The notes: generated from the letters alone by a model not told the origin. 64,000 nucleotides of DNA from Candidatus Latescibacterota bacterium (GCA_965248265.1 CBDFJF010000002.1:1888001-1952000); one strand, 5' to 3'; positions 1 to 64,000 are shown, counted from the first letter of the stretch. Made by a program: numbers and translations.

Positions 1-77
1 GTGGTCGGCCTGTCCGGTTGAAGATTAAAATGCGTTCGGCGAAGCTCTACGCGTTCCAGTTCGTGGAGGCCAGCTGA
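1..77 (+). CDS. 3' end of a beta-propeller glycosidase-like protein (partial at window edge)
   Basis: Frame from nt 3 reads GRPVRLKIKMRSAKLYAFQFVEAS*, matching the C-termini of 7969-9528 and 11993-13525. Confidence 0.85.
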   Translation, partial: GRPVRLKIKMRSAKLYAFQFVEAS

Positions 78-177
78 TGCCCTTCCGTACCTGCGCCGGT
101 CACAAGGCGCCCCCTGGCCTTCTCGGGAGAATGAGAATCTCGAGAAGGAGGGATTCATCAGATATGAGGGACAGGCG

Positions 178-2856
178 ATGAAGTGGGCATGGACAGCAGT
201 AGCGTTGTTGATGGCGGGACAGGCGTGGGCGCAGGACTCGGAGCTTTCACCGACGGCACACCGGACGGTTCCGACTGAACGTCCGAGCGAGAACATCGCC
301 CTCGGGGCGAGCTACACGATAGAGCCGAGTCCGAACTACAGGCTTTGCAGCGACCCCGGCGATTTCGAGCAACTGACCGATGGGGTCTGCACGGAGGGCT
401 ATTTCTGGGCGCAGCTGTCGACCGTGGGCTACCAGGAAAGGACGCCCTCCATGGTGACGATTGACCTGGGCGAGGTGAAGCCGATACGGGGGGTGTCCTA
501 CCACACCGCTGGGGGGTTTGCCGACGTGCTCTGGCCGCTGACGATCCGCATCCTCGTGGCGGGTGAAAATGAGGAGTTTCATGAGATTGGCGACCTGGTC
601 CAATTGAGCGAGGCACAGCACGGACCGCTCGCGCCGGTGAGGGCGACCGATGCCATGTGGGCGGTGGACACCGTCGGTTTCAGACAGGACCAGATCCACC
701 ATCACTACAACCTCAACCGGGATCGCTTCCCGGAGAAAATGACTCCCGAGGTTCGTGAGCAGGTCATCAAGGATGCCTACAAAACTCGAGCCGAGCAGTA
801 TGGGACGTACCGCTACTGGACAGACCGGCTGCGGACGCACGGGCGCTACGTCAGCCTGGTCGTGTGGAACGAGCCGTACACCTTCGTGGACGAGATCGAG
901 GTCTACGCTGGAGAGCCAGAGTGGGTGGATGAGCCGCTGCCGGGACCGGCCTTCCCGGACGTTGAGACGTATGCGGTCAGGCTCGCCATCGAGAGAGGAA
1001 TCCGGACCCGCCTGACGCAGGACATCGAGGCCTTGCGGCAGACGGCCGAAGACGGCATCCCGGCGCAGACACAGAGCGCTGTGTTGGGCGAGCTGGCGAC
1101 TGTGGAGGCGAATATGCGGCAGGCCAGCAGGGCGTTCGGCGATGACTTCGAGACCGTGCTGCCGCTGAACTCGTGGCACGAACGGGTCCTGCAAACTCAA
1201 GCCCGACTCTGGCGCGCCAGGGGATTGGAACCGCTCACGTTCTGGCGTTCGAACCTGTGGGATCCCCTACCCCTCATCGGCACGCCGGACACGACAGCGG
1301 ATCTGGCCGTCGACGTGCACCTGATGCGCAAGGAGCACCGAGCGGCCGCGTTCAATGTGAGCAACAGCAGTGACGAGCCGATGCAGGTCGCCTTCCGCTT
1401 GAGCGGGCTTCCCGGGGGCGACAATCCGGAGTACGTGACCGTTCACGAGGTGATCTGGACGGACACGCGCAGCGGCATGCCGGTCGCAGCCGCTCTACCA
1501 GAGATTACTGCTGACAGCGGTCTGTATGCGGTCTCCGTACCGTCGGGTATGACCCGACAGGTGTGGCTGACCTTCCATCCGGTCGACGTAGAACCCGGCA
1601 ACTACGAAGGTGAGGTGGTCGTAGAATTGACGCCCGGGGGCAAGCGGTTTCCCTTGCGCATGCACCTGTATCCGCTCGACTTCCCCAAGCATCAGTCGCT
1701 TCACATGGGCGGCTGGGACTATACGGACGCGGTCGGTTGGCACTCCCTCGTGACGGAGCAGAACCGGTCGCTCATCATTCAGCACCTGCGCGAACGGTTC
1801 GTGGACTCGCCGTGGGGCTCGCCTCGGCTGCTGGATCCGAGCTACCCGGATGTGCAGGGCACACATGATGCGCAGGGGGTGATGACGGCGCCCCCCAACA
1901 CGACCAGGTTCGATGCATGGCTCGAGTTGTGGCCGGGTGCAGCCCAGTACCTCGTGTTCTGGCAAGTGGGCGATCGTTTCACTTCGATGGGCGACAAGTA
2001 CAGATGGGCCATGGGCACACCGGAGTTCGAGACGGCGGTCAGGGACTGGGTGACCTTCTGGGCCGAGTACATGGTGTCGAAAGGGTTGCAGCCCGAACAG
2101 CTGGCCCTGTTGCTGGTGGACGAGCCCGACGAGCCCTTCCAGGACGAGCTCATCCTGGCCTGGGCGAAGCCGATCCGCGAAGCGGACACGGGAGTCCGCA
2201 TCTGGGAGGATGTGACCCACGACGACATGAACGAGGCGAACCAGGAGATGATCGACGCGTGCCACGTGTTGTGCCCGAACTACCAGGCCTTCGTGAGCAA
2301 GGGCGAGGACTATCGCAAATACTACCTGACGAAGCGGGATCAGGGGATCGCGCTGGAATTCTACTCGTCATGGCCGAGTCGAATTTTCGATCCGTACGCG
2401 GGCCGGCTGAATGCTTGGTCATGCTGGCGCTACGGGGCCGATGCCTTCTACATGTGGTCGCTGACGGACACGGGCCACGCGTCATCGTGGAACGAATACC
2501 TGACTATCAAGAATGCCTACGCCCCCATCTTCATCGATGAGGAGTCGGTGACGGCCGGCAAACACCTCGAGGCAGCGCGGGAAGGGGTGGAGGACTACGA
2601 GTATTTCGCGATGTTGGACCGGGCGATCCAGGAAGCGTCTGCTCAGGGGATGATGGGTCCGGAGGTGGAGGAGGCGCGTCGGTTGCTGGAGAGCCTGCCG
2701 ACCCGTGTCCTGGAGGCCGGGGGCCACGTGGATGGGCTCTACGACGACCAGCCGCTGAACGGCTTTCACTGGCTGAACGAGAAGGTGGACCGCACGTTGG
2801 CGGACGAGGCACGGATTCAGGTGTTGGCGGCGTTGACGGCGCTGGCTGAGCTCTGA
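178..2856 (+). CDS. Secreted discoidin-like plus GH123-like/DUF4091 protein, paralog 1
   Basis: Signal peptide MKW...AWA; NIALGASY/IDLG/VDEIEVY discoidin-like motifs; LLVDEP and REGVEDYEYF (DUF4091-like); three paralogs in window. Confidence 0.8.
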   Translation: MKWAWTAVALLMAGQAWAQDSELSPTAHRTVPTERPSENIALGASYTIEPSPNYRLCSDPGDFEQLTDGVCTEGYFWAQLSTVGYQERTPSMVTIDLGEVKPIRGVSYHTAGGFADVLWPLTIRILVAGENEEFHEIGDLVQLSEAQHGPLAPVRATDAMWAVDTVGFRQDQIHHHYNLNRDRFPEKMTPEVREQVIKDAYKTRAEQYGTYRYWTDRLRTHGRYVSLVVWNEPYTFVDEIEVYAGEPEWVDEPLPGPAFPDVETYAVRLAIERGIRTRLTQDIEALRQTAEDGIPAQTQSAVLGELATVEANMRQASRAFGDDFETVLPLNSWHERVLQTQARLWRARGLEPLTFWRSNLWDPLPLIGTPDTTADLAVDVHLMRKEHRAAAFNVSNSSDEPMQVAFRLSGLPGGDNPEYVTVHEVIWTDTRSGMPVAAALPEITADSGLYAVSVPSGMTRQVWLTFHPVDVEPGNYEGEVVVELTPGGKRFPLRMHLYPLDFPKHQSLHMGGWDYTDAVGWHSLVTEQNRSLIIQHLRERFVDSPWGSPRLLDPSYPDVQGTHDAQGVMTAPPNTTRFDAWLELWPGAAQYLVFWQVGDRFTSMGDKYRWAMGTPEFETAVRDWVTFWAEYMVSKGLQPEQLALLLVDEPDEPFQDELILAWAKPIREADTGVRIWEDVTHDDMNEANQEMIDACHVLCPNYQAFVSKGEDYRKYYLTKRDQGIALEFYSSWPSRIFDPYAGRLNAWSCWRYGADAFYMWSLTDTGHASSWNEYLTIKNAYAPIFIDEESVTAGKHLEAAREGVEDYEYFAMLDRAIQEASAQGMMGPEVEEARRLLESLPTRVLEAGGHVDGLYDDQPLNGFHWLNEKVDRTLADEARIQVLAALTALAEL

Positions 2857-3025
2857 GGTCAGGCGGTTCGCCAGGGTGCGCGGTGCCCGACTGGACAAGA
2901 CCGCTGATTTGGTCGCCCGGGGCGGGCCACCGACGGTTACAAACCTACCGTCAATTGTCGCTCCGTGACCCGCCAACCGCATCACTCGACGTGGTTCGAC
3001 CGCTGAGGCTCGTGTTCGAGTGGGC

Positions 3026-3066
3026 TTGACAGTGTAACCCTGCTTCGTATATCCTAAGTATATACA
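3026..3066 (+). promoter_or_regulatory. sigma70-like promoter with palindromic TA operator
   Basis: TTGACA at 3026-3031, TATCCT at 3050-3055, inverted repeat GTATAT-N7-ATATAC (3047-3065) just upstream of the antitoxin RBS. Confidence 0.6.
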
Positions 3067-3082
3067 TTCAAGGAGAGCCGAC

Positions 3083-3328
3083 ATGCCCAAAGTGCAGAAG
3101 TGGGGGAACAGTCAGGGACTGAGATTCCCCAAGGATGTTTTGGAACAAGCACGGATCGACGTTGGTGACGAAGTCGAAATCTCGGTCGAGAATCGTGCCA
3201 TCGTTGTCCGTGCCAGGGGCCGAGCGGGGAGCAAGCACAACCTCGAGAAGCTTGTCGCCAAAATGCCAAAGCAGTACAAGCCGGTCGAAGAAGACTGGGG
3301 CGATGCGGTGGGAAAGGAAACCTGGTAG
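3083..3328 (+). CDS. mazE: AbrB/MazE family antitoxin
   Basis: KVQKWGNSQGLRFPK N-terminus and DWG..VGKE.W C-terminus; abuts the toxin gene. Confidence 0.93.
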   Translation: MPKVQKWGNSQGLRFPKDVLEQARIDVGDEVEISVENRAIVVRARGRAGSKHNLEKLVAKMPKQYKPVEEDWGDAVGKETW

Positions 3329-3667
3329 GTGGCTGCGTACAAGCCCAAGCAGGGAGACTTTGTCGGACTGAGCTTCGACCCCCAATCTGGCCATGAACAG
3401 AAGGGCCACAGACCGGCCCTCGTGGTCAGCCGCGACCTCTTCAATCGACGCACGGGTCTGGCCATCGTCTGCCCCATCACCAAGACCGACCGGCGAATGC
3501 CGTTTCATGTCGCCATTCCAGATGATCTACCGCTGACAGGCTTTGTGATGGTTGAGCAGGTCAAGTCGGTAGACTACTCCAGCCGGCGTGCCCACCGAAT
3601 TGGACATGCGACACCCGACGTGATGGATGAGGTTCTGGCCATACTCGACTCCTGTATCTACGAATGA
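3329..3667 (+). CDS. mazF: MazF/PemK family endoribonuclease toxin
   Basis: FDPQSGHEQKGHRPALVVS, CPIT and EQVKSVD motifs. Confidence 0.93.
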   Translation: MAAYKPKQGDFVGLSFDPQSGHEQKGHRPALVVSRDLFNRRTGLAIVCPITKTDRRMPFHVAIPDDLPLTGFVMVEQVKSVDYSSRRAHRIGHATPDVMDEVLAILDSCIYE

Positions 3668-3716
3668 AAAGCGCCGCGAAGCCGATCGCGACTCGTGGTG
3701 ATGTGCGGCGAACTGG

Positions 3717-4021
3717 CTCATCTGCCCACCCTCCGGCACCTCACCGACGAGCCGCAGATAGGTCCCGAAGTTCGATACGCGCCCGAAGGTTACTTCCGCC
3801 CCGTCGCCGGTCAGTCTGAAGCGCGTCCCCTCGTCGCACCACCGCATTCCGTCCGGCGAAATCTGGACTCGCGCCTCCGCCGTTTCGACCGGCCCGCCCG
3901 ACTCCAGTACGCGGACGTAGAAGATGGCCTCCGATGCCCACGCCGCCTCGTAGGGCTCGGTCTCGAAGGCCCCGGCCCAGACGACATCGCGCTCCAACAC
4001 TGTTGTGTGGCTCTGCCTCAT
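3717..4021 (-). pseudogene. 3'-truncated paralog of the 53026-53361 hypothetical protein
   Basis: Near-identical protein up to GEVPEGG, then the RVIVYLAMKS tail is replaced by unrelated sequence. Confidence 0.75.
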
Positions 4022-4039
4022 GTCACACCGAAACCTCGC

Positions 4040-4078
4040 TCAGAAGTCCCCCGACAGCGTCACCGAATCCGCGTACAA
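4040..4078 (-). pseudogene. Last codons of a paralog of 52187-53011
   Basis: Reads LYADSVTLSGDF* versus LYVDSVTLSGDF* in the intact gene; same downstream neighbour. Confidence 0.75.
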
Positions 4079-4316
4079 GGGCCCTTTTTTCCTGACGGAG
4101 GTATGTGGCAGGTCGGGCTTGAAAACGACAGTGGGTAGGATTGGTTACACTGTATTGCGTAATCGGCGTATTGCGTAATCGGCCGATCTGTTGCTGATTT
4201 CGTTTCAAGGCCCTGCTCGTCGCGAGTGTGGTGTTCGGCGTACGGTTCGACCGAGGATCTCCTGCTCTCAGCTGCGGTCTCGGCAGGTACAGTCGTCCGA
4301 TAATGCCTCTTGGTCT
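4072..4316. repeat. 245-bp dispersed element, copy 1
   Basis: Matches 9807-10051 with one mismatch seen; contains tandem GTATTGCGTAATCGGC x2 (4152-4183). Confidence 0.95.
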
Positions 4317-4438
4317 TGCAGGTGACGGGCGTGGATCCAAGCGTGTGCCCTGCGTGCGGCCAAGGACGTATGCACACTGTGCAGATTCTCAGCCCATCGG
4401 AACAGCGCGCACCACCTGAATGGCGTCAATCGGCATGA
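4316..4438 (+). pseudogene. IS91-family transposase C-terminal remnant
   Basis: LQVTGVDPSVCPACGQGRM...RAPP...*, the typical CPxC/RAPP tail of IS91-type transposases. Confidence 0.65.
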
Positions 4439-4489
4439 GCACGAAGAATTCAATGGAACATCTCCAGGCGACGGACAGACCGTGCCTTC

Positions 4490-4837
4490 TTGCCTCTACA
4501 CGGAGCGGTATATCATCTTTTCCTGCACTTTCGCGACCAAGGAACGCTCAGAAAGGCGCCTTTTGATCGGCTTTATCCTCGGCTGATGCAATCATCAACC
4601 GAGCGGGGCGTATCCCTGCGCGCCGTCTTCTGCGGGCTCGATGAGGTAGTTTGGACCGTCTACGATCTGGACCGGCCAGGGTACCGACCCGCCTTGATAG
4701 AAAAACCGGCTTTCGATCAACCGGGTGTATGCGTGGCGAGTCATGGCAGCAATTTGATTGCATATCATCCGCCGAACGCCGACGGGCGCGGTGAATCAAA
4801 CGGGCAGCTGAAGGTGTATGCACTCGACACCGGGTAG
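4490..4837 (+). pseudogene. 5'-truncated hypothetical ORF, probable integron cassette remnant
   Basis: Open frame without a good start or RBS, stopping 10 bp before an attC-like site. Confidence 0.5.
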
Positions 4838-4847
4838 TTGCCACATC

Positions 4848-4937
4848 ATTTAACAACCGGTTGCCACTACGCCGCCTTGGGCGGCTTGGCCTTCGGCAAC
4901 TCGCTTCGCGACTTCGGCAACCGGCAAAACGTTACGC
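4848..4937 (+). other. Integron attC-like site (90 bp)
   Basis: ATTTAAC ... GTTACGC boxes with inner inverted repeat CCGGTTGCC (4857-4865) / GGCAACCGG (4916-4924). Confidence 0.7.
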
Positions 4938-4991
4938 GAAAAATGAAGTTGCTGTTCAATCAGTAGTTCGACAGAAAGCGAAGGGGCAGAC

Positions 4992-6551
4992 ATGCTCACA
5001 CTCAAACAATCCATGGAATTGGCAGGGACAAATCTGCTTCACAGCCTTCTGCCCCACGATGACTACCTGCCACTGTGGTCGGTCAAGATTGACCGTGATA
5101 TGCGAGCTCAGTGCAACTTGGCCTCGCCTGAACACAACATTGGAAGATGGTGGGATGCCTTGCTGCGACTGGAGGCGGCCACGGGTTTTGCGATTCCGGC
5201 CGAGATGGAAGCGGCCATGCTTCTACATCTCGAAAACTGCCTGGACAATCCATTGTCGATCTGCGGACCACTGAACAAAAAGGCAGACTGCTTCGATCAT
5301 CACTCACAGCGCGAAGTCCTCCTGGCCCTCGCAGGGCTGGTGCGCTACCGCGACAGCAAGTGGGCGACGGCTACGGGCACCCGAATGATCCGAGCCCTCG
5401 ACCGGTACATCGACGACGAAGGGACGTGGAATATCCAGATGATGTCCGACTTAGCGCGGCGGGGGGAACGCCCCATCGAGCCGGAACACATCGCAGAAAT
5501 AAGGGGAATGGGATCCGCAGGTGTCGTGCTCGCCTTGAGTCACGGCCGGATGATCGAGGGGCTTGTGGAATTCCACGCCGCGACCGGGAGCGAGGATGCC
5601 ATTAGACTGGCGGACCGACTGGCACGGTTCCATCTCGAAGCAACGACGCTCCCCGACGGCTCGGTCCCCGACACCGAGGGGTATGTCCACACGCATTCCC
5701 TGTTCGGAACCTACCGCGGACTCCTGATGTACGGTCGCCTGACCCGTCAGCATGAGTATGTTGAGCGCATTGCGAGAACCTATGCCTTAACTGTCCGTAC
5801 CCACGTGAAGCAATCCGGATTCATCTCCCACGATTGGGGCAGCGACAACAGGGGCGAAACCACGTCGCCGGGCGATGCAGCCCAGTTGGCGCTGTGGCTT
5901 GCCCAGTTCGGCTACAGCGAATTTCTGGACGACGCAGAACGGATCGTCCGCGCCCGCATTCTTCCTTCGCAGATTACCGCGCCGCTTGGTCTGAAACCGG
6001 CTGCGGATGACGAGGACGAGCATGCCAATCTCGATGACCGGGCTATCGGCGCTTTCGGGGGCATGCACCACCATCCCCACGGGGGAAAGCGGCCGACCAC
6101 GGACATCACGGCGGCGGACCTGCACACCCTGTGCGATATCTTCACTCACATCGTGGAAGAGACGGGGATGGGACTGGTGGTCAATTTCCATTTCGACTAT
6201 GAAGACGGGAGGATACGCGTCGAGGATAACCGTGGAGATGTCGGCCGACTCACGATCCAGCCCAAGGTCGCACAGCCGGTGTGCATCCGAATCCCCGGTT
6301 GGGCCTCGATGGAATCCATACGGCTCGCGGTGAACGGCCAGCCCAGCCACGTATCCCGAATCGGCAACTTCCTGTTCGTGCCACGGCACGAACCACCGGT
6401 GCGGATTACGGTCGAGTATGGACTGCCGGTTCAGACGATTGACGAGAGCACAGACGGCGTCGACTATCGGATCACCTGGCGGGGCGACGATGTCATCGGG
6501 ATTGCACCGAACACGGACTTCCTTCCCTTCTATGCTACGGCATCCGAATAG
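4992..6551 (+). CDS. GH127 (beta-L-arabinofuranosidase)-like protein in a putative gene cassette
   Basis: Helical-barrel motifs (HTHS, GET, FLDDAERIVR) and C-terminal IRIPGWA...VNG beta-sandwich; followed by attC. Confidence 0.65.
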   Translation: MLTLKQSMELAGTNLLHSLLPHDDYLPLWSVKIDRDMRAQCNLASPEHNIGRWWDALLRLEAATGFAIPAEMEAAMLLHLENCLDNPLSICGPLNKKADCFDHHSQREVLLALAGLVRYRDSKWATATGTRMIRALDRYIDDEGTWNIQMMSDLARRGERPIEPEHIAEIRGMGSAGVVLALSHGRMIEGLVEFHAATGSEDAIRLADRLARFHLEATTLPDGSVPDTEGYVHTHSLFGTYRGLLMYGRLTRQHEYVERIARTYALTVRTHVKQSGFISHDWGSDNRGETTSPGDAAQLALWLAQFGYSEFLDDAERIVRARILPSQITAPLGLKPAADDEDEHANLDDRAIGAFGGMHHHPHGGKRPTTDITAADLHTLCDIFTHIVEETGMGLVVNFHFDYEDGRIRVEDNRGDVGRLTIQPKVAQPVCIRIPGWASMESIRLAVNGQPSHVSRIGNFLFVPRHEPPVRITVEYGLPVQTIDESTDGVDYRITWRGDDVIGIAPNTDFLPFYATASE

Positions 6552-6580
6552 CCGTCGCGGTCAGATGAATAGAGGCCAAT

Positions 6581-6639
6581 GTCGAACAACCGGGTCGAGG
6601 CGACGCGGCGGACCGAGCGCCTCACCCGTAGCGTCAAAT
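6581..6639 (+). other. Integron attC site (59 bp)
   Basis: GTCGAAC R'' box; CGGGT(C)GAGGCG pairs with CGCCTCACCCG leaving one extrahelical base; R' degenerate (GTCAAAT). Confidence 0.75.
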
Positions 6640-6660
6640 CGAATCTGGAAGTCATTCTTC

Positions 6661-6690
6661 GCGTAACACCTGGTTTTCGCTGCGGCGCGA
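6661..6690 (+). other. Left part of an interrupted attC site
   Basis: TTCGCGTAAC (6658-6667) is the exact reverse complement of GTTACGCGAA (4931-4940); right half missing. Confidence 0.55.
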
Positions 6691-6696
6691 CGTATA

Positions 6697-7929
6697 GGTA
6701 CAATGAAAGCGCTTGTGCACCGCTGAGCATGTGTGGGGATCTTTGGAGCAGGCGGATACCCATAGTTGAGGAGGTGCACGGCATGCTATACGCGGCAGTG
6801 GATGGACACACGAAGCGTTCCCAGATCACGGTGATGGATGAGGCAGGGGTGGTCATAAAGCGGACTCAAGTGGCGAGTTCACGAGCCGGCATCCACGGTG
6901 CTCTGGGACAATACCGACGCCCGGTGAAGTCTGTAGTGGAGGCCAGCTACAACTGGGGTCCTCTGTACGATTGGCTGGAGGAGGTCTCGGAAGAGGTAGT
7001 GCTGGCTCATCCCGCCAAGTACGGGCCATTGCCGAAGCGCGCATCAAGACCGACAAAATCGATTCGGAGACCCTGGCGCATCTGTTGCGCTCTGATCTGA
7101 TCCCGGCAGCCTATGCGCCGTCCAAGGACATCCGATCGGTCAAACGCGTACTTCGCCAACGAATGTTTCTGGTGCGGGTCCGGACCATGGTCAAGAACCG
7201 GATTCGTGCGTTGCTGGCGCAGCATCCACTGGAGCCGCCGTCGGTCAGTGATCTGTACGGCAAGGTAGGGATGCGCTGGTTGATGGGCCTGCAGCTGCCG
7301 GACCCAGATGGTTGGCTGCTGCGCGAGGACCTGGAGCTGTTGGAGGGGTTGCACGAACGCATCGGTCAGACCGACGTGCTCATCGAGATGCTCTCTGAGG
7401 GCGATGAGGCCGTGCGCTGGCTGAAGAGTCTGCCTGGCATCGGAGACTTTTTCTCGGTGTTGATCCGCTACGAAGTCGATGTCATGACCCGCTTCAGAAC
7501 GGCCAAAAAGTTTGCTGGCTATACCGGCCTGGTACCCTCGACCTACAGCTCGGGGACCCGGACGTTTCACGGTCGCTTGACCAAGCAGGGCAACAAATGG
7601 TTGCGCTGGGCCTTCATCGAGGCGGTCAGTCCGGCCACACGTCGTTCGCCGTGGTTGCGGCGGTATTATCAGCGCGTCAAGACGCGGCGTGGCGCGAAGG
7701 ACGCGCGCACGGCTACGGCGCGCAAGTTGGCCGAGCTTGCGTGGAACGTATGGAGTGAACAACGATGCTATGAGGAACGCTAAACGCGGTTTCGGGATCC
7801 CGGTTGCCCTCAGTACGTCCTGGGCGTAAGGCCCCTCGTATAGGTTAGGGAGCCGTGGGTCCCACCTGTATGGTGTGTGTCGGCCAGTGCGTCGGGAATC
7901 TGCCATATGAGCGACCGGACAACCGGACC
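6697..7929 (+). mobile_element. IS110-family insertion sequence (ends approximate, right end probably truncated)
   Basis: Transposase with TACAAT -10 box at the left end and a ~145-bp 3' non-coding region. Confidence 0.75.
6783..7783 (+). pseudogene. IS110 transposase with a 1-nt frameshift near 7018
   Basis: YAAVDGH, VVEAS, HPAK then frame change to VRAIAEARIKTDKIDS; SLPGIG, GLVPSTYSSG, KQGNKWLRWA; RBS GAGGAGG. Confidence 0.9.
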
Positions 7930-7968
7930 GCCGTGCCTTTTCAAGAATCGCCGCTCGGCGCACCCCCT

Positions 7969-9528
7969 TCAGCCGGCCTCCACAAACTGGAACGCGTAGA
8001 GCTTCGCTGAGCGCATCGTGACGCGCATCCGGACAGGCCGGCCACTCAGTGAGCCGACGTCCGGGCCGCCCCGCCACCAGACCTCCTGTGCGACACCGTT
8101 CCGGTCGACCGACACGGCGTCCTGGAACGTGTACCCGGGCAACGGCTTCCCGGTTTCGTCCTGGAGTTCGACCCACGCTTCGCCCGTCGCGCCGCAGTCG
8201 ATGTTCAGCTGCAGACGGCTCCCAGCGAACTCGATCGGCGGCGTCACAAACCAACCGTCCTCCGGCCCTGCATCTACCGAGACGAAACCGTCCAGACGCT
8301 GTTTGGCCTGCCAGATGCGCACGTCCGTGTCAGGGGTTCCGTGGGTGGTCGCTGCCTCGGTGTAGTACTGGTAGACGAAGTTGCCTCGCCGGATCAGGCC
8401 CACCCCCATGTAGACTGATCCTCCGAGGTGCGGCTCGTCTATCAGACCAAGACCAACGTAGGGCGTGCGGAACCGTTCGAATGTGACGCCGTCGCGGCTC
8501 ACGGCGAGCTGCACCTCCACTGGGCCGTCTTTCGGGTTCTGCCCTCGATGGTCCCGCCCATGGCTGTCCTGCTCGCCGTATTGGCGGAACATGGATGGGA
8601 AGGCAAAGATGGCGTCGTCCGCCCATACGTACGGGTTGACGCAGGGCGTGTAGACGTCCGTGGCCGGCGGATCACGCTCGTCACCCGCCATGACCACCGG
8701 CGCGCACTGCGGCGGCAGCCGGTCGTAAAGCCCGACCGGGCTCCTGGGAAGCGTCGTGTCCTCATGGAAGTCGAACGGCAACTGCGTGAGCTCGGGCGAA
8801 GTCAGGCGGGCGACCGTCCGCCTTCTCCCCCAGCCCGGGCCCCACGTACCCGCGGCCGCCGCGCCGCGCAGATATGCAACGTAGGCGCCGGCGCCGGCAT
8901 CGTAGAGGACCTGGTTCTGCGTGTCGCAGCGGAAGGGAACCACGACGCCGCTGCGCAGTCGGCGCCACGATATGCCATCCTCCGAATGGAGCAGGTACAC
9001 CGCGCCGTGGACGTGGACTTTCCGGCCGTCGTCGAAATAGCCGTAGTACGTTTCCCGGGCTTCGTCCCAGATGGGCGGCTCGGTGCGCTCGCCCAGCGAT
9101 CCCGCGAACCAGAATCGGCAGCCGCATGTCTCCCGGGGATCGAGGAACGGCGTGCCGACCGCACCGGGCATGACCACGTTGTTCTGAGCCAATCCCGCCA
9201 CCTCGAACCGGTCCACCTGCGCCAGTTCCCAGTCGATGCCGTCGCCCGAGTACGCCAGGCAGCACATGCAATTTAGCTGATCAGACGCCTCGTTCGGCAT
9301 CATCTCGATCGGCATCATGAGGTAGTACAGCCACAGACGTCCGTCGACGTCGAGTACCGTCAAACCGCCGGCGTGCTGCAGACCGCGGAGGGACGGCAGA
9401 TTGACTGGTGTACGCTGAAGGGGGAGATTGACCGTGAACTGCAGGCCCTCGGAAGACTCGACGAAGCGACGGTCAAACAGAAGCTGTTTGCGTGTCCCGA
9501 CAGGCCATACCTGAGTTGCGTGTGCCAT
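7969..9528 (-). CDS. Beta-propeller glycosidase-like protein (GH32/43/130-like)
   Basis: QLLFDRRFVE, AYSGDGIDW, CDTQN, VSRDG, RLDGFVSV...KLYAFQF; RBS AGGAG before ATG 9528. Confidence 0.75.
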   Translation of the reverse strand: MAHATQVWPVGTRKQLLFDRRFVESSEGLQFTVNLPLQRTPVNLPSLRGLQHAGGLTVLDVDGRLWLYYLMMPIEMMPNEASDQLNCMCCLAYSGDGIDWELAQVDRFEVAGLAQNNVVMPGAVGTPFLDPRETCGCRFWFAGSLGERTEPPIWDEARETYYGYFDDGRKVHVHGAVYLLHSEDGISWRRLRSGVVVPFRCDTQNQVLYDAGAGAYVAYLRGAAAAGTWGPGWGRRRTVARLTSPELTQLPFDFHEDTTLPRSPVGLYDRLPPQCAPVVMAGDERDPPATDVYTPCVNPYVWADDAIFAFPSMFRQYGEQDSHGRDHRGQNPKDGPVEVQLAVSRDGVTFERFRTPYVGLGLIDEPHLGGSVYMGVGLIRRGNFVYQYYTEAATTHGTPDTDVRIWQAKQRLDGFVSVDAGPEDGWFVTPPIEFAGSRLQLNIDCGATGEAWVELQDETGKPLPGYTFQDAVSVDRNGVAQEVWWRGGPDVGSLSGRPVRMRVTMRSAKLYAFQFVEAG

Positions 9529-9657
9529 GGTCCTCTCCTTCTCCCGGGGTTCCCGTAGGGCCGCCGTTACCGAGACGGCGTGCCGTTCGATGTGCATTCT
9601 ATGCGGTCGGCAGGCCGTGTCAATGGCTGTCTTCGGCATAGCGTAGTAATACGTCGC

Positions 9658-9798
9658 TCAATTCTTGAACCGAAACGAATACACCTCCGCGTCTTTGACC
9701 TCAAACCGCACCCGCACTGGCCTTCCGGGAAACGGACCCTGCCCATCACTCTTCCAGGAGACGAGCTTTGCGATCTGGTCGCCCTTGAGCGGGTCGAC
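9658..9798 (-). pseudogene. Near-identical copy of the 3' end of 33149-34651
   Basis: About 140 bp matching 34513-34651 with two substitutions seen; begins at an oriIS-like end. Confidence 0.9.
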
Positions 9799-10051
9799 GT
9801 ATAGGACGTACAAGGGCCCTTTTTTCCTGACGGAGGTATGTGGCAGGTCGGGCTTGAAAACGACAGTGGGTAGGATTGGTTACACTGTATTGCGTAATCG
9901 GCGTATTGCGTAATCGGCCGGTCTGTTGCTGATTTCGTTTCAAGGCCCTGCTCGTCGCGAGTGTGGTGTTCGGCGTACGGTTCGACCGAGGATCTCCTGC
10001 TCTCAGCTGCGGTCTCGGCAGGTACAGTCGTCCGATAATGCCTCTTGGTCT
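9799..10051 (-). mobile_element. 245-bp element copy 2 with intact IS91/ISCR oriIS-like end
   Basis: Minus strand ends GGGCCCTTGTACGTCCTATAC|GTCG; opposite end carries TCGTCCGATAA Xer-like arm. Confidence 0.65.
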
Positions 10052-10345
10052 GAGCTGGACGAGGAGGACGAGGTCGAAGTCCAGCTGAACGGGATCGAGC
10101 TATCGTGGGATCAGCGCCGGACTCCGGACCAGCCGTGGACGGAGGAGCACTACGACGGCGCGTGGAATCTCTACCCGTCGAGAACCCGCGCGGAGCCCCT
10201 GGATTGGGATCCGGTCGAATTCATGCTTGAGAGCAGCTGTCTTTGCAGAGGCTCCAACGAATTGCTGGTGCGCCTGGTGCGTCGCGAAACTGCGCCGGCG
10301 TTGGTACTGCAGTCGGTGAGGATCTGGATCCGCTACGCCAAGTAG
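10052..10345 (+). pseudogene. C-terminal fragment of an unknown (possibly glycosidase) gene
   Basis: Protein-like frame ELDEEDEVEVQLNG...GSNELLVRL...IRYAK* starting at the element boundary with no start codon. Confidence 0.6.
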
Positions 10346-10370
10346 CGGCCTACCCAGATCCACCAGGAGA

Positions 10371-11507
10371 ATGGCGATGGATATCTACGAGCGGCTCGGC
10401 GTCCGCAAGTACATCAACAGCCGTGGCTTCGTGACCGGCATGGGGGGCTCGCGGATGCCGCCCGAAGCATACGAGGCGATGGCCGAGGCCGGACGCTGCT
10501 TCGTGAAGCTGGAGGACCTGCTCGACAGGGCGGGCGCCCACATCGCCCGGCTGGTGGGCGTCGAGGCGTGCTGCATCTGCTCGGGCGCGGCCGGCGGCAT
10601 GGTGCAGGCGGCCGCCGCCTGCCTGACCGGCACCGACGGGGACAGGGTGCGCCAGCTGCCGATGACGGAAGGCTGGAAGAACGAGATCATCGCCCGCGCC
10701 TCCGGTCCCGGCAACTACATCACCCAGGGCATGCGGGCGACCGGTGCCCACATCGTCGAGGTCGGGTCGAACTCCTCGTTGACGGCCGGGGACGTGGCCG
10801 GCGCGATCGGCGAGAAGACCGCTGCGGTGCAGATCTTCCTGATGCACGAGGCTCCCACGGTGGCCGAGATCGCCGCCGTCACGCGTGCGTCCGGCGTCCC
10901 GCTCATCGTCGACGCCGCCGCGGAGCTTCCGCCGCGGCGCAACCTGACCCAGCCGCTCGCCGACGGAGCTAACCTGGTCGTCTTCAGCGGTGGCAAGGGG
11001 ATTCGCGGCCCGCAGGCGACCGGACTGATACTGGGTGACGCTGACCTGATCGCCGCCTGCAGGATCAACGGCAACCCGGTGAGCTCCATTGCTCGGGGCA
11101 TGAAAGTGGGCAAGGAGGACATCGCGGCATTGGTGGTGGCCCTGGAGCGATTCGTGGCGATCGATGAGGAGGAGGAGACGGCGGAGCTGGGACGGCGTTC
11201 CGACTTCATCGTTGCCGCGCTGGAGGGCATCGGCGGAGTAGCGGCTGAGAAGCGGATGGCCGATCCGCGTACGCGGCCGGTGCTGCCCCGCGTCTACATC
11301 GAGCTGGCGCCGGACTTTCCGCTCGGAGGAGATCGCATCGCCGAGATTCTCGAAGCCGGGAGCCCAGCGGTGTCGCTTTCCGGATCAGATCGCGGCCTGC
11401 GGGTCGATGTCGCGCAGCTCGACGAATCGGAGCTGGAGACGGTGGCCAGGTGTCTGCGGGAGGTTCTGGCCAACCCCGAGGCATGCTCCCGATCTTTGTT
11501 GCCCTGA
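10371..11507 (+). CDS. SelA-like / DgaE family PLP-dependent enzyme
   Basis: YERLGVRKYIN, TGMGGS, LIVDAAAE, FSGGKGIRGPQATG, RGMKVGKE; start may be 10377. Confidence 0.88.
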   Translation: MAMDIYERLGVRKYINSRGFVTGMGGSRMPPEAYEAMAEAGRCFVKLEDLLDRAGAHIARLVGVEACCICSGAAGGMVQAAAACLTGTDGDRVRQLPMTEGWKNEIIARASGPGNYITQGMRATGAHIVEVGSNSSLTAGDVAGAIGEKTAAVQIFLMHEAPTVAEIAAVTRASGVPLIVDAAAELPPRRNLTQPLADGANLVVFSGGKGIRGPQATGLILGDADLIAACRINGNPVSSIARGMKVGKEDIAALVVALERFVAIDEEEETAELGRRSDFIVAALEGIGGVAAEKRMADPRTRPVLPRVYIELAPDFPLGGDRIAEILEAGSPAVSLSGSDRGLRVDVAQLDESELETVARCLREVLANPEACSRSLLP

Positions 11508-11560
11508 GTCGCGATCCTATATTTCCTGCCGATGGGACAATACATCGAGACCTATCGGGG

Positions 11561-11825
11561 TTGCATGGGACGGCGGATGGCGGACACCGCCGCGCGCTTG
11601 ACCGACGAGGTCTTGCCGCAGGTGCCGGTACGGCAGTGGGTGCTGAGTCTGCCGTACGAAATCCTATCGCCTGGCCTGGGACGGCGAGTTGGTCGGCGCG
11701 GTGCTGGCCGGCTTCCTGCGCGTCGTCTACGGCTGGTATCGACGCCAGGCACGAGCGCAGGGATACGAAGACAGTCACTGCGGCTCGGTGACCTTCGTGC
11801 AGCGATTCGGGTCGTCCTTGACTTT
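11561..11825 (+). pseudogene. IS91/ISCR-family transposase internal fragment, frameshifted
   Basis: CMGRRMADTAARLTDEVLPQVPVRQWVLSLP then, in another frame, GSVTFVQRFGSSL. Confidence 0.85.
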
Positions 11826-11992
11826 CGCCGCACGAATTGATAGAGAAACTGGCCGCCCTGGTACCGCCCGCGATGTCCGGACTCCGAGTCCTCAAAGCAC
11901 TCAGAGCTGATCGCCTACATACAGATCCAACGGCACGCCGTCGTTGTGACGGCGGTCACGTGTGAGGGAAATCTCGAGCGAAGGAGGAAGCG

Positions 11993-13525
11993 GTGGCGAA
12001 CGTAACTCAGGTATGGCCTGTCGGAACACGTAAACAGCTGCTGTTTGACCGCCGCTTCGTCGAGTCGTCCGCGGGCGTGGAGTTTACGGTCAATCCCCCC
12101 CTCGAGCGCATACCCGTCAATGTGCCATCCCTCCGTGGTCTGCACGCCCGTCACTTTCTGACCGTCCTCGACGTCGATGATCGTTTCTGGATGTACTACC
12201 ACCTGAGGCCGGACGAGACGCGCGAACGTGATTGCGTGAATACCATGTTCTGCCTGGCCTACTCGGACGACGGCATCGACTGGGAGCTGGCGCCTGTGGA
12301 CCAGTTCGAGGTGGAGGGATTGTCCCGGAACAACGTGGTCATGCCCGGAGTGTTGGGGACACCGTTCCTCGACCCCCACGAGACCAATGGCTGCAGATTC
12401 TGGTTTGCTGGAACAATGGGCGAGCGCACTGAGCCGCCGTTCTGGGAGGAAGCGCGGGATACCTACTTCGGCGGTTACGACGCCGCCGACGGCAGCCGGC
12501 CAGTCCACGCCGGGCTGTACCTGCTCCAATCCGAGGATGGCATTTCCTGGCGCCGGCAACGCAGCGGAGTCATCGTGCCCTTTCGCTGCGACTCGCAGAA
12601 CCAGGTCCTCTACGATGAGGGCGCCGGCGCCTACGTCGCCTATGTGCGCGGCGCGTCTCCCGTACCGGGAAGACGACGGACGGTTGCTCGTTTGACCTCC
12701 CCCTCGCTTACGGAGTTGCCGTTCGATTTCGTCGAGGACACCACGTTACCCCGGAGCCCGGTCGGGCTGTACGACCGGCTGCCACCGCAATGTGCCCCAT
12801 TCATCATAGAAGGTGACGACCGTGACCCGCCCGCCACGGACGTCTACACGCCCTGCGTTAACCCTTACGCGTGGGCGGACGACGCTGTTTTTTCGTTCCC
12901 TACCGTGTTCCGCCACTACGAGGGGCAGGACAGCCACGGGCGGGACCAGCGCGGGCAAACCATTGGCGACGGTCCACTGGACGTGCAGCTTGCCGTGAGT
13001 CGAGACGGTGTCACGTTCGAGCGGTTCCGCACGCCCTACGTCGGCCTTGGTCTGATGGACGAGCCGCGGCTCGGGGGATCCGTGTACATGGGCGTGGGGT
13101 TGGTGAGACGGGGGAACTTCATCTACCAGTATTATTCCGAGGGAGCGAGCACGCATGTATACGAGGACGACTTGCTTTTCTGGCGAGCCAAACAGCGTCT
13201 GGACGGTTTCGTTTCGGTCGATGCGGGCCCTGATGACGGGTGGTTTGCGACGCCACCGATCGAGTTCGAAGGCAACCGCCTGCAGCTGAACATCGACTGC
13301 GGCGCCATGGGCGAGGCGTGGGTCGAGCTCCAGGACGAAACCGGCAAGGCGTTACCGGGGTACGCGTTCGAGGACTCCGTGTCGGTCGATCGCAACGGTG
13401 TCGCCCAGGAGGTCTGGTGGCGGAACGGCCCCGACGTCGGCTCGCTGAGCGGCCGGCCAGTCCGGATGAAGATCAAGATGCGCTCGGGGAAGCTCTACGC
13501 CTTCCAGTTCGTGAACGCCGGCTGA
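11993..13525 (+). CDS. Beta-propeller glycosidase-like protein, paralog of 7969-9528
   Basis: Colinear high similarity; RBS AAGGAGG before GTG. Confidence 0.78.
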   Translation: MANVTQVWPVGTRKQLLFDRRFVESSAGVEFTVNPPLERIPVNVPSLRGLHARHFLTVLDVDDRFWMYYHLRPDETRERDCVNTMFCLAYSDDGIDWELAPVDQFEVEGLSRNNVVMPGVLGTPFLDPHETNGCRFWFAGTMGERTEPPFWEEARDTYFGGYDAADGSRPVHAGLYLLQSEDGISWRRQRSGVIVPFRCDSQNQVLYDEGAGAYVAYVRGASPVPGRRRTVARLTSPSLTELPFDFVEDTTLPRSPVGLYDRLPPQCAPFIIEGDDRDPPATDVYTPCVNPYAWADDAVFSFPTVFRHYEGQDSHGRDQRGQTIGDGPLDVQLAVSRDGVTFERFRTPYVGLGLMDEPRLGGSVYMGVGLVRRGNFIYQYYSEGASTHVYEDDLLFWRAKQRLDGFVSVDAGPDDGWFATPPIEFEGNRLQLNIDCGAMGEAWVELQDETGKALPGYAFEDSVSVDRNGVAQEVWWRNGPDVGSLSGRPVRMKIKMRSGKLYAFQFVNAG

Positions 13526-13549
13526 GGGGGCGCGCCTCGAGAGACGACT

Positions 13550-13653
13550 TGACGCCATCAGGCGATGTGGGAGTTGAGTTCGACTCCATGGAAGAGGGCG
13601 AAGCGGCCATCGTCGCTGGCAGGCTGCTGGAGATCCTGGATCACACCAGTTAA
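13550..13653 (+). pseudogene. C-terminal remnant resembling a SelA-like enzyme tail
   Basis: VGVEFDSMEEGEAAIVAGRLLEIL parallels LRVDVAQLDESELETVARCLREVL of 10371-11507. Confidence 0.45.
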
Positions 13654-13878
13654 GGCACCTCACTCTGCGGTCAGGCCGCCTGTAACGTCAATGGAGAACA
13701 CGCGCGCAAGTAATTGGCACCAAGACAGACAGACGATGGGGGCAGGGCTGGTGGGTCGACTCGGAATCCGCTTCACGGGGGTGCCGGGGTTGGTTGTGGC
13801 GGCCATGTTCGCGGGGGCGATGTCCCAGCGTCGACTCGGGAGACGCCGAGTACACACCCGCGAACGAGCGCGGAGCGC

Positions 13879-16389
13879 CTAAAAGTAGTAGCTGATCCCC
13901 AGGCGCACGTTGAAGGGATTGCCCGACGTGAAGTGGATTTCGGGTGGGGGTATGTCGCCCCCCATGGCAGCGTCGATTTCGTCCGCCAGCAATGACTCCG
14001 TGGGGAACTGGGCCTCTTTCCACTCAGCGTCAAACAGATTCTCTGCCGTCACCTCGACTCTGAATACGTCCCAGCGCCTGGAGGCAGTCAGATCGACGAG
14101 CGTGTGGCCCTGCGCGGTCAGCGAACCGTCAGCCATGGCCGGCCGGTCTCCGACGTAGCGGAAACGGAGCCCACCCTCGTACCCATCGGGCCGTCTCACC
14201 GTCAGGCCGCCGGTCGCCGTGCGCGTGGGTGCCAGCGGAATACGGTCGGCGTCTTCCGGCGCGTCCCGCAACCGGCCGCGGGACAGATTGAGATCCCCAT
14301 CGGCCCAGAGCCAGGACAGCAACCGCAGCCGTGCTTCGACGTCGACGCCGGTCCGGCGTGTCCGGCCCCGCTGCTCTGGCACACCTACGTCGGCGGAGTA
14401 GACGTACTCCTCATCCACGTCGATCCACCACAGCGCTGATCCGAAGTTCAGCCCACGGCCGACACGGCTGCGCAGACCGACTTCCGCCCCGGTCGTGCGG
14501 GGTAGACTGGTGACGTCGGCTTGATTGGTATCGAAATAGAGTTGCTCAAAGGCCCTGCGGATCTCGTGGGATTCGGCGCCCCATTCCTCCAGCGCCCGCA
14601 CTTGGTCGGCGATGACCTGGCCGGTGACTACAGTGCGCGCATCGTTGGAGTGAAAGCCCTGTCCGAAGTTGAGGAAGAGATCGACCGCGGCGGTGGGTGA
14701 GAACGTCAGATTGGCCTTGGGACTGAAGATGACGTCATCGGCAATACCGGAGGCATGAGGTTGGTCCAGCGGCACATGGAGGGGCTTGGCACTCGGCCGC
14801 TGTACCAGGGGAAGAACCCGAAATTGCTCGATGATAGCGATCAAGGGCTGGATCGATTGCCCCGTGCGCTCGAGCCCGTCGTCGACTTCGAAGGTGAAGT
14901 AATCGGCTCTCAGCCCCAGGCTCAAGCGCCAGCGCGGCGCGAGGATGAGATCCTGCCGTCCCCACAGAAAGTAGTTGCGCTCGGCGATGGCGGCATCAGT
15001 CAGCGGCCAGTAGCGACGGCGCTCGACGACCTGCCACAGCTGAGTGTCGATGTCGTCGCTGCGAAAGCCACCGGCGAATGTGGATGAACACGTGATGGGT
15101 CCACAGGCGCGGTCGGCGGTGTATGCACTGTTGAGTCCGACGACCCTGCGTGAATCGGACTGCTCTATCATGTTGCCGAACTCCACATCCCAGCGGAAGA
15201 AGGTGAAGTTCGAGTAGAGATTGTAGTCGTAGGCGCTCCAGTAGGCCTGCGCTTTGAAGTGGTCACCGTCCTGGCCCCACGTCTCAAACGCGAGATTGAC
15301 GTTGTGGCGCGACGTCTGGCCGCCCTCGCCGTCGTCGATGGCCCCCCAGCGGCTGATCAAACCGCGTTCGACGGCGCGCTCGGGAATCTGTCCGGAGGCG
15401 TTCCATGTCGAGGAGAACCCACCGACGTCCAGGGTGAGCCGTGTGCTCGTTGACATGGTGCGGCGCACCTTGGCGAACAGGGTGAGGCGACGCAGGTCCT
15501 GCGGATGATCGAAGGGGCCGTCGGTGCGGTAGTAGTCCCCGGCGAAATACGCGGAATGCCCGAGATCCGCTTCCCCGGGCATCTGGTACAACACCGTGTA
15601 GCGCGCCGTGTTGAATTGACCCGCCTCCACGTTCACGGCGTTGCCGGCGAGTCGTTGCCGCGTGCGAAAGGCCACGTGACCCGCGTTGGCCAGGTTGCCG
15701 AACTCGGCGAAGTAGGGACCCTTGTGCACGTCGATCCCCTCGACGATCTCGGGGATCAGAAAGTGGAGATCGGCATACCCCTGGCCGTGACCGTGGGAGA
15801 CCATGTTGACGGGCATGCCGTCGACGCTGACGGACACGTCGGTGCCGTGGTCAGTGTCGAAGCCGCGCAGAAAGATCTGCTCCGCCTTGCCTCCTCCGGC
15901 GTGCTGCGCCACGACGAGACCGGGGACCGTCTGCAGCAACTGCTGCGAAGAGCGCCTGGGACGGGTGCGCAGATCGAACTCGCGCACGGTGCGCGAAGAG
16001 GCGGCTGACAGAGCGCGGTCGGCAGCCACCAGAATGCCTTCGAGACGGATCGGTTTGGGAGTCAGGGCCAGGGCCACCGCACTCGTGTCACCTGCGCGGA
16101 CGGTGACCTCCCGAGACGCGGACTCATAGCCGACGTGACTGGCGGTGATGTTGTAGCGCCCGGGTGAAATCGCCCTCAGCAGGAAACGGCCGTCAGCTCC
16201 GGTGACAACGGCGTGTTCCGTGTCGGTGAGGACGACGTTGGCGGTGACCAAGGGACGTCCGCTGTGCCCCTCGCGCACTACACCCTCGATGGCGCCTGTG
16301 GCCTGTCCCGAAGCCGCGCCTCTCAGCTGCACCAAGAGGAGAATGGCCAGGGCGGCCAGGAGATTTGTCGGTTTCATGTTTCGCCGCAT
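13879..16389 (-). CDS. TonB-dependent receptor with N-terminal carboxypeptidase-regulatory-like domain
   Basis: Signal peptide, plug QHAGGGKAEQIFLRGF.DHGTD, ENLFD, C-terminal SYYF; start may be 16377. Confidence 0.92.
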   Translation of the reverse strand: MRRNMKPTNLLAALAILLLVQLRGAASGQATGAIEGVVREGHSGRPLVTANVVLTDTEHAVVTGADGRFLLRAISPGRYNITASHVGYESASREVTVRAGDTSAVALALTPKPIRLEGILVAADRALSAASSRTVREFDLRTRPRRSSQQLLQTVPGLVVAQHAGGGKAEQIFLRGFDTDHGTDVSVSVDGMPVNMVSHGHGQGYADLHFLIPEIVEGIDVHKGPYFAEFGNLANAGHVAFRTRQRLAGNAVNVEAGQFNTARYTVLYQMPGEADLGHSAYFAGDYYRTDGPFDHPQDLRRLTLFAKVRRTMSTSTRLTLDVGGFSSTWNASGQIPERAVERGLISRWGAIDDGEGGQTSRHNVNLAFETWGQDGDHFKAQAYWSAYDYNLYSNFTFFRWDVEFGNMIEQSDSRRVVGLNSAYTADRACGPITCSSTFAGGFRSDDIDTQLWQVVERRRYWPLTDAAIAERNYFLWGRQDLILAPRWRLSLGLRADYFTFEVDDGLERTGQSIQPLIAIIEQFRVLPLVQRPSAKPLHVPLDQPHASGIADDVIFSPKANLTFSPTAAVDLFLNFGQGFHSNDARTVVTGQVIADQVRALEEWGAESHEIRRAFEQLYFDTNQADVTSLPRTTGAEVGLRSRVGRGLNFGSALWWIDVDEEYVYSADVGVPEQRGRTRRTGVDVEARLRLLSWLWADGDLNLSRGRLRDAPEDADRIPLAPTRTATGGLTVRRPDGYEGGLRFRYVGDRPAMADGSLTAQGHTLVDLTASRRWDVFRVEVTAENLFDAEWKEAQFPTESLLADEIDAAMGGDIPPPEIHFTSGNPFNVRLGISYYF

Positions 16390-16562
16390 TAGTATAGTAA
16401 CGCATTAGTATAGTAACATGGATGCGATTAAACTGATCAGACAAAACTTGCGCTGATCGTTCCTGCCCATGACTACAATACCCGAGCTGCAGTCCCGCAT
16501 GGATTCCGTTACCCTCACGGCGCGCGGACTCGCCCAGTCGTACCTCACATGACCAGAGCCGG

Positions 16563-16880
16563 TTGGGCACAAAGCGACATCACGCCCCCTCTCGGGCTGG
16601 CCATGGGCGGACGCGGCTGCCTATTGAGCACTGGCGGGCATTGGCCGCCAGCGACAAAGAGCTCGAGCGCAACCTGGGCGAATACTGGTCCGAGCGCATG
16701 AGCTCGGGCCTGCCGCCGGTTCAGGCAGTCCCCTGGGGTATCGGCCTGATGCAGTTGACCCGCAAGCACCGCATCGCCTGGCTCGCCGGCGAGCCACTGG
16801 CCGAATGGCTTCCCCTTTTGCGCCAATGGCTCGGTGATGATGGTCTGGTCGCCGGTCATCGTTGTAGATTTCATGACGGG
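16563..16880 (+). pseudogene. Internal fragment of an unknown protein gene
   Basis: Protein-like frame (YWSE...VPWGIGLMQL...WLPLLRQWLG) without start, running into an oriIS-like flank. Confidence 0.35.
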
Positions 16881-16990
16881 CTTCTCCTTTCAGATGCAGA
16901 CGTGTCGCACACGTCTTTGAGGGTCTTACGGACACCTCCGAATATCCGAAAGAGAAGCCCTCTTTGTTTGCCTAAGAGTATGTCTCTTTA

Positions 16991-17011
16991 GGCCGTCTAT
17001 AATTCCTATAC
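16991..17011 (+). mobile_element. IS91/ISCR oriIS-like end
   Basis: GGCCGTCTATAATTCCTATAC|GTCG; identical 23-mer at 18693-18715. Confidence 0.65.
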
Positions 17012-17069
17012 GTCGGGGCGTCCTGGCGCTCTCACCCCCCAAAGGGAAAAAGGGTAACAAGGCCAAGGG

Positions 17070-17900
17070 TCATTCCGTCCTCAGGAGACGCGCGCCGACG
17101 CGGCCGTAGCGACCGCCCGGCGAGTAGAGGCCGCGAATCGCCGACCGCGCATACCGGGCGTCGTTGTCGAAGTCGCCGCCCCGGATCACGCGGACGTGGC
17201 CGCCAGAAGGACCCCGGGGGTCCACCAGCGCGTCGCTCCCGTATTCACCATACCAGTCCTGTACCCACTCCCAGACATTCCCGTGCATGTCATACAACCC
17301 CCACGGATTCGGCAGCTTCGTCCCCACCGGTTGAGCATACTCCAGTCCCGCATCCCAGGCGTTGTCGATATACCACGCGTAGTCGCCCAGATCGCCCTCA
17401 TCATCCCCGAACGACCACCGCGTCGTCGTCCCTGCCCGACTCGCATACTCCCACTCCGCCTCCGTCGGCAACCGGTACACCGCCGAACCGGCAGCCTCGT
17501 TCAGCCGCGCCACGAACGCCTGCACGTCATCCCACGAGATGTACACCGCCGGATGGCTCGGATTGGCCTGCACGAAGCTCTCACCCGACCACGGCCTCGT
17601 CTCCATCACCGCCTCCCACTGACCCTGGGTGATCTCGTATTGCCCGAGCCAGTACCCCTGTGTGAGCGTCACCTCGTGCTGCGGCCCATCCGACCGTCCC
17701 CGCTCCGAGGATGGTGAACCCATCAGGAACGTGCCCGATTCGATCCACACGAAGTCCATGGTGGCTCCGTTGGGCAGGGCGAAGGTGCTTTCGTCCCCAC
17801 TGACACGACCAGAGCCTACACCGCCGTCGCTGGCTGTGGGACTGTCGTCGCCGCAGGCCATCATCAACAGCCCGACCAGAAGCAGATATACACCTCTCAT
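17070..17900 (-). CDS. FGE-sulfatase (CLec-fold) domain lipoprotein, probable DGR target
   Basis: Lipobox LMMAC; FLMGS, RLPTEAEWEYA, NPWGLYDMHGNVWEW, RGG..RSA.R..G.R motifs. Confidence 0.88.
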   Translation of the reverse strand: MRGVYLLLVGLLMMACGDDSPTASDGGVGSGRVSGDESTFALPNGATMDFVWIESGTFLMGSPSSERGRSDGPQHEVTLTQGYWLGQYEITQGQWEAVMETRPWSGESFVQANPSHPAVYISWDDVQAFVARLNEAAGSAVYRLPTEAEWEYASRAGTTTRWSFGDDEGDLGDYAWYIDNAWDAGLEYAQPVGTKLPNPWGLYDMHGNVWEWVQDWYGEYGSDALVDPRGPSGGHVRVIRGGDFDNDARYARSAIRGLYSPGGRYGRVGARLLRTE

Positions 17901-18321
17901 GTCACCCCTTCTCCGATCCTCCGGTTGTCGCCCCGGCAATTGGCCCGTCAGGAGGGCGCTCGTGCCCCACGACACACAGGTAAAGGCCCTGCGAATAGAT
18001 CGCATAGGGCTCGGCTCTGACGTGAGGTATGGCCGATATGGTACGGACATCACGGAGCTGAACCAGGGAAGTAGCTCTTCTCCCAAGGCCAGTTCGCCCG
18101 AATCTACGCACCGACCTCCCATACCTGCACCAACACGGGGATCATATCTCCCTCATCCCGGCCTCGATCCTCTGCGCCTTCTCCCTGAAGCGGGCCAGTG
18201 CGGCCCGATTCTCATCAACCCGAATCCTCCCCACGTAATATCCGTCGAGCCCCAAAAATCGACATGCGCCGCTCACAAAAAGCGCCAGGTCCACTCGACA
18301 CCAGGGCCCACACGGACCTAA

Positions 18322-18349
18322 ACTCACCATAATGCCACTTATCCGTCCT
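18322..18349. other. dif/Xer-like recombination site
   Basis: ACTCACCATAA-TGCCAC-TTATCCGTCCT (11-6-11). Confidence 0.55.
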
Positions 18350-18485
18350 AACCATCTCCGCGAAGCCATGGTCGATTAGGGAGGGATGGACCAACCCGGG
18401 CTCATCGACTACGAGGACGCCCACGCTGATGTGCTCGCCACGTATGAAGTGATGGTGAAGTGATGCCGGCGAACCGGGGGTGCGT

Positions 18486-18640
18486 GCTGACGACGTCCAG
18501 ACCACCTCGTTGCCACTACGGCAGCCTCGAGCAGATGATTCACGCCATCCGCGCCCACCGGCCGTTCGACCTAAATGCCGAGCGCTGGCGGGAGGCGCAC
18601 CCAGGGGCCGACTTCGAGACGTGGCGCCGCCAGGCCCAGC
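18486..18640 (+). pseudogene. N-terminal fragment of a probable alpha/beta hydrolase
   Basis: ...WREAHPGADFETWRRQAQ, cut off by the oriIS-proximal segment. Confidence 0.35.
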
Positions 18641-18692
18641 CTCAAATTTCTGACTCGACAGCATCTCCCAGCCGACATACACTACCCATAAC

Positions 18693-18713
18693 GGCCGTCT
18701 ATAATTCCTATAC
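18693..18713 (+). mobile_element. IS91/ISCR oriIS-like end
   Basis: GGCCGTCTATAATTCCTATAC followed by GTTC, a known IS91 target tetranucleotide. Confidence 0.7.
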
Positions 18714-18815
18714 GTTCATAAAGCTGCCGGCAGTGATGCCCGTTACTGGTCACCACTTTCTGCCTGCACGTCAACTATCCGTGGCCCGTTCAAGACGGCA
18801 ACGAGAGTTCTCGAC

Positions 18816-20024
18816 ATGAAACGTTCTAAGGCTGTGGGCTTGACCGTTGCAGTCGCCTCGGTTCTGGGCACCCTAGCGCTGCTGTTTTTCATATACCTGG
18901 TCAACAGGGCCGTCGAGTCGCCTCACGCCTTTCAGGCCGCGGCGAGCACCAGTGACGCCTGCCGACCCTGTCATCAGTCCCTATACGACAGCTACGTCAA
19001 AACGGGACACTACCTCACGACCACTGTCGCTTCCGAAACGACCGTCATGGGCGACTTCGGCGAAGGCCGCAATGTCGCGCGCACGCCGGTGCCCGAGCTG
19101 CAGTTCGTGATGGAGCGCAAGAGAGGCGGGTTTTATCAAACTGCCATGTACACCAAGGACTCGACACAGACATTCACCCGGCCTATGCAGATCGTGATGG
19201 GCTCCGGAGAGCGGGCACAAACCTACTTGTTCTGGGAGGGTGACAGACTGTTTCAACTGCCCGGGATGTACTTCACGCCGGAAGCGACCTGGACCCCGGG
19301 TCCTGGTTATGAAAACTGGATCGCAACCTGGGAGGCTTTGCCGAAAAAGAGTCCGGGCATGCTGTACCAGCGACCGATCAGCGGACGCTGCATCGAGTGC
19401 CACGCCGCAACGGCAGTACCTGTTGGCGGCCCAGCAAGGTTCCGATTTCGGCCCGCCAGTTTCGAGGTAGGCATCAGCTGCGCGAACTGCCACGGTCCGG
19501 GCGCCCGACATATCGCCTTCCACGAGCAGAATTCGGAAGAGCAAGAGGGCCAACACATCGTCAACCCGGCCAATCTCAGTCGATCGCAACAGATGTCTTC
19601 CTGCGCCCTGTGCCATGCCGGGCAGGGGATTCCAAAAACGCCGCCGCTGTCCTTCCGCCCGGGCGACGAAATCTCACAGCATCTCTTCTACCGGAAAGCG
19701 GAGCAGAAGAAGCTGTCCGTCCACGGCGGGCAGGTGCCATTCCTCCAGGAAAGTCGCTGTTTTGAAGAGTCGGGCGACATGACGTGTTCCACCTGCCACA
19801 ATGTGCACGAAGACCAGACGGACCAGACCGCTATGTTTTCGCGCAAGTGCCTGACCTGTCACGAACAATCCCACACTGAAGAGCCCGAACTAGCGCAGGG
19901 CGACCGCTGCACTCAATGCCACATGCCAGATCAGCAAGCGAGCAATCTGCCGGTGTTCCACGAGGGGGATGAGTGGTTCCTGTCGATGGCCAATCACCGC
20001 ATCGGGATCTTCGAGGACCAATAA
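18816..20024 (+). CDS. Membrane-anchored multiheme c-type cytochrome
   Basis: Seven CxxCH motifs (CRPCH, CIECH, CANCH, CALCH, CSTCH, CLTCH, CTQCH); N-terminal TM helix. Confidence 0.9.
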   Translation: MKRSKAVGLTVAVASVLGTLALLFFIYLVNRAVESPHAFQAAASTSDACRPCHQSLYDSYVKTGHYLTTTVASETTVMGDFGEGRNVARTPVPELQFVMERKRGGFYQTAMYTKDSTQTFTRPMQIVMGSGERAQTYLFWEGDRLFQLPGMYFTPEATWTPGPGYENWIATWEALPKKSPGMLYQRPISGRCIECHAATAVPVGGPARFRFRPASFEVGISCANCHGPGARHIAFHEQNSEEQEGQHIVNPANLSRSQQMSSCALCHAGQGIPKTPPLSFRPGDEISQHLFYRKAEQKKLSVHGGQVPFLQESRCFEESGDMTCSTCHNVHEDQTDQTAMFSRKCLTCHEQSHTEEPELAQGDRCTQCHMPDQQASNLPVFHEGDEWFLSMANHRIGIFEDQ

Positions 20025-20095
20025 CACACCCGAGCTCGTGTCAACGCTGCCGAGTCGGACTGCTGCCCCCGCGGGGCCGCCCTCAAACCCCTGCG

Positions 20096-22423
20096 ATGAT
20101 AATTATTGAAAAACGAGTCCCGTTCCCGCGTCCCATTGTTTCGCTCCTGGGTATGTGTCCCCTCCTGCTGCTGCATTGCGGGCCTCCCGACGAACAGCAG
20201 GCGGCCGGTACCCGGCGCATGGCCGAGCGTCTCGAGGAGATCGCCCGGAACGCCGACCCGGCGACGCACGCTTATGTGAACGCCCGGCGGGTGAAGTACT
20301 ATCGCGATCGAGTCGAGCACCTGCGCGAGTCGGTGGCCGCCATGGATCCCCGCGGCAAGCTCCAGATCCTGAATGCCCGCTTCTCGTATGCCAGCGAACT
20401 CCTGAGGGCCGGTCATTCCGAGGACGCAGTGAAAGAGTACCGGGAGCTTCTGGCTGTGAAAGAGTACCGGGAGCTTCGGACTGAGGCCGATCGCCGGTTC
20501 CAGCCGACTCTGCAGAGGCTCGTCGGGGTGTCTTACCTCCGCCTCGGAGAACAGGAGAACTGCATCCTGCAACACACGATCGATTCCTGCCTGCTGCCGA
20601 TTCGGGAGACCGGCGTCCACCAGGCCCAGCGCGGATCGCGGGCGGCCCTGAGCGAGTTTCTCGAAGTCCTGAGCGGGAATCCGCGGGACCTGTCTGCCCG
20701 CTGGCTGCTCAATATCGCCTACATGACGTTGGGCGAGTACCCCCGTGAGGTGCCCTCCAACTACCTGATTCCTCCCGAGCTGTTCGAATCCGACTACGAC
20801 ATCGGGCATTTCGACGACGTCGCCCCTGCGCTGGGGCTCGACGTGGTGGGGCTTGCAGGTGGCGCCGTCATGGAAGACTTCGACGGTGACGGACACCTCG
20901 ACATCATGGCCTCCTCGTCGGGACTGCGAGACCAGCTTCGCTACTTCCGCAACGGTGGAGACGGCACCTTTGCCGACCTCACCGAACAGGCCGGACTGGC
21001 CGGCATCGTCGGGGGGCTGAATGCCCTGCAGGCAGATTACGACAACAACGGTTTCGCCGACGTGCTGATTCTGCGCGGCGCCTGGCTCGGCGCCGACGGT
21101 CACTATCCCAATTCACTGCTGTCCAATCTCGGGGATGGACGGTTCGTCGATGTTACCGAAGCGGCCGGCCTGCTCGCTGCGCACCCGACCCAAACGGCCG
21201 CCTGGGGCGACTTTGACAACGACGGTTGGGTGGATCTGTTCGTGGGCAACGAATCCGTCGGCGAGGATACACACGCATGCGAACTGTTCCACAACAAGGG
21301 CGACGCCAATCGAGACCCGGTTCGCTTCAGCGATGTGGCCGAGGAAGCGGGAGTCGCGGTCGTCGGTTATGTAAAGGGGGTCGTTTGGGGCGACTACGAC
21401 AACGACGGACTCCTGGACCTGTACGTAACGCGTCTCTTCGATGATGAGCCCAACCTCCTCTTGCGCAACGAAGGGGAGGATGCCCATGGCCGCTGGCGTT
21501 TCACCGATGTGACGGCGACGGCAGGAGTTCCCGGACCGACCTACAGTTTTCCGACCTGGTTCTGGGACTACGACAACGATGGCTGGCAGGACATCTTCGT
21601 CGCCGGGTTCAAAGGCGATGTGGCTGACGTCGCCGCCGACTATCTCGGTCTGCCGCACGACGGCGAAGGACCGCGTCTCTACCGCAACAACGGGGACGGG
21701 ACGTTTGCGGATGTGACGCGGGAGGCCGGGCTCGACAAGCCGCTGATAGCCATGGGCAGCAACTTCGGCGACCTCGATAACGACGGATTCCCCGACTGCT
21801 ACATCGGCACGGGCGACCCGTACATGGAGACCATCGTTCCCAACCGCATGTTTCGCAACGCCGCCGGCCGTTTCTTTCAGGACGTCACCACGTCAGGTGG
21901 GTTCGGGCATCTGCAGAAGGGTCACGGCGTCGCCTTCGGCGACATCGATCACGACGGCGATCAGGACGTCTTTGCCGTTATGGGTGGCGCGTACACGGGC
22001 GATGTCTATCAGAACGTCCTCTTCAGAAACCCCGGACACGGCAACCGCTGGATCAAGCTCAGACTCGAAGGCCGTCGCTCAAACCGCGCCGCGATCGGGG
22101 CGCGCGTCGTCGTGCGCGTGAATACGGCGGACGGAGTTCGCGAGATTCACTCGACGGTGAGCAGCGGGGGCAGTTTCGGCGCCTCGACCCTGCAGCGGGA
22201 AATCGGCCTGGGGCAGGCTACCTCCATTCGCGCAATCGAAGTTTTCTGGCCCGCCAGCGGTGACGTGCAGGTCTTTGAGAATGTCGAAATGGGCCAAACC
22301 CTCGTCATTCGCGAGGGGGACCCCCTTCCGACCGCGCTCAGGTTCGAGCCCTTCGAGATTCCTGGCATGGACGGGTCGGGGCAGCACGAGCACGCCCGCC
22401 ATGGGCCTGGCCACCAGGACTAG
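20096..22423 (+). CDS. CRTAC1 family protein (FG-GAP repeats plus ASPIC/UnbV)
   Basis: Repeated DxDNDG motifs; SNRAAIGARV...GLG...V.WP C-terminal domain; start uncertain. Confidence 0.9.
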   Translation: MIIIEKRVPFPRPIVSLLGMCPLLLLHCGPPDEQQAAGTRRMAERLEEIARNADPATHAYVNARRVKYYRDRVEHLRESVAAMDPRGKLQILNARFSYASELLRAGHSEDAVKEYRELLAVKEYRELRTEADRRFQPTLQRLVGVSYLRLGEQENCILQHTIDSCLLPIRETGVHQAQRGSRAALSEFLEVLSGNPRDLSARWLLNIAYMTLGEYPREVPSNYLIPPELFESDYDIGHFDDVAPALGLDVVGLAGGAVMEDFDGDGHLDIMASSSGLRDQLRYFRNGGDGTFADLTEQAGLAGIVGGLNALQADYDNNGFADVLILRGAWLGADGHYPNSLLSNLGDGRFVDVTEAAGLLAAHPTQTAAWGDFDNDGWVDLFVGNESVGEDTHACELFHNKGDANRDPVRFSDVAEEAGVAVVGYVKGVVWGDYDNDGLLDLYVTRLFDDEPNLLLRNEGEDAHGRWRFTDVTATAGVPGPTYSFPTWFWDYDNDGWQDIFVAGFKGDVADVAADYLGLPHDGEGPRLYRNNGDGTFADVTREAGLDKPLIAMGSNFGDLDNDGFPDCYIGTGDPYMETIVPNRMFRNAAGRFFQDVTTSGGFGHLQKGHGVAFGDIDHDGDQDVFAVMGGAYTGDVYQNVLFRNPGHGNRWIKLRLEGRRSNRAAIGARVVVRVNTADGVREIHSTVSSGGSFGASTLQREIGLGQATSIRAIEVFWPASGDVQVFENVEMGQTLVIREGDPLPTALRFEPFEIPGMDGSGQHEHARHGPGHQD

Positions 22424-22586
22424 GAGCCTGTCCGAGTATGCGCTTTGATAGGCGAGGGGGCGTCATTGTTGTCGATGGCAAGGCGCGTGAGCGATCTGAA
22501 TTGATGAATTCAGAGAGAGAAACGGAACGCAGACAGCGGCAGCAATGACGCCTCCGCAGCCCAAATGGAATACTCGGACAGGCTCC
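22423..22586. mobile_element. MITE (164 bp) with IS5-like ends
   Basis: Perfect 17-bp TIR GGAGCCTGTCCGAGTAT / ATACTCGGACAGGCTCC with TA on both sides. Confidence 0.85.
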
Positions 22587-22942
22587 TATCCCGTGGCTGG
22601 AGCTGAAGTCCATTGCATTGTGAGCGAACCTTCGAGCTGTCCCACGGCCGTATGCACCATGGGCTCCTGGGGGCGCTGCGGTCAATTTTTTCCTTGAATC
22701 TCCGGGTATTTTTCCATATACTGTTATGATTCAATGGAGAGAGACGAACGCAGGTCATTCACCTATAAAGACCGTAAGTTGTTTATTTACAGCGACTAAT
22801 AAAGAAGCGGTCGGAGTTGGTTCTGCGCAAAATCACCAGTTCCCGTTTTCTCTCGCTCGCTGAAGGACTGGTGCGCTGAAAGGAGGTGTACGACGGAAGC
22901 CCGCATTTCAGACATCGGCAGTAGCAATAGTGATCGTTCGAG

Positions 22943-23021
22943 TAGATTTACAGCAGTCATTTAGATTTACAGCAGTCATTTAGATAGATTTACAGCAGTC
23001 ATTTAGATTTACAGCAGTCAT
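22943..23021 (+). repeat. 19-bp tandem repeat x4
   Basis: TAGATTTACAGCAGTCATT at 22943, 22962, 22985 and 23004, with an extra TAGA before unit 3. Confidence 0.95.
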
Positions 23022-23049
23022 CCTTCCACAGCTAAAAGGAGAAGCGACA

Positions 23050-23952
23050 ATGAAGAAGATCATCATCATGGCTGCAGTTCTGGGCCTGGTGCTCGCCACC
23101 ACTCCAAGTTCAGCCCACGTGCCATCGGATGCCAACTTTGCGGCAGTGATGGTGCCCATCGGCGAGGATGGAGTCCAGGACCTCTCAATTGACGGTTCAC
23201 TCTCCGAGTGGGACAACGTGCCGTCCGCGTTCTGGACCACCCATGATGACCTCGTAGAGATGATCACCGGTACCCAGGGTGACCCGGATGCGGGCAACCT
23301 CGCCGAGCGCATCATCGTCGGCTGGCACCCAGAGACCAACTACCTTTACTTCATGGAGGAAAAGTTCGACCAAGCGTTTTATACGGTCGAAGAAACCAAC
23401 GACAACCTCACCATCGCGATCGATGCGAACCACAGCGGCGGACAGTACTATGGGGAGGCCATAGAGGAGGTAGACTATTCGCGCCAGGCACAGCACTGGA
23501 AGACGGTGTTCAACGCTCCCGACAACCCCATTTTTTTGTGGGGCGGCACGAGTGTGTGGGCCACGGCGGAGCCTTACACCGGTTCCAGATTTATCATTGA
23601 CGGCGAGAACGGTGGCCCCACCACCCTCACGTCGGAGGCTTGGTTCACCCCCTTCGACGACCTGCCCAGCGATTCGACCGGTCCCGACGACGACCGCATA
23701 ATCATCAACGACCTGACGGAAGGCAATATCGTCGGTATCGGCGTAGCCGTTCAGGACGATGACAACGGCCCGAGCGGTGGGTACGACGGCTACTGGGTCT
23801 CCACTGGCGACGTCATCATGTACTACCACGGCGACGCCCTGGTAGACTACGTGCTAGGGGGTTTTAACGCGGCCTTTTGGGTAGCTGGAGAAAACATGAC
23901 AGCGGTCGAGACCGACAGCTGGGCTCGCATCAAAGCGGGCTTCTCCAACTAA
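23050..23952 (+). CDS. Secreted acidic CBM9/DOMON-like protein with C-terminal TAVE..SWARIKA tail
   Basis: Signal peptide; IDGSLSEW, IAID, GIGVAVQDDD motifs; RBS AAGGAG. Confidence 0.75.
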   Translation: MKKIIIMAAVLGLVLATTPSSAHVPSDANFAAVMVPIGEDGVQDLSIDGSLSEWDNVPSAFWTTHDDLVEMITGTQGDPDAGNLAERIIVGWHPETNYLYFMEEKFDQAFYTVEETNDNLTIAIDANHSGGQYYGEAIEEVDYSRQAQHWKTVFNAPDNPIFLWGGTSVWATAEPYTGSRFIIDGENGGPTTLTSEAWFTPFDDLPSDSTGPDDDRIIINDLTEGNIVGIGVAVQDDDNGPSGGYDGYWVSTGDVIMYYHGDALVDYVLGGFNAAFWVAGENMTAVETDSWARIKAGFSN

Positions 23953-23994
23953 GCAGACAGATCGGCTTGTAAGGAGCCAGATCTGGTGTTGTTG

Positions 23995-24039
23995 AAGGGG
24001 GGGGCGAGATCGACGATCCTCGCCCCCCCTTTTTCTTTT
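23995..24039 (+). terminator. Rho-independent terminator
   Basis: GGGGGGGCGAG / CTCGCCCCCCC stem followed by TTTTTCTTTT. Confidence 0.85.
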
Positions 24040-24054
24040 CGGCAGGAGAGAAAA

Positions 24055-26709
24055 GTGCGCTCACCGGCGTTTTTGCTAGCAACCTGCTCGGCGTTGACGT
24101 TGTCGGCCACATATCCGTGCTGGGGACAGGAGGGGTATTCGCTGGAGCCAGGCAGGGTGGTCGTCGATTCCAGAGAGCATTGGGAATTCTGGGACGCCGC
24201 CGCCAACTCGATCCAGATCAGCGATGAAGGGGTGAAGCCCGCCTTCATCCGCAAGCACACGAGACTGGAAATAGATGGCGGGGAAGTCGTCGTTCCCGGC
24301 ATCAACGCCGCCCTCAATGCCGCCGAGTTCGGCGGCGGAATATTAGCTGCCGGATCCAATCGCCCGAGCGACCCCGACGTCATGGATGGCAGGATGGACA
24401 CCTTCTGGGAACCGGACGCGTCCGACCTGTTGCAAGACCAGTGGCTGCAGATCGATCTGGGCCGGATCGTATCGGCCACCAGGATTGTGCTGAAGTTTGT
24501 CGGAGAAGATCTGGGAGACCCCTTTCTGCAGTTCAGGGTGACCACTTCACAGGGACAGGAGACCGGTGGAGCTCGTCAGCTTATTTTCCGGACACGCTTC
24601 ACCACGGACAAACCGATCAAGAACGAGCGGATTTTCGAGATCGACCTGACCAAACAGCTACCGTCGAGGTGGCCCGATGCACGGGGCGACTTCACCGGCG
24701 ACGTCATCCGTTACGTCGGGGTGGGCATCATGGACAGCGACTTCGGCAGGGGGAGGCGGGTCTCCCAGTCCGAATACGACAGTCTGCCAGCCGACCAGCA
24801 GGGAGAGATAGACTACTTCCGGCGAGAGACGTCAGGGAAGGTTAGGTTGCTGGATGGGAAAGAGGATTGGGACGCCCTGGCGGGCACGGAGAGGCAGGGG
24901 CCTGTCGTCTATTACCGCCGCGAAATACCCCGGCTGGCAGAGATCGAGGTCTGGACCATCGGCGACAACATCGGTATGGGCGTACTGGAGCGGGGCGGAG
25001 GCGTGACCGACCCCGCCGGGGCGAACGTCAACATTGCGGCGGCCGTGGTAGATGGAGACCTCTACAGCGTGCCGCAGTACTGGGCTGGCCTCGCAAGCAT
25101 TGATCTTGACAGGTTGCCGATTACGGCTCCGCCGGATGCGGAGCGCTCGCTGTTCATAGATCTCGGAGGCTCCTACTTTGTCGACCATATCAGAATACTC
25201 CACGCCATTTCGAACCCACCTCCGTTCAGAGCCTACCGCATCCAGCTCTCTGACGGCTCCACCAATGCCGGCGGCGAACTGGCCTGGAGGACGGTAGGGT
25301 CGATCAGAGACGTCTCGCGGGAGCAGACTTTCCACGGCTTCGAATTCCCGCTCACGAAGACGGAGCATTTGGCCTTCACCTACAGGCTCAACGACAAGTC
25401 GACGTACGAGCCGGGGCAAGGGGGCCACGGCGTGTCGGAGATCCAGTTTTTCGGGGAAGGCTTCCTGGCGGAGTTGCAGATCTCGTCTGAGTTCGGAGGG
25501 GAGTCCCCGTTCATAGAGCTGGGGCGGACCCCTCAGAACCTGGCTTCCATCGAGTGGGAGGCCGACGAGCCGCCGGGGACGGATCTCATCCTGCAGACCC
25601 GCACCGGCGACACGGTCGAGAGCGTAACCCGCTATTTCAAAAAAAACGGGTCCGAATTCCCGGGCACCGAAGAGCAGGCGGCCAAGGCCTGGGAGGACGA
25701 AAAGAGTCTCTTCGGGGCTGGCGCTGTGGGTCCGGTGATAGCCGAGACGAACCCGGGCAGTGACTGGAGTGGCTGGAGTCAACCGTATTTCGATTCCGGT
25801 GAAAGGATCACCTCTCCCAGTCCGAGGAGATACGTCGCCATCCGGGCAATTTTCCTGACGGATGATCCCATGGCAGCGGCCGCGCTGCGATCCGTGGCGC
25901 TGAACTTCGTGACGCCTGTGGCCGGCACGATCCTGGGCGAGGTGCTGCCCTCGCGCCTGGAGGAGATCGGCACGAAACAGCAGTTTTCGTATTTCGTCCG
26001 CTCCACCTTCCGGTCGGACAGCAGAGGGTTCGACGAGATCCTCATCGAGGCGCCCGACGGCGTCGACATGAAGCTGAAACAGGTGAACGTAGACGTGACA
26101 GGGCAAGAAACCGTAACGTATACGCCACAGAGCGAGGGGTTTGAGGTGGTGATGGAGACGGATTCGCTGTGGGTGCGTCTACCGGCCCCGATCAAGACGA
26201 CGACGCGTGGATCGGCGCTGGCAGAGCTTCAGTTCGAGGCGACCGTGTTCGTCTACAACACGTTTTTCATCGGCTCCATGGGACACTCGCAGTTCGAAGA
26301 CTCATGGCAGCGGGTGCATGATGGCGACGCCAACGGGGTTGTGGACAGCGAGACGACGGTGGTGTTGGCACTACTGGAGCAGGGCGAGTTGCTGGGGGAT
26401 TTGCAGGTCGACAGCGTGTTCACACCCAATGGCGACGGCACCAACGACGAGCTAGAGGTCAGTTTTTCGCTGCTGCGGTTGACGGCAGCGGTGCCGGTAG
26501 CGATAGAGATCTACGATCTGAGCGGCCGGCTGGTGACACGGATAGCTCAGGAGACCACGGCGGGTCACCACACGGTGGCCTGGACGGGGGTGGATCAGTC
26601 GGGAGCGATCGTGCCACCTGGAATCTATCTGCTGCGCATCGACGTGGATGTGGATTCGACATCCGGGAGCGACACGTCGGTCCATCGATTGGTACACGTC
26701 GTCTACTAA
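24055..26709 (+). CDS. Secreted discoidin-domain protein with C-terminal FlgD-Ig/CHU_C-like domain
   Basis: Two IDLG discoidin-like units; WSGWSQPY..SPSPRRY; FTPNGDGTND...IYDLSGRLV...VPPGIY; GTG after GGAGAG. Confidence 0.78.
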   Translation: MRSPAFLLATCSALTLSATYPCWGQEGYSLEPGRVVVDSREHWEFWDAAANSIQISDEGVKPAFIRKHTRLEIDGGEVVVPGINAALNAAEFGGGILAAGSNRPSDPDVMDGRMDTFWEPDASDLLQDQWLQIDLGRIVSATRIVLKFVGEDLGDPFLQFRVTTSQGQETGGARQLIFRTRFTTDKPIKNERIFEIDLTKQLPSRWPDARGDFTGDVIRYVGVGIMDSDFGRGRRVSQSEYDSLPADQQGEIDYFRRETSGKVRLLDGKEDWDALAGTERQGPVVYYRREIPRLAEIEVWTIGDNIGMGVLERGGGVTDPAGANVNIAAAVVDGDLYSVPQYWAGLASIDLDRLPITAPPDAERSLFIDLGGSYFVDHIRILHAISNPPPFRAYRIQLSDGSTNAGGELAWRTVGSIRDVSREQTFHGFEFPLTKTEHLAFTYRLNDKSTYEPGQGGHGVSEIQFFGEGFLAELQISSEFGGESPFIELGRTPQNLASIEWEADEPPGTDLILQTRTGDTVESVTRYFKKNGSEFPGTEEQAAKAWEDEKSLFGAGAVGPVIAETNPGSDWSGWSQPYFDSGERITSPSPRRYVAIRAIFLTDDPMAAAALRSVALNFVTPVAGTILGEVLPSRLEEIGTKQQFSYFVRSTFRSDSRGFDEILIEAPDGVDMKLKQVNVDVTGQETVTYTPQSEGFEVVMETDSLWVRLPAPIKTTTRGSALAELQFEATVFVYNTFFIGSMGHSQFEDSWQRVHDGDANGVVDSETTVVLALLEQGELLGDLQVDSVFTPNGDGTNDELEVSFSLLRLTAAVPVAIEIYDLSGRLVTRIAQETTAGHHTVAWTGVDQSGAIVPPGIYLLRIDVDVDSTSGSDTSVHRLVHVVY

Positions 26710-26711
26710 GA

Positions 26712-28463
26712 ATGATCGGGACATCACCTCGTAGCGCAGTGGCCCTGCCCGTCTTGTCCGTAGCCCTTCTCGGCCTTGCGACCACGGGCAACGGGGACAC
26801 GATCGTCGTCGGAGGCGGCCCAGGCTCTCGCGCCTGGGATCAGGCTCATTCCGAGGTAACGGCCATCGATTTCGAAGCCACACCCGGTTCCATTCACCCT
26901 TTGCTGACCGACCCGGAAGACAATATTGCCCTGCAGTTGCTCGCACAGGGCGGGCAGATAACATCGCCAAATGCACACATAGAGCTCCAAGTCACCCCGA
27001 GTGCGATTGATGGTTTGTTGAACAGGATGGTGGACGGCAACGGCAACACCGCCTTCGAGGTCAAGCTCCCGAGGACCACGGGGATCAGATTCAGGGTTGA
27101 TCTGGGCGAGCGCTTCGGAGTCAGCAGGATTCGATTTGCCCCTCGCGAAGGGTTCGAGGGGTTTTTTCTTAATGGTTACGAGGTGGCGCTGAACGACGGC
27201 AGCGAGGAGCAGACGACCCGTAGCGGATTTCCCGATTTCCGAGTCTTCAAAAGATTGGAGCGCAATCGAGACCCTGTCGTCGACCTACGCGTGCCGCTGC
27301 AGGTCGTCCGTTTCATAGAGGTGAGACAGCTCGTTCGAGGGGAATGGGAAATCGACGAGTTCCAGATCTTCGGCGAAGGCTTCACTCTTGCTGCCGCGTA
27401 CACTTCGAGCGTGTTCGATGAACGTGGGCCCGCCGTCTTCGGCGATATCACATGGGCACTCGAGACGATAGGTGAGCCGGTCAAGGTATCTGCTACCGTA
27501 TCCACCCGGAGCGGCCGCACGCCGGACCCGAGTGACGGCCAGGAATGGAGTAGATGGTCTTTCCCGTACCCGGCCGGAGCGCCCACACAGATCGAATCGC
27601 CTGCTCCCCGTCGCTACTGGCAGTTTCGCGTTTTGTTTGAGAGCGAGGACATCCGCTCGGCGGCTGTAGTCGATTCGATCGCCGTGGAGGTCTCGCCAGC
27701 GCTGGCCGATTCCGTGGTCGGCGAGGTGTGGCCGCAGAAAGCCGTCGTCGGACCGGCGACCGAGCTGACCTACTGGGTGCGCAGCTACAACAGCGACGGC
27801 TTCGACCGGCTCGACATCGAGACGCCGGCGCGGGTGGAAGTCATCCGATCGGTGCAGATCGACGGGACCGAGGTGGTAGACTGGGACCAGGAGGACATCG
27901 TAGACGACCGCGGCGACATCGCCGGCGTCCGCATCAGCTTCCCGAGAGTCACTGGCGACGACCGGCTGCTGCGCGTCGTGTTCGAGAGCATCTTGTTGAA
28001 CTACAACACCGTCTTCGTTGGCAGGGTCTTCGACACTCAGAGACCGGAGCACCTGCCTTTGACGCTGATCCCGGGAGACGTGGCAGCCGACCCGGTGGCC
28101 GAGGGCGACGACCTGTCGGTTACCACCCGGGTCGTCGGCAACCGCATCATCCACGGACTCGATGTGGATCCGGCGCCGTTCACGCCCAACGGCGACGGCG
28201 TCAACGACGAGACCACGATCACCTACGGCATCGCCAACCTGACGAGCCTTGCCCCCGTCTCAGTGGTCGTCTACGACTTGGCAGGCCGGCCTCTGAAAGT
28301 GGTCTACTCCAGTCACGATGCCAGCCGCAGTTTCGCAAGACACTGGGACGGGACCGACGACGACGGACAGAAGCTGCCACCGGGGCTGTACGTCGTGCGT
28401 CTGGAGATCGATGCGGACACGGGGACGGAGAGCCGGACGGCGATCGTGCCCCTAGTTTACTGA
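26712..28463 (+). CDS. Secreted discoidin-domain protein with C-terminal FlgD-Ig/CHU_C-like domain
   Basis: Shorter paralog of 24055-26709: VDLGERF, WSRWSFPY..SPAPRRY, FTPNGDGVND, LPPGLY. Confidence 0.8.
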   Translation: MIGTSPRSAVALPVLSVALLGLATTGNGDTIVVGGGPGSRAWDQAHSEVTAIDFEATPGSIHPLLTDPEDNIALQLLAQGGQITSPNAHIELQVTPSAIDGLLNRMVDGNGNTAFEVKLPRTTGIRFRVDLGERFGVSRIRFAPREGFEGFFLNGYEVALNDGSEEQTTRSGFPDFRVFKRLERNRDPVVDLRVPLQVVRFIEVRQLVRGEWEIDEFQIFGEGFTLAAAYTSSVFDERGPAVFGDITWALETIGEPVKVSATVSTRSGRTPDPSDGQEWSRWSFPYPAGAPTQIESPAPRRYWQFRVLFESEDIRSAAVVDSIAVEVSPALADSVVGEVWPQKAVVGPATELTYWVRSYNSDGFDRLDIETPARVEVIRSVQIDGTEVVDWDQEDIVDDRGDIAGVRISFPRVTGDDRLLRVVFESILLNYNTVFVGRVFDTQRPEHLPLTLIPGDVAADPVAEGDDLSVTTRVVGNRIIHGLDVDPAPFTPNGDGVNDETTITYGIANLTSLAPVSVVVYDLAGRPLKVVYSSHDASRSFARHWDGTDDDGQKLPPGLYVVRLEIDADTGTESRTAIVPLVY

Positions 28464-28516
28464 TCGTCGTACTGATCGTTTCAGAATCACTCGAAGAGAG
28501 GCAGAGGAGGATCTTA

Positions 28517-31228
28517 ATGATGACCGGTCACGCAGTTCGGGTCGCGGTGCGTGCGTCGCGGCCGCTGGCCATCGGTGGCGCCGTCGTCCTGGTACTGGCG
28601 CTGGCCTTCACGCAGGCCGATGCGCAGGGATTCGAGCACGAGCGACTGATGGGCACCCGGAGAGCCGGCGAGCTCACGTTCGAACCGACGGGCCCTGGCG
28701 TCCTGTTCAGCGCTCTGGACCCCGCGGTCAAGAAGTGGTATGTCCCCCAGGAGCTGTTTCACGAGTATCGGTGGAAGCAGTGGGAGCACAGCAACTACGC
28801 GAGGGATCGCTACCAGCGCTATGTAGGCACCAATCTCCAGGGGGACTACTTCTACGACATCTACGGTTCGTACATAACCAGAGGATGGCTGGTCTACGAC
28901 TGGAGCCAGACCCAGCCCGAGCAGGGGGGAAGCAACCTGTTCAAGACCGACAAGTTCAGTGGCTGGTTCAACAATCTGGTCGTGGCCTCCGACCACAAGG
29001 GACAGCACCATCTGGCTGTCACCGTGGGCGACGAGATCCGGTCGACCCTGACCCCGATGACCTTCTCCAAGCCGGCGTTCGACGGCATCCAGATCGACTA
29101 TCAGTCCAACAAGTACGAATTGACGGCGCTTCTCTCTCGCATCAGCTCGCCGGGTATCGCCGCCTCAGCGCGAAGCACCATCAACCAACAGACGAGCTCG
29201 ACGACCCTTACCGGCGGGCGCGCGACCGCCCAGGTTGGAGACTATCTCAAACTCGGCGCCAACTACGTGAACGCCCACAACTCCTCTCAGCTCCTCGATG
29301 CCTTCGAGGGCAGCCCGCGAAGCGGGTCGATCGTCTCCAGTCAGAATTCGGACAACGTCACCCGGGTCTTCGTGCGACTCTCGGACGACTCGCCCGGGGA
29401 CGGCGAAGGTGGCGCCACCCTGTTCGCCTGGGACCTGATCATAGAGGCCGACATCGAGAGGATCGACGAAGAGGGGAATGTGAGTTTCGAGAGAGAGAGT
29501 GTCCGGGCCAGCGAAGTCGGGCTGATCCCCGCGCCCCAGGGCGGCTTTCAGAGGCTCGGGTTCTGGGAGGCCAGCGGCTCCGAGCAGATCGAGCTGGTCT
29601 ACGACTTCTCGGTGGGGACGTACACCGGCCCGGATCCGTCAGAGATAAGAAGGGTGACCATCGAGCTGGTGGTGGCCAATGACTACATGATCGAGACGAC
29701 TTCGGACCGCCAGTTCGACAGGAATTTGGCCAGCGTCTACTTGCTGGCTGCCAGGGCCGATGGAAACGTCAAGGATGGCTCCAACCTGACCGTTCTCAAG
29801 ATCCCGTATGGTCTGCCGACGGCGACCGAGATATTTGGGTTTACGCTGGAGGCGACCCGCCTCTTGGGATTCGACCTCTACGGAGAATGGGACCGCAGCG
29901 TCAGTTACAGGAAGCACCCCAACAGGGCGCACACCAAGCACCTGGGGGGCTCCGACGAAGGCGACGGCTGGATGGTGAATCTGTCGAGAATCGCCCATCC
30001 TTTCTTCCTCTTCGGCGAAGCCTATAGCATGGCCGCCAACTACAACACTTCCGTTATAATGGCCAGGGGCGAAACCAACATAGACTACGCGGACAAGAAC
30101 AGGTTTTTCTACGAGCTCGTCGACGACAACGACGATCAGGACAGGTTCCCCGACTGGCAGAGGTTATTCCAAAGCATAGACATCGCGGTGTTCCCCGGGT
30201 ACGACGAAAACCTCGACTACATATCCGATTTCAACCAGAACGACAGCGTGGATCTTCCCAATCGCGTCCCGGACTACGACGAGCCTTTTCTGCGATACGG
30301 AACAGACAGGCCGGATTACCTGTTCGGCATTGACATGAACAACAACCTCTGGGTGGATCGGTTCGAAAACGACGATGAACCGGATTTCCCCTACCCCAGG
30401 GACCACGAGGGATACAACATCTACGGCGGTGTCAACGTGCTTCCCGGCATCAGGCTCACCGTCGGACGAACGGATGAGAAATTGATCGCCGGCGAGGGGG
30501 AAAACAAGACCCACTACATGCTCTTCGTCCTGGAACAGGACTACCCGGGTCTCGGAAGGCTGAAGATCTTCGAGAACATGAGAATCGCCAAGGACACCAT
30601 ACCGAACGGTCTTCGCCAGTGGAGCGAGCTCGAGCGGCGGAACCTTCCAACCGGCGATCCCCTGGCGGCAAAGGACACGTGGATAAACTCCACGTTCATG
30701 AGCTTCAAGTACACGGCGATCGAGGATGTGAACTTCGTGAGTAAACTCAAATATGATCGCTGGCACCAGCGCACAGACCAGGCCGATCTGCGGGAGAACT
30801 TCACCTTCTTCGGTCTCATCAACAAGGTGGACCTCGAGCACAAGATCGCCCATGTCGATCTTATGCCGAGAATAAAGAACGAGCTCAGGCTCGAGTCTCC
30901 GCCGGGCAAATTCGATGCCAAGCGCAGGGAAGACACGGTGCAGCTCTCCCTGCTGGCGCGATGGCCGGTGCTCGCCTCCTCCTCCGTCCAGGCCGGCGTC
31001 GAGTACTCGATCTTCAACCAGCTGCGCAAATCCGAGACCGCGATCAGGGAGGGACTGCTCGACGATTTCACCGAGATCGTCACAGCGCTCCAGTTCTCGA
31101 ACGTCACCGACTACCTGGGTTACCGCCTGGCGACGAAGATGGGTATGAGATTTACCAGAAGATCGATAGATGACGAGACCGAGACGGGCAGAGTGGCCTT
31201 TGCCACGATGTATGCCGGTCTGGAATAA
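28517..31228 (+). CDS. Large exported hypothetical protein, possible outer-membrane beta-barrel with Asp-rich loops
   Basis: RBS GGAGG, signal peptide, amphipathic beta-like segments, DDNDDQD / DENLD / DMNNN motifs; the ORF-track start at 27728 overlaps the upstream gene. Confidence 0.75.
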   Translation: MMTGHAVRVAVRASRPLAIGGAVVLVLALAFTQADAQGFEHERLMGTRRAGELTFEPTGPGVLFSALDPAVKKWYVPQELFHEYRWKQWEHSNYARDRYQRYVGTNLQGDYFYDIYGSYITRGWLVYDWSQTQPEQGGSNLFKTDKFSGWFNNLVVASDHKGQHHLAVTVGDEIRSTLTPMTFSKPAFDGIQIDYQSNKYELTALLSRISSPGIAASARSTINQQTSSTTLTGGRATAQVGDYLKLGANYVNAHNSSQLLDAFEGSPRSGSIVSSQNSDNVTRVFVRLSDDSPGDGEGGATLFAWDLIIEADIERIDEEGNVSFERESVRASEVGLIPAPQGGFQRLGFWEASGSEQIELVYDFSVGTYTGPDPSEIRRVTIELVVANDYMIETTSDRQFDRNLASVYLLAARADGNVKDGSNLTVLKIPYGLPTATEIFGFTLEATRLLGFDLYGEWDRSVSYRKHPNRAHTKHLGGSDEGDGWMVNLSRIAHPFFLFGEAYSMAANYNTSVIMARGETNIDYADKNRFFYELVDDNDDQDRFPDWQRLFQSIDIAVFPGYDENLDYISDFNQNDSVDLPNRVPDYDEPFLRYGTDRPDYLFGIDMNNNLWVDRFENDDEPDFPYPRDHEGYNIYGGVNVLPGIRLTVGRTDEKLIAGEGENKTHYMLFVLEQDYPGLGRLKIFENMRIAKDTIPNGLRQWSELERRNLPTGDPLAAKDTWINSTFMSFKYTAIEDVNFVSKLKYDRWHQRTDQADLRENFTFFGLINKVDLEHKIAHVDLMPRIKNELRLESPPGKFDAKRREDTVQLSLLARWPVLASSSVQAGVEYSIFNQLRKSETAIREGLLDDFTEIVTALQFSNVTDYLGYRLATKMGMRFTRRSIDDETETGRVAFATMYAGLE

Positions 31229-31247
31229 GGGGAGTACGAACGGGACA

Positions 31248-32915
31248 ATGACGAGCTTGAATCTCTCTCTCTCCTGCGGAAGGCCAGGCGGCTCATTACT
31301 GGCTCTGCTGGTGGTTTGCGCGGGCTGCGCGCTCGAGGATGATTCGATCGCCCGAGTCGGCGACCGGGCGATCACGGCTCAGGATGTGCGGGCCTTCATC
31401 GACAAACTGCCCGCAGACGCCAGTGGCGAAGAGGCCGGAAAGGAGCAGCTGAGAGACCATCTGCAGACCATCATCGACTTTGAGCTGATGCTGATGGAAG
31501 CCCGAAGGCAGGGCATCGACAGGAGTTCCGCCTACCTGACCAGGATGGACCAGATCAGGAAGGCGAAGCTCGTCGGCGGGTACGAGGGAAAGTTTATCGA
31601 CACAACGCCACGAGAGGGCGAAGTAGAGGAGTACATAGAGCGGGAGAACCTCACGCGCGCCATCAAACTGGCCGACATCCTGGTGGCCGACCTCGAGACG
31701 GCTGAGCAGGCTGTGAGGGAGATCGAGTCAGGGGCGAGTTTCGCCGACGTCGCCAGGAAGCTGTCGCTGAACAAGCGGACGGCTGCCCGGGGCGGGGACT
31801 CGGGCCGTTTCGGGACCAGGGACCAGATGCTTCCCTTCGTCCCTGAGGAGCTGTTCGGACTCGAGGTAGGCTCGGTGTCAGATCCGGTGCGAATGGGGAA
31901 ACACTACGCCGTCTTCAAGATCCTCGATGACACGACGGCTCAGCTCAATCGGGGGCAGTTGAGGAAGATCGCCGAAGACCTTCAGAGAGAGAAATACAGA
32001 GTCGCGAAAGCCGAGCTGGTGGCTGAACTGACCGATCAATACAGCCTCGAGCCGGTGCCAGAAGGCATCGCCGCCTGCGTCGAGGCACTGCGCGCCGGCG
32101 CGGGGAACCTCGGCCACGACCCGTCCGCGATCGTCCTCTTCAGGTACGACGGCGGAGAGGTCACAGCTGTCGACCTGATCGTCGCGGCCAGAGGTCGCAA
32201 GGGTACCGTCCTGGAGTCATTCCGAGACCCTGAGCAGGTGGTCTCCTTTGCCGAGGAGAACATCATCCCGGACAAGATGATTCAGGAGGCGGCCGTGCGC
32301 CTGGGCATCGATCGTGAAGAGGCTATGGTTCAATGGCTCGAACAGCACGGGAAGCAGACATTGGCTGAAGCTCTCAGGTCCTCCGTGTTGAGGGAGAAAG
32401 TGAATATAACCGAAGACGACCTGCGCCAGTACTACGAGGCCAACTCTCATCGACTACTGCATCCCGAACAAACAGAAGTACAGGAGATCCTGGTGGGTAC
32501 GGAAGCAGAAGCCCTGCGCTTGAAAGGGATGATCGAAGATGGCGCCACGTTCGGTGACCTGGCGAAGGGACATTCTATCCGGTCGCTGGAGGTGCGTGAT
32601 GACGAAGGCGTATTCCACGTGCACCGCCACGAATCGCCCCGGTTCGGCGGTTTCGTGGAAGCTACTGTAGAGGCCGAAATCGGCGCGCTCATCGGACCGG
32701 TCAAGGTGCAAGAGGGCTACTCCCTCTTCAAGGTGCTGTCCCGGGAACGCAAGCGCGAGACCTTCGACGAGGCTGAGATGAGGGTCAGGTCCGAATTGAC
32801 ACGCAAGAGACGCCGCGACGCGTTCAACGAGTCCATGGAAGAGCTGCGCAGCCGCTACGAGTCAGAGGTGGCGATTCACGAGGACAGGCTCGAAGCTGCG
32901 TTTACCGTGCAGTAG
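31248..32915 (+). CDS. SurA/PrsA-like parvulin PPIase with two rotamase domains
   Basis: ILV...GASFADVARKLS...GGDSG and ILV...GATFGDLAKGHS; lipobox-like CAGC. Confidence 0.87.
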   Translation: MTSLNLSLSCGRPGGSLLALLVVCAGCALEDDSIARVGDRAITAQDVRAFIDKLPADASGEEAGKEQLRDHLQTIIDFELMLMEARRQGIDRSSAYLTRMDQIRKAKLVGGYEGKFIDTTPREGEVEEYIERENLTRAIKLADILVADLETAEQAVREIESGASFADVARKLSLNKRTAARGGDSGRFGTRDQMLPFVPEELFGLEVGSVSDPVRMGKHYAVFKILDDTTAQLNRGQLRKIAEDLQREKYRVAKAELVAELTDQYSLEPVPEGIAACVEALRAGAGNLGHDPSAIVLFRYDGGEVTAVDLIVAARGRKGTVLESFRDPEQVVSFAEENIIPDKMIQEAAVRLGIDREEAMVQWLEQHGKQTLAEALRSSVLREKVNITEDDLRQYYEANSHRLLHPEQTEVQEILVGTEAEALRLKGMIEDGATFGDLAKGHSIRSLEVRDDEGVFHVHRHESPRFGGFVEATVEAEIGALIGPVKVQEGYSLFKVLSRERKRETFDEAEMRVRSELTRKRRRDAFNESMEELRSRYESEVAIHEDRLEAAFTVQ

Positions 32916-32925
32916 GGGCGATTCC
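32898..32925 (+). repeat. 28-bp direct repeat R1
   Basis: GCGTTTACCGTGCAGTAGGGGCGATTCC; copies at 40988 and 43651. Confidence 0.9.
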
Positions 32926-33063
32926 CCTTCCTGGAAACGGGCTCGCAAGCGTCCATCGACCGGCTCGCAGGCCCTGATCCACCCCCAATGCACACGCCCA
33001 TCGTGACCTGCACCCATCCCGCCGCTCACCACCCCTCTCGACACGATTCCGCCGCCGACCTAG

Positions 33064-33091
33064 AGTAATCATAATTGCGGTTATCGGTCTA
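33064..33091. other. dif/Xer-like recombination site
   Basis: AGTAATCATAA-TTGCGG-TTATCGGTCTA. Confidence 0.55.
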
Positions 33092-33148
33092 TACATAAGC
33101 ACAGCGTCAATCCACACATCCAAGTCCTCACCTTCGCTGGAGTCTACA

Positions 33149-34651
33149 ATGTCTAGGTTGTTCTTGCGCAGATTTATGACCGCCATTTGTGTGGTTAACT
33201 GCGTCTGTCTTGTATCCATTGCCGCCGAGCCGGTGGACATCGGCTCGCACCGCGAGCTATTCGTCGATGACCATTTTGTCGAGAGGATCGAGGGCGATGC
33301 GCGGCTTGAATTGCAGCGGCCGGTGCCGCGGGATGTGGCGCTGGTCGCCGACGCGCCGTGGGAGGGAAACACCAGTATGTACTACACGCTGTTTCGTGAC
33401 AAAGATGCTTCCGGCGAGGACATCTGCCGCATGTACTACCGCGGCGCGAACTACGACCTGGAGAAGCGCACCGGGACGCACAACCAGGTGGTCTGCTATG
33501 CCGAGAGCAAGGACGCCATCCACTGGACGAAGCCGAATCTGGGGCTAGTCGAATTCGAGGGCTCGAAAGAGAACAACATTGTGTGGGACGGTGCCGGCGC
33601 CCACTGCTTTGCTCCCTTCAAGGACACCAATCCGAACTGCCCACCCGGGTCCCGCTACAAGGCACTCTCGCAGGTCCACAAGAGCGGCAGGCCCCATCAT
33701 GGGGTGCAAGGCGAAATGACCGTCTTCGCCTACAAGTCGCCCGACGGCCTCCGGTGGACGATCAGCGACGGCCCGCTGATCACCAAGGGGGACTTCGATT
33801 CGCAGAACCTGGCCTTCTGGGATCCGCATGCCGGACTATACCGCGAATACCACCGCGTCCGCTTTTTTCAAGATCCAAGCGGAGAGCTTGTCTTGGGCGG
33901 CATACGCGCTCGTCCGGGATTCCGGTCCATCATGACCTCCACGTCGAGCGACTTTTTGAATTGGGTGACCTGGACCGAGCCGGAGCTGCTGGAATTCGAC
34001 GATGACATCGGCCCGGAGCACCTGTACACGAACGCGGTGATGTCGTACCCCCGTGCGCCGCAGATCCTGATCGGCTTCCCCACCCGACTGCTTCCCGAGC
34101 AGAACAACCGCGTGGAGCCGATCCTGATGACCAGCCGCGACGGACGCAGGTTCAAGCGGTGGCCCGACCCGGTGATTCCCGAGGACGCGCCGGAGGAACG
34201 GGCCGGCAACCGCAGCAACTACATGGCCTGGGGGCTCCTGCCCACCCCGGGCAACGACCGCGAGTACTCGGTTTACGCCTCCGAAAACTACCTCTCCACG
34301 ACCCCCACCCGGCTACGGCGTTTCACGTACCGCCTCGACGGATTCGTGGCGCTGCGCGGCGGCGCGGATGGCGGCCAGCTCACCACGAGGCCGCTGTTGG
34401 TGGGCGGCGGGAAGCTGGAGATCAACTATGTGACCCGGCCCGGCGGCCACGTGCGGGTGGGGATCGAGGACGCCGACGGCCAGCCGCTGGCCAACTTTTC
34501 AGCCGCAGACTGCGACCCGCTCGAGGGCGACCAGATCGCAAAGCTCGTCACCTGGAAGAGTGATGGGCAGGGTCCGTTTCCCGGAAGGCCAGTGCGGGTG
34601 CGGTTTGAGGTCAAAGACGCGGAGGTGTATTCGTTTCGGTTCAAGAATTGA
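33149..34651 (+). CDS. Secreted beta-propeller glycosidase-like protein
   Basis: Signal peptide; RELFVDD, YAESKDAIHW.KP.LG, FDSQN, SRDG, RLDGFV. Confidence 0.8.
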   Translation: MSRLFLRRFMTAICVVNCVCLVSIAAEPVDIGSHRELFVDDHFVERIEGDARLELQRPVPRDVALVADAPWEGNTSMYYTLFRDKDASGEDICRMYYRGANYDLEKRTGTHNQVVCYAESKDAIHWTKPNLGLVEFEGSKENNIVWDGAGAHCFAPFKDTNPNCPPGSRYKALSQVHKSGRPHHGVQGEMTVFAYKSPDGLRWTISDGPLITKGDFDSQNLAFWDPHAGLYREYHRVRFFQDPSGELVLGGIRARPGFRSIMTSTSSDFLNWVTWTEPELLEFDDDIGPEHLYTNAVMSYPRAPQILIGFPTRLLPEQNNRVEPILMTSRDGRRFKRWPDPVIPEDAPEERAGNRSNYMAWGLLPTPGNDREYSVYASENYLSTTPTRLRRFTYRLDGFVALRGGADGGQLTTRPLLVGGGKLEINYVTRPGGHVRVGIEDADGQPLANFSAADCDPLEGDQIAKLVTWKSDGQGPFPGRPVRVRFEVKDAEVYSFRFKN

Positions 34652-34773
34652 GCGAGGTTTCTTGAAAGGGTACAGCGCCGCCTGCGTGGCCGCCCTTGCC
34701 CGGGCGCGCCGAGCGGCGATTCTTGAAAGGCACGGCAGATTCCCGACGCACCGTCCGAAAGGAGATAGCTCAC

Positions 34774-36813
34774 ATGAAGAAGGCAATGCTTGTCATTGTG
34801 GCGGTGCTTGTAGTAGCGCTCGCTATGCTGTTTTCCTGCGGCCAGAAAGAGAGCCACACACCCACCGGCGAGCAGGACGCGGCGGGGACCGAGGTGTCCA
34901 CTGCGGTGTCCACCAACGAGCTCGGAAAGGTCGTGAACAAGAGCTACGAGTTCGTGGATCCCAGGACCGGGGATGCGGGAACGGTCGAGATCGAGCGCTT
35001 TCAGGCTTCTCCCGTGTGGAAGGAAATGGTCGAGGCCGGCAAGCTCCCACCCATAGACGAGCGATTGCCTGAAGAGCCCCTGGTCATCAAGCCGATCGAG
35101 AGCATCGGCAAGTACGGCGGCTGGATGGTAAATCTGAGAACCGCCCAGCGCCGTTCCTGGTCAAGAGGCTTGCAGTATGAGTGGCTGGTCAATTGGACCT
35201 ATCCCTACTTCGAGCGCCTGAACCCCAACGTGGCCAAGGGTTGGGAAGTCTCGCCGGACGCGCGAAAGGTGACTTTCTTCCTGCGCAAAGGCATGAAGTG
35301 GAGCGACGGAACGCCCTTCACCGCCGACGCGATCACCTGGTGGTTCGACCACATCGTCCTCAACGACGAGCTCTACCCAACCAAACCGGGGCGTTTCCTG
35401 ACCAGAGGGAACCTGCCCACCGTCCGCAAGCTCAATGAAACCACGGTCGAGTTCGCGTTCACGGATCCCTACCCGATGTTCGTGGAGAACATGGCCCGGT
35501 GCCGGCCCATGTCGTACGCACCCGGACATTATCTAGAAGAGTTCCATCCCGACTTTGCCGGGAAGGAAGACATAGAGAAGATGATGGTGGAAGGCGGCTT
35601 CGACATCTGGGCCGACTTCTTCCGCAGCAAGTGGGACTTCTACAGCAATCCCGATATGCCCACCATCAGCGGCTGGAAGGCGATCAACTACCAGGAGGAA
35701 GTGATCTTCAAGGTCGAGCGCAATCCCTACTACTGGAAGGTCGACACCGAGGGTAAGCAGCTGCCCTACGCAGACGGCATGGAATACGCTTTGGTGCAAA
35801 ACGCCGAGACATGGCTCTTGCAACTGATGGCGGGTGAGCTCACCTGGGCTTTCGGCAGCTCAATTGGCGGATTGGCCAACCTGCCGCTCGTGATGCAGAA
35901 CCAGGAAAGGGGCAACTACCGGATCGTGACCCCATATTGGCCCCCCAACAACGTCTGCACCACGTACTTCAATTTCGCCAATGCTGATCCCGCAAAGAGG
36001 AAGATCATCAACGACCGGAAGTTCCGTCTCGCCCTGCTCAAGGCCATCAACTGGGAGGAGGTGAACGAGATCATTTACGACGGCGGCGCCCTGCCGACGT
36101 GGCCGCGATCGGTGGCGCCGTACGATCCGGATAGTCCTCTGTTCCAGACCCACATCGGCCGGGACATCAGCGAGGCCAATCGGCTACTGGATGAGATGGG
36201 TCTGACGGCCAAGGACAGCGACGGCTTCCGGCTAGGCCCGGACGGGAACGAGCTCATCTTCGTGACGGTTACCATGACCAACTCGCCCCCAGAGGCCGCC
36301 GAGGTCGCTGAGCTCTATCGCGGGTACTGGGGGGAAGTGGGCATCAGGACCGTGGTCAAGTCGCAGAGCCCCCAGTTCGTCACGGAGATGATGCAGGCGG
36401 GTGAGTACGATCTTCACCTGCGCTGGGGGGCCCCGGGCGGGCGTCCCATGAACGTCTTCACTCGCGGGCAGTTGCTTCCCATCAATGCTTGGTGGTTGGT
36501 TTGCCCCCCGTGGGGCGAGTGGACGTCCAGCGGGGGCAAGAAAGGTGAGGAGCCGCCGGAGTACGTCAAGCGGCTCCACGCGATCTACGAAGAAGGCATG
36601 GTCGAGCCGTCGGAGGCGAAGCGCAAGGATCTCGTCATGGAAGCATTTGAGATTTACGTTGACCATCTCCTGATGCTTCCGGGATTCGAAGCGAAGCGAG
36701 CCACGTACACCGCGGTGACGAAATCGCTGCGGAACTTCAGTGTGGGCGACGAGCCGTATGGGACAACGGAGTTCGCCATTGTTCCCTCGCAGACCTTCTA
36801 TTTCGACGACTAG
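34774..36813 (+). CDS. ABC transporter substrate-binding lipoprotein (family 5)
   Basis: Lipobox LFSC; GKLPPIDERLP, IGKYGG, LRKGMKWSDG.PFTA, ERNPYYWKVDTEG.QLPY. Confidence 0.93.
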   Translation: MKKAMLVIVAVLVVALAMLFSCGQKESHTPTGEQDAAGTEVSTAVSTNELGKVVNKSYEFVDPRTGDAGTVEIERFQASPVWKEMVEAGKLPPIDERLPEEPLVIKPIESIGKYGGWMVNLRTAQRRSWSRGLQYEWLVNWTYPYFERLNPNVAKGWEVSPDARKVTFFLRKGMKWSDGTPFTADAITWWFDHIVLNDELYPTKPGRFLTRGNLPTVRKLNETTVEFAFTDPYPMFVENMARCRPMSYAPGHYLEEFHPDFAGKEDIEKMMVEGGFDIWADFFRSKWDFYSNPDMPTISGWKAINYQEEVIFKVERNPYYWKVDTEGKQLPYADGMEYALVQNAETWLLQLMAGELTWAFGSSIGGLANLPLVMQNQERGNYRIVTPYWPPNNVCTTYFNFANADPAKRKIINDRKFRLALLKAINWEEVNEIIYDGGALPTWPRSVAPYDPDSPLFQTHIGRDISEANRLLDEMGLTAKDSDGFRLGPDGNELIFVTVTMTNSPPEAAEVAELYRGYWGEVGIRTVVKSQSPQFVTEMMQAGEYDLHLRWGAPGGRPMNVFTRGQLLPINAWWLVCPPWGEWTSSGGKKGEEPPEYVKRLHAIYEEGMVEPSEAKRKDLVMEAFEIYVDHLLMLPGFEAKRATYTAVTKSLRNFSVGDEPYGTTEFAIVPSQTFYFDD

Positions 36814-36831
36814 ACGGGGACAGCCTTTGTC

Positions 36832-37818
36832 ATGTTACGCTTCATAGGCCGTCGTTTGCTCCTGATGGTGCCCACGCTGATCGCCATCTCCATGCTCTCG
36901 TTCCTCATCATCCAGCTTCCACCCGGTGACTATCTTTCCTTTTACGTGGCCAATCTATCTCAGCAAGGGGAGGAAATAGACGAAGCTGAATTGGAGGCCA
37001 TCAAAGCCCGTTATGGCCTCGATCAACCCATGCCGCTGCAGTACCTGACATGGCTGTGGGGATTCATCCGCGGAGACATGGGCAGGTCGATGCAGTGGGG
37101 AGCGCCAGTGGAGAGCCTCATCGCCGACCGACTCCCCATGAGCATGGCCATCTCGCTTGCCTCGTTGATATTCGTCTACCTCGTGGCCATACCCATCGGG
37201 ACGTATTCCGCGACTCATCAGTACTCAATTGGCGACTACGTCTTCACGACGGTCGGTTTCATCGGATTGGCCATTCCGAACTTCTTCCTGGCGCTGGTTC
37301 TGCTCTACTACTACTACGTGGCCACTGGAGACGTCCTGGTGGGATTCTTCTCCAGAGCCTACCAGGATGCGCCGTGGAGCTTCGCCAGGCTGTGGGACAT
37401 GATGAAGCACCTGTGGCTGCCCACTGTGGTGGTAGGCACCGCCGGTACCTGCGGCCTCATTCGTGTGATGCGGGCCAATCTGCTCGACGAACTGCAGAAG
37501 CCGTACGTCATGGTCGCTCGGTCCAAAGGGCTTTCGAGACGACGCGTGCTGTACAAGTATCCCTTCCGCATGGCGATCAATCCCATGATCAGTACCATCG
37601 GGTGGATGCTCCCCACCCTGTTCGGGGGCGAGCTCCTCGTGTCGATGGTGCTCAACATTCCCACGATTTCTCCGTTGTTCGTGGGCGCGCTTCTGAGCCA
37701 GGATATGTTCCTCGCCGGATCAATCGTGATGATCGTCAGCTCGTTGACGGTGATCGGGACGCTCATATCCGATATCGCCCTGGGGTGGGTGGACCCCCGT
37801 ATCCGGGAGGCCGTGTAG
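36832..37818 (+). CDS. ABC transporter permease (OppB-like)
   Basis: IIQLPPGDY, ARSKGL loop, DPRIR end. Confidence 0.95.
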   Translation: MLRFIGRRLLLMVPTLIAISMLSFLIIQLPPGDYLSFYVANLSQQGEEIDEAELEAIKARYGLDQPMPLQYLTWLWGFIRGDMGRSMQWGAPVESLIADRLPMSMAISLASLIFVYLVAIPIGTYSATHQYSIGDYVFTTVGFIGLAIPNFFLALVLLYYYYVATGDVLVGFFSRAYQDAPWSFARLWDMMKHLWLPTVVVGTAGTCGLIRVMRANLLDELQKPYVMVARSKGLSRRRVLYKYPFRMAINPMISTIGWMLPTLFGGELLVSMVLNIPTISPLFVGALLSQDMFLAGSIVMIVSSLTVIGTLISDIALGWVDPRIREAV

Positions 37819-37819
37819 G

Positions 37820-38932
37820 GTGAAGGGGAAGAAGAATACAACTGGGGATCGCCTGCTGGTCGCTTCGCAATGGCAGCTCATTCGCTGGAAGTTCTTCCGG
37901 CACAAGCTCGCCGTGGGAGCGCTTGTTGTTCTTGGTTTCCTCTATTTCGGGGCCATCTTCGCAGAGTTCGTGGCGCCCATGGATCCGACACAGATCAATG
38001 CCAGGCGCAAGCTCTGCCCGCAGACGAAGATCCACTTCAGTGACGAGAATGGCCTACACCTGCGGCCGTTTGTCTATGGTCTCACCCACACCAAGGATCC
38101 CGAGACGTTGCTGAGGACCTACTCCGAGGACAAGAGTGTCACCTATCGGATACGTTTTTTCGTTTCCTCCTCGGAGTACAAGCTGTGGGGCCTGTTCCGG
38201 AGCAACATCCATCTCTTCGGGGTTGAAGAAGGCGGTGAACTCTTCTTGTTGGGAACGGACCTGTATGGTCGGGACCTGTTTTCCCGCATCATCTACGGTT
38301 CCAGAATATCGCTATCCATAGGGCTCGTCGGCATCGCCGTCAGCTTCGTCCTCGGGGTGTTGATCGGCGGCGTCTCCGGCTACGTCGGCGGAACCGTGGA
38401 CGTGGTGATTCAACGCGTCATCGAGTTCATCAAGTCCATTCCGACCCTGCCGTTGTGGATGGGGCTGAGTGTAGCTCTCCCGCCACACTGGTCCATGATC
38501 AAGGTCTATTTCGGTATCGTGATCATTCTTTCTCTGATCGGGTGGCCGGATCTTGCCCGGGTGGTGCGCGGCAAGTTCATGGCCCTGCGGGAAGAGGATT
38601 TCGTCATGGCTGCTCGATTGCACGGAGCAGGGCAGCTCAAGATCATCCTGAAACACATGCTGCCTTCATTCTACAGCCACATCATCGCCTCGTTGACTCT
38701 CTCGGTGCCAGGGATGATTCTGGGTGAGAGCGCGTTGAGTTTCATAGGCCTGGGGCTGCAGGCGCCGGCCATAAGTTGGGGGGTGCTTCTGCAACAGGGG
38801 CAGGCTATCCGGGTATTGGCAAACGCGCCTTGGCTCATGCTCCCGGGGTTGTGGATCATCGTAACGATCATGGCGTTCAATTTCGTCGGCGACGGGTTGC
38901 GGGATGCGGCCGACCCGTATGCCACGGTGTGA
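37820..38932 (+). CDS. ABC transporter permease (OppC-like)
   Basis: LGTDLYGRDLFSRIIYG, ESALSFIGLG, GDGLRDAADP. Confidence 0.95.
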   Translation: MKGKKNTTGDRLLVASQWQLIRWKFFRHKLAVGALVVLGFLYFGAIFAEFVAPMDPTQINARRKLCPQTKIHFSDENGLHLRPFVYGLTHTKDPETLLRTYSEDKSVTYRIRFFVSSSEYKLWGLFRSNIHLFGVEEGGELFLLGTDLYGRDLFSRIIYGSRISLSIGLVGIAVSFVLGVLIGGVSGYVGGTVDVVIQRVIEFIKSIPTLPLWMGLSVALPPHWSMIKVYFGIVIILSLIGWPDLARVVRGKFMALREEDFVMAARLHGAGQLKIILKHMLPSFYSHIIASLTLSVPGMILGESALSFIGLGLQAPAISWGVLLQQGQAIRVLANAPWLMLPGLWIIVTIMAFNFVGDGLRDAADPYATV

Positions 38933-38943
38933 GGAATTTCGAT

Positions 38944-39948
38944 ATGCGCTGCCAAGGGGATGATCATTTACTCAGAGTTGTCAACCTGGGGACCCATTTC
39001 TTCTCCCGGGAAGGGACTGTCCGGGCTGTAGATGGCGTGGACTTCGCACTCAGACGAGGACAGACCCTGGGCATCGTCGGTGAGAGTGGGTGTGGCAAGA
39101 GCGTTACGGCGCAGTCCATTCTGCGGATCGTGCCAAAGAACGGCGAGATCGTCACTGGACAGATACTTCTGAAGACGGCAGACGAGGTCGTGGATCTGGC
39201 GCAGCTCGATCCCGAAGGGGATGAGATTCGCGCCATCCAGGGCAAGGAAGTCGCCATGATCTTCCAGGAGCCCATGACATCGTTTTGCCCGGTGTACACC
39301 ATCGGCAATCAGATTACCGAAGTGATCCAGCTTCATCAGGAGGCCACAAAGGGCGAGGCTCACGAGCGGGCCCTGGACATACTACGTCAGGTCAGTATGC
39401 CCAATCCTGAACAGGCCATCGATGCCTATCCCTTCAATCTCAGTGGCGGCATGCGCCAGAGAGCCATGATCGCCATGGCGTTATCGTGCCGTCCCAGCCT
39501 GCTCATCGCCGACGAACCCACCACAGCCGTGGATGTCACGATTCAGGCCCAAGTGCTCGATCTGATTTCCAAACTCCAGCGGGAGCTGGGCATGGCTGTC
39601 ATCCTCATAACCCACGATCTGGGAGTCGTCGGTGACCTGGCAGATGAGGTGTTGGTCATGTATCTGGGAAGAAACGTGGAGTGCGCCGAGGCCCGCCAGC
39701 TCTTCCGCGATCCCAAGCACCCCTACACCCAGGGGCTCCTGGCATCCATACCCAAGCTCGGTGAAGGCGGGCGCAAGATAGAGCCTATTTCCGGTTCGGT
39801 GCCGAGCGTCTACGAGATGCCGAAAGGATGCAGATTTCATCCCCGTTGCCCCGAGTTCATCAGTGGTGTGTGCGACGAGCGGGAGCCGCCCTCTGTGGAG
39901 ACGGAGCCGCGTCACTTTGTGAGTTGCTGGCTCTACGCGGACAGGTAG
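38944..39948 (+). CDS. ABC transporter ATP-binding protein (OppD-like)
   Basis: [30 protein letters not shown]. Confidence 0.95.
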
Positions 39949-39954
39949 GATGGT

Positions 39955-40983
39955 ATGAACAACAGAGTCCTTCTTCGAGTAGAGGATCTAAAGAAGCACT
40001 TCGTTCGAACGCACGGCCTGCGGAGAAAGGTAACGGGGATAGTGAAGGCCGTCGACGGCGTCAGCCTCCACATACGCTCAGGGGAGACCCTCGCTCTGGT
40101 GGGGGAAAGCGGTAGCGGCAAGACCACCCTGGGCCGATCGGTGCTGCGGGCGATAGAGCCGACATCCGATTCCATTACCTATCACCTGAAAGACGACGAG
40201 CCCATCGATTTCATGGCTCTGGACATGACAGAATTGAAGGAGATACGCCGGCACCTGTCCATGGTATTTCAGGATCCTTACTCCTCCCTCAACCCTCGGA
40301 TGAGTGTGCTGGACATCGTGGGGGAACCCCTCATCAATTACGGTGTGATGAGGCGCAAGGAGCAGATCCAGGAACGAGTAGCCGAGCTCCTGCGCATGGT
40401 CCGATTGGACCCGGAGTACATGGGCAGATATCCCCACGCCTTCAGCGGCGGACAACGCCAGAGAATCGCGATTGCTCGTGCCCTGTCGTTGGATCCGCAA
40501 TTCATCGTGCTCGACGAGCCGGTTTCGGCCCTCGATGTGTCGGTGCAGGCCCAAGTGCTGAATCTGCTCAAGGAGCTCCAGGACGAGCTCAACCTGACGT
40601 ATCTGTTCATCGCGCACGATCTCGCCGCGATCGAGTACGTGAGCAGCCGCGTGGCGGTAATGTATGTTGGCCGGATCGTGGAGATGTCGGCGACCGAGGA
40701 AGTCTTCAGAAGTCCCCGTCACCCATATACGGAAGCGCTCTTGTCCGCCGTTCCGAAAGGGGATCCGGACAACAGAAGCGAGCGGATTGTCCTGGAAGGT
40801 GATGTGGCCGACCCCGCCAATCCGCCGTCGGGCTGCTACTTCCATCCTCGGTGCCGCTATGCCGAGGCCATTTGCCGAGAGCGCACGCCGCCGCTGATTG
40901 ATGTGGGCGCCCCGCACGAGGCCGAGCATTTGGCAGCGTGTCATTTCGCCGAAGAGCTCAAGCTGGCCGGCGTTGGTGGGTGA
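39955..40983 (+). CDS. ABC transporter ATP-binding protein (OppF-like)
   Basis: [25 protein letters not shown]. Confidence 0.95.
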
Positions 40984-40987
40984 GGCG

Positions 40988-41015
40988 GCGTTTACCGTGC
41001 AGTGGGGGCGATTCC
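40988..41015 (+). repeat. 28-bp direct repeat R2
   Basis: GCGTTTACCGTGCAGTGGGGGCGATTCC, starting 5 bp after the ABC operon stop. Confidence 0.9.
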
Positions 41016-41268
41016 GGCGCCGATCTGAACCGTTTATGGGCCCATTTTTCTCGCGACTACTGTGAACTCTAAAGTGACCTTTCTCACCTGACCAACGCCA
41101 TCTTGCGCGTTTCGATGAATTCCTTTCCCGCCTGTAGCCGATATACATACACGCCAGCGAATCGGCTGAAATCCATGCCTCGCACGCCTCCTCACGCACC
41201 CACGACAGCTATCGTACCCAATCCACACGGGAAAACAGCGCCTCGACAGGCCAGCGTCGGTTCACCAT

Positions 41269-41296
41269 AGTCACGATAATACCTTTTATCTTTCCT
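41269..41296. other. dif/Xer-like recombination site
   Basis: AGTCACGATAA-TACCTT-TTATCTTTCCT. Confidence 0.55.
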
Positions 41297-41367
41297 ATAT
41301 TCTGTTGGTCTTTCTCATCCTTCATCCTTTTCTTTTGATGGTAGATTTATAAATAGATCAGGCGAAG

Positions 41368-43545
41368 ATGGACTCAATTCCATTACTCGGTTACACGGAC
41401 AGGCTGTCCGGGCGTCCTGGTCATACCATAGAGTTTAAGGTAAGCAGCTATGCGGATGAGCCCTACCATGCCAGCCTGGTTCGTATTATTTCCGCAGATC
41501 CCAATCCAGCCGGACCGGGTTTAATCGAAGAACACATAGACATTGCATTCGGCGGCATGTTCCCTTCTCGTCCACAGGCCTTTTATCCGGGATCCTACGC
41601 CTCTATCGAGGTCGGGACCATGTTCGAATCCCTCCGTAGTTTCACCATTGTAGCGACCATATGGTCCACCACGCCGGATAAAAGCGTCCAGGGCGTTATC
41701 AGCTGTGGGGATGTATTGAACCTGGGTATAGATGAACGGGGATGCGTGACCGTCACTTGCCAGGGAGCGGTTCAAAGCACCGGTGAAGCGGTTAAAACCC
41801 GCCGCTGGTACCATATTTGGACGACATATGATGTAGCATCTAATAGGTTATCCGTAGGACAGCAGGCGCTCGCCCATCCGTTTGAGAAAACGCAATCCAC
41901 CAGGAAGCTCGATGAGCCGATCCATCTGCAGCAAGTCAGACAGGTTCTAATTGCCGCATTCCATGGTGAACCGGTTCAAAATCATTTCAACGGTAAAATC
42001 GAATCCCCGATGATCTTTGATCGAACCCTGTCTGAAGCCGAGATCACAGATGTAAACGCTCAGAAATCCGATGACTTGCAAGCCCACTGGGATTTTTCTG
42101 CCGGCATCAGTTCCACAAGAATTGAAGACGTTGGACCGCATCACAAACACGGTCGGTTGATCAATATGCCGGCCAGAGCCATGACCGGCTCCACATGGAC
42201 CGGCGAGGAGATGTGCTGGCAACACGCGCCGGAGCAATACGCAGCCATCCATTTTCACGAGGATGATATCTATGACTTCGACTGGGAAACGGATTTCACG
42301 TTTACCATTCCGGACGGTTTAAAACCGGGTGTTTATGCCGCTCGACTTCGTTGTGGATCGTATGAAGACTCTTTACCGTTTTTTGTGTGCCCGCCTAAAG
42401 GAAAACCTACGGCAGATCTCTGCGTCCTGGTCTCAACGTTTACCTATACCATATACGGCAACCATGCGCGTCCCAATTTTGAACCGAGCTGGCTCGACCG
42501 TATTCGAGACTGGAACGCGTATCCCTGGAACCCGGCAGTATACCCGCGTTACGGGTGTTCCACCTATAACCACCATTCCGACGGCAGCGGCATCTGCCAC
42601 GCCTCCCATAAGCGACCGCTGTTCAATCTCAGACCAGGGTATATTACCTTTGGTAACGCAGAAGGCGCATGCTCCGGTTTACGCCATTTTCAGGCGGACA
42701 GCCATTTGATCACCTGGCTTGAAAAAAAGGGTATTGCATACGACATTGTGACCGATCAAGAATTGCATGAGGACGGCATCGATGCCATCAAGGACTACAA
42801 GGCCGTCACCACTGGGTCTCATCCGGAATACCACACCCCGCAAACCCTGGATGCGTTGCAACAATATCGGGAACAGGGCGGGAATTTCCTGTATCTTGGT
42901 GGTAATGGATTCTACTGGCGTATTGCCGTGCATCCGGAACACAACGGTACCCTTGAAATCCGTCGAGGCGAAGGCGGCATCCGGGCCTGGGCCGCAGAAC
43001 CGGGCGAATATTTTCAGGCGTTTGACGGTGCCTATGGTGGTCTGTGGCGAAGAAACAACCGACCCCCTCAAAAACTGGCCGCCGTTGGTTTTTCGGCACA
43101 GGGTAATTTCTATGGTTCCTACTATAGACCCAATCCGGATGCCATGAAAACCCCCGAAACGGCATGGATCTTTGAAGGCATACAGGATGAGAAGCTGGGC
43201 GACTTCGGGTTCAGCGGTAACGGCGCGGCCGGCTTCGAACTCGACCGGGTCGACTATCGCCTCGGTTCTCCCGAAGATGTGCATATTTTGGCCAGCTCCG
43301 AAAACCACCACGAGTCGTTTATCCTGGTGCCCGAAGAACTGCTCACTCATCTCACCACCTGGCCCGGTGAAGAGATCGATGATTTAATCAGAGCGGATAT
43401 GGTGTATCAAAAGTCAGACCATGGCGGACAGTTGTTTGCCACGGGATCTATTACATTTTGTGGGAGTTTGCCTTATAGGGATGGGGATAATAATATCTCG
43501 CGGTTGCTTGGGAATGTGATGGAACGATTTTTGGGGAATAGCTGA
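41368..43545 (+). CDS. dmfA2: N,N-dimethylformamidase large (beta) subunit family protein
   Basis: GYTDRLS.RPG.TIEFKVSS, DPNPAGPG, IHFHEDD, YNHHSDGSG, GSHPEYH, YLGGNGFYW, GSITFCGSL. Confidence 0.85.
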   Translation: MDSIPLLGYTDRLSGRPGHTIEFKVSSYADEPYHASLVRIISADPNPAGPGLIEEHIDIAFGGMFPSRPQAFYPGSYASIEVGTMFESLRSFTIVATIWSTTPDKSVQGVISCGDVLNLGIDERGCVTVTCQGAVQSTGEAVKTRRWYHIWTTYDVASNRLSVGQQALAHPFEKTQSTRKLDEPIHLQQVRQVLIAAFHGEPVQNHFNGKIESPMIFDRTLSEAEITDVNAQKSDDLQAHWDFSAGISSTRIEDVGPHHKHGRLINMPARAMTGSTWTGEEMCWQHAPEQYAAIHFHEDDIYDFDWETDFTFTIPDGLKPGVYAARLRCGSYEDSLPFFVCPPKGKPTADLCVLVSTFTYTIYGNHARPNFEPSWLDRIRDWNAYPWNPAVYPRYGCSTYNHHSDGSGICHASHKRPLFNLRPGYITFGNAEGACSGLRHFQADSHLITWLEKKGIAYDIVTDQELHEDGIDAIKDYKAVTTGSHPEYHTPQTLDALQQYREQGGNFLYLGGNGFYWRIAVHPEHNGTLEIRRGEGGIRAWAAEPGEYFQAFDGAYGGLWRRNNRPPQKLAAVGFSAQGNFYGSYYRPNPDAMKTPETAWIFEGIQDEKLGDFGFSGNGAAGFELDRVDYRLGSPEDVHILASSENHHESFILVPEELLTHLTTWPGEEIDDLIRADMVYQKSDHGGQLFATGSITFCGSLPYRDGDNNISRLLGNVMERFLGNS

Positions 43546-43650
43546 GGTTATGGATGTACCGATTCTGACATGCTTTGCCTTCTTAGACCATGGTATGTTG
43601 TTACTTTCTTTAGCTACTGCTTATCGTGCCTAACCGTCACTCCAGGCGCG

Positions 43651-43678
43651 GCATTTACCGTGCAGTGGGGGCGATTCC
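43651..43678 (+). repeat. 28-bp direct repeat R3
   Basis: GCATTTACCGTGCAGTGGGGGCGATTCC, overlapping the CRTAC1 stop codon. Confidence 0.9.
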
Positions 43679-45409
43679 GCTTCCCTCGCGAATCACCAGG
43701 ACCCTGTTGGCGGATAGATCTTCAAAGCTCTCGACCAGCCCGCTCGGCCAGGATACTTCCAGCCGGTCTACCTCGGTACACTCGCCCAGGCCAAAGTGAA
43801 GCCTGGAATCGTTCTGCGATAAATAGCTCGAACCGCTCCGCACCTCGTTGACCTGGGTCACGTTGCCGCACGTGAGTTTCACCCGAGCCCCGATGCCGTC
43901 CCTGTTGCTCTCGGTGCCTTCCGTCCGGACCAGCAGATAGTTGTTTCGATTCCCACCATCGTTGCGCAGCAGCGTCGGGAGATCGTTGAGCTCCAGGACG
44001 AATATGTCGAGGTCGCCGTCCTCATCGTAATCTCCGAAGGCGGCGCCCCTGCTTACCTTCTCGATCCGCAGTCCCCCACCCGAGGTCTGGGATACCTCCT
44101 CGAACTTGCCATCCCCCACATTCTCGAACAGCTGGTTGGTCTGGGCGTAGCGAACACCGAGGTTTGCCCTGTCGATCTGCGGATAGACATGGCCGTTGGC
44201 GACGAAAAGATCCTTGTCGCCGTCGTTGTCGTAGTCGAAGAATTCGGTGCCCCAGGCGAGGAATTGAAAGCTCTCCAACCCCACCCCCGCATCGAACGTG
44301 AGATCGGAGAAAAACTGTCCTCCGTCATTGTGATACAGGGTGTTCGTCTCTTCCCAGAAGTTGGTGACGAGTATATCCGAATATTCGTCGTTGTCGTAGT
44401 CCCCGAAAGCGATGCCCATGCACCCCTGTGACTCGCCGCCCTCGCCGTAGGCCGCGCCCTTCATCCAGGCCACCTCGGTGAAGGTCCCGTCGCCCGAGTT
44501 CTCGTAGAGATAGTTGGGTCCGGTATCGTTGGCCACGTACACGTCCGCATCGCCATCGTTGTCGTAGTCTCCCGCCACGACGCCGAGTCCGTAGAGCAAG
44601 TCGCCATCCACCATACCGGCGGCGGCCGTCGCATCGGAGAAGACGCCGTCACCGTCGTTGCGGTAGAACACGTCCGCCGCTCCCTTCATCCCGTGTGGTC
44701 CGAAGTGGACGGTCAACCCCCGCCACTCGTGCCGCCTGTCGGGAGTCGTTTCCATGAAATGTTCGAAATCGAGGTAGTTAGCCACATACAGATCGAGATC
44801 ACCGTCGCGATCGGAGTCGAAGAAGGCACATCCAGTGCTGAACGGTGCCAATCCGATTACACCAGCGCGCTGGGCAACGTCTGCAAAACTCCCATCTCCC
44901 CGATTCTCGTACAGCGCGTTGCTGCCGTAGTTGGTCACGTAGATGTCGGCATCCCCGTCGTTGTCGTAATCGGCGACGGCGATTCCCATTCCCCAACTGC
45001 TGTCCGCGAGACTCGACTCCTCTGTGGCGTTCGAGAACATCGCGCCCTCGTTTCGGTACAGGGCATTGAGAGGAGGATCGCGGTCAGTAACTCCTCCCAC
45101 TCTCGATCCGTTCAGCACATACAGATCTAAATCCCCGTCCCGGTCGTAGTCGAAGAAGGCCGATCCCCCCATGAAGGCATCGACGACGTACTGCTGTTCG
45201 CCATCACCGGAGACATTCATCGTGGTAACGCCGATCTCTGCTGCGACATCGACAAACTGCACCCCGCCGTCAGGCGATCCGCCGCTCGGCGCCGGTCTGT
45301 CGTCGGCGGCCAACAAGTGGCCGGCGGCCAACAAGTGGCCGCTGAGAAGAGTCGGGATGAGAAGCTGCCTTGAGAATCCTGACCCGCGACCCCGCCGGGG
45401 CCAGCTCAT
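43655..45409 (-). CDS. CRTAC1 family protein (FG-GAP plus ASPIC/UnbV)
   Basis: DYDNDGD repeats; SNRDGIGARV, SYLSQ, LHFGLG, V.WPSG. Confidence 0.93.
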   Translation of the reverse strand: MSWPRRGRGSGFSRQLLIPTLLSGHLLAAGHLLAADDRPAPSGGSPDGGVQFVDVAAEIGVTTMNVSGDGEQQYVVDAFMGGSAFFDYDRDGDLDLYVLNGSRVGGVTDRDPPLNALYRNEGAMFSNATEESSLADSSWGMGIAVADYDNDGDADIYVTNYGSNALYENRGDGSFADVAQRAGVIGLAPFSTGCAFFDSDRDGDLDLYVANYLDFEHFMETTPDRRHEWRGLTVHFGPHGMKGAADVFYRNDGDGVFSDATAAAGMVDGDLLYGLGVVAGDYDNDGDADVYVANDTGPNYLYENSGDGTFTEVAWMKGAAYGEGGESQGCMGIAFGDYDNDEYSDILVTNFWEETNTLYHNDGGQFFSDLTFDAGVGLESFQFLAWGTEFFDYDNDGDKDLFVANGHVYPQIDRANLGVRYAQTNQLFENVGDGKFEEVSQTSGGGLRIEKVSRGAAFGDYDEDGDLDIFVLELNDLPTLLRNDGGNRNNYLLVRTEGTESNRDGIGARVKLTCGNVTQVNEVRSGSSYLSQNDSRLHFGLGECTEVDRLEVSWPSGLVESFEDLSANRVLVIREGSGIAPTAR

Positions 45410-46941
45410 GGATCCCTCTCGTCTGCCAGCTCCAGCCTGCGAGCAATCTCGAACTGCTCGTCCGCCTCCTGATACCTGCCCGTCTTCAGGTAGGCTTCGC
45501 CAAGACGGCGATGGTATTCGGCATTGGCAGGGTCGAGAGCGATGGCGAGCTTGTACTGATTGATGGCGCTGATGTCCCGGCCTTGTCTCGCATACCGCAC
45601 CGCGAGCTGGAAGTGAAATCGCGGATTGTCGGGGACCAGGGCGACGCTGCGTTCGAACTCGGCGATGTTGCCCTCGCGCTGCTCTCGAAATATCTGTATC
45701 TCCCGCTCGCCCTCCGCGCGGTTGCCTTGCTTGAAAAAGGCATTGGCGAGATCGAAATGCGCTTGCCCGTTGAAGTAATCGAGTGCGATCGCCTTCTCAT
45801 ACTCCGCGATCGCCATTTCGGTCCTTCCGGTCCGCGTGTACACGGCGCCCAGCGCGTAGTGGAAGAGCGTGTTGTCCGGTTCACGCTCAATGGCCTGCTT
45901 GTACTGATCGATGGCCTCGATGTACTTCCTGTTTTTGGAATAGATCACGCCGAGGCGATAGCGCGTGTACGCGCGACCGGGATCCACCTTCAGGGTCTTC
46001 CTGTACTGGGCTGCTGCTTCGTCGTAGTTGCGCTGCCGCTCGTAGGCCATACCGAGGTTGTGCTGGAACCAACCGTTGTCAGGGGCCAGCTCAACCGCTG
46101 TGCGGTGTTCCTTCACGGCGACAGCGAGTTTGTCCTGGTCTGTCATTGCTGCCCCCAGCAGCGCGTGTGACTGCTCGGTGTAGACGAGCCCGAGCTTGTC
46201 GTGCACATCGGCACGACCGGGGTCGAGCCGCAGTGTCGCCGCATACGCGTCTGCCGCTTCGCTCAGCCTGCCGATGGCCATGTACGCATTGCCTAGCATA
46301 TTGTGGACGGACGGTTCATTCTCGAGCAGCTGTGCCGCCTGACGCAGCTCTTCTATGGCTTCTGCGTATTTCTGTTGCTGGAGATAGATGGCTCCTAGTC
46401 GGTAGCGAGAGGGACCGTAATCAGGCTTGAGCCGGAGTACGGTCTTGAAGAACTCCGTCGCTTCCGTCGGCTTGCCCTCCTGCGAGTAGATCATGCCGAG
46501 TCCGTGATGAGCGGGGAAGTAGGTCGGCTCGGATGCGATCACTCGTTCATAGGCATCCTTCGCTCTTTCCCGATCCTGGTGGATCGAGTAGATCTTGCCC
46601 AGCTTGTAGAGGGACGGCGCGTAGTCGGGGTCGATCTCCAGCACTCTCTCGAATGCTGCCTCTGCCTCCCCGAATCTCTTGTGCAGAGCATGGATGAAGC
46701 CGAGGCCGTCGAGAGCGCCCACGTGGGTGGAGTCCAACTCGACGACCATCCGGTACTTCTCCTCGGCGCATCCGTAGTCGCCGCTCTGGGCACAGCGCTG
46801 TCCGAGCCGGTAGAGCCGTTCACTCTGTCGAGACGCGGGGCCGTCGGACTCCTGGCTGAGGAGCTTCTGGGTACATGCCAGGAAACAGACAACGAATGCG
46901 GCACCGCCGACGACGATTCCGCGAAGCTCAGTGCTGATCAT
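45406..46941 (-). CDS. Tetratricopeptide repeat protein
   Basis: Many 34-aa LG..Y...G....A...Y...L...P repeats; N-terminal signal or lipobox. Confidence 0.92.
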   Translation of the reverse strand: MISTELRGIVVGGAAFVVCFLACTQKLLSQESDGPASRQSERLYRLGQRCAQSGDYGCAEEKYRMVVELDSTHVGALDGLGFIHALHKRFGEAEAAFERVLEIDPDYAPSLYKLGKIYSIHQDRERAKDAYERVIASEPTYFPAHHGLGMIYSQEGKPTEATEFFKTVLRLKPDYGPSRYRLGAIYLQQQKYAEAIEELRQAAQLLENEPSVHNMLGNAYMAIGRLSEAADAYAATLRLDPGRADVHDKLGLVYTEQSHALLGAAMTDQDKLAVAVKEHRTAVELAPDNGWFQHNLGMAYERQRNYDEAAAQYRKTLKVDPGRAYTRYRLGVIYSKNRKYIEAIDQYKQAIEREPDNTLFHYALGAVYTRTGRTEMAIAEYEKAIALDYFNGQAHFDLANAFFKQGNRAEGEREIQIFREQREGNIAEFERSVALVPDNPRFHFQLAVRYARQGRDISAINQYKLAIALDPANAEYHRRLGEAYLKTGRYQEADEQFEIARRLELADERDP

Positions 46942-47328
46942 GTTGCGCTGTTATTCTGGCTGTTATTCTGATGGCAGGCTGCTCCCTTGACGCGCGCTCC
47001 GGGGGTGGAGCTGGGGAGCTCTGTTTTGCCCCAATAGGCCACCGCAACGACGCGCGCATCGAGAGCGAGGGCAATTACGACAAGCAGGAGTTTGGAGAAA
47101 ATGATACCATTGAGGCACGGCTGGTTGCGCGAGGGTCGTGACGCTGCTGAACACGTATATGCGTTACATAATGTATGAAGGTATCCAATTGTCGGGGGAG
47201 GAACAAGATTCAGGCGGGATGCGGTTCGACTACCGCTTCTGTGTTGAAATGCCTATTCTCCGCAATGCGCACCGGTGACAGGCACCTTTCAGGTTGATTT
47301 TGTTGGCGTCAAAAGAGTGAGACAAGCG

Positions 47329-49971
47329 ATGAAATGGACATTGGCAGTGGTAGCGTTGTTGATAGCGGGGCGGGCCTGGGCAGAGGGTACGGCGCTTTCA
47401 CCAACGGCACACCGTACGGTTCCGACACAACGTCCGAGCGAGAACATCGCCCTCGGAGCGAGCTACACGATGGAGCCGAGGCCGAATTACGGGCTTTGCA
47501 GCGACCCCGGTGATTCCGAGCAGTTGACGGATGGGGTCTACACGGTGGGCTATTTCTGGGCGCAGCAGTCGACCGTGGGCTACCAGGAAAAGACGCCCTC
47601 GATCGTGACCCTGGACCTGGGTGCGGTGAAACCGATACGAGGGGTGTCCTACCACACGGCAGCGGGATTCGCGGACGTGTGGTTTCCGTCGATGATCCGC
47701 ATCCTCGTTGCCGGTGAAGACAAGGAGTTTCATGAAGTCGGTGACCTGGTGCATTTGAGTGCACGACAACACGGCCCGCTCGCGCCGATGAAGGCGAGCG
47801 ATGCCATGTGGGCCCTTGACGGGATGAGTTTCAATCAGGCCGAGGTCCATCATCATTACAACATGAACCGGGATCGCTACCCGGAGAAGATGACCGCCGA
47901 ACTGCGTCAGCAGATCCTGAGCGATCTCAACGAAGAGCGCTCCGCCAAGTATGGGACGTATCGGTACTGGACAGACCGGTTGCGGACGCACGGGCGCTAT
48001 GTCAGCCTGGTTGTGTGGAACGAGCCTTACACCTTCGTGGACGAGATCGAGGTCTACGCGGGAGAGCTGGAGTGGGTGGATGAGCCGCTGCCGGGACCGT
48101 CCGTCGGGGGCGTGAAGGCGTATGCGGGCCGGCTCGCCATCGAGAAAGGGATTCGGACGCGTTTGGTGCGGGACATCGAGGCTTTGAGAGAAGTGGCGGA
48201 AGAGGCGAGTATCTCGAAGCAGACGCGGAGTGATGTGCTTGGCGAGCTGGCGTCCGTGGAAGGGAACTTGAGGCAGGCCAGTGCGGCGTTCGGGGATGAT
48301 TTCCAGGCTGTGCTGCCGCTCAATTCATGGCATGAACGGGTGTTGCGCACGCAGGCCTGGATCTGGCGCGCCAAGGGTCTAGAGCCGCTCACGTTCTGGC
48401 GCTCGGATCTGTGGGATCCGCTTGCCCTCATCGGCACGCCGGACACGGCGGCGAAACCGGCCGTCGAGGTACATCTGATGCGCAAGGAATATCGCGCGGC
48501 CGCGTTCAATGTCAGCAACAGCAGTGACGAGCCAATGCAGGTGACGTTCCGCTTGAGCGGACTTCCCGGAGGCGACAATCCGGAATATGTGACCGTCCAC
48601 GAGGTACTCTGGACGGACACCCGTTCCGGCGTACCACTAGCGGCAGCCCTCCCCGAAGTTGCTGTCAAGAACGATCTGTATGCAGTCTCCGTGCCCCCGG
48701 GGATGACACGGCAAGTGTGGCTGACGTTCCATCCGGTGGACGTGGAGCCGGGCATGTACGAGGGTGAAGTCGTCGTGGAATCCGGGGGGGGCCAGTGTTT
48801 TCCGTTGCGCATGCACCTGTATCCCCTGGATTTCCCTGAGAAGCCGTCGCTGCACTTTGGCGGCTGGGACTACACGGACCGAATCGGTCATTTCGATTTC
48901 ATAACAGAGCAGAACGTGTTGCCGTTCATCGAGCACCTGCGCGAGCATTTTGTCGACTCGCCATGGGCGCTCAAACTGGCGCTGCCGCGCGGCACGCATG
49001 ACGAGACAGGGGCGATGACGGCGCCACCCTCCACCGACTACTTCGATGCCTGGATCGAATTGTGGCCGGATGCCGCCCAGTACATGGTGTTTGCGAAAGT
49101 GGGCAGGAACTTCCAAACATGGCCCATGGGCACAGCGGAATTCAATACAGCAGTCAAGGCGTGGGTGACCTTCTGGGCGGAGTACGTAAAGTCGAAGGGA
49201 TTGCAGCCGGAGCAGTTCGCACTGCTGCTGGTGGATGAGCCTGACGAGCCGCACCAGGACGAGCGTATTCTGGCGTGGGCGAAGCCGATCCGCGAAGCGG
49301 ACACGGGAGTCCGCATCTGGGAGGATGTCACCCACCTGGACATGGAAGAAGCCGATCAGGAGATGATCGACGCGTGCCACGTGTTGAGTCCGAACTATTC
49401 AGCCTTCCTCAGACAGGGCGAGGATTATCGCAATTACTTCTTGAACAAGCGTGATCAGGGAATCGCCCTGGAGTTCTACGCGGCGTGGACGGGTCGTGTT
49501 TTTGATCCCTACGCGGGCCGGCTCATGGCATGGACGAGCTGGCGCTACGGGGCGGAGGCCATCTACATGTGGTCATTCGGCGACACGGCCGGCGCCTCAT
49601 CTTGGAACGAGTACCTGGCTCTCAAGAGCGCATACGCGCCATTGTTCATCGACAAGGACTCGATCACGGCAGGGAAACACCTCGAGGCGGCACGGGAAGG
49701 GATTGAGGACTATGAATACTTCGCGATGTTGGACCGCGCGATCCAGCAAGCGTCTGGTGAGGGAATGACGGGGCCGGAGGTGGAGGAGGCACGTCGGCTC
49801 TTGGAGAGCCTGCCGGCCAGTGTCTGTGATGCGGCCGGCCACCGCGATGGGCTCGACGACGACCATCCGTTCGGCGGTATGCATTGGCTGAACGAGAACG
49901 TGGACCGCACGCTGGCGGACGAGGCGCGGATTCAGGTGTTGGCGGCGTTGACGAAGCTGGCTGAGCGCTGA
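47329..49971 (+). CDS. Secreted discoidin-like plus GH123-like/DUF4091 protein, paralog 2
   Basis: Colinear with 178-2856; MKWTLAVVALL start. Confidence 0.8.
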   Translation: MKWTLAVVALLIAGRAWAEGTALSPTAHRTVPTQRPSENIALGASYTMEPRPNYGLCSDPGDSEQLTDGVYTVGYFWAQQSTVGYQEKTPSIVTLDLGAVKPIRGVSYHTAAGFADVWFPSMIRILVAGEDKEFHEVGDLVHLSARQHGPLAPMKASDAMWALDGMSFNQAEVHHHYNMNRDRYPEKMTAELRQQILSDLNEERSAKYGTYRYWTDRLRTHGRYVSLVVWNEPYTFVDEIEVYAGELEWVDEPLPGPSVGGVKAYAGRLAIEKGIRTRLVRDIEALREVAEEASISKQTRSDVLGELASVEGNLRQASAAFGDDFQAVLPLNSWHERVLRTQAWIWRAKGLEPLTFWRSDLWDPLALIGTPDTAAKPAVEVHLMRKEYRAAAFNVSNSSDEPMQVTFRLSGLPGGDNPEYVTVHEVLWTDTRSGVPLAAALPEVAVKNDLYAVSVPPGMTRQVWLTFHPVDVEPGMYEGEVVVESGGGQCFPLRMHLYPLDFPEKPSLHFGGWDYTDRIGHFDFITEQNVLPFIEHLREHFVDSPWALKLALPRGTHDETGAMTAPPSTDYFDAWIELWPDAAQYMVFAKVGRNFQTWPMGTAEFNTAVKAWVTFWAEYVKSKGLQPEQFALLLVDEPDEPHQDERILAWAKPIREADTGVRIWEDVTHLDMEEADQEMIDACHVLSPNYSAFLRQGEDYRNYFLNKRDQGIALEFYAAWTGRVFDPYAGRLMAWTSWRYGAEAIYMWSFGDTAGASSWNEYLALKSAYAPLFIDKDSITAGKHLEAAREGIEDYEYFAMLDRAIQQASGEGMTGPEVEEARRLLESLPASVCDAAGHRDGLDDDHPFGGMHWLNENVDRTLADEARIQVLAALTKLAER

Positions 49972-49985
49972 GCTCAGGCGTTTCG

Positions 49986-50017
49986 TTTTGGTGCGCAGCG
50001 GTCGAGGGCGCACCAAA
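49986..50017. terminator. Hairpin after paralog 2
   Basis: TTTGGTGCGC / GCGCACCAAA inverted repeat. Confidence 0.45.
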
Positions 50018-50131
50018 GCAGGTTATTTGTGATTACCCGCTAGGCAGCAGGAAGTTGCGTGGATCATGCCAAGCCGCACGGATCTGCCAAGCTTTCGTTC
50101 TAGCACATTGGGACTCCTGGAGGGCCAGGCG

Positions 50132-52132
50132 ATGAAATGGACATTGTCAGCGGTAGCGTTGTTGATGGCGGGACTGGCTTGGTCGCAGGACCCGGCGGAC
50201 CGGCCGAGCGAGAGCATCGCGGACCTGAGCGCCTATGGGCACAGGCTCGTCATTCAAAAAGGGATTCGGACACGCCTCGTGCGGGACATCGAGGCCCTGA
50301 GAAAGGCAGCGGAAGAAGAGGGTGTCCCGGTGCAGACGCGCAGGGATGTGCTGGGCGAGCTGACGGCCGTGGAAGGGAATTTGGGGCAGGCCAGTGCGGC
50401 GTTCGGGGATGACTTCGAGGCTGTGCTGCCGCTGAATTCGTGGCACGAACGGGTGTTGCGTACGCAGGCCTGGCTCTGGCGCGCCAGGGGTTTGGAGCCG
50501 CTCACGTTCTGGCGCTCGAATCTGTGGGATCCGCTTCCCCTCATCGGCACACCGGACACGGCGGCGGATCTGGCCGTCGAGGTTCACCTGATGCGCAAGG
50601 AATACCGCGCAGGGGCGTTCAATGTCAGCAACAGCAGTGACGAGCCGATGCAGGTGATGTTCCGCTTGAGCGGGCTCCCCGGGGGCGACAATCCGGAATA
50701 TGTGACTGTTCACGAGGTAGCGTGGACGGATACGAGGCCAGGTGTCCCGGTGGCGGCGGCCCTGCCAGAGGTGGCTGCCGAGAGCGATCTGTATGCGGTG
50801 ACCGTGCCCTCGGGCATGACGCGGCAGGTGTGGCTGACCTTCCATCCGGTGGAGGTAGAGCCGGGCAACTACGAGGGCGAAGTCGTCGTGGAGTCCGTCT
50901 CAGGGGGCAAGCGGTTTCCGTTGCGCATGCACCTGTATCCCCTGGATTTCCCTCTGAAGCAGTCGTTGCACTTGGGCGGATGGGACTATACGGACGAGTT
51001 CAATAAATACCAATCCGTGACGGAGCAGAACCGTTCGCTGATCATCGAGCACCTGCGCGAGCATCTCGTCGACTCGCCATGGGGCTCGCCTCGGCTGGTG
51101 AATCCGTACTACCCGGACGTGCGCGGCACGTATGATGCACAGGGGGCGATGACGTCGCCGCCCGAGACGGCCAAGTTCGATAAGTGGCTCGAGTTGTGGC
51201 CGGGTGCAGCCCGCTACTTCGTGTTCGCAAAAGTGGGCGATCGTTTCGTGTTTGCGAGCGACGAGAAGCACTCATGGGGTCTGGACACGCCGGAATTCGC
51301 GACAGCGGTGAAGGCATGGGCCCGGTTCTGGGTGGGGCATGCGGTGAAGAAGGGGCTGAAGCCGGAACAGCTGGTGCTGCTGCTGGTGGATGAGCCCGAT
51401 GAAGATCCGGATCGGGACCACATCATTCTGGCGTGGGCGGAGGCTATCCGGGAAGCGGCTCCAGGGGTCCTCATCTGGGAGGATCTGAACCACCGGGACA
51501 TGAGCCAGGCGAATCAGGCGATGATAGATGCATGCCACGTGTTGTCCCCGCACATCAAGATCTTCCTGAATAGCTCTGGACCCATACGGCCGCCTGCCGA
51601 GGGCCAGGAGTATCGCGACTATTACCAGAAGAAGCTCGATCAGGGGATTGCGCTGGAGTTCTATAACGCCGATGGCCCGACGCGGCTATTGGATCCGTAC
51701 GCGTACTACCGGCTTACGGCGTGGTGGTGTTGGCGTTATGGGGCGACGGGGATGACCTTCTGGTCGCTGACCGACACGGGCGGCGCGTCATCGTGGAACG
51801 AGTATCTGGCCACGCGGCCTACCTACGCGCCGATGTTTCTCACCGAGGACTCGGTGACGGCTGGCAAACACCTGGAGGCTCAGCGGGAAGGGGTGGAGGA
51901 CTATGAGTATTTCGTGATGTTGGATCGGGCGATCCGGGAGGCGTCTGCGCATGGGGCGACGGGTCCGGCGGTGGAGGAGGCGCGTCAGTTGCTGGAGAGC
52001 CTGCCGGCGAGTGTCAGTGATGCGGCATTCTCCCGGCGCACGAAGTGGCTGGACCAGACAGTTGACCGCACGTTGGCGGACGACGCGCGGATTCAGGTAT
52101 TGGCGGCGTTGACGGCGCTGGCTGAGCACTAG
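50132..52132 (+). CDS. Secreted GH123-like/DUF4091 protein, paralog 3, lacking the N-terminal discoidin-like domain
   Basis: Same signal peptide, then RPSE joins in frame to the RL.I.KGIRTRL segment. Confidence 0.8.
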   Translation: MKWTLSAVALLMAGLAWSQDPADRPSESIADLSAYGHRLVIQKGIRTRLVRDIEALRKAAEEEGVPVQTRRDVLGELTAVEGNLGQASAAFGDDFEAVLPLNSWHERVLRTQAWLWRARGLEPLTFWRSNLWDPLPLIGTPDTAADLAVEVHLMRKEYRAGAFNVSNSSDEPMQVMFRLSGLPGGDNPEYVTVHEVAWTDTRPGVPVAAALPEVAAESDLYAVTVPSGMTRQVWLTFHPVEVEPGNYEGEVVVESVSGGKRFPLRMHLYPLDFPLKQSLHLGGWDYTDEFNKYQSVTEQNRSLIIEHLREHLVDSPWGSPRLVNPYYPDVRGTYDAQGAMTSPPETAKFDKWLELWPGAARYFVFAKVGDRFVFASDEKHSWGLDTPEFATAVKAWARFWVGHAVKKGLKPEQLVLLLVDEPDEDPDRDHIILAWAEAIREAAPGVLIWEDLNHRDMSQANQAMIDACHVLSPHIKIFLNSSGPIRPPAEGQEYRDYYQKKLDQGIALEFYNADGPTRLLDPYAYYRLTAWWCWRYGATGMTFWSLTDTGGASSWNEYLATRPTYAPMFLTEDSVTAGKHLEAQREGVEDYEYFVMLDRAIREASAHGATGPAVEEARQLLESLPASVSDAAFSRRTKWLDQTVDRTLADDARIQVLAALTALAEH

Positions 52133-52186
52133 TGTCGTATCACCAAAGTAGATCGACGTGCGCCCGAGAGGCCGTATGAGCTGACG

Positions 52187-53011
52187 ATGACATCTTCTCA
52201 CTTCGATCCCCTGTCCCGCATCATCTACGCAGACGATTTCGACTGCGGGCTGCAGGGATGGACCACCCTGGTCGGCAATTACGAGAAATCGCTCGACTCC
52301 ATGCTGCCGCAGTACCGCGATATGCCCGGTCCGATGCTTAGCAACAGCACGATGTGGGACGGCGGGTCGGCTGGCTCGTGGGACGGGACCTACGCCATGA
52401 AGCTGGCGACGCGCCCCGCTGCGGGCAACCTCGCTGTCGCCGTGAAGCGGGTGACGTGGCGTCATGCCGGTCCGATCCAGCTGGAAGCTCGCTTTACCTT
52501 CAAGCCGGAAGCGACCGAGCTAGAGCTCTCGGAGCTGGATGTTCGGGCCGTCGGGATCTGCTTCGACCTGCAGGACGCCGAACACCGCGTCATGCCCCAC
52601 CTGCGATACCTGAACGCGCTGAACGGGGAGGCCGTGGGTCGCTGGCAGTTCAAGAGGCGGCGGGAGCAGCTCGCCGACATCGGCGCATCGGGCAAGACGC
52701 GGTCGCATTTCCACCTCGCAGCATCGGGATGGGAGGACGTTACTGACGGCCAGCAGCTTTTGTGCTACAACGAGATCGCGACGAAGCAGAACTGGCACTA
52801 CGTCCGCATCGGCCTCGACCTCGAGTCGATGGCGTTCACGGCGTTTCAGTGCAACGACTGCCACTACGACGTCACAGGGATGGCGCCGATGGCGATGCCG
52901 GCGATGGCCAACCTGTGGTGCATGCTGAACGCCACCTTCTTCGTGGAGACGGACCGCGACAAGCGCGCGTTTCTCTACGTGGACTCGGTGACGCTGTCGG
53001 GGGACTTCTGA
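52187..53011 (+). CDS. Conserved hypothetical protein (DUF6772-like, tentative)
   Basis: Clean ORF coupled to the next gene; paralog remnant at 4040-4078. Confidence 0.7.
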   Translation: MTSSHFDPLSRIIYADDFDCGLQGWTTLVGNYEKSLDSMLPQYRDMPGPMLSNSTMWDGGSAGSWDGTYAMKLATRPAAGNLAVAVKRVTWRHAGPIQLEARFTFKPEATELELSELDVRAVGICFDLQDAEHRVMPHLRYLNALNGEAVGRWQFKRRREQLADIGASGKTRSHFHLAASGWEDVTDGQQLLCYNEIATKQNWHYVRIGLDLESMAFTAFQCNDCHYDVTGMAPMAMPAMANLWCMLNATFFVETDRDKRAFLYVDSVTLSGDF

Positions 53012-53025
53012 AAGCGGGATTGCAC

Positions 53026-53361
53026 ATGAAGCAGAGCCACACAGCGGTGTTGGAGCGCGATGTCGTCTGGGCCGGGACCTTCGAGACCGAGCCCTATGAG
53101 GCGGCGTGGGCCTTGGAGGCGATCTTTTTCATCCGCGTGCTGGAGTCGAGTGGGCCGGTCGAAGCGGCAGAGGCGCGCGTCCAGATTTCGCCAGACGGCA
53201 TGCGGTGGTGCGCCGAGGGGACCCGTTTCAGACTGACCGGCGACGAGGCGGAAGTGACCTTCGGGCGCGTATCGAACTTCGGAACGTATCTGCGGCTCGT
53301 CGGTGAGGTGCCGGAGGGGGGCGAGCTGAGGGTGATCGTGTATCTGGCGATGAAGTCCTGA
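53026..53361 (+). CDS. Conserved hypothetical protein (DUF6385-like, tentative)
   Basis: TEPYEAAWA.EAIFF, VQISPDG.RW; paralog at 3717-4021. Confidence 0.7.
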   Translation: MKQSHTAVLERDVVWAGTFETEPYEAAWALEAIFFIRVLESSGPVEAAEARVQISPDGMRWCAEGTRFRLTGDEAEVTFGRVSNFGTYLRLVGEVPEGGELRVIVYLAMKS

Positions 53362-53431
53362 TCAGGGTGGTGGCCTGACCTACCACATCGTCACACAGAC
53401 CCTGGGTCGATCGCCAGGAAGGAGTGTGGAC

Positions 53432-54700
53432 ATGCGGCTGGAGAAATACTCGATGGGAATCGGCGACCGCTTCGCCCACCAGGGGAGGGCGCAGCTTCAG
53501 GCCCTGGCCCGAGCGAAATCGGCAGGGTTCGAGGTGGTGCCAGTGTGGAACAAGTCGCACCGCGAGCACCTGGCGACGCATTCGGAGCCGGGCAGTGTCA
53601 GGACCGAGGCGGATCAGGCGACCGAGGCCCTGTCGTGGGACGGATCGTACTACGTCGATGCCGATCATATCGGGCTGCAGACCGTGGACCTGTTCATGGA
53701 CTCCAGCGACTTCTTCACCATCGACGTAGCCGAGGCCATCGGCCAGCCCTCTGCCGGCGATGACCTGACGGCCTTCGTCGATCGACACGAGCGCTACATC
53801 GGCACGCTGGAGATCCCCGGGATCGCCGAGCCGTTCAGCACCTCCCGCGAACAGGTAGAGGGGATCGCCTACCAGTACCTGCGTGCCGTTCGCGAGGCGG
53901 GCACCATTTACCGGCACATCGAAGCGGTGAAGGGCCGGGACGGATTCGTCCCCGAGGTCTCGATGGACGAGACCGACAGCCCGCAGACACCAGTGGAGCT
54001 ATTCTTCATCCTGGCCGCCAGCGCCGATGAAGGAATCCCGCTGCAGACGATCGCCCCGAAGTTCACCGGGCGGTTCAACAAGGGCGTCGACTACGTCGGC
54101 GACGTCGATCAGTTCACTCGCGAGTTCGAGCAGGACCTGGCTGTCATCGCCTTCGCGGTGGCGGAATTCGGCTTACCGGACAACCTCAAGCTGAGCGTGC
54201 ATTCCGGCAGCGACAAGTTCACCATCTACGAGCCGATGCGCCGGGGCATCCGCAAGTTCGACGCCGGGTTGCATCTCAAAACGGCGGGCACCACCTGGCT
54301 CGAAGAGCTGATCGGTCTGTCGCTCGCGGGCGGAGACGGCCTCGCCCTGGCCAAGAGGATCTACCGCCTGGCTCTCGACCGCTTCGATGAGCTGTGCGGA
54401 CCGTACTGGGCGGTCATCGACATAGACCAGGGCAGCTTGCCCACAACTGAGGTACTGGATTCATGGAGCGGCGAAGCCTTCGCCGCCGCGCTGCGCCACG
54501 ATCCGGAGTGTGCCGACTACAACCCGCACCTGCGCCAGCTCCTGCACGTAGCCTACAAGGTTGCGGCCGAGATGGGCGATCGCTACCTGGAAGCGCTGAA
54601 CCGGTTCGAGACGGTGATCGCCGAGAACGTGACCGCCAACATCTACGAGCGACATCTGCGGCGCGTCTTCACGGGCGACTCCGGAGTCGATGCGCGGTAG
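53432..54700 (+). CDS. uxaE: Tagaturonate/fructuronate epimerase
   Basis: GIGDRF, VDADH, EVSMDETD, KGVDY, LSVHSGSDKF, HLKTAGTTWLEE. Confidence 0.9.
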   Translation: MRLEKYSMGIGDRFAHQGRAQLQALARAKSAGFEVVPVWNKSHREHLATHSEPGSVRTEADQATEALSWDGSYYVDADHIGLQTVDLFMDSSDFFTIDVAEAIGQPSAGDDLTAFVDRHERYIGTLEIPGIAEPFSTSREQVEGIAYQYLRAVREAGTIYRHIEAVKGRDGFVPEVSMDETDSPQTPVELFFILAASADEGIPLQTIAPKFTGRFNKGVDYVGDVDQFTREFEQDLAVIAFAVAEFGLPDNLKLSVHSGSDKFTIYEPMRRGIRKFDAGLHLKTAGTTWLEELIGLSLAGGDGLALAKRIYRLALDRFDELCGPYWAVIDIDQGSLPTTEVLDSWSGEAFAAALRHDPECADYNPHLRQLLHVAYKVAAEMGDRYLEALNRFETVIAENVTANIYERHLRRVFTGDSGVDAR

Positions 54701-54843
54701 ACTACCGGGCTTAGCGCTCGCTTCCACTGTTGCTACCAAAGCGACAAGTTATGGGCGACTCGGCGAAGGCCGCAGGCGACGAGGCCTCGCGCACGCTCTC
54801 ACGGCATCGCGCCTGGTGTGGGCCCGACCTGGCACAGCGCGGT

Positions 54844-55890
54844 TCAGGACAGATCGACCCTGACGTTGCCCAGCTCGTGAGACTTCAACATGGCCAATAT
54901 GATCTGCAGAGTCTTGCGGGCCTCCCGCGCCGGCGACACCAGCGCGCCGCCGTGCTCCAACACATGTACCAACTCCGCGACCGCGCCCAGTTGCCGCTCG
55001 TACATGTAGTGGTCGGGCACGAGAGTCGCGCTGGACCAGGCGACGTGTGACGTCCCGCGAATTACCGTCGCTCCACGTTCGGAGACCTCGACGCGTCCGT
55101 CGTCGCAGTGCAGCTCGGTCTGCGATCCGAGCATGGCGACTTTGAGACTGTTGTAGAACGCCCGCACGCCGTTGGAGAAATGGATGTAGGCGCAAGCGGC
55201 CGGATCCAGGGACGGGTCGCGCCTACCGTCGCTGCTGTACTCGGTGAAGTGGTCGAATCCCTCCTCCAGTTCAGCGAAGATCCACTGCGGGTCTGATTCG
55301 GCGAAGAAACAGATCGTGTCGACCGCGTGGGTGCCGTTGCGAAACAGCATGGAACGAGGGCCGTACATGTTGGCTGTGATACCACGCAACGAGCCGAGTT
55401 CACCTTCGCGTATCAGGTCGCGAACAGCGTGATGGGAGGAAGTCCAGCGACGCGTGTGCTCGATCGACAGGAGGACGTCCTCAGCCTCGGCTGCGGCGAT
55501 CATGCGATCGGCGTCGGCCAGGGTGGTGGCGATCGGTTTTTCGCACAGAATGGCTCTAGCTCCGCTGCTGGCCGCGTCAACCGTTATGTCGGCGTGCAGA
55601 TGATCAGATGTGGCGACGCTGACCAGATCGGGGCTCTCCCTCTCCAGCATCTCACGGTAGTCGGTGTAGTACCGCATCTGCGGCCACACGTCGTGCCAGG
55701 TTTCCTTGAACCCATCGAGGGCTTCGCCGTTGATGTCGCACACGGCTACCAGCTCTGTCTGAGGGTGGCGGTAGTACGCGGATGCGTGGGACCCTGGCCG
55801 CGCCCCGTACAGCGGCCGATGCGGGGACTCTTGAGGCCGTCCGGCGCCGATACCCCTCAAGCCGACGATGACGGCGCGGTGGGTTTTCAT
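54844..55890 (-). CDS. Gfo/Idh/MocA family oxidoreductase
   Basis: VAVCD, DLVSVAT...H, ILCEKP, GTH..D. Confidence 0.92.
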   Translation of the reverse strand: MKTHRAVIVGLRGIGAGRPQESPHRPLYGARPGSHASAYYRHPQTELVAVCDINGEALDGFKETWHDVWPQMRYYTDYREMLERESPDLVSVATSDHLHADITVDAASSGARAILCEKPIATTLADADRMIAAAEAEDVLLSIEHTRRWTSSHHAVRDLIREGELGSLRGITANMYGPRSMLFRNGTHAVDTICFFAESDPQWIFAELEEGFDHFTEYSSDGRRDPSLDPAACAYIHFSNGVRAFYNSLKVAMLGSQTELHCDDGRVEVSERGATVIRGTSHVAWSSATLVPDHYMYERQLGAVAELVHVLEHGGALVSPAREARKTLQIILAMLKSHELGNVRVDLS

Positions 55891-56188
55891 GTCGATGATT
55901 CTCCCATGACTCGATCTCCTCGTTTGCACTCTCGCGGAGTCAACGTAAACAGGGGAGCAGCCTGTTGACAGCCGCGCTCAGGGGGCCGAAAATGCGGCCC
56001 CTGCTGCCGGATTGATCGAGCAGGCAGCGCGAGCTATTCTTCAATCGGTACTTCCGAATCTCGGATGACCTGAGAGTGATTTCAATCAGCTCTGAAAGCT
56101 ATACAATTTGAGGTCACCTTCCAGCCTGATTTTTGGCGGTCGGAACTCTCTTAGGAAGAATCATTCGTTATGAAGCGAGGGGCAAGCG

Positions 56189-58834
56189 ATGAAATGGACA
56201 TTGGCAGTGGTAGCGTTGTTGATAGCAGCACAGACGTGGGCGCAGGACACGGAGCTTTCGCCAACTGCACACCGGACGGTTCCGACGGAGCGTCCGAGCG
56301 AGAACATCGCCCTCGGGGCGAGCTACACGATAGAGCCGAGGCCGAATTACCGGCTTAGCAGCGACCCCGGCGATTTCGAGCAACTTACGGATGGCGTCTA
56401 CACGGACGGTTATTTCTGGGCGCAGCTGTCGACCGTGGGCTACCAGGAAAAGACGCCCTCGATCGTGACCCTGGACCTGGGTGCAGTGAAGCCGATACGG
56501 GGGGTGTCCTACCACACGGCAGCGGGATTCGCGGACGTGTGGTTCCCGTCGATGATCCGCATCCTCGTTGCCGGTGAAGACAAGGAGTTTCATGAGATTG
56601 GCGACCTGGTCCAATTGAGTGAGCAGCAACACGGGCCGCTCGCGCCGATGAGGGCGACCGATGCCATGTGGGCCCTCGACGAGATGGTTTTCAGTCAGGA
56701 CCAAGTACACTTTCACTACGACAATAACCGGGATCGCTTCCCGGAGAAAATGACTCCCGAGGTTCGTGAGCAGGTCATCAAGGATGCCTACAAAACTCGA
56801 GCCGAGCAGTATGGGACGTACCGCTACTGGACAGACCGGCTGCGGACGCACGGGCGCTACGTCAGCCTGGTCGTGTGGAACGAGCCGTACACCTTCGTGG
56901 ACGAGATCGAGGTCTACGCTGGAGAGCCAGAGTGGGTGGATGAGCCGCTGCCGGGACCGGCCTTCCCGGACGTTGAGACGTATGCGGTCAGGCTCGCTAT
57001 CGAGAGAGGAATCCGGACCCGCCTGACGCAGGACATCGAGGCCTTGCGGCAGACGGCCGAAGAAGAGGGCATCCCGGCGCAGACACACAGCGCAGTGCTG
57101 GGCGAACTGGCCACCGTGGAGGCGAGTATGGGACAGGCCACGAAGGCGTTCGGGGATGACTTCGAGGCTGTGCTGCCGCTGAATTCATGGCACGAACGGG
57201 TCCTGCAAACTCAGGCCCGACTGTGGCGCGCCAGGGGATTGGAGCCGCTCACGTTCTGGCGCTCAAATCTGTGGGATCCACTTCCCCTGATCGGCACACC
57301 GGACACGGCGACGGAGCTGGCGGTCGAGGTGCACCTGATGCGGAACGAACACCGCGCGGCGGCCTTCAATGTGAGCAACAGCAGCGACGAGCCGACGCAG
57401 GTGAGATTCCGGTTGAGCGGGCTTCCCGGGGGCGACAACCCGGGGTACGTGACCGTTCACGAGGTGATCTGGACGGACACCCGCTCCGGCATGCCGGTGG
57501 CGGCGGCCCTGCCCGAAGTCGGTGCCGAGAGCGGTCTGTATGCGGTGACCGTGCCCGCCGGCATGACCCGACAGGTGTGGCTGACCTTCCATCCGGTCGA
57601 CGTAGAACCCGGCAACTACGAAGGTGAGGTGGTCGTAGAATTGACGCCCGGGGGCAAGCGGTTTCCGTTGCGCATGCACCTGTATCCGCTCGACTTCCCC
57701 GAGCAGCAGTCGCTTCACATGGGCGGCTGGGACTATACGGACCGGATCGGTCATTTCCGCTACATAACCAAGCAGAACCGGTCGGCGATCGTCGAGCACC
57801 TGCGCGAACACCTCGTCGACTCGCCGTGGGCCCTCAAACTGGCGCTGCCGCGTGGCACCCACGATGAGACCGGGGCGATGACGGCGCCACCCTCCACCGA
57901 GTACTTCGATGCGTGGATCGAATTGTGGCCTAGTGCTGGCCAATACATGGTGTTCGCGAAAGTCGGCGACAATTTCGAGTCATTGCCCATGGGCACACCG
58001 GAATTCAATATCGCGGTGAAGGCGTGGGTGACCTTCTGGGCCGAGTACATGGTGTCGAAAGGGTTGCAGCCCGAACAGCTGGCCCTGTTGCTGGTGGATG
58101 AGCCCGACGAGCCGTACCAGGACGAGCGCATTCTTGCCTGGGCAAAGCCGATCCGCGAAGCGGACACGGGAGTCCGCATCTGGGAGGATGTGAACCACGA
58201 TGACATGAACGAGGCGAACCAGGAGATGATCGACGCGTGCCACGTGTTGTGCCCGAACTATCAAGCCTTCGTGAGCAAGGGTGAGGACTATCGCAAATAC
58301 TACCTGACGAAGCGGGATCAGGGGATCGCGCTGGAATTCTACTCGTCATGGCCGAGTCGAATTTTCGATCCGTACGCGGGCCGGCTGAATGCTTGGTCAT
58401 GCTGGCACTACGGGGCCGACGCCTTCTACATGTGGTCGCTGACGGACACGGGCCACGCGTCATCGTGGAACGAATACCTGACTATCAAGAATGCGTACGC
58501 CCCCATCTTCATCGACGAGGAGTCGGTGACGGCCGGCAAACACCTCGAGGCAGCGCGGGAAGGGGTGGAGGACTACGAGTATTTCGCAATGCTGGACCGG
58601 GCGATCCGGGAAGCGTCTGCTCAGGGGATGATGGGTCCGGAGGTGGAGGAGGCGCGTCGGTTGCTGGAGAGCCTGCCGACCAGTGTCCTGGAGGCCGGGG
58701 GCCACGTGGATGGGCTCTACGACGACCAGCCGTTGAGCGGCTTCCACTGGCTGAACGAGAAGGTGGACCGCACTCTGGCGGACGAGGCGCGGATTCAGGT
58801 GTTGGCGGCGTTGACCAAACTGGCTGAGCTCTGA
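56189..58834 (+). CDS. Secreted discoidin-like plus GH123-like/DUF4091 protein, paralog 4 (mosaic of 1 and 2)
   Basis: Alternating blocks closest to paralog 1 or paralog 2. Confidence 0.82.
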   Translation: MKWTLAVVALLIAAQTWAQDTELSPTAHRTVPTERPSENIALGASYTIEPRPNYRLSSDPGDFEQLTDGVYTDGYFWAQLSTVGYQEKTPSIVTLDLGAVKPIRGVSYHTAAGFADVWFPSMIRILVAGEDKEFHEIGDLVQLSEQQHGPLAPMRATDAMWALDEMVFSQDQVHFHYDNNRDRFPEKMTPEVREQVIKDAYKTRAEQYGTYRYWTDRLRTHGRYVSLVVWNEPYTFVDEIEVYAGEPEWVDEPLPGPAFPDVETYAVRLAIERGIRTRLTQDIEALRQTAEEEGIPAQTHSAVLGELATVEASMGQATKAFGDDFEAVLPLNSWHERVLQTQARLWRARGLEPLTFWRSNLWDPLPLIGTPDTATELAVEVHLMRNEHRAAAFNVSNSSDEPTQVRFRLSGLPGGDNPGYVTVHEVIWTDTRSGMPVAAALPEVGAESGLYAVTVPAGMTRQVWLTFHPVDVEPGNYEGEVVVELTPGGKRFPLRMHLYPLDFPEQQSLHMGGWDYTDRIGHFRYITKQNRSAIVEHLREHLVDSPWALKLALPRGTHDETGAMTAPPSTEYFDAWIELWPSAGQYMVFAKVGDNFESLPMGTPEFNIAVKAWVTFWAEYMVSKGLQPEQLALLLVDEPDEPYQDERILAWAKPIREADTGVRIWEDVNHDDMNEANQEMIDACHVLCPNYQAFVSKGEDYRKYYLTKRDQGIALEFYSSWPSRIFDPYAGRLNAWSCWHYGADAFYMWSLTDTGHASSWNEYLTIKNAYAPIFIDEESVTAGKHLEAAREGVEDYEYFAMLDRAIREASAQGMMGPEVEEARRLLESLPTSVLEAGGHVDGLYDDQPLSGFHWLNEKVDRTLADEARIQVLAALTKLAEL

Positions 58835-58949
58835 GGTCAGGGCAGGGCCTCGAGTACCCGGAGGACCGCAAGAATCCCTTTGCCAGCCGACTCAAAAACA
58901 GGTTACAATCCGCCTGGTTGGATAGATCCGTGTCCGGGGAGAGTCATCC

Positions 58950-59660
58950 ATGAAAACCGCTGTCGTTGCAGGAGTCGGACCGGGGCTTGGTGCCGCTCTG
59001 GTTCGCAAGTTCGTCGCTGAAGGTTGCCGGGTGGGCATGCTCGCCCGCTCGCCCGATTACCTGGAACAGCTACAGGCTGAACTGGGAGAGGAGAACGCAC
59101 TGGCCGTTGCCGCTGACATCACGACGGATACCGCCGTAGTGTCCGCCTTCGCTCGAGTCAGGGATCGCTTCGGACCGGTCGACATTCTAGTCAATCACGC
59201 CAGCCTGTCGAACTGGAAAGGCCTCATGGACATAACCCCCGCGGAGTTCGAGCGCGCCTGGCGCGTGACCGTTCTCGGAGCGCTGCACTGCAGCCGGGTG
59301 GCTGCAACCGACATGCTGACCGACAGCCGCGGAGGAACCATTCTCTTCACGGGAGCGACCTCCTCGATTCGCGGACGTCAGGGCGCCATTGACTTCAGCA
59401 GCGCCAAGTTCGGTCTGCGCGGCCTGGCTGATTCCATGGCACGCGAGCTCTGGCCGCAGGGTGTCCACGTTGCTCATGTGCTCATTGATGGCATCATCGA
59501 CACTGAACGCGTGCGAGAGCAGATGAACCTGGATCCGGATGAACCCGTTCTCAAACCCGACGACATCGCCGGTGTGTACTGGAGTCTGGTCGAGCAGGAA
59601 CGCTCCGCCTGGAGCTTCGAGCTGGAGGTACGACCGCACACCGAAGAGTTCTACGGCTAG
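58950..59660 (+). CDS. Short-chain dehydrogenase/reductase
   Basis: VAGVGPGLG, FTGATSS.RG, FSSAKFGLRGL, HVAHV.IDG. Confidence 0.92.
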   Translation: MKTAVVAGVGPGLGAALVRKFVAEGCRVGMLARSPDYLEQLQAELGEENALAVAADITTDTAVVSAFARVRDRFGPVDILVNHASLSNWKGLMDITPAEFERAWRVTVLGALHCSRVAATDMLTDSRGGTILFTGATSSIRGRQGAIDFSSAKFGLRGLADSMARELWPQGVHVAHVLIDGIIDTERVREQMNLDPDEPVLKPDDIAGVYWSLVEQERSAWSFELEVRPHTEEFYG

Positions 59661-59687
59661 GTAGGTGTCTGATCTGATAAGTCGTAG

Positions 59688-60842
59688 TTAGTTGAGCAGC
59701 TCGAGAGCAAGACGAGAATTGTTGAAGGCCTGCGTCAACATCGCCGTGCTGGTCCGTGACAGGATCTGAGCCTTGCTGAGGTTCGCGGTTTCCAGGGCGA
59801 TATCCGAGTCCCGCAGGGCCGACTCGGAGTTTTGGATGCTTTCAATTTCGTTCTCGCTGAAGTCAATGCTGTGGCCCAATCGGTTCCGCATGGCGCCGAT
59901 CTCACCGCGCGCGTCCGATAGCTGTTCGATGGCGGAATCGATCTTTGCCAGTGACTCACGCGCGCTCAGTTGGCTGCTGATGGAAATCGAATCCAGATCC
60001 AGGGCGGCACCGGGAGCCCTCAGATCGGGCAGCACGATGGTCAGCTGTTTCTGCGCATCGTTGGTCGGGGCGATCTGGAAATGCCTGTTGTTCCCCTGTT
60101 CCACGACCACCGTCTTGCCATCGAGATCGCCGGAGACATAATCGCCTTCTGCCGGAAAGCCGGTACCGCTGAGCGTAACCTGTATGCCGAGGTGGTTGAA
60201 GTTGGCAACCACGTTTGTGCCGGCGGCGACACGGCCGTTGTCCAGCGGAGTGGACAGGTCAATCGTCTGTGTAACAACCCCGTTTCCGAGTGTGATGGTG
60301 TTGTCCAGACCTGAATCGACGAAGGTGTAGGTACCCGCATCGGCGCCTGAAAGCTGCACCTTGGTGACACCGGTATCGAGCTTGTCGGTGATGGCGGTGG
60401 ATGCCTGACCGCTGACCTCAGGTTGACCCGTCAAAATGGCATCGTTGTTGTAGCGCGTGGCCTCTATCATGCGATTGATGCCCACGCGGAGTTGATTGAG
60501 CTCGGAATTGAGAATGTCGCGCTGGCTGTCCTGGAGATGAGCGTTCGATGCGGCGACGGCCATCTCGCGCATGCGCAACAGAATCTGAGAGGCTTCACTG
60601 AGTGGCGCCTCGGCCACCTGTAGCAGGTCGTTGGCGGTCTCAGCGTTGCGAACATTCTGATTCAGCTGCACCAGCTCAGAGCGCATCGACTCCGAAATCG
60701 AGATACCAGCCGCGTCGTGGGAGGCTCTTTCGATGCGATGCCCCGACCCGAGCTTGGCAACGACACTGGCCGACAGATTCTGGTTGCGGGTGATCGAGCG
60801 CCCGACATTCACGGCCATGATATTATTGTTCGTTCTCAGCAC
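59688..60842 (-). CDS. fliC: Flagellin (divergent)
   Basis: SGHRI...DAAG.SIS, Q.AE...RMREMAV.ASN and RGEIGA.RNRL...RDSD.A.E..L.K.QIL termini. Confidence 0.9.
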   Translation of the reverse strand: MLRTNNNIMAVNVGRSITRNQNLSASVVAKLGSGHRIERASHDAAGISISESMRSELVQLNQNVRNAETANDLLQVAEAPLSEASQILLRMREMAVAASNAHLQDSQRDILNSELNQLRVGINRMIEATRYNNDAILTGQPEVSGQASTAITDKLDTGVTKVQLSGADAGTYTFVDSGLDNTITLGNGVVTQTIDLSTPLDNGRVAAGTNVVANFNHLGIQVTLSGTGFPAEGDYVSGDLDGKTVVVEQGNNRHFQIAPTNDAQKQLTIVLPDLRAPGAALDLDSISISSQLSARESLAKIDSAIEQLSDARGEIGAMRNRLGHSIDFSENEIESIQNSESALRDSDIALETANLSKAQILSRTSTAMLTQAFNNSRLALELLN

Positions 60843-60969
60843 GCCGGTCGTCCTTCAATTGGATCGTGGACTGGTTCTCGTGATATCAAGTAATGGGACT
60901 TCAGGGTGATTTGTTTTCTTTAACTCATTTAAAATAAACGACTTAGACGGATAACCCCGACACCTCTGT

Positions 60970-60996
60970 GTATCGGGTGGTCGCACGGATGCTTTA
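60970..60996 (-). promoter_or_regulatory. sigma28 (FliA)-type promoter
   Basis: TAAA-N15-CCCGATAC upstream of flagellin (consensus TAAA-N15-GCCGATAA). Confidence 0.7.
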
Positions 60997-61029
60997 GGAA
61001 AAAGAAGCTCCGGCTGGTCGTTACCAGCG

Positions 61030-61091
61030 CCGTGACCGCCCTTGGCATAGCCATCCTCACGATACTGTTTGAGCTGTGTTTCTGTTAGCAT
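61030..61091 (-). pseudogene. N-terminal stub of a PhyH-like dioxygenase
   Basis: MLTETQLKQYREDGY is a typical PhyH start; the homology ends immediately after. Confidence 0.5.
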
Positions 61092-61294
61092 TGCCGCCCC
61101 GTTTCATCCAGCATGGCTCGATCCTCGCCGGCACGGAATGACGGCCGTTGTGGTATCCTCCATGCATTTCCGTAGAGCTTGCAGACCCTCGATACCTCCA
61201 CTAAATTGCGCCATTGTCTTGGAAGACAAAAGCTGGCTAAACTGCCGAGAACGGCAGGCCATTCGCAATAATGTAAACAAGGGGAGTGGAGAAA

Positions 61295-61621
61295 ATGAGC
61301 GTCTATGTCATCGCTGATATTCTGGTCAAGGACGACGCCTGGATTCCCGCCTATGCCGAAAAGGTACACGACATTGTGCATCGCCATGGAGGCAGATATC
61401 TCGCCCGCAGCGGCAATGTGAAGACGCTAGAGGGCGAACCACTGGAAACAACGCTGATCGCCATCCTCGAGTTTCCCAGTGCCGAAGCGGTCGAGGCCTT
61501 CGCCACCGACCCGGACTATGCCCCCTTCGGCAAGGCCCGCCAGGCCGGCTCGGATAGCCGCTTCCAGCTGATCGACGACACCGACATCGCCGGCACCATC
61601 CCGTATCTGGAAAAGGCGTGA
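61295..61621 (+). CDS. DUF1330 family protein
   Basis: HGGRYLAR, LEG, ILEFPS.EA. Confidence 0.88.
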   Translation: MSVYVIADILVKDDAWIPAYAEKVHDIVHRHGGRYLARSGNVKTLEGEPLETTLIAILEFPSAEAVEAFATDPDYAPFGKARQAGSDSRFQLIDDTDIAGTIPYLEKA

Positions 61622-61623
61622 GG

Positions 61624-61803
61624 TCAGAAGATGGGCTCTGCTGCGCCAAGGCCTTGGACAGCGTTCGCCAGAAATGACGAGCGAAACTGGACGCCCCAGC
61701 GGCCGCAAATCCTTGTGAAAATCCAGAACGTATCGAACCCGTTGTATTCGGTGCCGTCAGCGCGTTGCCGAGACTGCCGAATAGCAAGGTGAACCCGTTC
61801 GTC
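61624..61803 (-). pseudogene. 3' fragment of a paralog of 63135-63560
   Basis: DERVHLAIRQSRQRADGTEYNGFDT...AAEPIF* versus DEKVHL...AAEPNT*. Confidence 0.85.
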
Positions 61804-61984
61804 TAAGGGTGGCAAGGTCAACCTCTGGATCCTGTGATGCCGCGAGAGATTGTCTGTGGATTCTGTGGATCGATCACCAGGACCCATACAGATGCCATTA
61901 CTTCCTGCGTCGGTCCTCCAACGGATGTTCATTCGTTCTCACCGGCCCCGACGGAAGATGCCATCAACAGGCACATACACGCCC

Positions 61985-62503
61985 CTAATTCGCCGGTGAA
62001 AATGTAGCATTTATCTGCCCCCAAAGGGTAGGCTTGACGATGGTGATCGAGGGTTCACCCAGCGCACTTAAGTCCTCAGTAGCCTCCCTCATTGGCTTGG
62101 TCCTATGACATGCATTTGTCTGTAGGAACTGTTCGTCGTCGTCTGAAAAGGGGAGTGTGCCGATGAATCCGTATACCAAGTAACTCTCGCCCAGCTGAAA
62201 ACCGTAAAGATTGATAACATCTTGATATTCCTGTGCGATGACGATCGTTTCTCGCCCGCTAAGGCCTTTCCATACCCGATCAACCTGGAAAGTTGCCCGA
62301 TACGTGCGTGTTGGAGGATCTTCCCCTCTTTCGAGTATGCTGTCAGGGTGTTCATCGACCTCGGTCACTGTTCCCGAGAAAACAAAATCGGCTTGCTCCG
62401 ATGCTTCTAGTGGAGCAGGAATGGAAAAACAGGAAGCGGTGATAGCATGAGGCGCGCCGAGAGAGCAGCAAGCGACCGAGACGACACAAAGAAGATTGCG
62501 CAC
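61985..62503 (-). CDS. Secreted TIMP-like protein with TIVKPTLWGQI tail
   Basis: Signal peptide; ADFVFSGTV, FQVDRVWKG, GESYLVYG, TNAC.RTK; GTG after GGGGAGG. Confidence 0.75.
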   Translation of the reverse strand: MRNLLCVVSVACCSLGAPHAITASCFSIPAPLEASEQADFVFSGTVTEVDEHPDSILERGEDPPTRTYRATFQVDRVWKGLSGRETIVIAQEYQDVINLYGFQLGESYLVYGFIGTLPFSDDDEQFLQTNACHRTKPMREATEDLSALGEPSITIVKPTLWGQINATFSPAN

Positions 62504-62516
62504 GATAATCCTCCCC

Positions 62517-63053
62517 TCAGCGTTCCTCGGTTGCCTCGTCACAGTACAGCGCTTTTATCTGCCCCCACAGAGTCGGCTGGACGATGGTGATTAGGCCGTC
62601 CAGTGCTGCAATGTCCCCGGCAGCCTCACTGAGCCGTTTGGTTTGCTTACATCCGTTTGTCAGACGGAACCCCCCCGCCACATCGGGAGAACGGTCCGTC
62701 TCTATTTTGTCACCAAGGATACTGCCACTGATGTATCCGTAGACCAGATAGGCTTCACCTACCTCGAAGCTGTATCCGCAGTCCGCACCACTATCTGCCC
62801 ACGATACAATGGTGGTTTCTTGTCCATCAATCCCCTTCCATGACCGATCGACCTCGAATGTTGTGAAGAATATCGGGGACTCAGCCTCTGTCGCTCCCTC
62901 CTCAACGATCTCGATCACTGTACCGGAAAAAACAAATGCGGACCCGCCCAGATTTTGCAGCGGGGGCAAAAATTCACAACTGCATGCAGAAATCGCTTGG
63001 GGTGTGAAAAGCGAGCTTGAAACGAGCGCGATGACGAACAGAAGATTACGCAT
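62517..63053 (-). CDS. Secreted TIMP-like protein with TIVQPTLWGQIKA tail
   Basis: Signal peptide then CSC; FVFSGTV, VDRSWKG, CGYSF.VGE.YLVY. Confidence 0.8.
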   Translation of the reverse strand: MRNLLFVIALVSSSLFTPQAISACSCEFLPPLQNLGGSAFVFSGTVIEIVEEGATEAESPIFFTTFEVDRSWKGIDGQETTIVSWADSGADCGYSFEVGEAYLVYGYISGSILGDKIETDRSPDVAGGFRLTNGCKQTKRLSEAAGDIAALDGLITIVQPTLWGQIKALYCDEATEER

Positions 63054-63088
63054 GGTGGTATCCTCCTTTTGGCTGTAGGATACACCTT

Positions 63089-63104
63089 TGCAAGAGACGT
63101 GCCA
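63089..63104 (-). promoter_or_regulatory. sigma54 promoter
   Basis: TGGCAC-GTCTC-TTGCA, an exact -24/-12 consensus, 35 bp upstream of ATG 63053. Confidence 0.8.
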
Positions 63105-63134
63105 AGAAAGGCGGCAGGAGAATCAGGTGGCGTG

Positions 63135-63560
63135 TCAGGTGTTGGGCTCTGCTGCGCCAAAGCCTTGGACAGCGTTAGCCAGAAATGACGAGCGAAACTG
63201 GACCCCCCAGCGGCCGTAAATCTTTGTGAAGATCCAGAGCGTATCGAATCCGTTGTATTCGGTGCCGTCAGCGCGTTGTCGAGATTGGCGAATAGCAAGG
63301 TGAACCTTTTCATCGCCGACTTGAACTGGATCAATCGACTTGGTTTCCGTCGTGTGCCAGCCTTCCGCTCGCAGGTCTTCCGTCATTGCATCCTGCGGCG
63401 CTCGAAAGTCTTCTTCCGTTGGCCACGTCTGAAACTGGCTACCGGATAGCCGCATATGCGGAAAATGCATCTCCGCCACCATCATGTCGACGTCGCGGGT
63501 ATTGAATCCCAAGCACCAGCGTTCGAACGAATCGATCGCCTCTTTCGCCGGGTCGGCCAT
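63135..63560 (-). CDS. NTF2/SnoaL-like protein
   Basis: FNTRD...MHFPHMRL, GWH.T, KVHL...R.RADG, GRWGVQFRSS; RBS GGGAGG. Confidence 0.75.
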   Translation of the reverse strand: MADPAKEAIDSFERWCLGFNTRDVDMMVAEMHFPHMRLSGSQFQTWPTEEDFRAPQDAMTEDLRAEGWHTTETKSIDPVQVGDEKVHLAIRQSRQRADGTEYNGFDTLWIFTKIYGRWGVQFRSSFLANAVQGFGAAEPNT

Positions 63561-63651
63561 GGTTCCTCCCTCGCAATGATTCAGTCGTGTCCGCCACCCT
63601 CGGCTACGTCTACGAGTACCGTTGACGCCTGTTGCCGGACCCTGTCGTCGT

Positions 63652-64000
63652 TCACTGATGCCAGTCTCGGGCGAGGGCGAAGAAGCGACCATCGTCGCGC
63701 CAGGTGCGGATGGTCACGCCGTCGACGACGTCCTGCGACGATGCCACTTCGGACAGTCCATCGGTCAGGGGGGTGACGTACAGTGTCACCGACTCACCCG
63801 AAGTGCGGTCGCTCAACTTGAGCTGTGCCGCCAATCCACCCTGGATCGAGCAGTAACGCCCACCAACGAGCGCGTAGTCGGTCGCCAGGGGTGCGTTTGG
63901 ATTCGGAATCACTGAGAAATCGAGCCTCCCCAGTCCCGATTGCACCTGCTCGTACTGCTGCGCCGCAACTTCGACTGCCAGCTGCTTGCGGTGATTCATC
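63652..64000 (-). CDS. Hypothetical protein, possible anti-sigma factor C-terminal part (partial)
   Basis: NH.K, LDF, LVGGRYCSIQG..AAQLKL, TLYV motifs; runs off the window edge. Confidence 0.55.
   Translation of the reverse strand, partial: MNHRKQLAVEVAAQQYEQVQSGLGRLDFSVIPNPNAPLATDYALVGGRYCSIQGGLAAQLKLSDRTSGESVTLYVTPLTDGLSEVASSQDVVDGVTIRTWRDDGRFFALARDWHQ

Follow-up and report, generated by a model that had tools for sequence, protein, structure and literature searches.

Dif-like sites in a Latescibacterota chromosome are probably oriIS-side ends of ISCR/IS91-type transposons

Within the 64,000 nucleotides of Candidatus Latescibacterota DNA analyzed here (the window, C2:1888001-1952000), 28-bp sequences resembling dif sites stand close to blocks of apparent cargo genes. 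Do they form autonomous cassette borders of a Xer-type gene-accretion system, as a first-pass annotation proposed, or do they belong to something larger? Our analysis supports that interpretation in part.

The three 28-mers were recovered exactly as first annotated, in coordinates and sequence (sites 1 to 3, Table 1). Each consists of two 11-bp arms around a 6-bp centre, with inner ends ATAA and TTAT. The earlier estimate of about 0.1 chance occurrences of ATAA-N6-TTAT per window agrees with a mean of 0.10 in dinucleotide-preserving shuffles, none of which (0/100) reached the three observed. None of the three lies within an ORF with Pfam support, and the reported distances of 57 and 71 bp hold for sites 2 and 3 and the next long co-oriented ORF. 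Co-orientation was confirmed, the better-conserved arm coming first and the ...CCT arm second in all three; their total rises to five, all direct repeats, once 7-nt spacers are admitted. One of the additions, at 18681-18709 (ACTACCCATAA-CGGCCGT-CTATAATTCCT), belongs to a unit 106 bp ahead of a multihaem cytochrome gene (18816). The other, the degenerate site 4 (43603), is identical to a site at C2:2428500 from the middle of the spacer on; its right arm, in the same orientation, is what had been taken for an inverted single arm at 43621. The single arms reported at 4293 and 10028 are present and belong to one repeat that occurs twice, sharing 45 or more identical bases in the flanks; a convincing second arm was found at neither. 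At 47161 and 60944, nothing was found beyond the arm itself.

Table 1. Features of the window, in positions counted from its first nucleotide.
Feature	Position	Strand	Remarks
IS110-family transposase fragment	6971-7783		
Y2 (ISCR/IS91-type) transposase gene fragment	11562..11821	+	260 bp; C2:1899562-1899821
Putative oriIS-end remnant 1	18215..18355	+	L1 leader, site 1, tail AACCAT; by homology
Promoter-like motif	18295..18324	+	TCGACA-N18-TAAACT; bases 1-3 of site 1 are also the last of the -10 box
Site 1	18322..18349	+	ACTCACCATAA-TGCCAC-TTATCCGTCCT; 16/22 against the dif palindrome
Unit with 7-nt-spacer site	18655..18715	+	TCGACA-N17-TACACT, then site 18681-18709, then tail ATACGT
Direct repeat copy 1	32898..32931	+	GCGTTTACCGTGCAGTAGGGGCGATTCC...; copy of ASPIC gene 3' end
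Putative oriIS-end remnant 2	32932..33097	+	L2 leader, site 2, tail; by homology
Promoter-like motif	33038..33066	+	TCGACA-N17-TAGAGT; at site 2
Site 2	33064..33091	+	AGTAATCATAA-TTGCGG-TTATCGGTCTA; right arm and tail are L2 type TTATCGGTCCT-ATACGT minus 1 nt
Cargo block 1	33149..40983	+	Between sites 33064 and 41269; Pfam
Direct repeat copy 2	40988..41015	+	
Promoter-like motif	41243..41271	+	TCGACA-N17-CATAGT; near variant, at site 3
Site 3	41269..41296	+	AGTCACGATAA-TACCTT-TTATCTTTCCT; 17/22 against the dif palindrome
Cargo block 2	41368..43545	+	DMFA2_C, N,N-dimethylformamidase beta-subunit-like; between sites 41269 and 43603
Degenerate site 4 and tail	43603..43637	+	ACTTTCTTTAG-CTACTGC-TTATCGTGCCT, 7-nt spacer; tail AACCGT
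Direct repeat copy 3	43651..43684	+	Native 3' end of ASPIC gene; also in G016
ASPIC gene	43655..45409	-	

The likeness to dif was checked against the true chromosomal dif. Overlaps at both contig ends close the chromosome into one circle; its cumulative G-C maximum lies at C2:3486365, and dif, the perfect palindrome ACTAACGATAA-CAAGAA-TTATCGTTAGT at C2:3484647, stands 1.7 kb from this GC-skew terminus. A tyrosine recombinase gene (PF00589 and SAM_1) follows 256 bp downstream of the palindrome. Its orthologues in G002, G008, G016, and G018 each have a dif-type site upstream, and across the Latescibacterota 49 of 56 loci have a site of at least 16/22 upstream of the recombinase gene, compared to 0 of 48 downstream controls, with 60-415 bp between near-palindromic dif and gene. 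Sites in the window match the terminus dif at 15-17 of 22 arm positions, and the resemblance claimed earlier thus stands, dif itself being conserved in the phylum. The dif-adjacent recombinase stays below the curated cut-offs of XerS (69.5 vs 267 bits), XerA (100.7 vs 220), XerC (119.5 vs 335), and XerD (114.6 vs 330), and its nearest solved structure is XerD (1a0p, E 2.4e-11). A second, XerD-like protein of the genome reaches 267.6 bits (cut-off 329.6); with this separate gene present, the host Xer system may use two recombinases. None of the 18 PF00589 matches of the genome falls within the window, and among its PF00589 and Y2_Tnp matches no recombinase linked to ISCR/IS91-type transposons was found.

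Homology reaches well beyond the 28-mers: window blocks of roughly 140-200 bp are homologous to the oriIS-side 3' flank of full-length transposase genes. The genome holds 16 Y2_Tnp matches, four of them full length. The transposase at L029:16384-17835 exceeds the Pfam cut-offs of both its domains, Zn_Tnp_IS91 (PF14319, 69 bits, cut-off 26.3) and Y2_Tnp (PF04986, 99.7 bits, cut-off 20.9). The best curated model for the transposases is ISCR clade Ia (374-378 bits, positions 18-484 of 509); they miss the NCBIfam cut-offs of this 'exception' model (925 bits) and of transpos_IS91 (103-106 vs 125 bits). Full-length elements are ordered as transposase gene, leader of about 190 bp, 28/29-bp site, 6-bp tail (AWNCRY), and unrelated DNA, the site standing 190 bp past the transposase stop codon. 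Their ends are distinct, without inverted terminal repeats. Homology between copies covers 70-510 bp on the transposase side and is lost about 6 bp beyond the site, such that the oriIS boundary is invariant beside variable DNA. Many truncated copies keep the oriIS side alone, and G008, of another genus, has elements built in the same way. The hexamer AAGCGC is found at both ends of a 2,101-bp element, and one abutted junction reads ...CACT-AAGCGC|GG-AAGCGC-TGG..., a ter/ori match seen in a single element and a single junction; target and cleavage motifs match in IS91-family elements as far as PMC13181058 describes them.

As for the window itself, at least 12 other leader-plus-site copies in the genome match 18215-18353 at 69-78% identity, and one of them, at C2:1827492, keeps a 3' coding remnant of the Y2 transposase on its left. 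The leader of remnant 2 shows 77-78% identity, over about 160 bp, to the 3' flanks of the full-length transposase gene C2:1842384-1843835 and its copies, and the remnant is 86% identical to C1:1464655-1464802. The transposase gene fragment in the window shares 89.7% identity with the gene in the full-length copy C2:1156228-1158328. No transposase gene was found adjoining the window sites, whose link to the transposons is the homology of the 140-200-bp blocks. On these alignments, the window sites are most plausibly conserved oriIS-side ends ('solo ends', lacking a transposase gene) of ISCR/IS91-type rolling-circle transposons.

In the whole genome, 68 sites score at least 16/22, compared to three in a Markov simulation of equal length; 55 of the 68 are intergenic, though crude gene calls cover about 88% of the genome. 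Transposon-end sites have one arm near-identical to the dif arm (the best up to 11/11 positions of the terminus dif) and one degenerate arm; the spacer is free in sequence among sites and resembles the phylum dif spacer. The 28-mer stands where an oriIS of IS91 type has a subterminal imperfect palindrome in the account of PMC13181058, yet its arms are paired in 355 of 572 cells (62%), with a shuffle mean of 366.7 and 490 of 500 shuffles reaching the observed value. Thus, the arms show no hairpin-like covariation, as would suit a protein site. Each subfamily has its own combination of leader, right arm, and tail, and hence there is no sign of arm shuffling. The motif extends beyond these transposons, since prophage-like clusters without Y2 transposase also carry the dif-type arm. 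An IS110-type insertion sequence targets dif-like sites in this genome.

The placement of the sites at junctions of acquired DNA held up on comparison with relatives. G017 has the same flanking genes but lacks what stands between them in the window (positions of about 32.9-43.65 kb), its flanks being 57 bp apart, and G016 has another gene instead, one 1716-aa ORF; judged from these alignments, the segment is an insertion relative to both. Block 1, missing at the same locus in both relatives, encodes a 500-aa protein without Pfam match, followed by an Opp/Dpp-type ABC transporter (SBP_bac_5, two permeases, two ATPases). Block 2 has a low GC content (0.51-0.54 vs about 0.60), and 41295-43593 recurs, apparently in another context, in an independent metagenome (run X23). 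This match is bounded by the outer border of site 3 and by a point 10 nt ahead of site 4, leaving out both spacers. Three 28-34-bp repeats of the ASPIC 3' end frame both cargo blocks, copy 1 providing the stop codon of a PPIase gene. IS91-type insertion, as PMC13181058 presents it, makes no target duplication; the ASPIC repeats are a product not known from such insertion and count against the reading as transposon ends. A contig of 4450 bp covers 39252-43701 with no differences (from a run with 94% of the sampled words).

Window-type leaders carry a promoter-like motif at a fixed place. Its exact layout was found at 12 of 107 sites, all of window type and including sites 1 and 2, compared to 3 of 20000 random positions. 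An independent promoter scan calls the motif at sites 2 and 3; over the whole 11-kb island it gives 5 matches with 4.8 expected, and the case for a promoter therefore rests on conservation across copies. Among window-type units, 13 of 16 have a same-strand ORF of >200 aa starting inside the 700 bp scanned. In the transposase-linked subfamily B, our own reading gave no convincing promoter motif. For ISCR1, PMC6218425 describes an oriIS region of 232 bp that contains outward promoters, and places co-oriented genes at distances of 0-1211 bp.

If the sites are solo ends, the element tip after the tail would be where new junctions form, presumably through HUH/Y2 cleavage at the tail by analogy with IS91. 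The window-type leader would hold a sigma-70-like promoter, TCGACA-N17/18-TA[AG]ACT, that has bases 1-3 of the site in its -10 box and would read outward into adjoining genes. Because of this outward reading, the ends would resemble the 'common region' of ISCR1 in function, as mobile ends that abut, and probably drive, captured genes. The site inside the end mimics the host dif and would be bound by the host Xer-like recombinase(s), which could act on circular transposition intermediates, by integrating or resolving them, or, alternatively, occupy the outward promoter in the manner of an operator. Xer action at the window sites is in this sense possible.

An account that gives Xer the leading role, namely cassette accretion of pdif-module or IMEX type through one-site circles and host Xer crossover in the 6-bp spacer, appears unlikely to us. 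One arm that mimics the host dif, and a spacer that loosely resembles it, would suit this account, as would the missing hairpin covariation, and the LME-1/XerL system is a precedent of a mobile element with a dif mimic in what PMC9765430 relates. Co-oriented sites spaced by 1-6 kb of unrelated genes occur at C2:1134276-1156234 and, again as an array of direct repeats, in G008. Four near-identical units of G008 differ at three adjacent spacer positions; these alleles assort independently of leader haplotypes, and one of them, CGGGTA, equals G008's own dif spacer. Aberrant spacers (7 nt, 11 nt, a 2-nt insertion) point the same way. However, the borders observed do not fall within the spacers: similarity between copies stops at one constant position, 6 bp beyond the site, and the X23 DMFase module omits both spacers. 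Nor are the sites autonomous borders, being embedded in oriIS-side blocks of rolling-circle elements whose leader, right arm, and tail are linked by subfamily; in this account, the ISCR-like leader would be a mere vehicle that first brought the site. Two apparent 'half-sites', as spacer crossover would leave them, proved to be complete sites in which a spacer is odd or an arm degenerate. Direct repeats throughout, an empty G017 locus in which no dif-like target was found, and the framing of the island by copies of the ASPIC 3' end, a repeat of another kind, likewise argue against accretion by Xer.

Still less probable is a promoter with an operator only, in which the 28-mer binds a transcription factor and its dif likeness is incidental or due to a regulator of similar specificity. 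The first-pass annotation had named a fixed promoter position and a conserved spacer as marks of an operator; the former was found, as a constant spacing to the conserved -35/-10 pair that would let the 28-mer cover about +1 to +25, and the latter was not, the spacer being free as in recombinase sites. Genes downstream are co-oriented, and a ribosome-binding site and start codon (...GGAGT-caacgg-ATG) coincide in part with the second arm where the site occurs in prophage-like clusters. On the other side, the exact layout is confined to the 12 sites given above and unconvincing in subfamily B, and one arm reaches up to full identity with the terminus dif, which is itself conserved together with its recombinase gene across the phylum. 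Chance palindromes or an assembly artefact, for which no point was found in favour, are refuted by the site counts in window and genome and by the difference-free contig.

Among known systems, ISCR1 (IS91 superfamily, HUH/Y2) is comparable in its Y2 transposase with zinc-binding N-terminal domain and, according to PMC6218425, in an oriIS region of about 190-230 bp 3' of the gene with invariant outer boundary, variable co-oriented genes, and outward promoters, which are represented here by the motif only. Many truncated copies retaining just the oriIS side are likewise common to ISCR elements. In contrast, the oriIS end here holds a 28-bp mimic of the host dif, of which no report in an IS91/ISCR end was found among the titles and abstracts searched; its arms are not kept as palindrome or hairpin, the transposases score below the curated NCBIfam cut-offs, the host comes from a phylum of uncultured environmental bacteria, and metabolic genes, not antibiotic resistance, make up the cargo. 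ISCR1 is framed by a duplicated 3'-CS, which resembles the topology of the ASPIC repeats only loosely.

With the pdif modules of Acinetobacter, our locus shares several 28-bp dif-like sites with one good and one degenerate arm between gene modules, cargo blocks 1 and 2 each being bounded by dif-like sites on both sides. In Acinetobacter, flanking sites are oppositely oriented, and C and D modules alternate (cf. PMC13141974); here, the sites are direct repeats in the window, in the C2:1.13 Mb array, and in G008. They are chromosomal, unlike the plasmid-borne pdif, each is part of a larger, probable transposon end, and junctions lie outside the site instead of in the spacer. The IS1202 family targets pdif, as PMC10132070 reports, and an IS110-type element likewise targets the dif-like sites here.

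The linkage of a recombinase gene to dif recalls XerS/difSL and XerH/difH, at 60-415 bp in the Latescibacterota. A difference to the single-recombinase Xer systems (XerS, XerH, XerA, XerL) is given by the missed curated scores and the second, XerD-like gene. IMEX and other carriers of dif mimics (CTX/TLC phages, the gonococcal island, Legionella LME-1/XerL) are likewise mobile elements with a copy of the host dif. Those described here are instead scattered on the chromosome (the window is 1.56 Mb from dif) and own an HUH transposase, and a role of Xer in their integration is putative. As with LME-1/XerL, in the account PMC9765430 gives of it, the mimic led to the host dif and to a recombinase gene not linked to dif before.

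The dif-like sites of the window are best filed as part of the oriIS end of an ISCR/IS91-type element variant, an end that combines a dif mimic with a predicted outward promoter and that we divide into leader, site and tail. The three 28-bp sites of 11-6-11 geometry at positions 18322, 33064 and 41269 (sites 1 to 3) were recovered exactly where the first-pass annotation had placed them, and share one orientation as described there. The core ATAA-N6-TTAT has three occurrences in the window; 100 dinucleotide-preserving shuffles gave 0.10 on average, and none of them yielded three. When 7-nt spacers are permitted, two further co-oriented sites appear at 18681 and 43603. The latter is a degenerate full site (site 4), whose right arm had been listed as an inverted single arm at 43621. 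Single arms had also been listed at 4293 and 10028, which turned out to be copies of one repeat without a second arm, and at 47161 and 60944, where they found no support. The two repeat copies (4248-4315 and 9983-10050) share 45 or more identical bases surrounding TCGTCCGATAA. The name dif-like holds in the strict sense, since the window sites match the chromosomal dif, about 1.56 Mb away, at 15-17 of 22 arm positions. Altogether, the earlier observation is confirmed and extended, while its interpretation as a Xer-type accretion system for catabolic modules is right in part only.

Genome-wide, ATAA-N6-TTAT has 67 matches, most of which have extended arms in common. When 28-mers were scored against ACTAACGATAA-N6-TTATCGTTAGT over the 22 arm positions, 68 genomic sites reached at least 16, versus three in simulated sequence of equal length. 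Fifty-five of these 68 are intergenic; about 88% of the genome lies within crude gene calls. The sites were sorted into subfamilies, with the better-conserved arm (arm 1) placed first. All subfamilies close with the tail hexamer AWNCRY, beyond which the copies diverge, and leader, right arm and tail co-segregate per subfamily, a pattern that we take as the descent of one block rather than a shuffling of arms.

The nature of this block is apparent from subfamily B, which comprises nine near-identical copies, seven of them arrayed at C2:1134276-1156234 (C1 and C2 denote the two contigs of the source genome, G000). The copies have 70-510 bp in common on one side, namely the 3' end of a Y2_Tnp gene, and lose similarity 6 bp past the other side. 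Full-length transposase genes carry Zn_Tnp_IS91 and Y2_Tnp; their products align end to end with NCBIfam ISCR clade Ia at 374-378 bits, below the cut-off of 925, and score 103-106 bits against the IS91 equivalog, just below its cut-off of 125. The oriIS tip of the complete element meets a terIS tip at C2:1134270/1134269 (...TTATCCTCACT-AAGCGC|GG-AAGCGC-TGG...), and the AAGCGC hexamer marks both ends of the element. This resembles the motif pairing of the IS91 family, for which PMC13181058 gives similar motifs at terIS and next to oriIS, subterminal palindromes of imperfect symmetry within oriIS, and insertion without target duplication.

The window-type sites follow the same plan. The leader of site 2 (160 bp) shares 77-78% identity with the 3' flank of a full-length transposase gene (C2:1842384-1843835), which is followed 190 bp past its stop codon by a site with a 7-nt spacer; site 2 is this L2 type minus 1 nt. 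At least 12 relatives of the leader at site 1 occur in the genome, one of which (C2:1827492) still adjoins a transposase-gene remnant. Judged by sequence, the window-type sites are the same kind of transposon end as subfamily B. The leader/site/transposase architecture recurs in other genera: 40 Y2 matches, for the most part 3' fragments, were found in the relative G018, and in G008 a Y2 3' fragment is followed by a site and an array of four units occurs as well. Across five relatives, strict-pattern site counts showed no clear relation to the number of Y2 copies.

Window-type leaders carry TCGACA, 17-18 non-conserved bases and TA[AG]A[CG]T, the final three bases of this second hexamer being bases 1-3 of the site. 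The exact layout is present at 12 of 107 sites with a score of at least 15, including window sites 1 and 2, compared with 3 of 20000 random control positions. Variants are found at site 3 (TCGACA-N17-CATAGT), in the 18681 unit (TCGACA-N17-TACACT) and in the full-length element (TCGACA-N16-TAAACT). An independent promoter scan called the motif at sites 2 and 3; since its total for the island described below was not enriched (5 versus 4.8 expected), the argument for a promoter draws on conservation across diverged copies. Of 16 window-type units, 13 have a same-strand ORF of more than 200 aa that starts inside the scanned 700 bp, which is not a strict criterion at 60% G+C. Two other candidate boxes, the site's own GATAAT as -10 and TTGAC just upstream of the site as -35, were rejected because their spacing does not fit.

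The 7.32-Mb assembly, in which the window occupies C2:1888001-1952000, consists of two contigs whose ends overlap by 9.7 kb and 2.4 kb, and hence represents a single circular chromosome. The only perfect palindrome among the scored sites lies 1.7 kb off the cumulative G-C maximum (C2:3486365), with the skew minimum (C1:2962341) opposite that maximum, and 256 bp upstream of a gene for a 345-aa tyrosine recombinase. Orthologues of this recombinase (64-68% identity) occur in the relatives G002, G008, G016 and G018, in each case with a near-palindromic site 130-190 bp upstream. Among 56 Latescibacterota loci that were retrieved via protein alignment and had sufficient upstream DNA, 49 show an upstream site of at least 16/22, as against none of 48 downstream control stretches. 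The catalytic R...K...HxxR...H...Y is conserved; scores are far under the curated XerC, XerD, XerA and XerS cut-offs. The genome also encodes a separate XerD-like protein and a 301-aa recombinase (integron-integrase subfamily 239.6, cut-off 265; XerA 207.3, cut-off 220). We regard the palindrome as the candidate dif of the phylum with its linked Xer-like recombinase; given the sub-cut-off scores and the presence of the other XerD-like and XerA-like proteins, either one or two recombinases may act on it. A prophage integrated at dif was rejected, as the prophage-like cluster (C2:3430611-3431488) is 53 kb off; the recombinase gene and mutL border dif closely, and no element resides there at present.

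Positions of the recombination sites, recombinase genes, elements and repeats discussed in the text (plain numbers are window positions; L-handles denote loci)
Feature	Position	Strand	Remark
Candidate dif, 11-6-11 perfect palindrome	L007:6647-6674 = G000:C2:3484647-3484674		GC-skew terminus
Divergent Xer-like recombinase gene, dif-linked	L007:5353-6390	minus	next to mutL
301-aa recombinase	L025:1213-2118 = G000:C1:1754213-1755118	minus	integron-integrase/XerA-like
Complete element, 2,101 bp	C2:1158328-1156228
Four near-identical G008 units	L030:5216, 10350, 12345, 14817 = G008:C1:5655216-5664817
IS110-family element	L028:528-2150 = G000:C2:2689528-2691150; C2:2387199; C2:2659180		three different sites
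Direct repeats of the 3'-terminal 28-34 bp of the ASPIC gene	32898-32931, 40988-41015, 43651-43684		frame both cargo blocks
Dif-type sites between small ORFs	L003:3438-6058 = G000:C1:27438-30058		duplicate at C1:1594522-1598748
Further small-ORF/dif-type clusters	C1:675820-677959, C1:786782-787593, L006:6611-7515

This pair of recombinase gene and near-palindromic dif constitutes a candidate chromosome-dimer resolution system for Latescibacterota, of which our literature search found no description; the papers found on the phylum together with Xer are, by title and abstract, all ecological. Predictions of dif are available for Bacteroidetes, Chlorobi and Gemmatimonadetes (PMC3025954), and earlier examples of recombinase genes linked to dif and of mobile elements that carry a dif mimic are described in PMC2731167 and PMC9765430.

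Sites of the dif type were observed in further settings. In prophage- or island-like regions they lie between small ORFs, where arm 1 contains in-frame stops (TAAcgaTAA) and arm 2 overlaps a start codon and its ribosome-binding site (...GGAGT-caacgg-ATG). These clusters lose homology to one another at the sites, and a 386-aa integrase gene adjoins one cluster. The same palindrome type, ACTAACGATAA-N6-TTATCG..AGT, is carried by six IMG/VR viral contigs (L111-L116), five of which, with 27-34% G+C compared to 60% here, are not of this lineage; tblastn detected no dif-linked recombinase in the six. The motif may represent a dif type that is shared more widely. Moreover, an IS110-family element of about 1.6 kb, whose 424-aa DEDD transposase reaches the Pfam cut-offs, occupies the same insertion point in the conserved arm (...CGAT|) in all three of its locations, and a possible 8-bp footprint is found at C2:2759505. 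This element is a site-specific IS targeting the dif mimic, and adds a second layer of site-specific mobility.

Comparison with relatives delimits an island in the window. In G017, positions 29000-32875 and 43677-45330 map 57 bp apart, the PPIase and ASPIC genes being convergent and almost abutting with no dif-like site between them; the corresponding flanks in G016, at 83-84% identity, surround a single 1716-aa ORF, again without a site. Both arrangements identify about 32.9-43.65 kb as an insertion. It consists, in this order, of repeat copy 1, leader and site 2, cargo block 1 (a 500-aa protein, then an Opp-type ABC transporter), repeat copy 2, leader and site 3, cargo block 2 (a DMFase-like gene within a low-GC stretch), degenerate site 4, and repeat copy 3. 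The repeats are the copies of the ASPIC gene's end, the leftmost of which provides the stop codon of the PPIase gene. IS91-type insertion is not known to produce such repeats, and we could not derive them from it; an att duplication of integrase type and duplicated flanks as in ISCR1 are both possibilities. The flanks around ISCR1 are duplicated, and the ASPIC repeats recall these. Such framing is no general layout, as a k-mer search over the 68 sites found a non-leader repeat only at site 3, and a seemingly similar case at C2:1827492 consists of two transposase-gene remnants. The 3' end of the 500-aa gene (34513-34658) has an inverted 146-bp copy (98%) at 9651-9796, and a paralogue of the gene lies at C1:991882-993304 (85% DNA identity). 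Downstream in the window, a DUF6772 gene (52187-53011) and a flagellin gene (59688-60842, minus) were noted. Large proteins without Pfam match are encoded at 178-2856, 47275-49971, 50066-52132 and 56189-58834.

Around site 1, neither G016 nor G017 shows synteny on either side except for a 127-bp piece; the relatives are 65-84% identical, which precludes base-level placement of synteny borders. Sequencing runs were consulted as Logan contigs, which are short and have relatives mixed in; short joints (20-35-letter sides) and uncovered parts are uninformative. In the probable source run, a 4450-bp contig covers 39252-43701 with no differences. In X23, a run of an independent metagenome, a 2588-bp contig matches only 41295-43593, with 9 differences and unlike sequence on both sides, and a break in a second contig falls at 32940, where leader 2 has its left edge. 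The 2588-bp contig suggests that the DMFase block moves as a unit, with edges at the outer site borders and not in the spacers. No contig joining site to site was found among these short, mixed contigs. The earlier claim of sites at module junctions is supported by the insertion at 32.9-43.65 kb.

The four G008 units bear on Xer action. Over some 330 columns they are identical save five leader columns, which form two haplotypes, and three adjacent spacer columns; the spacer alleles CGGTCT and CGGGTA occur with both haplotypes, all four combinations being present in independent assortment. The centre of the chromosomal dif in G008 likewise reads CGGGTA. Homologous recombination could reassort these alleles, but leaves the dif-identical centre unexplained. 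The host centre CAAGAA is in no mobile site of G000, where many mobile sites have TGCCnT or TACCTT, near the phylum-typical TGCCTG/TACCTG. We place the chances that Xer binds the sites at about even. That Xer also made the junctions in the window is improbable. Several features speak against Xer action: the outer homology boundary is fixed, arms travel with their leaders, the X23 edges miss the spacers, and every site is in direct orientation. Two apparent half sites were dropped as evidence of spacer crossover, the left half at C1:1464802, where the right arm is present after an 11-nt spacer, and the right half at 43621, which belongs to the degenerate full site with its 7-nt spacer. A hairpin was rejected for want of covariation between the arms: among the 572 cells of 52 distinct sites, 355 are paired, compared with 366.7 on average in shuffles, 490 of 500 of which equal or exceed the real count, and positions 2-7 are paired in 29-52% of sites. 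Conservation is strong in arm 1, which the orientation rule favours by construction while leaving the pairing test unaffected, and arm 2 retains only TTAT and the final bases. This pattern, with one arm strong and the other weak, is that of a recombinase site and not of a stem under maintenance.

We consider it possible, if rather doubtful, that an ISCR-like lineage of the Latescibacterota has incorporated a functional copy of the host dif in its oriIS end and thereby coupled HUH capture to an Xer-like recombinase. Rolling-circle excision would then lead to double-stranded circles, which Xer could insert, resolve or exchange at the dif-mimic sites; exchange would leave spacer alleles such as the dif-identical centre in G008, and the recombinase, while bound, could at the same time gate the outward promoter of the captured genes. 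Among the papers found on IS91/ISCR together with dif or Xer, no title or abstract reports a dif mimic in an IS91/ISCR end, and no report of combined HUH and Xer mobility was found in the literature searched. If functional, the mimic would connect HUH rolling-circle with Xer recombination, machineries for the most part studied in separate fields, and would provide a natural case for the chromosomal tolerance of extra dif-like sites.

For a phylum known from metagenomes only, our findings point to gene capture in which metabolic blocks (an oligopeptide-type ABC transporter, a dimethylformamidase-like enzyme, cytochromes) are placed behind a shared, putative mobile promoter. The idea of the ISCR 'common region' is thereby carried far past the clinical Proteobacteria. 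ISCR1 is the direct precedent for an outward promoter in an oriIS end: its oriIS region of 232 bp contains two outward promoters that were verified by experiment, and variable genes in the same orientation follow at 0-1211 bp (PMC6218425), where the Latescibacterota ends have a predicted motif.
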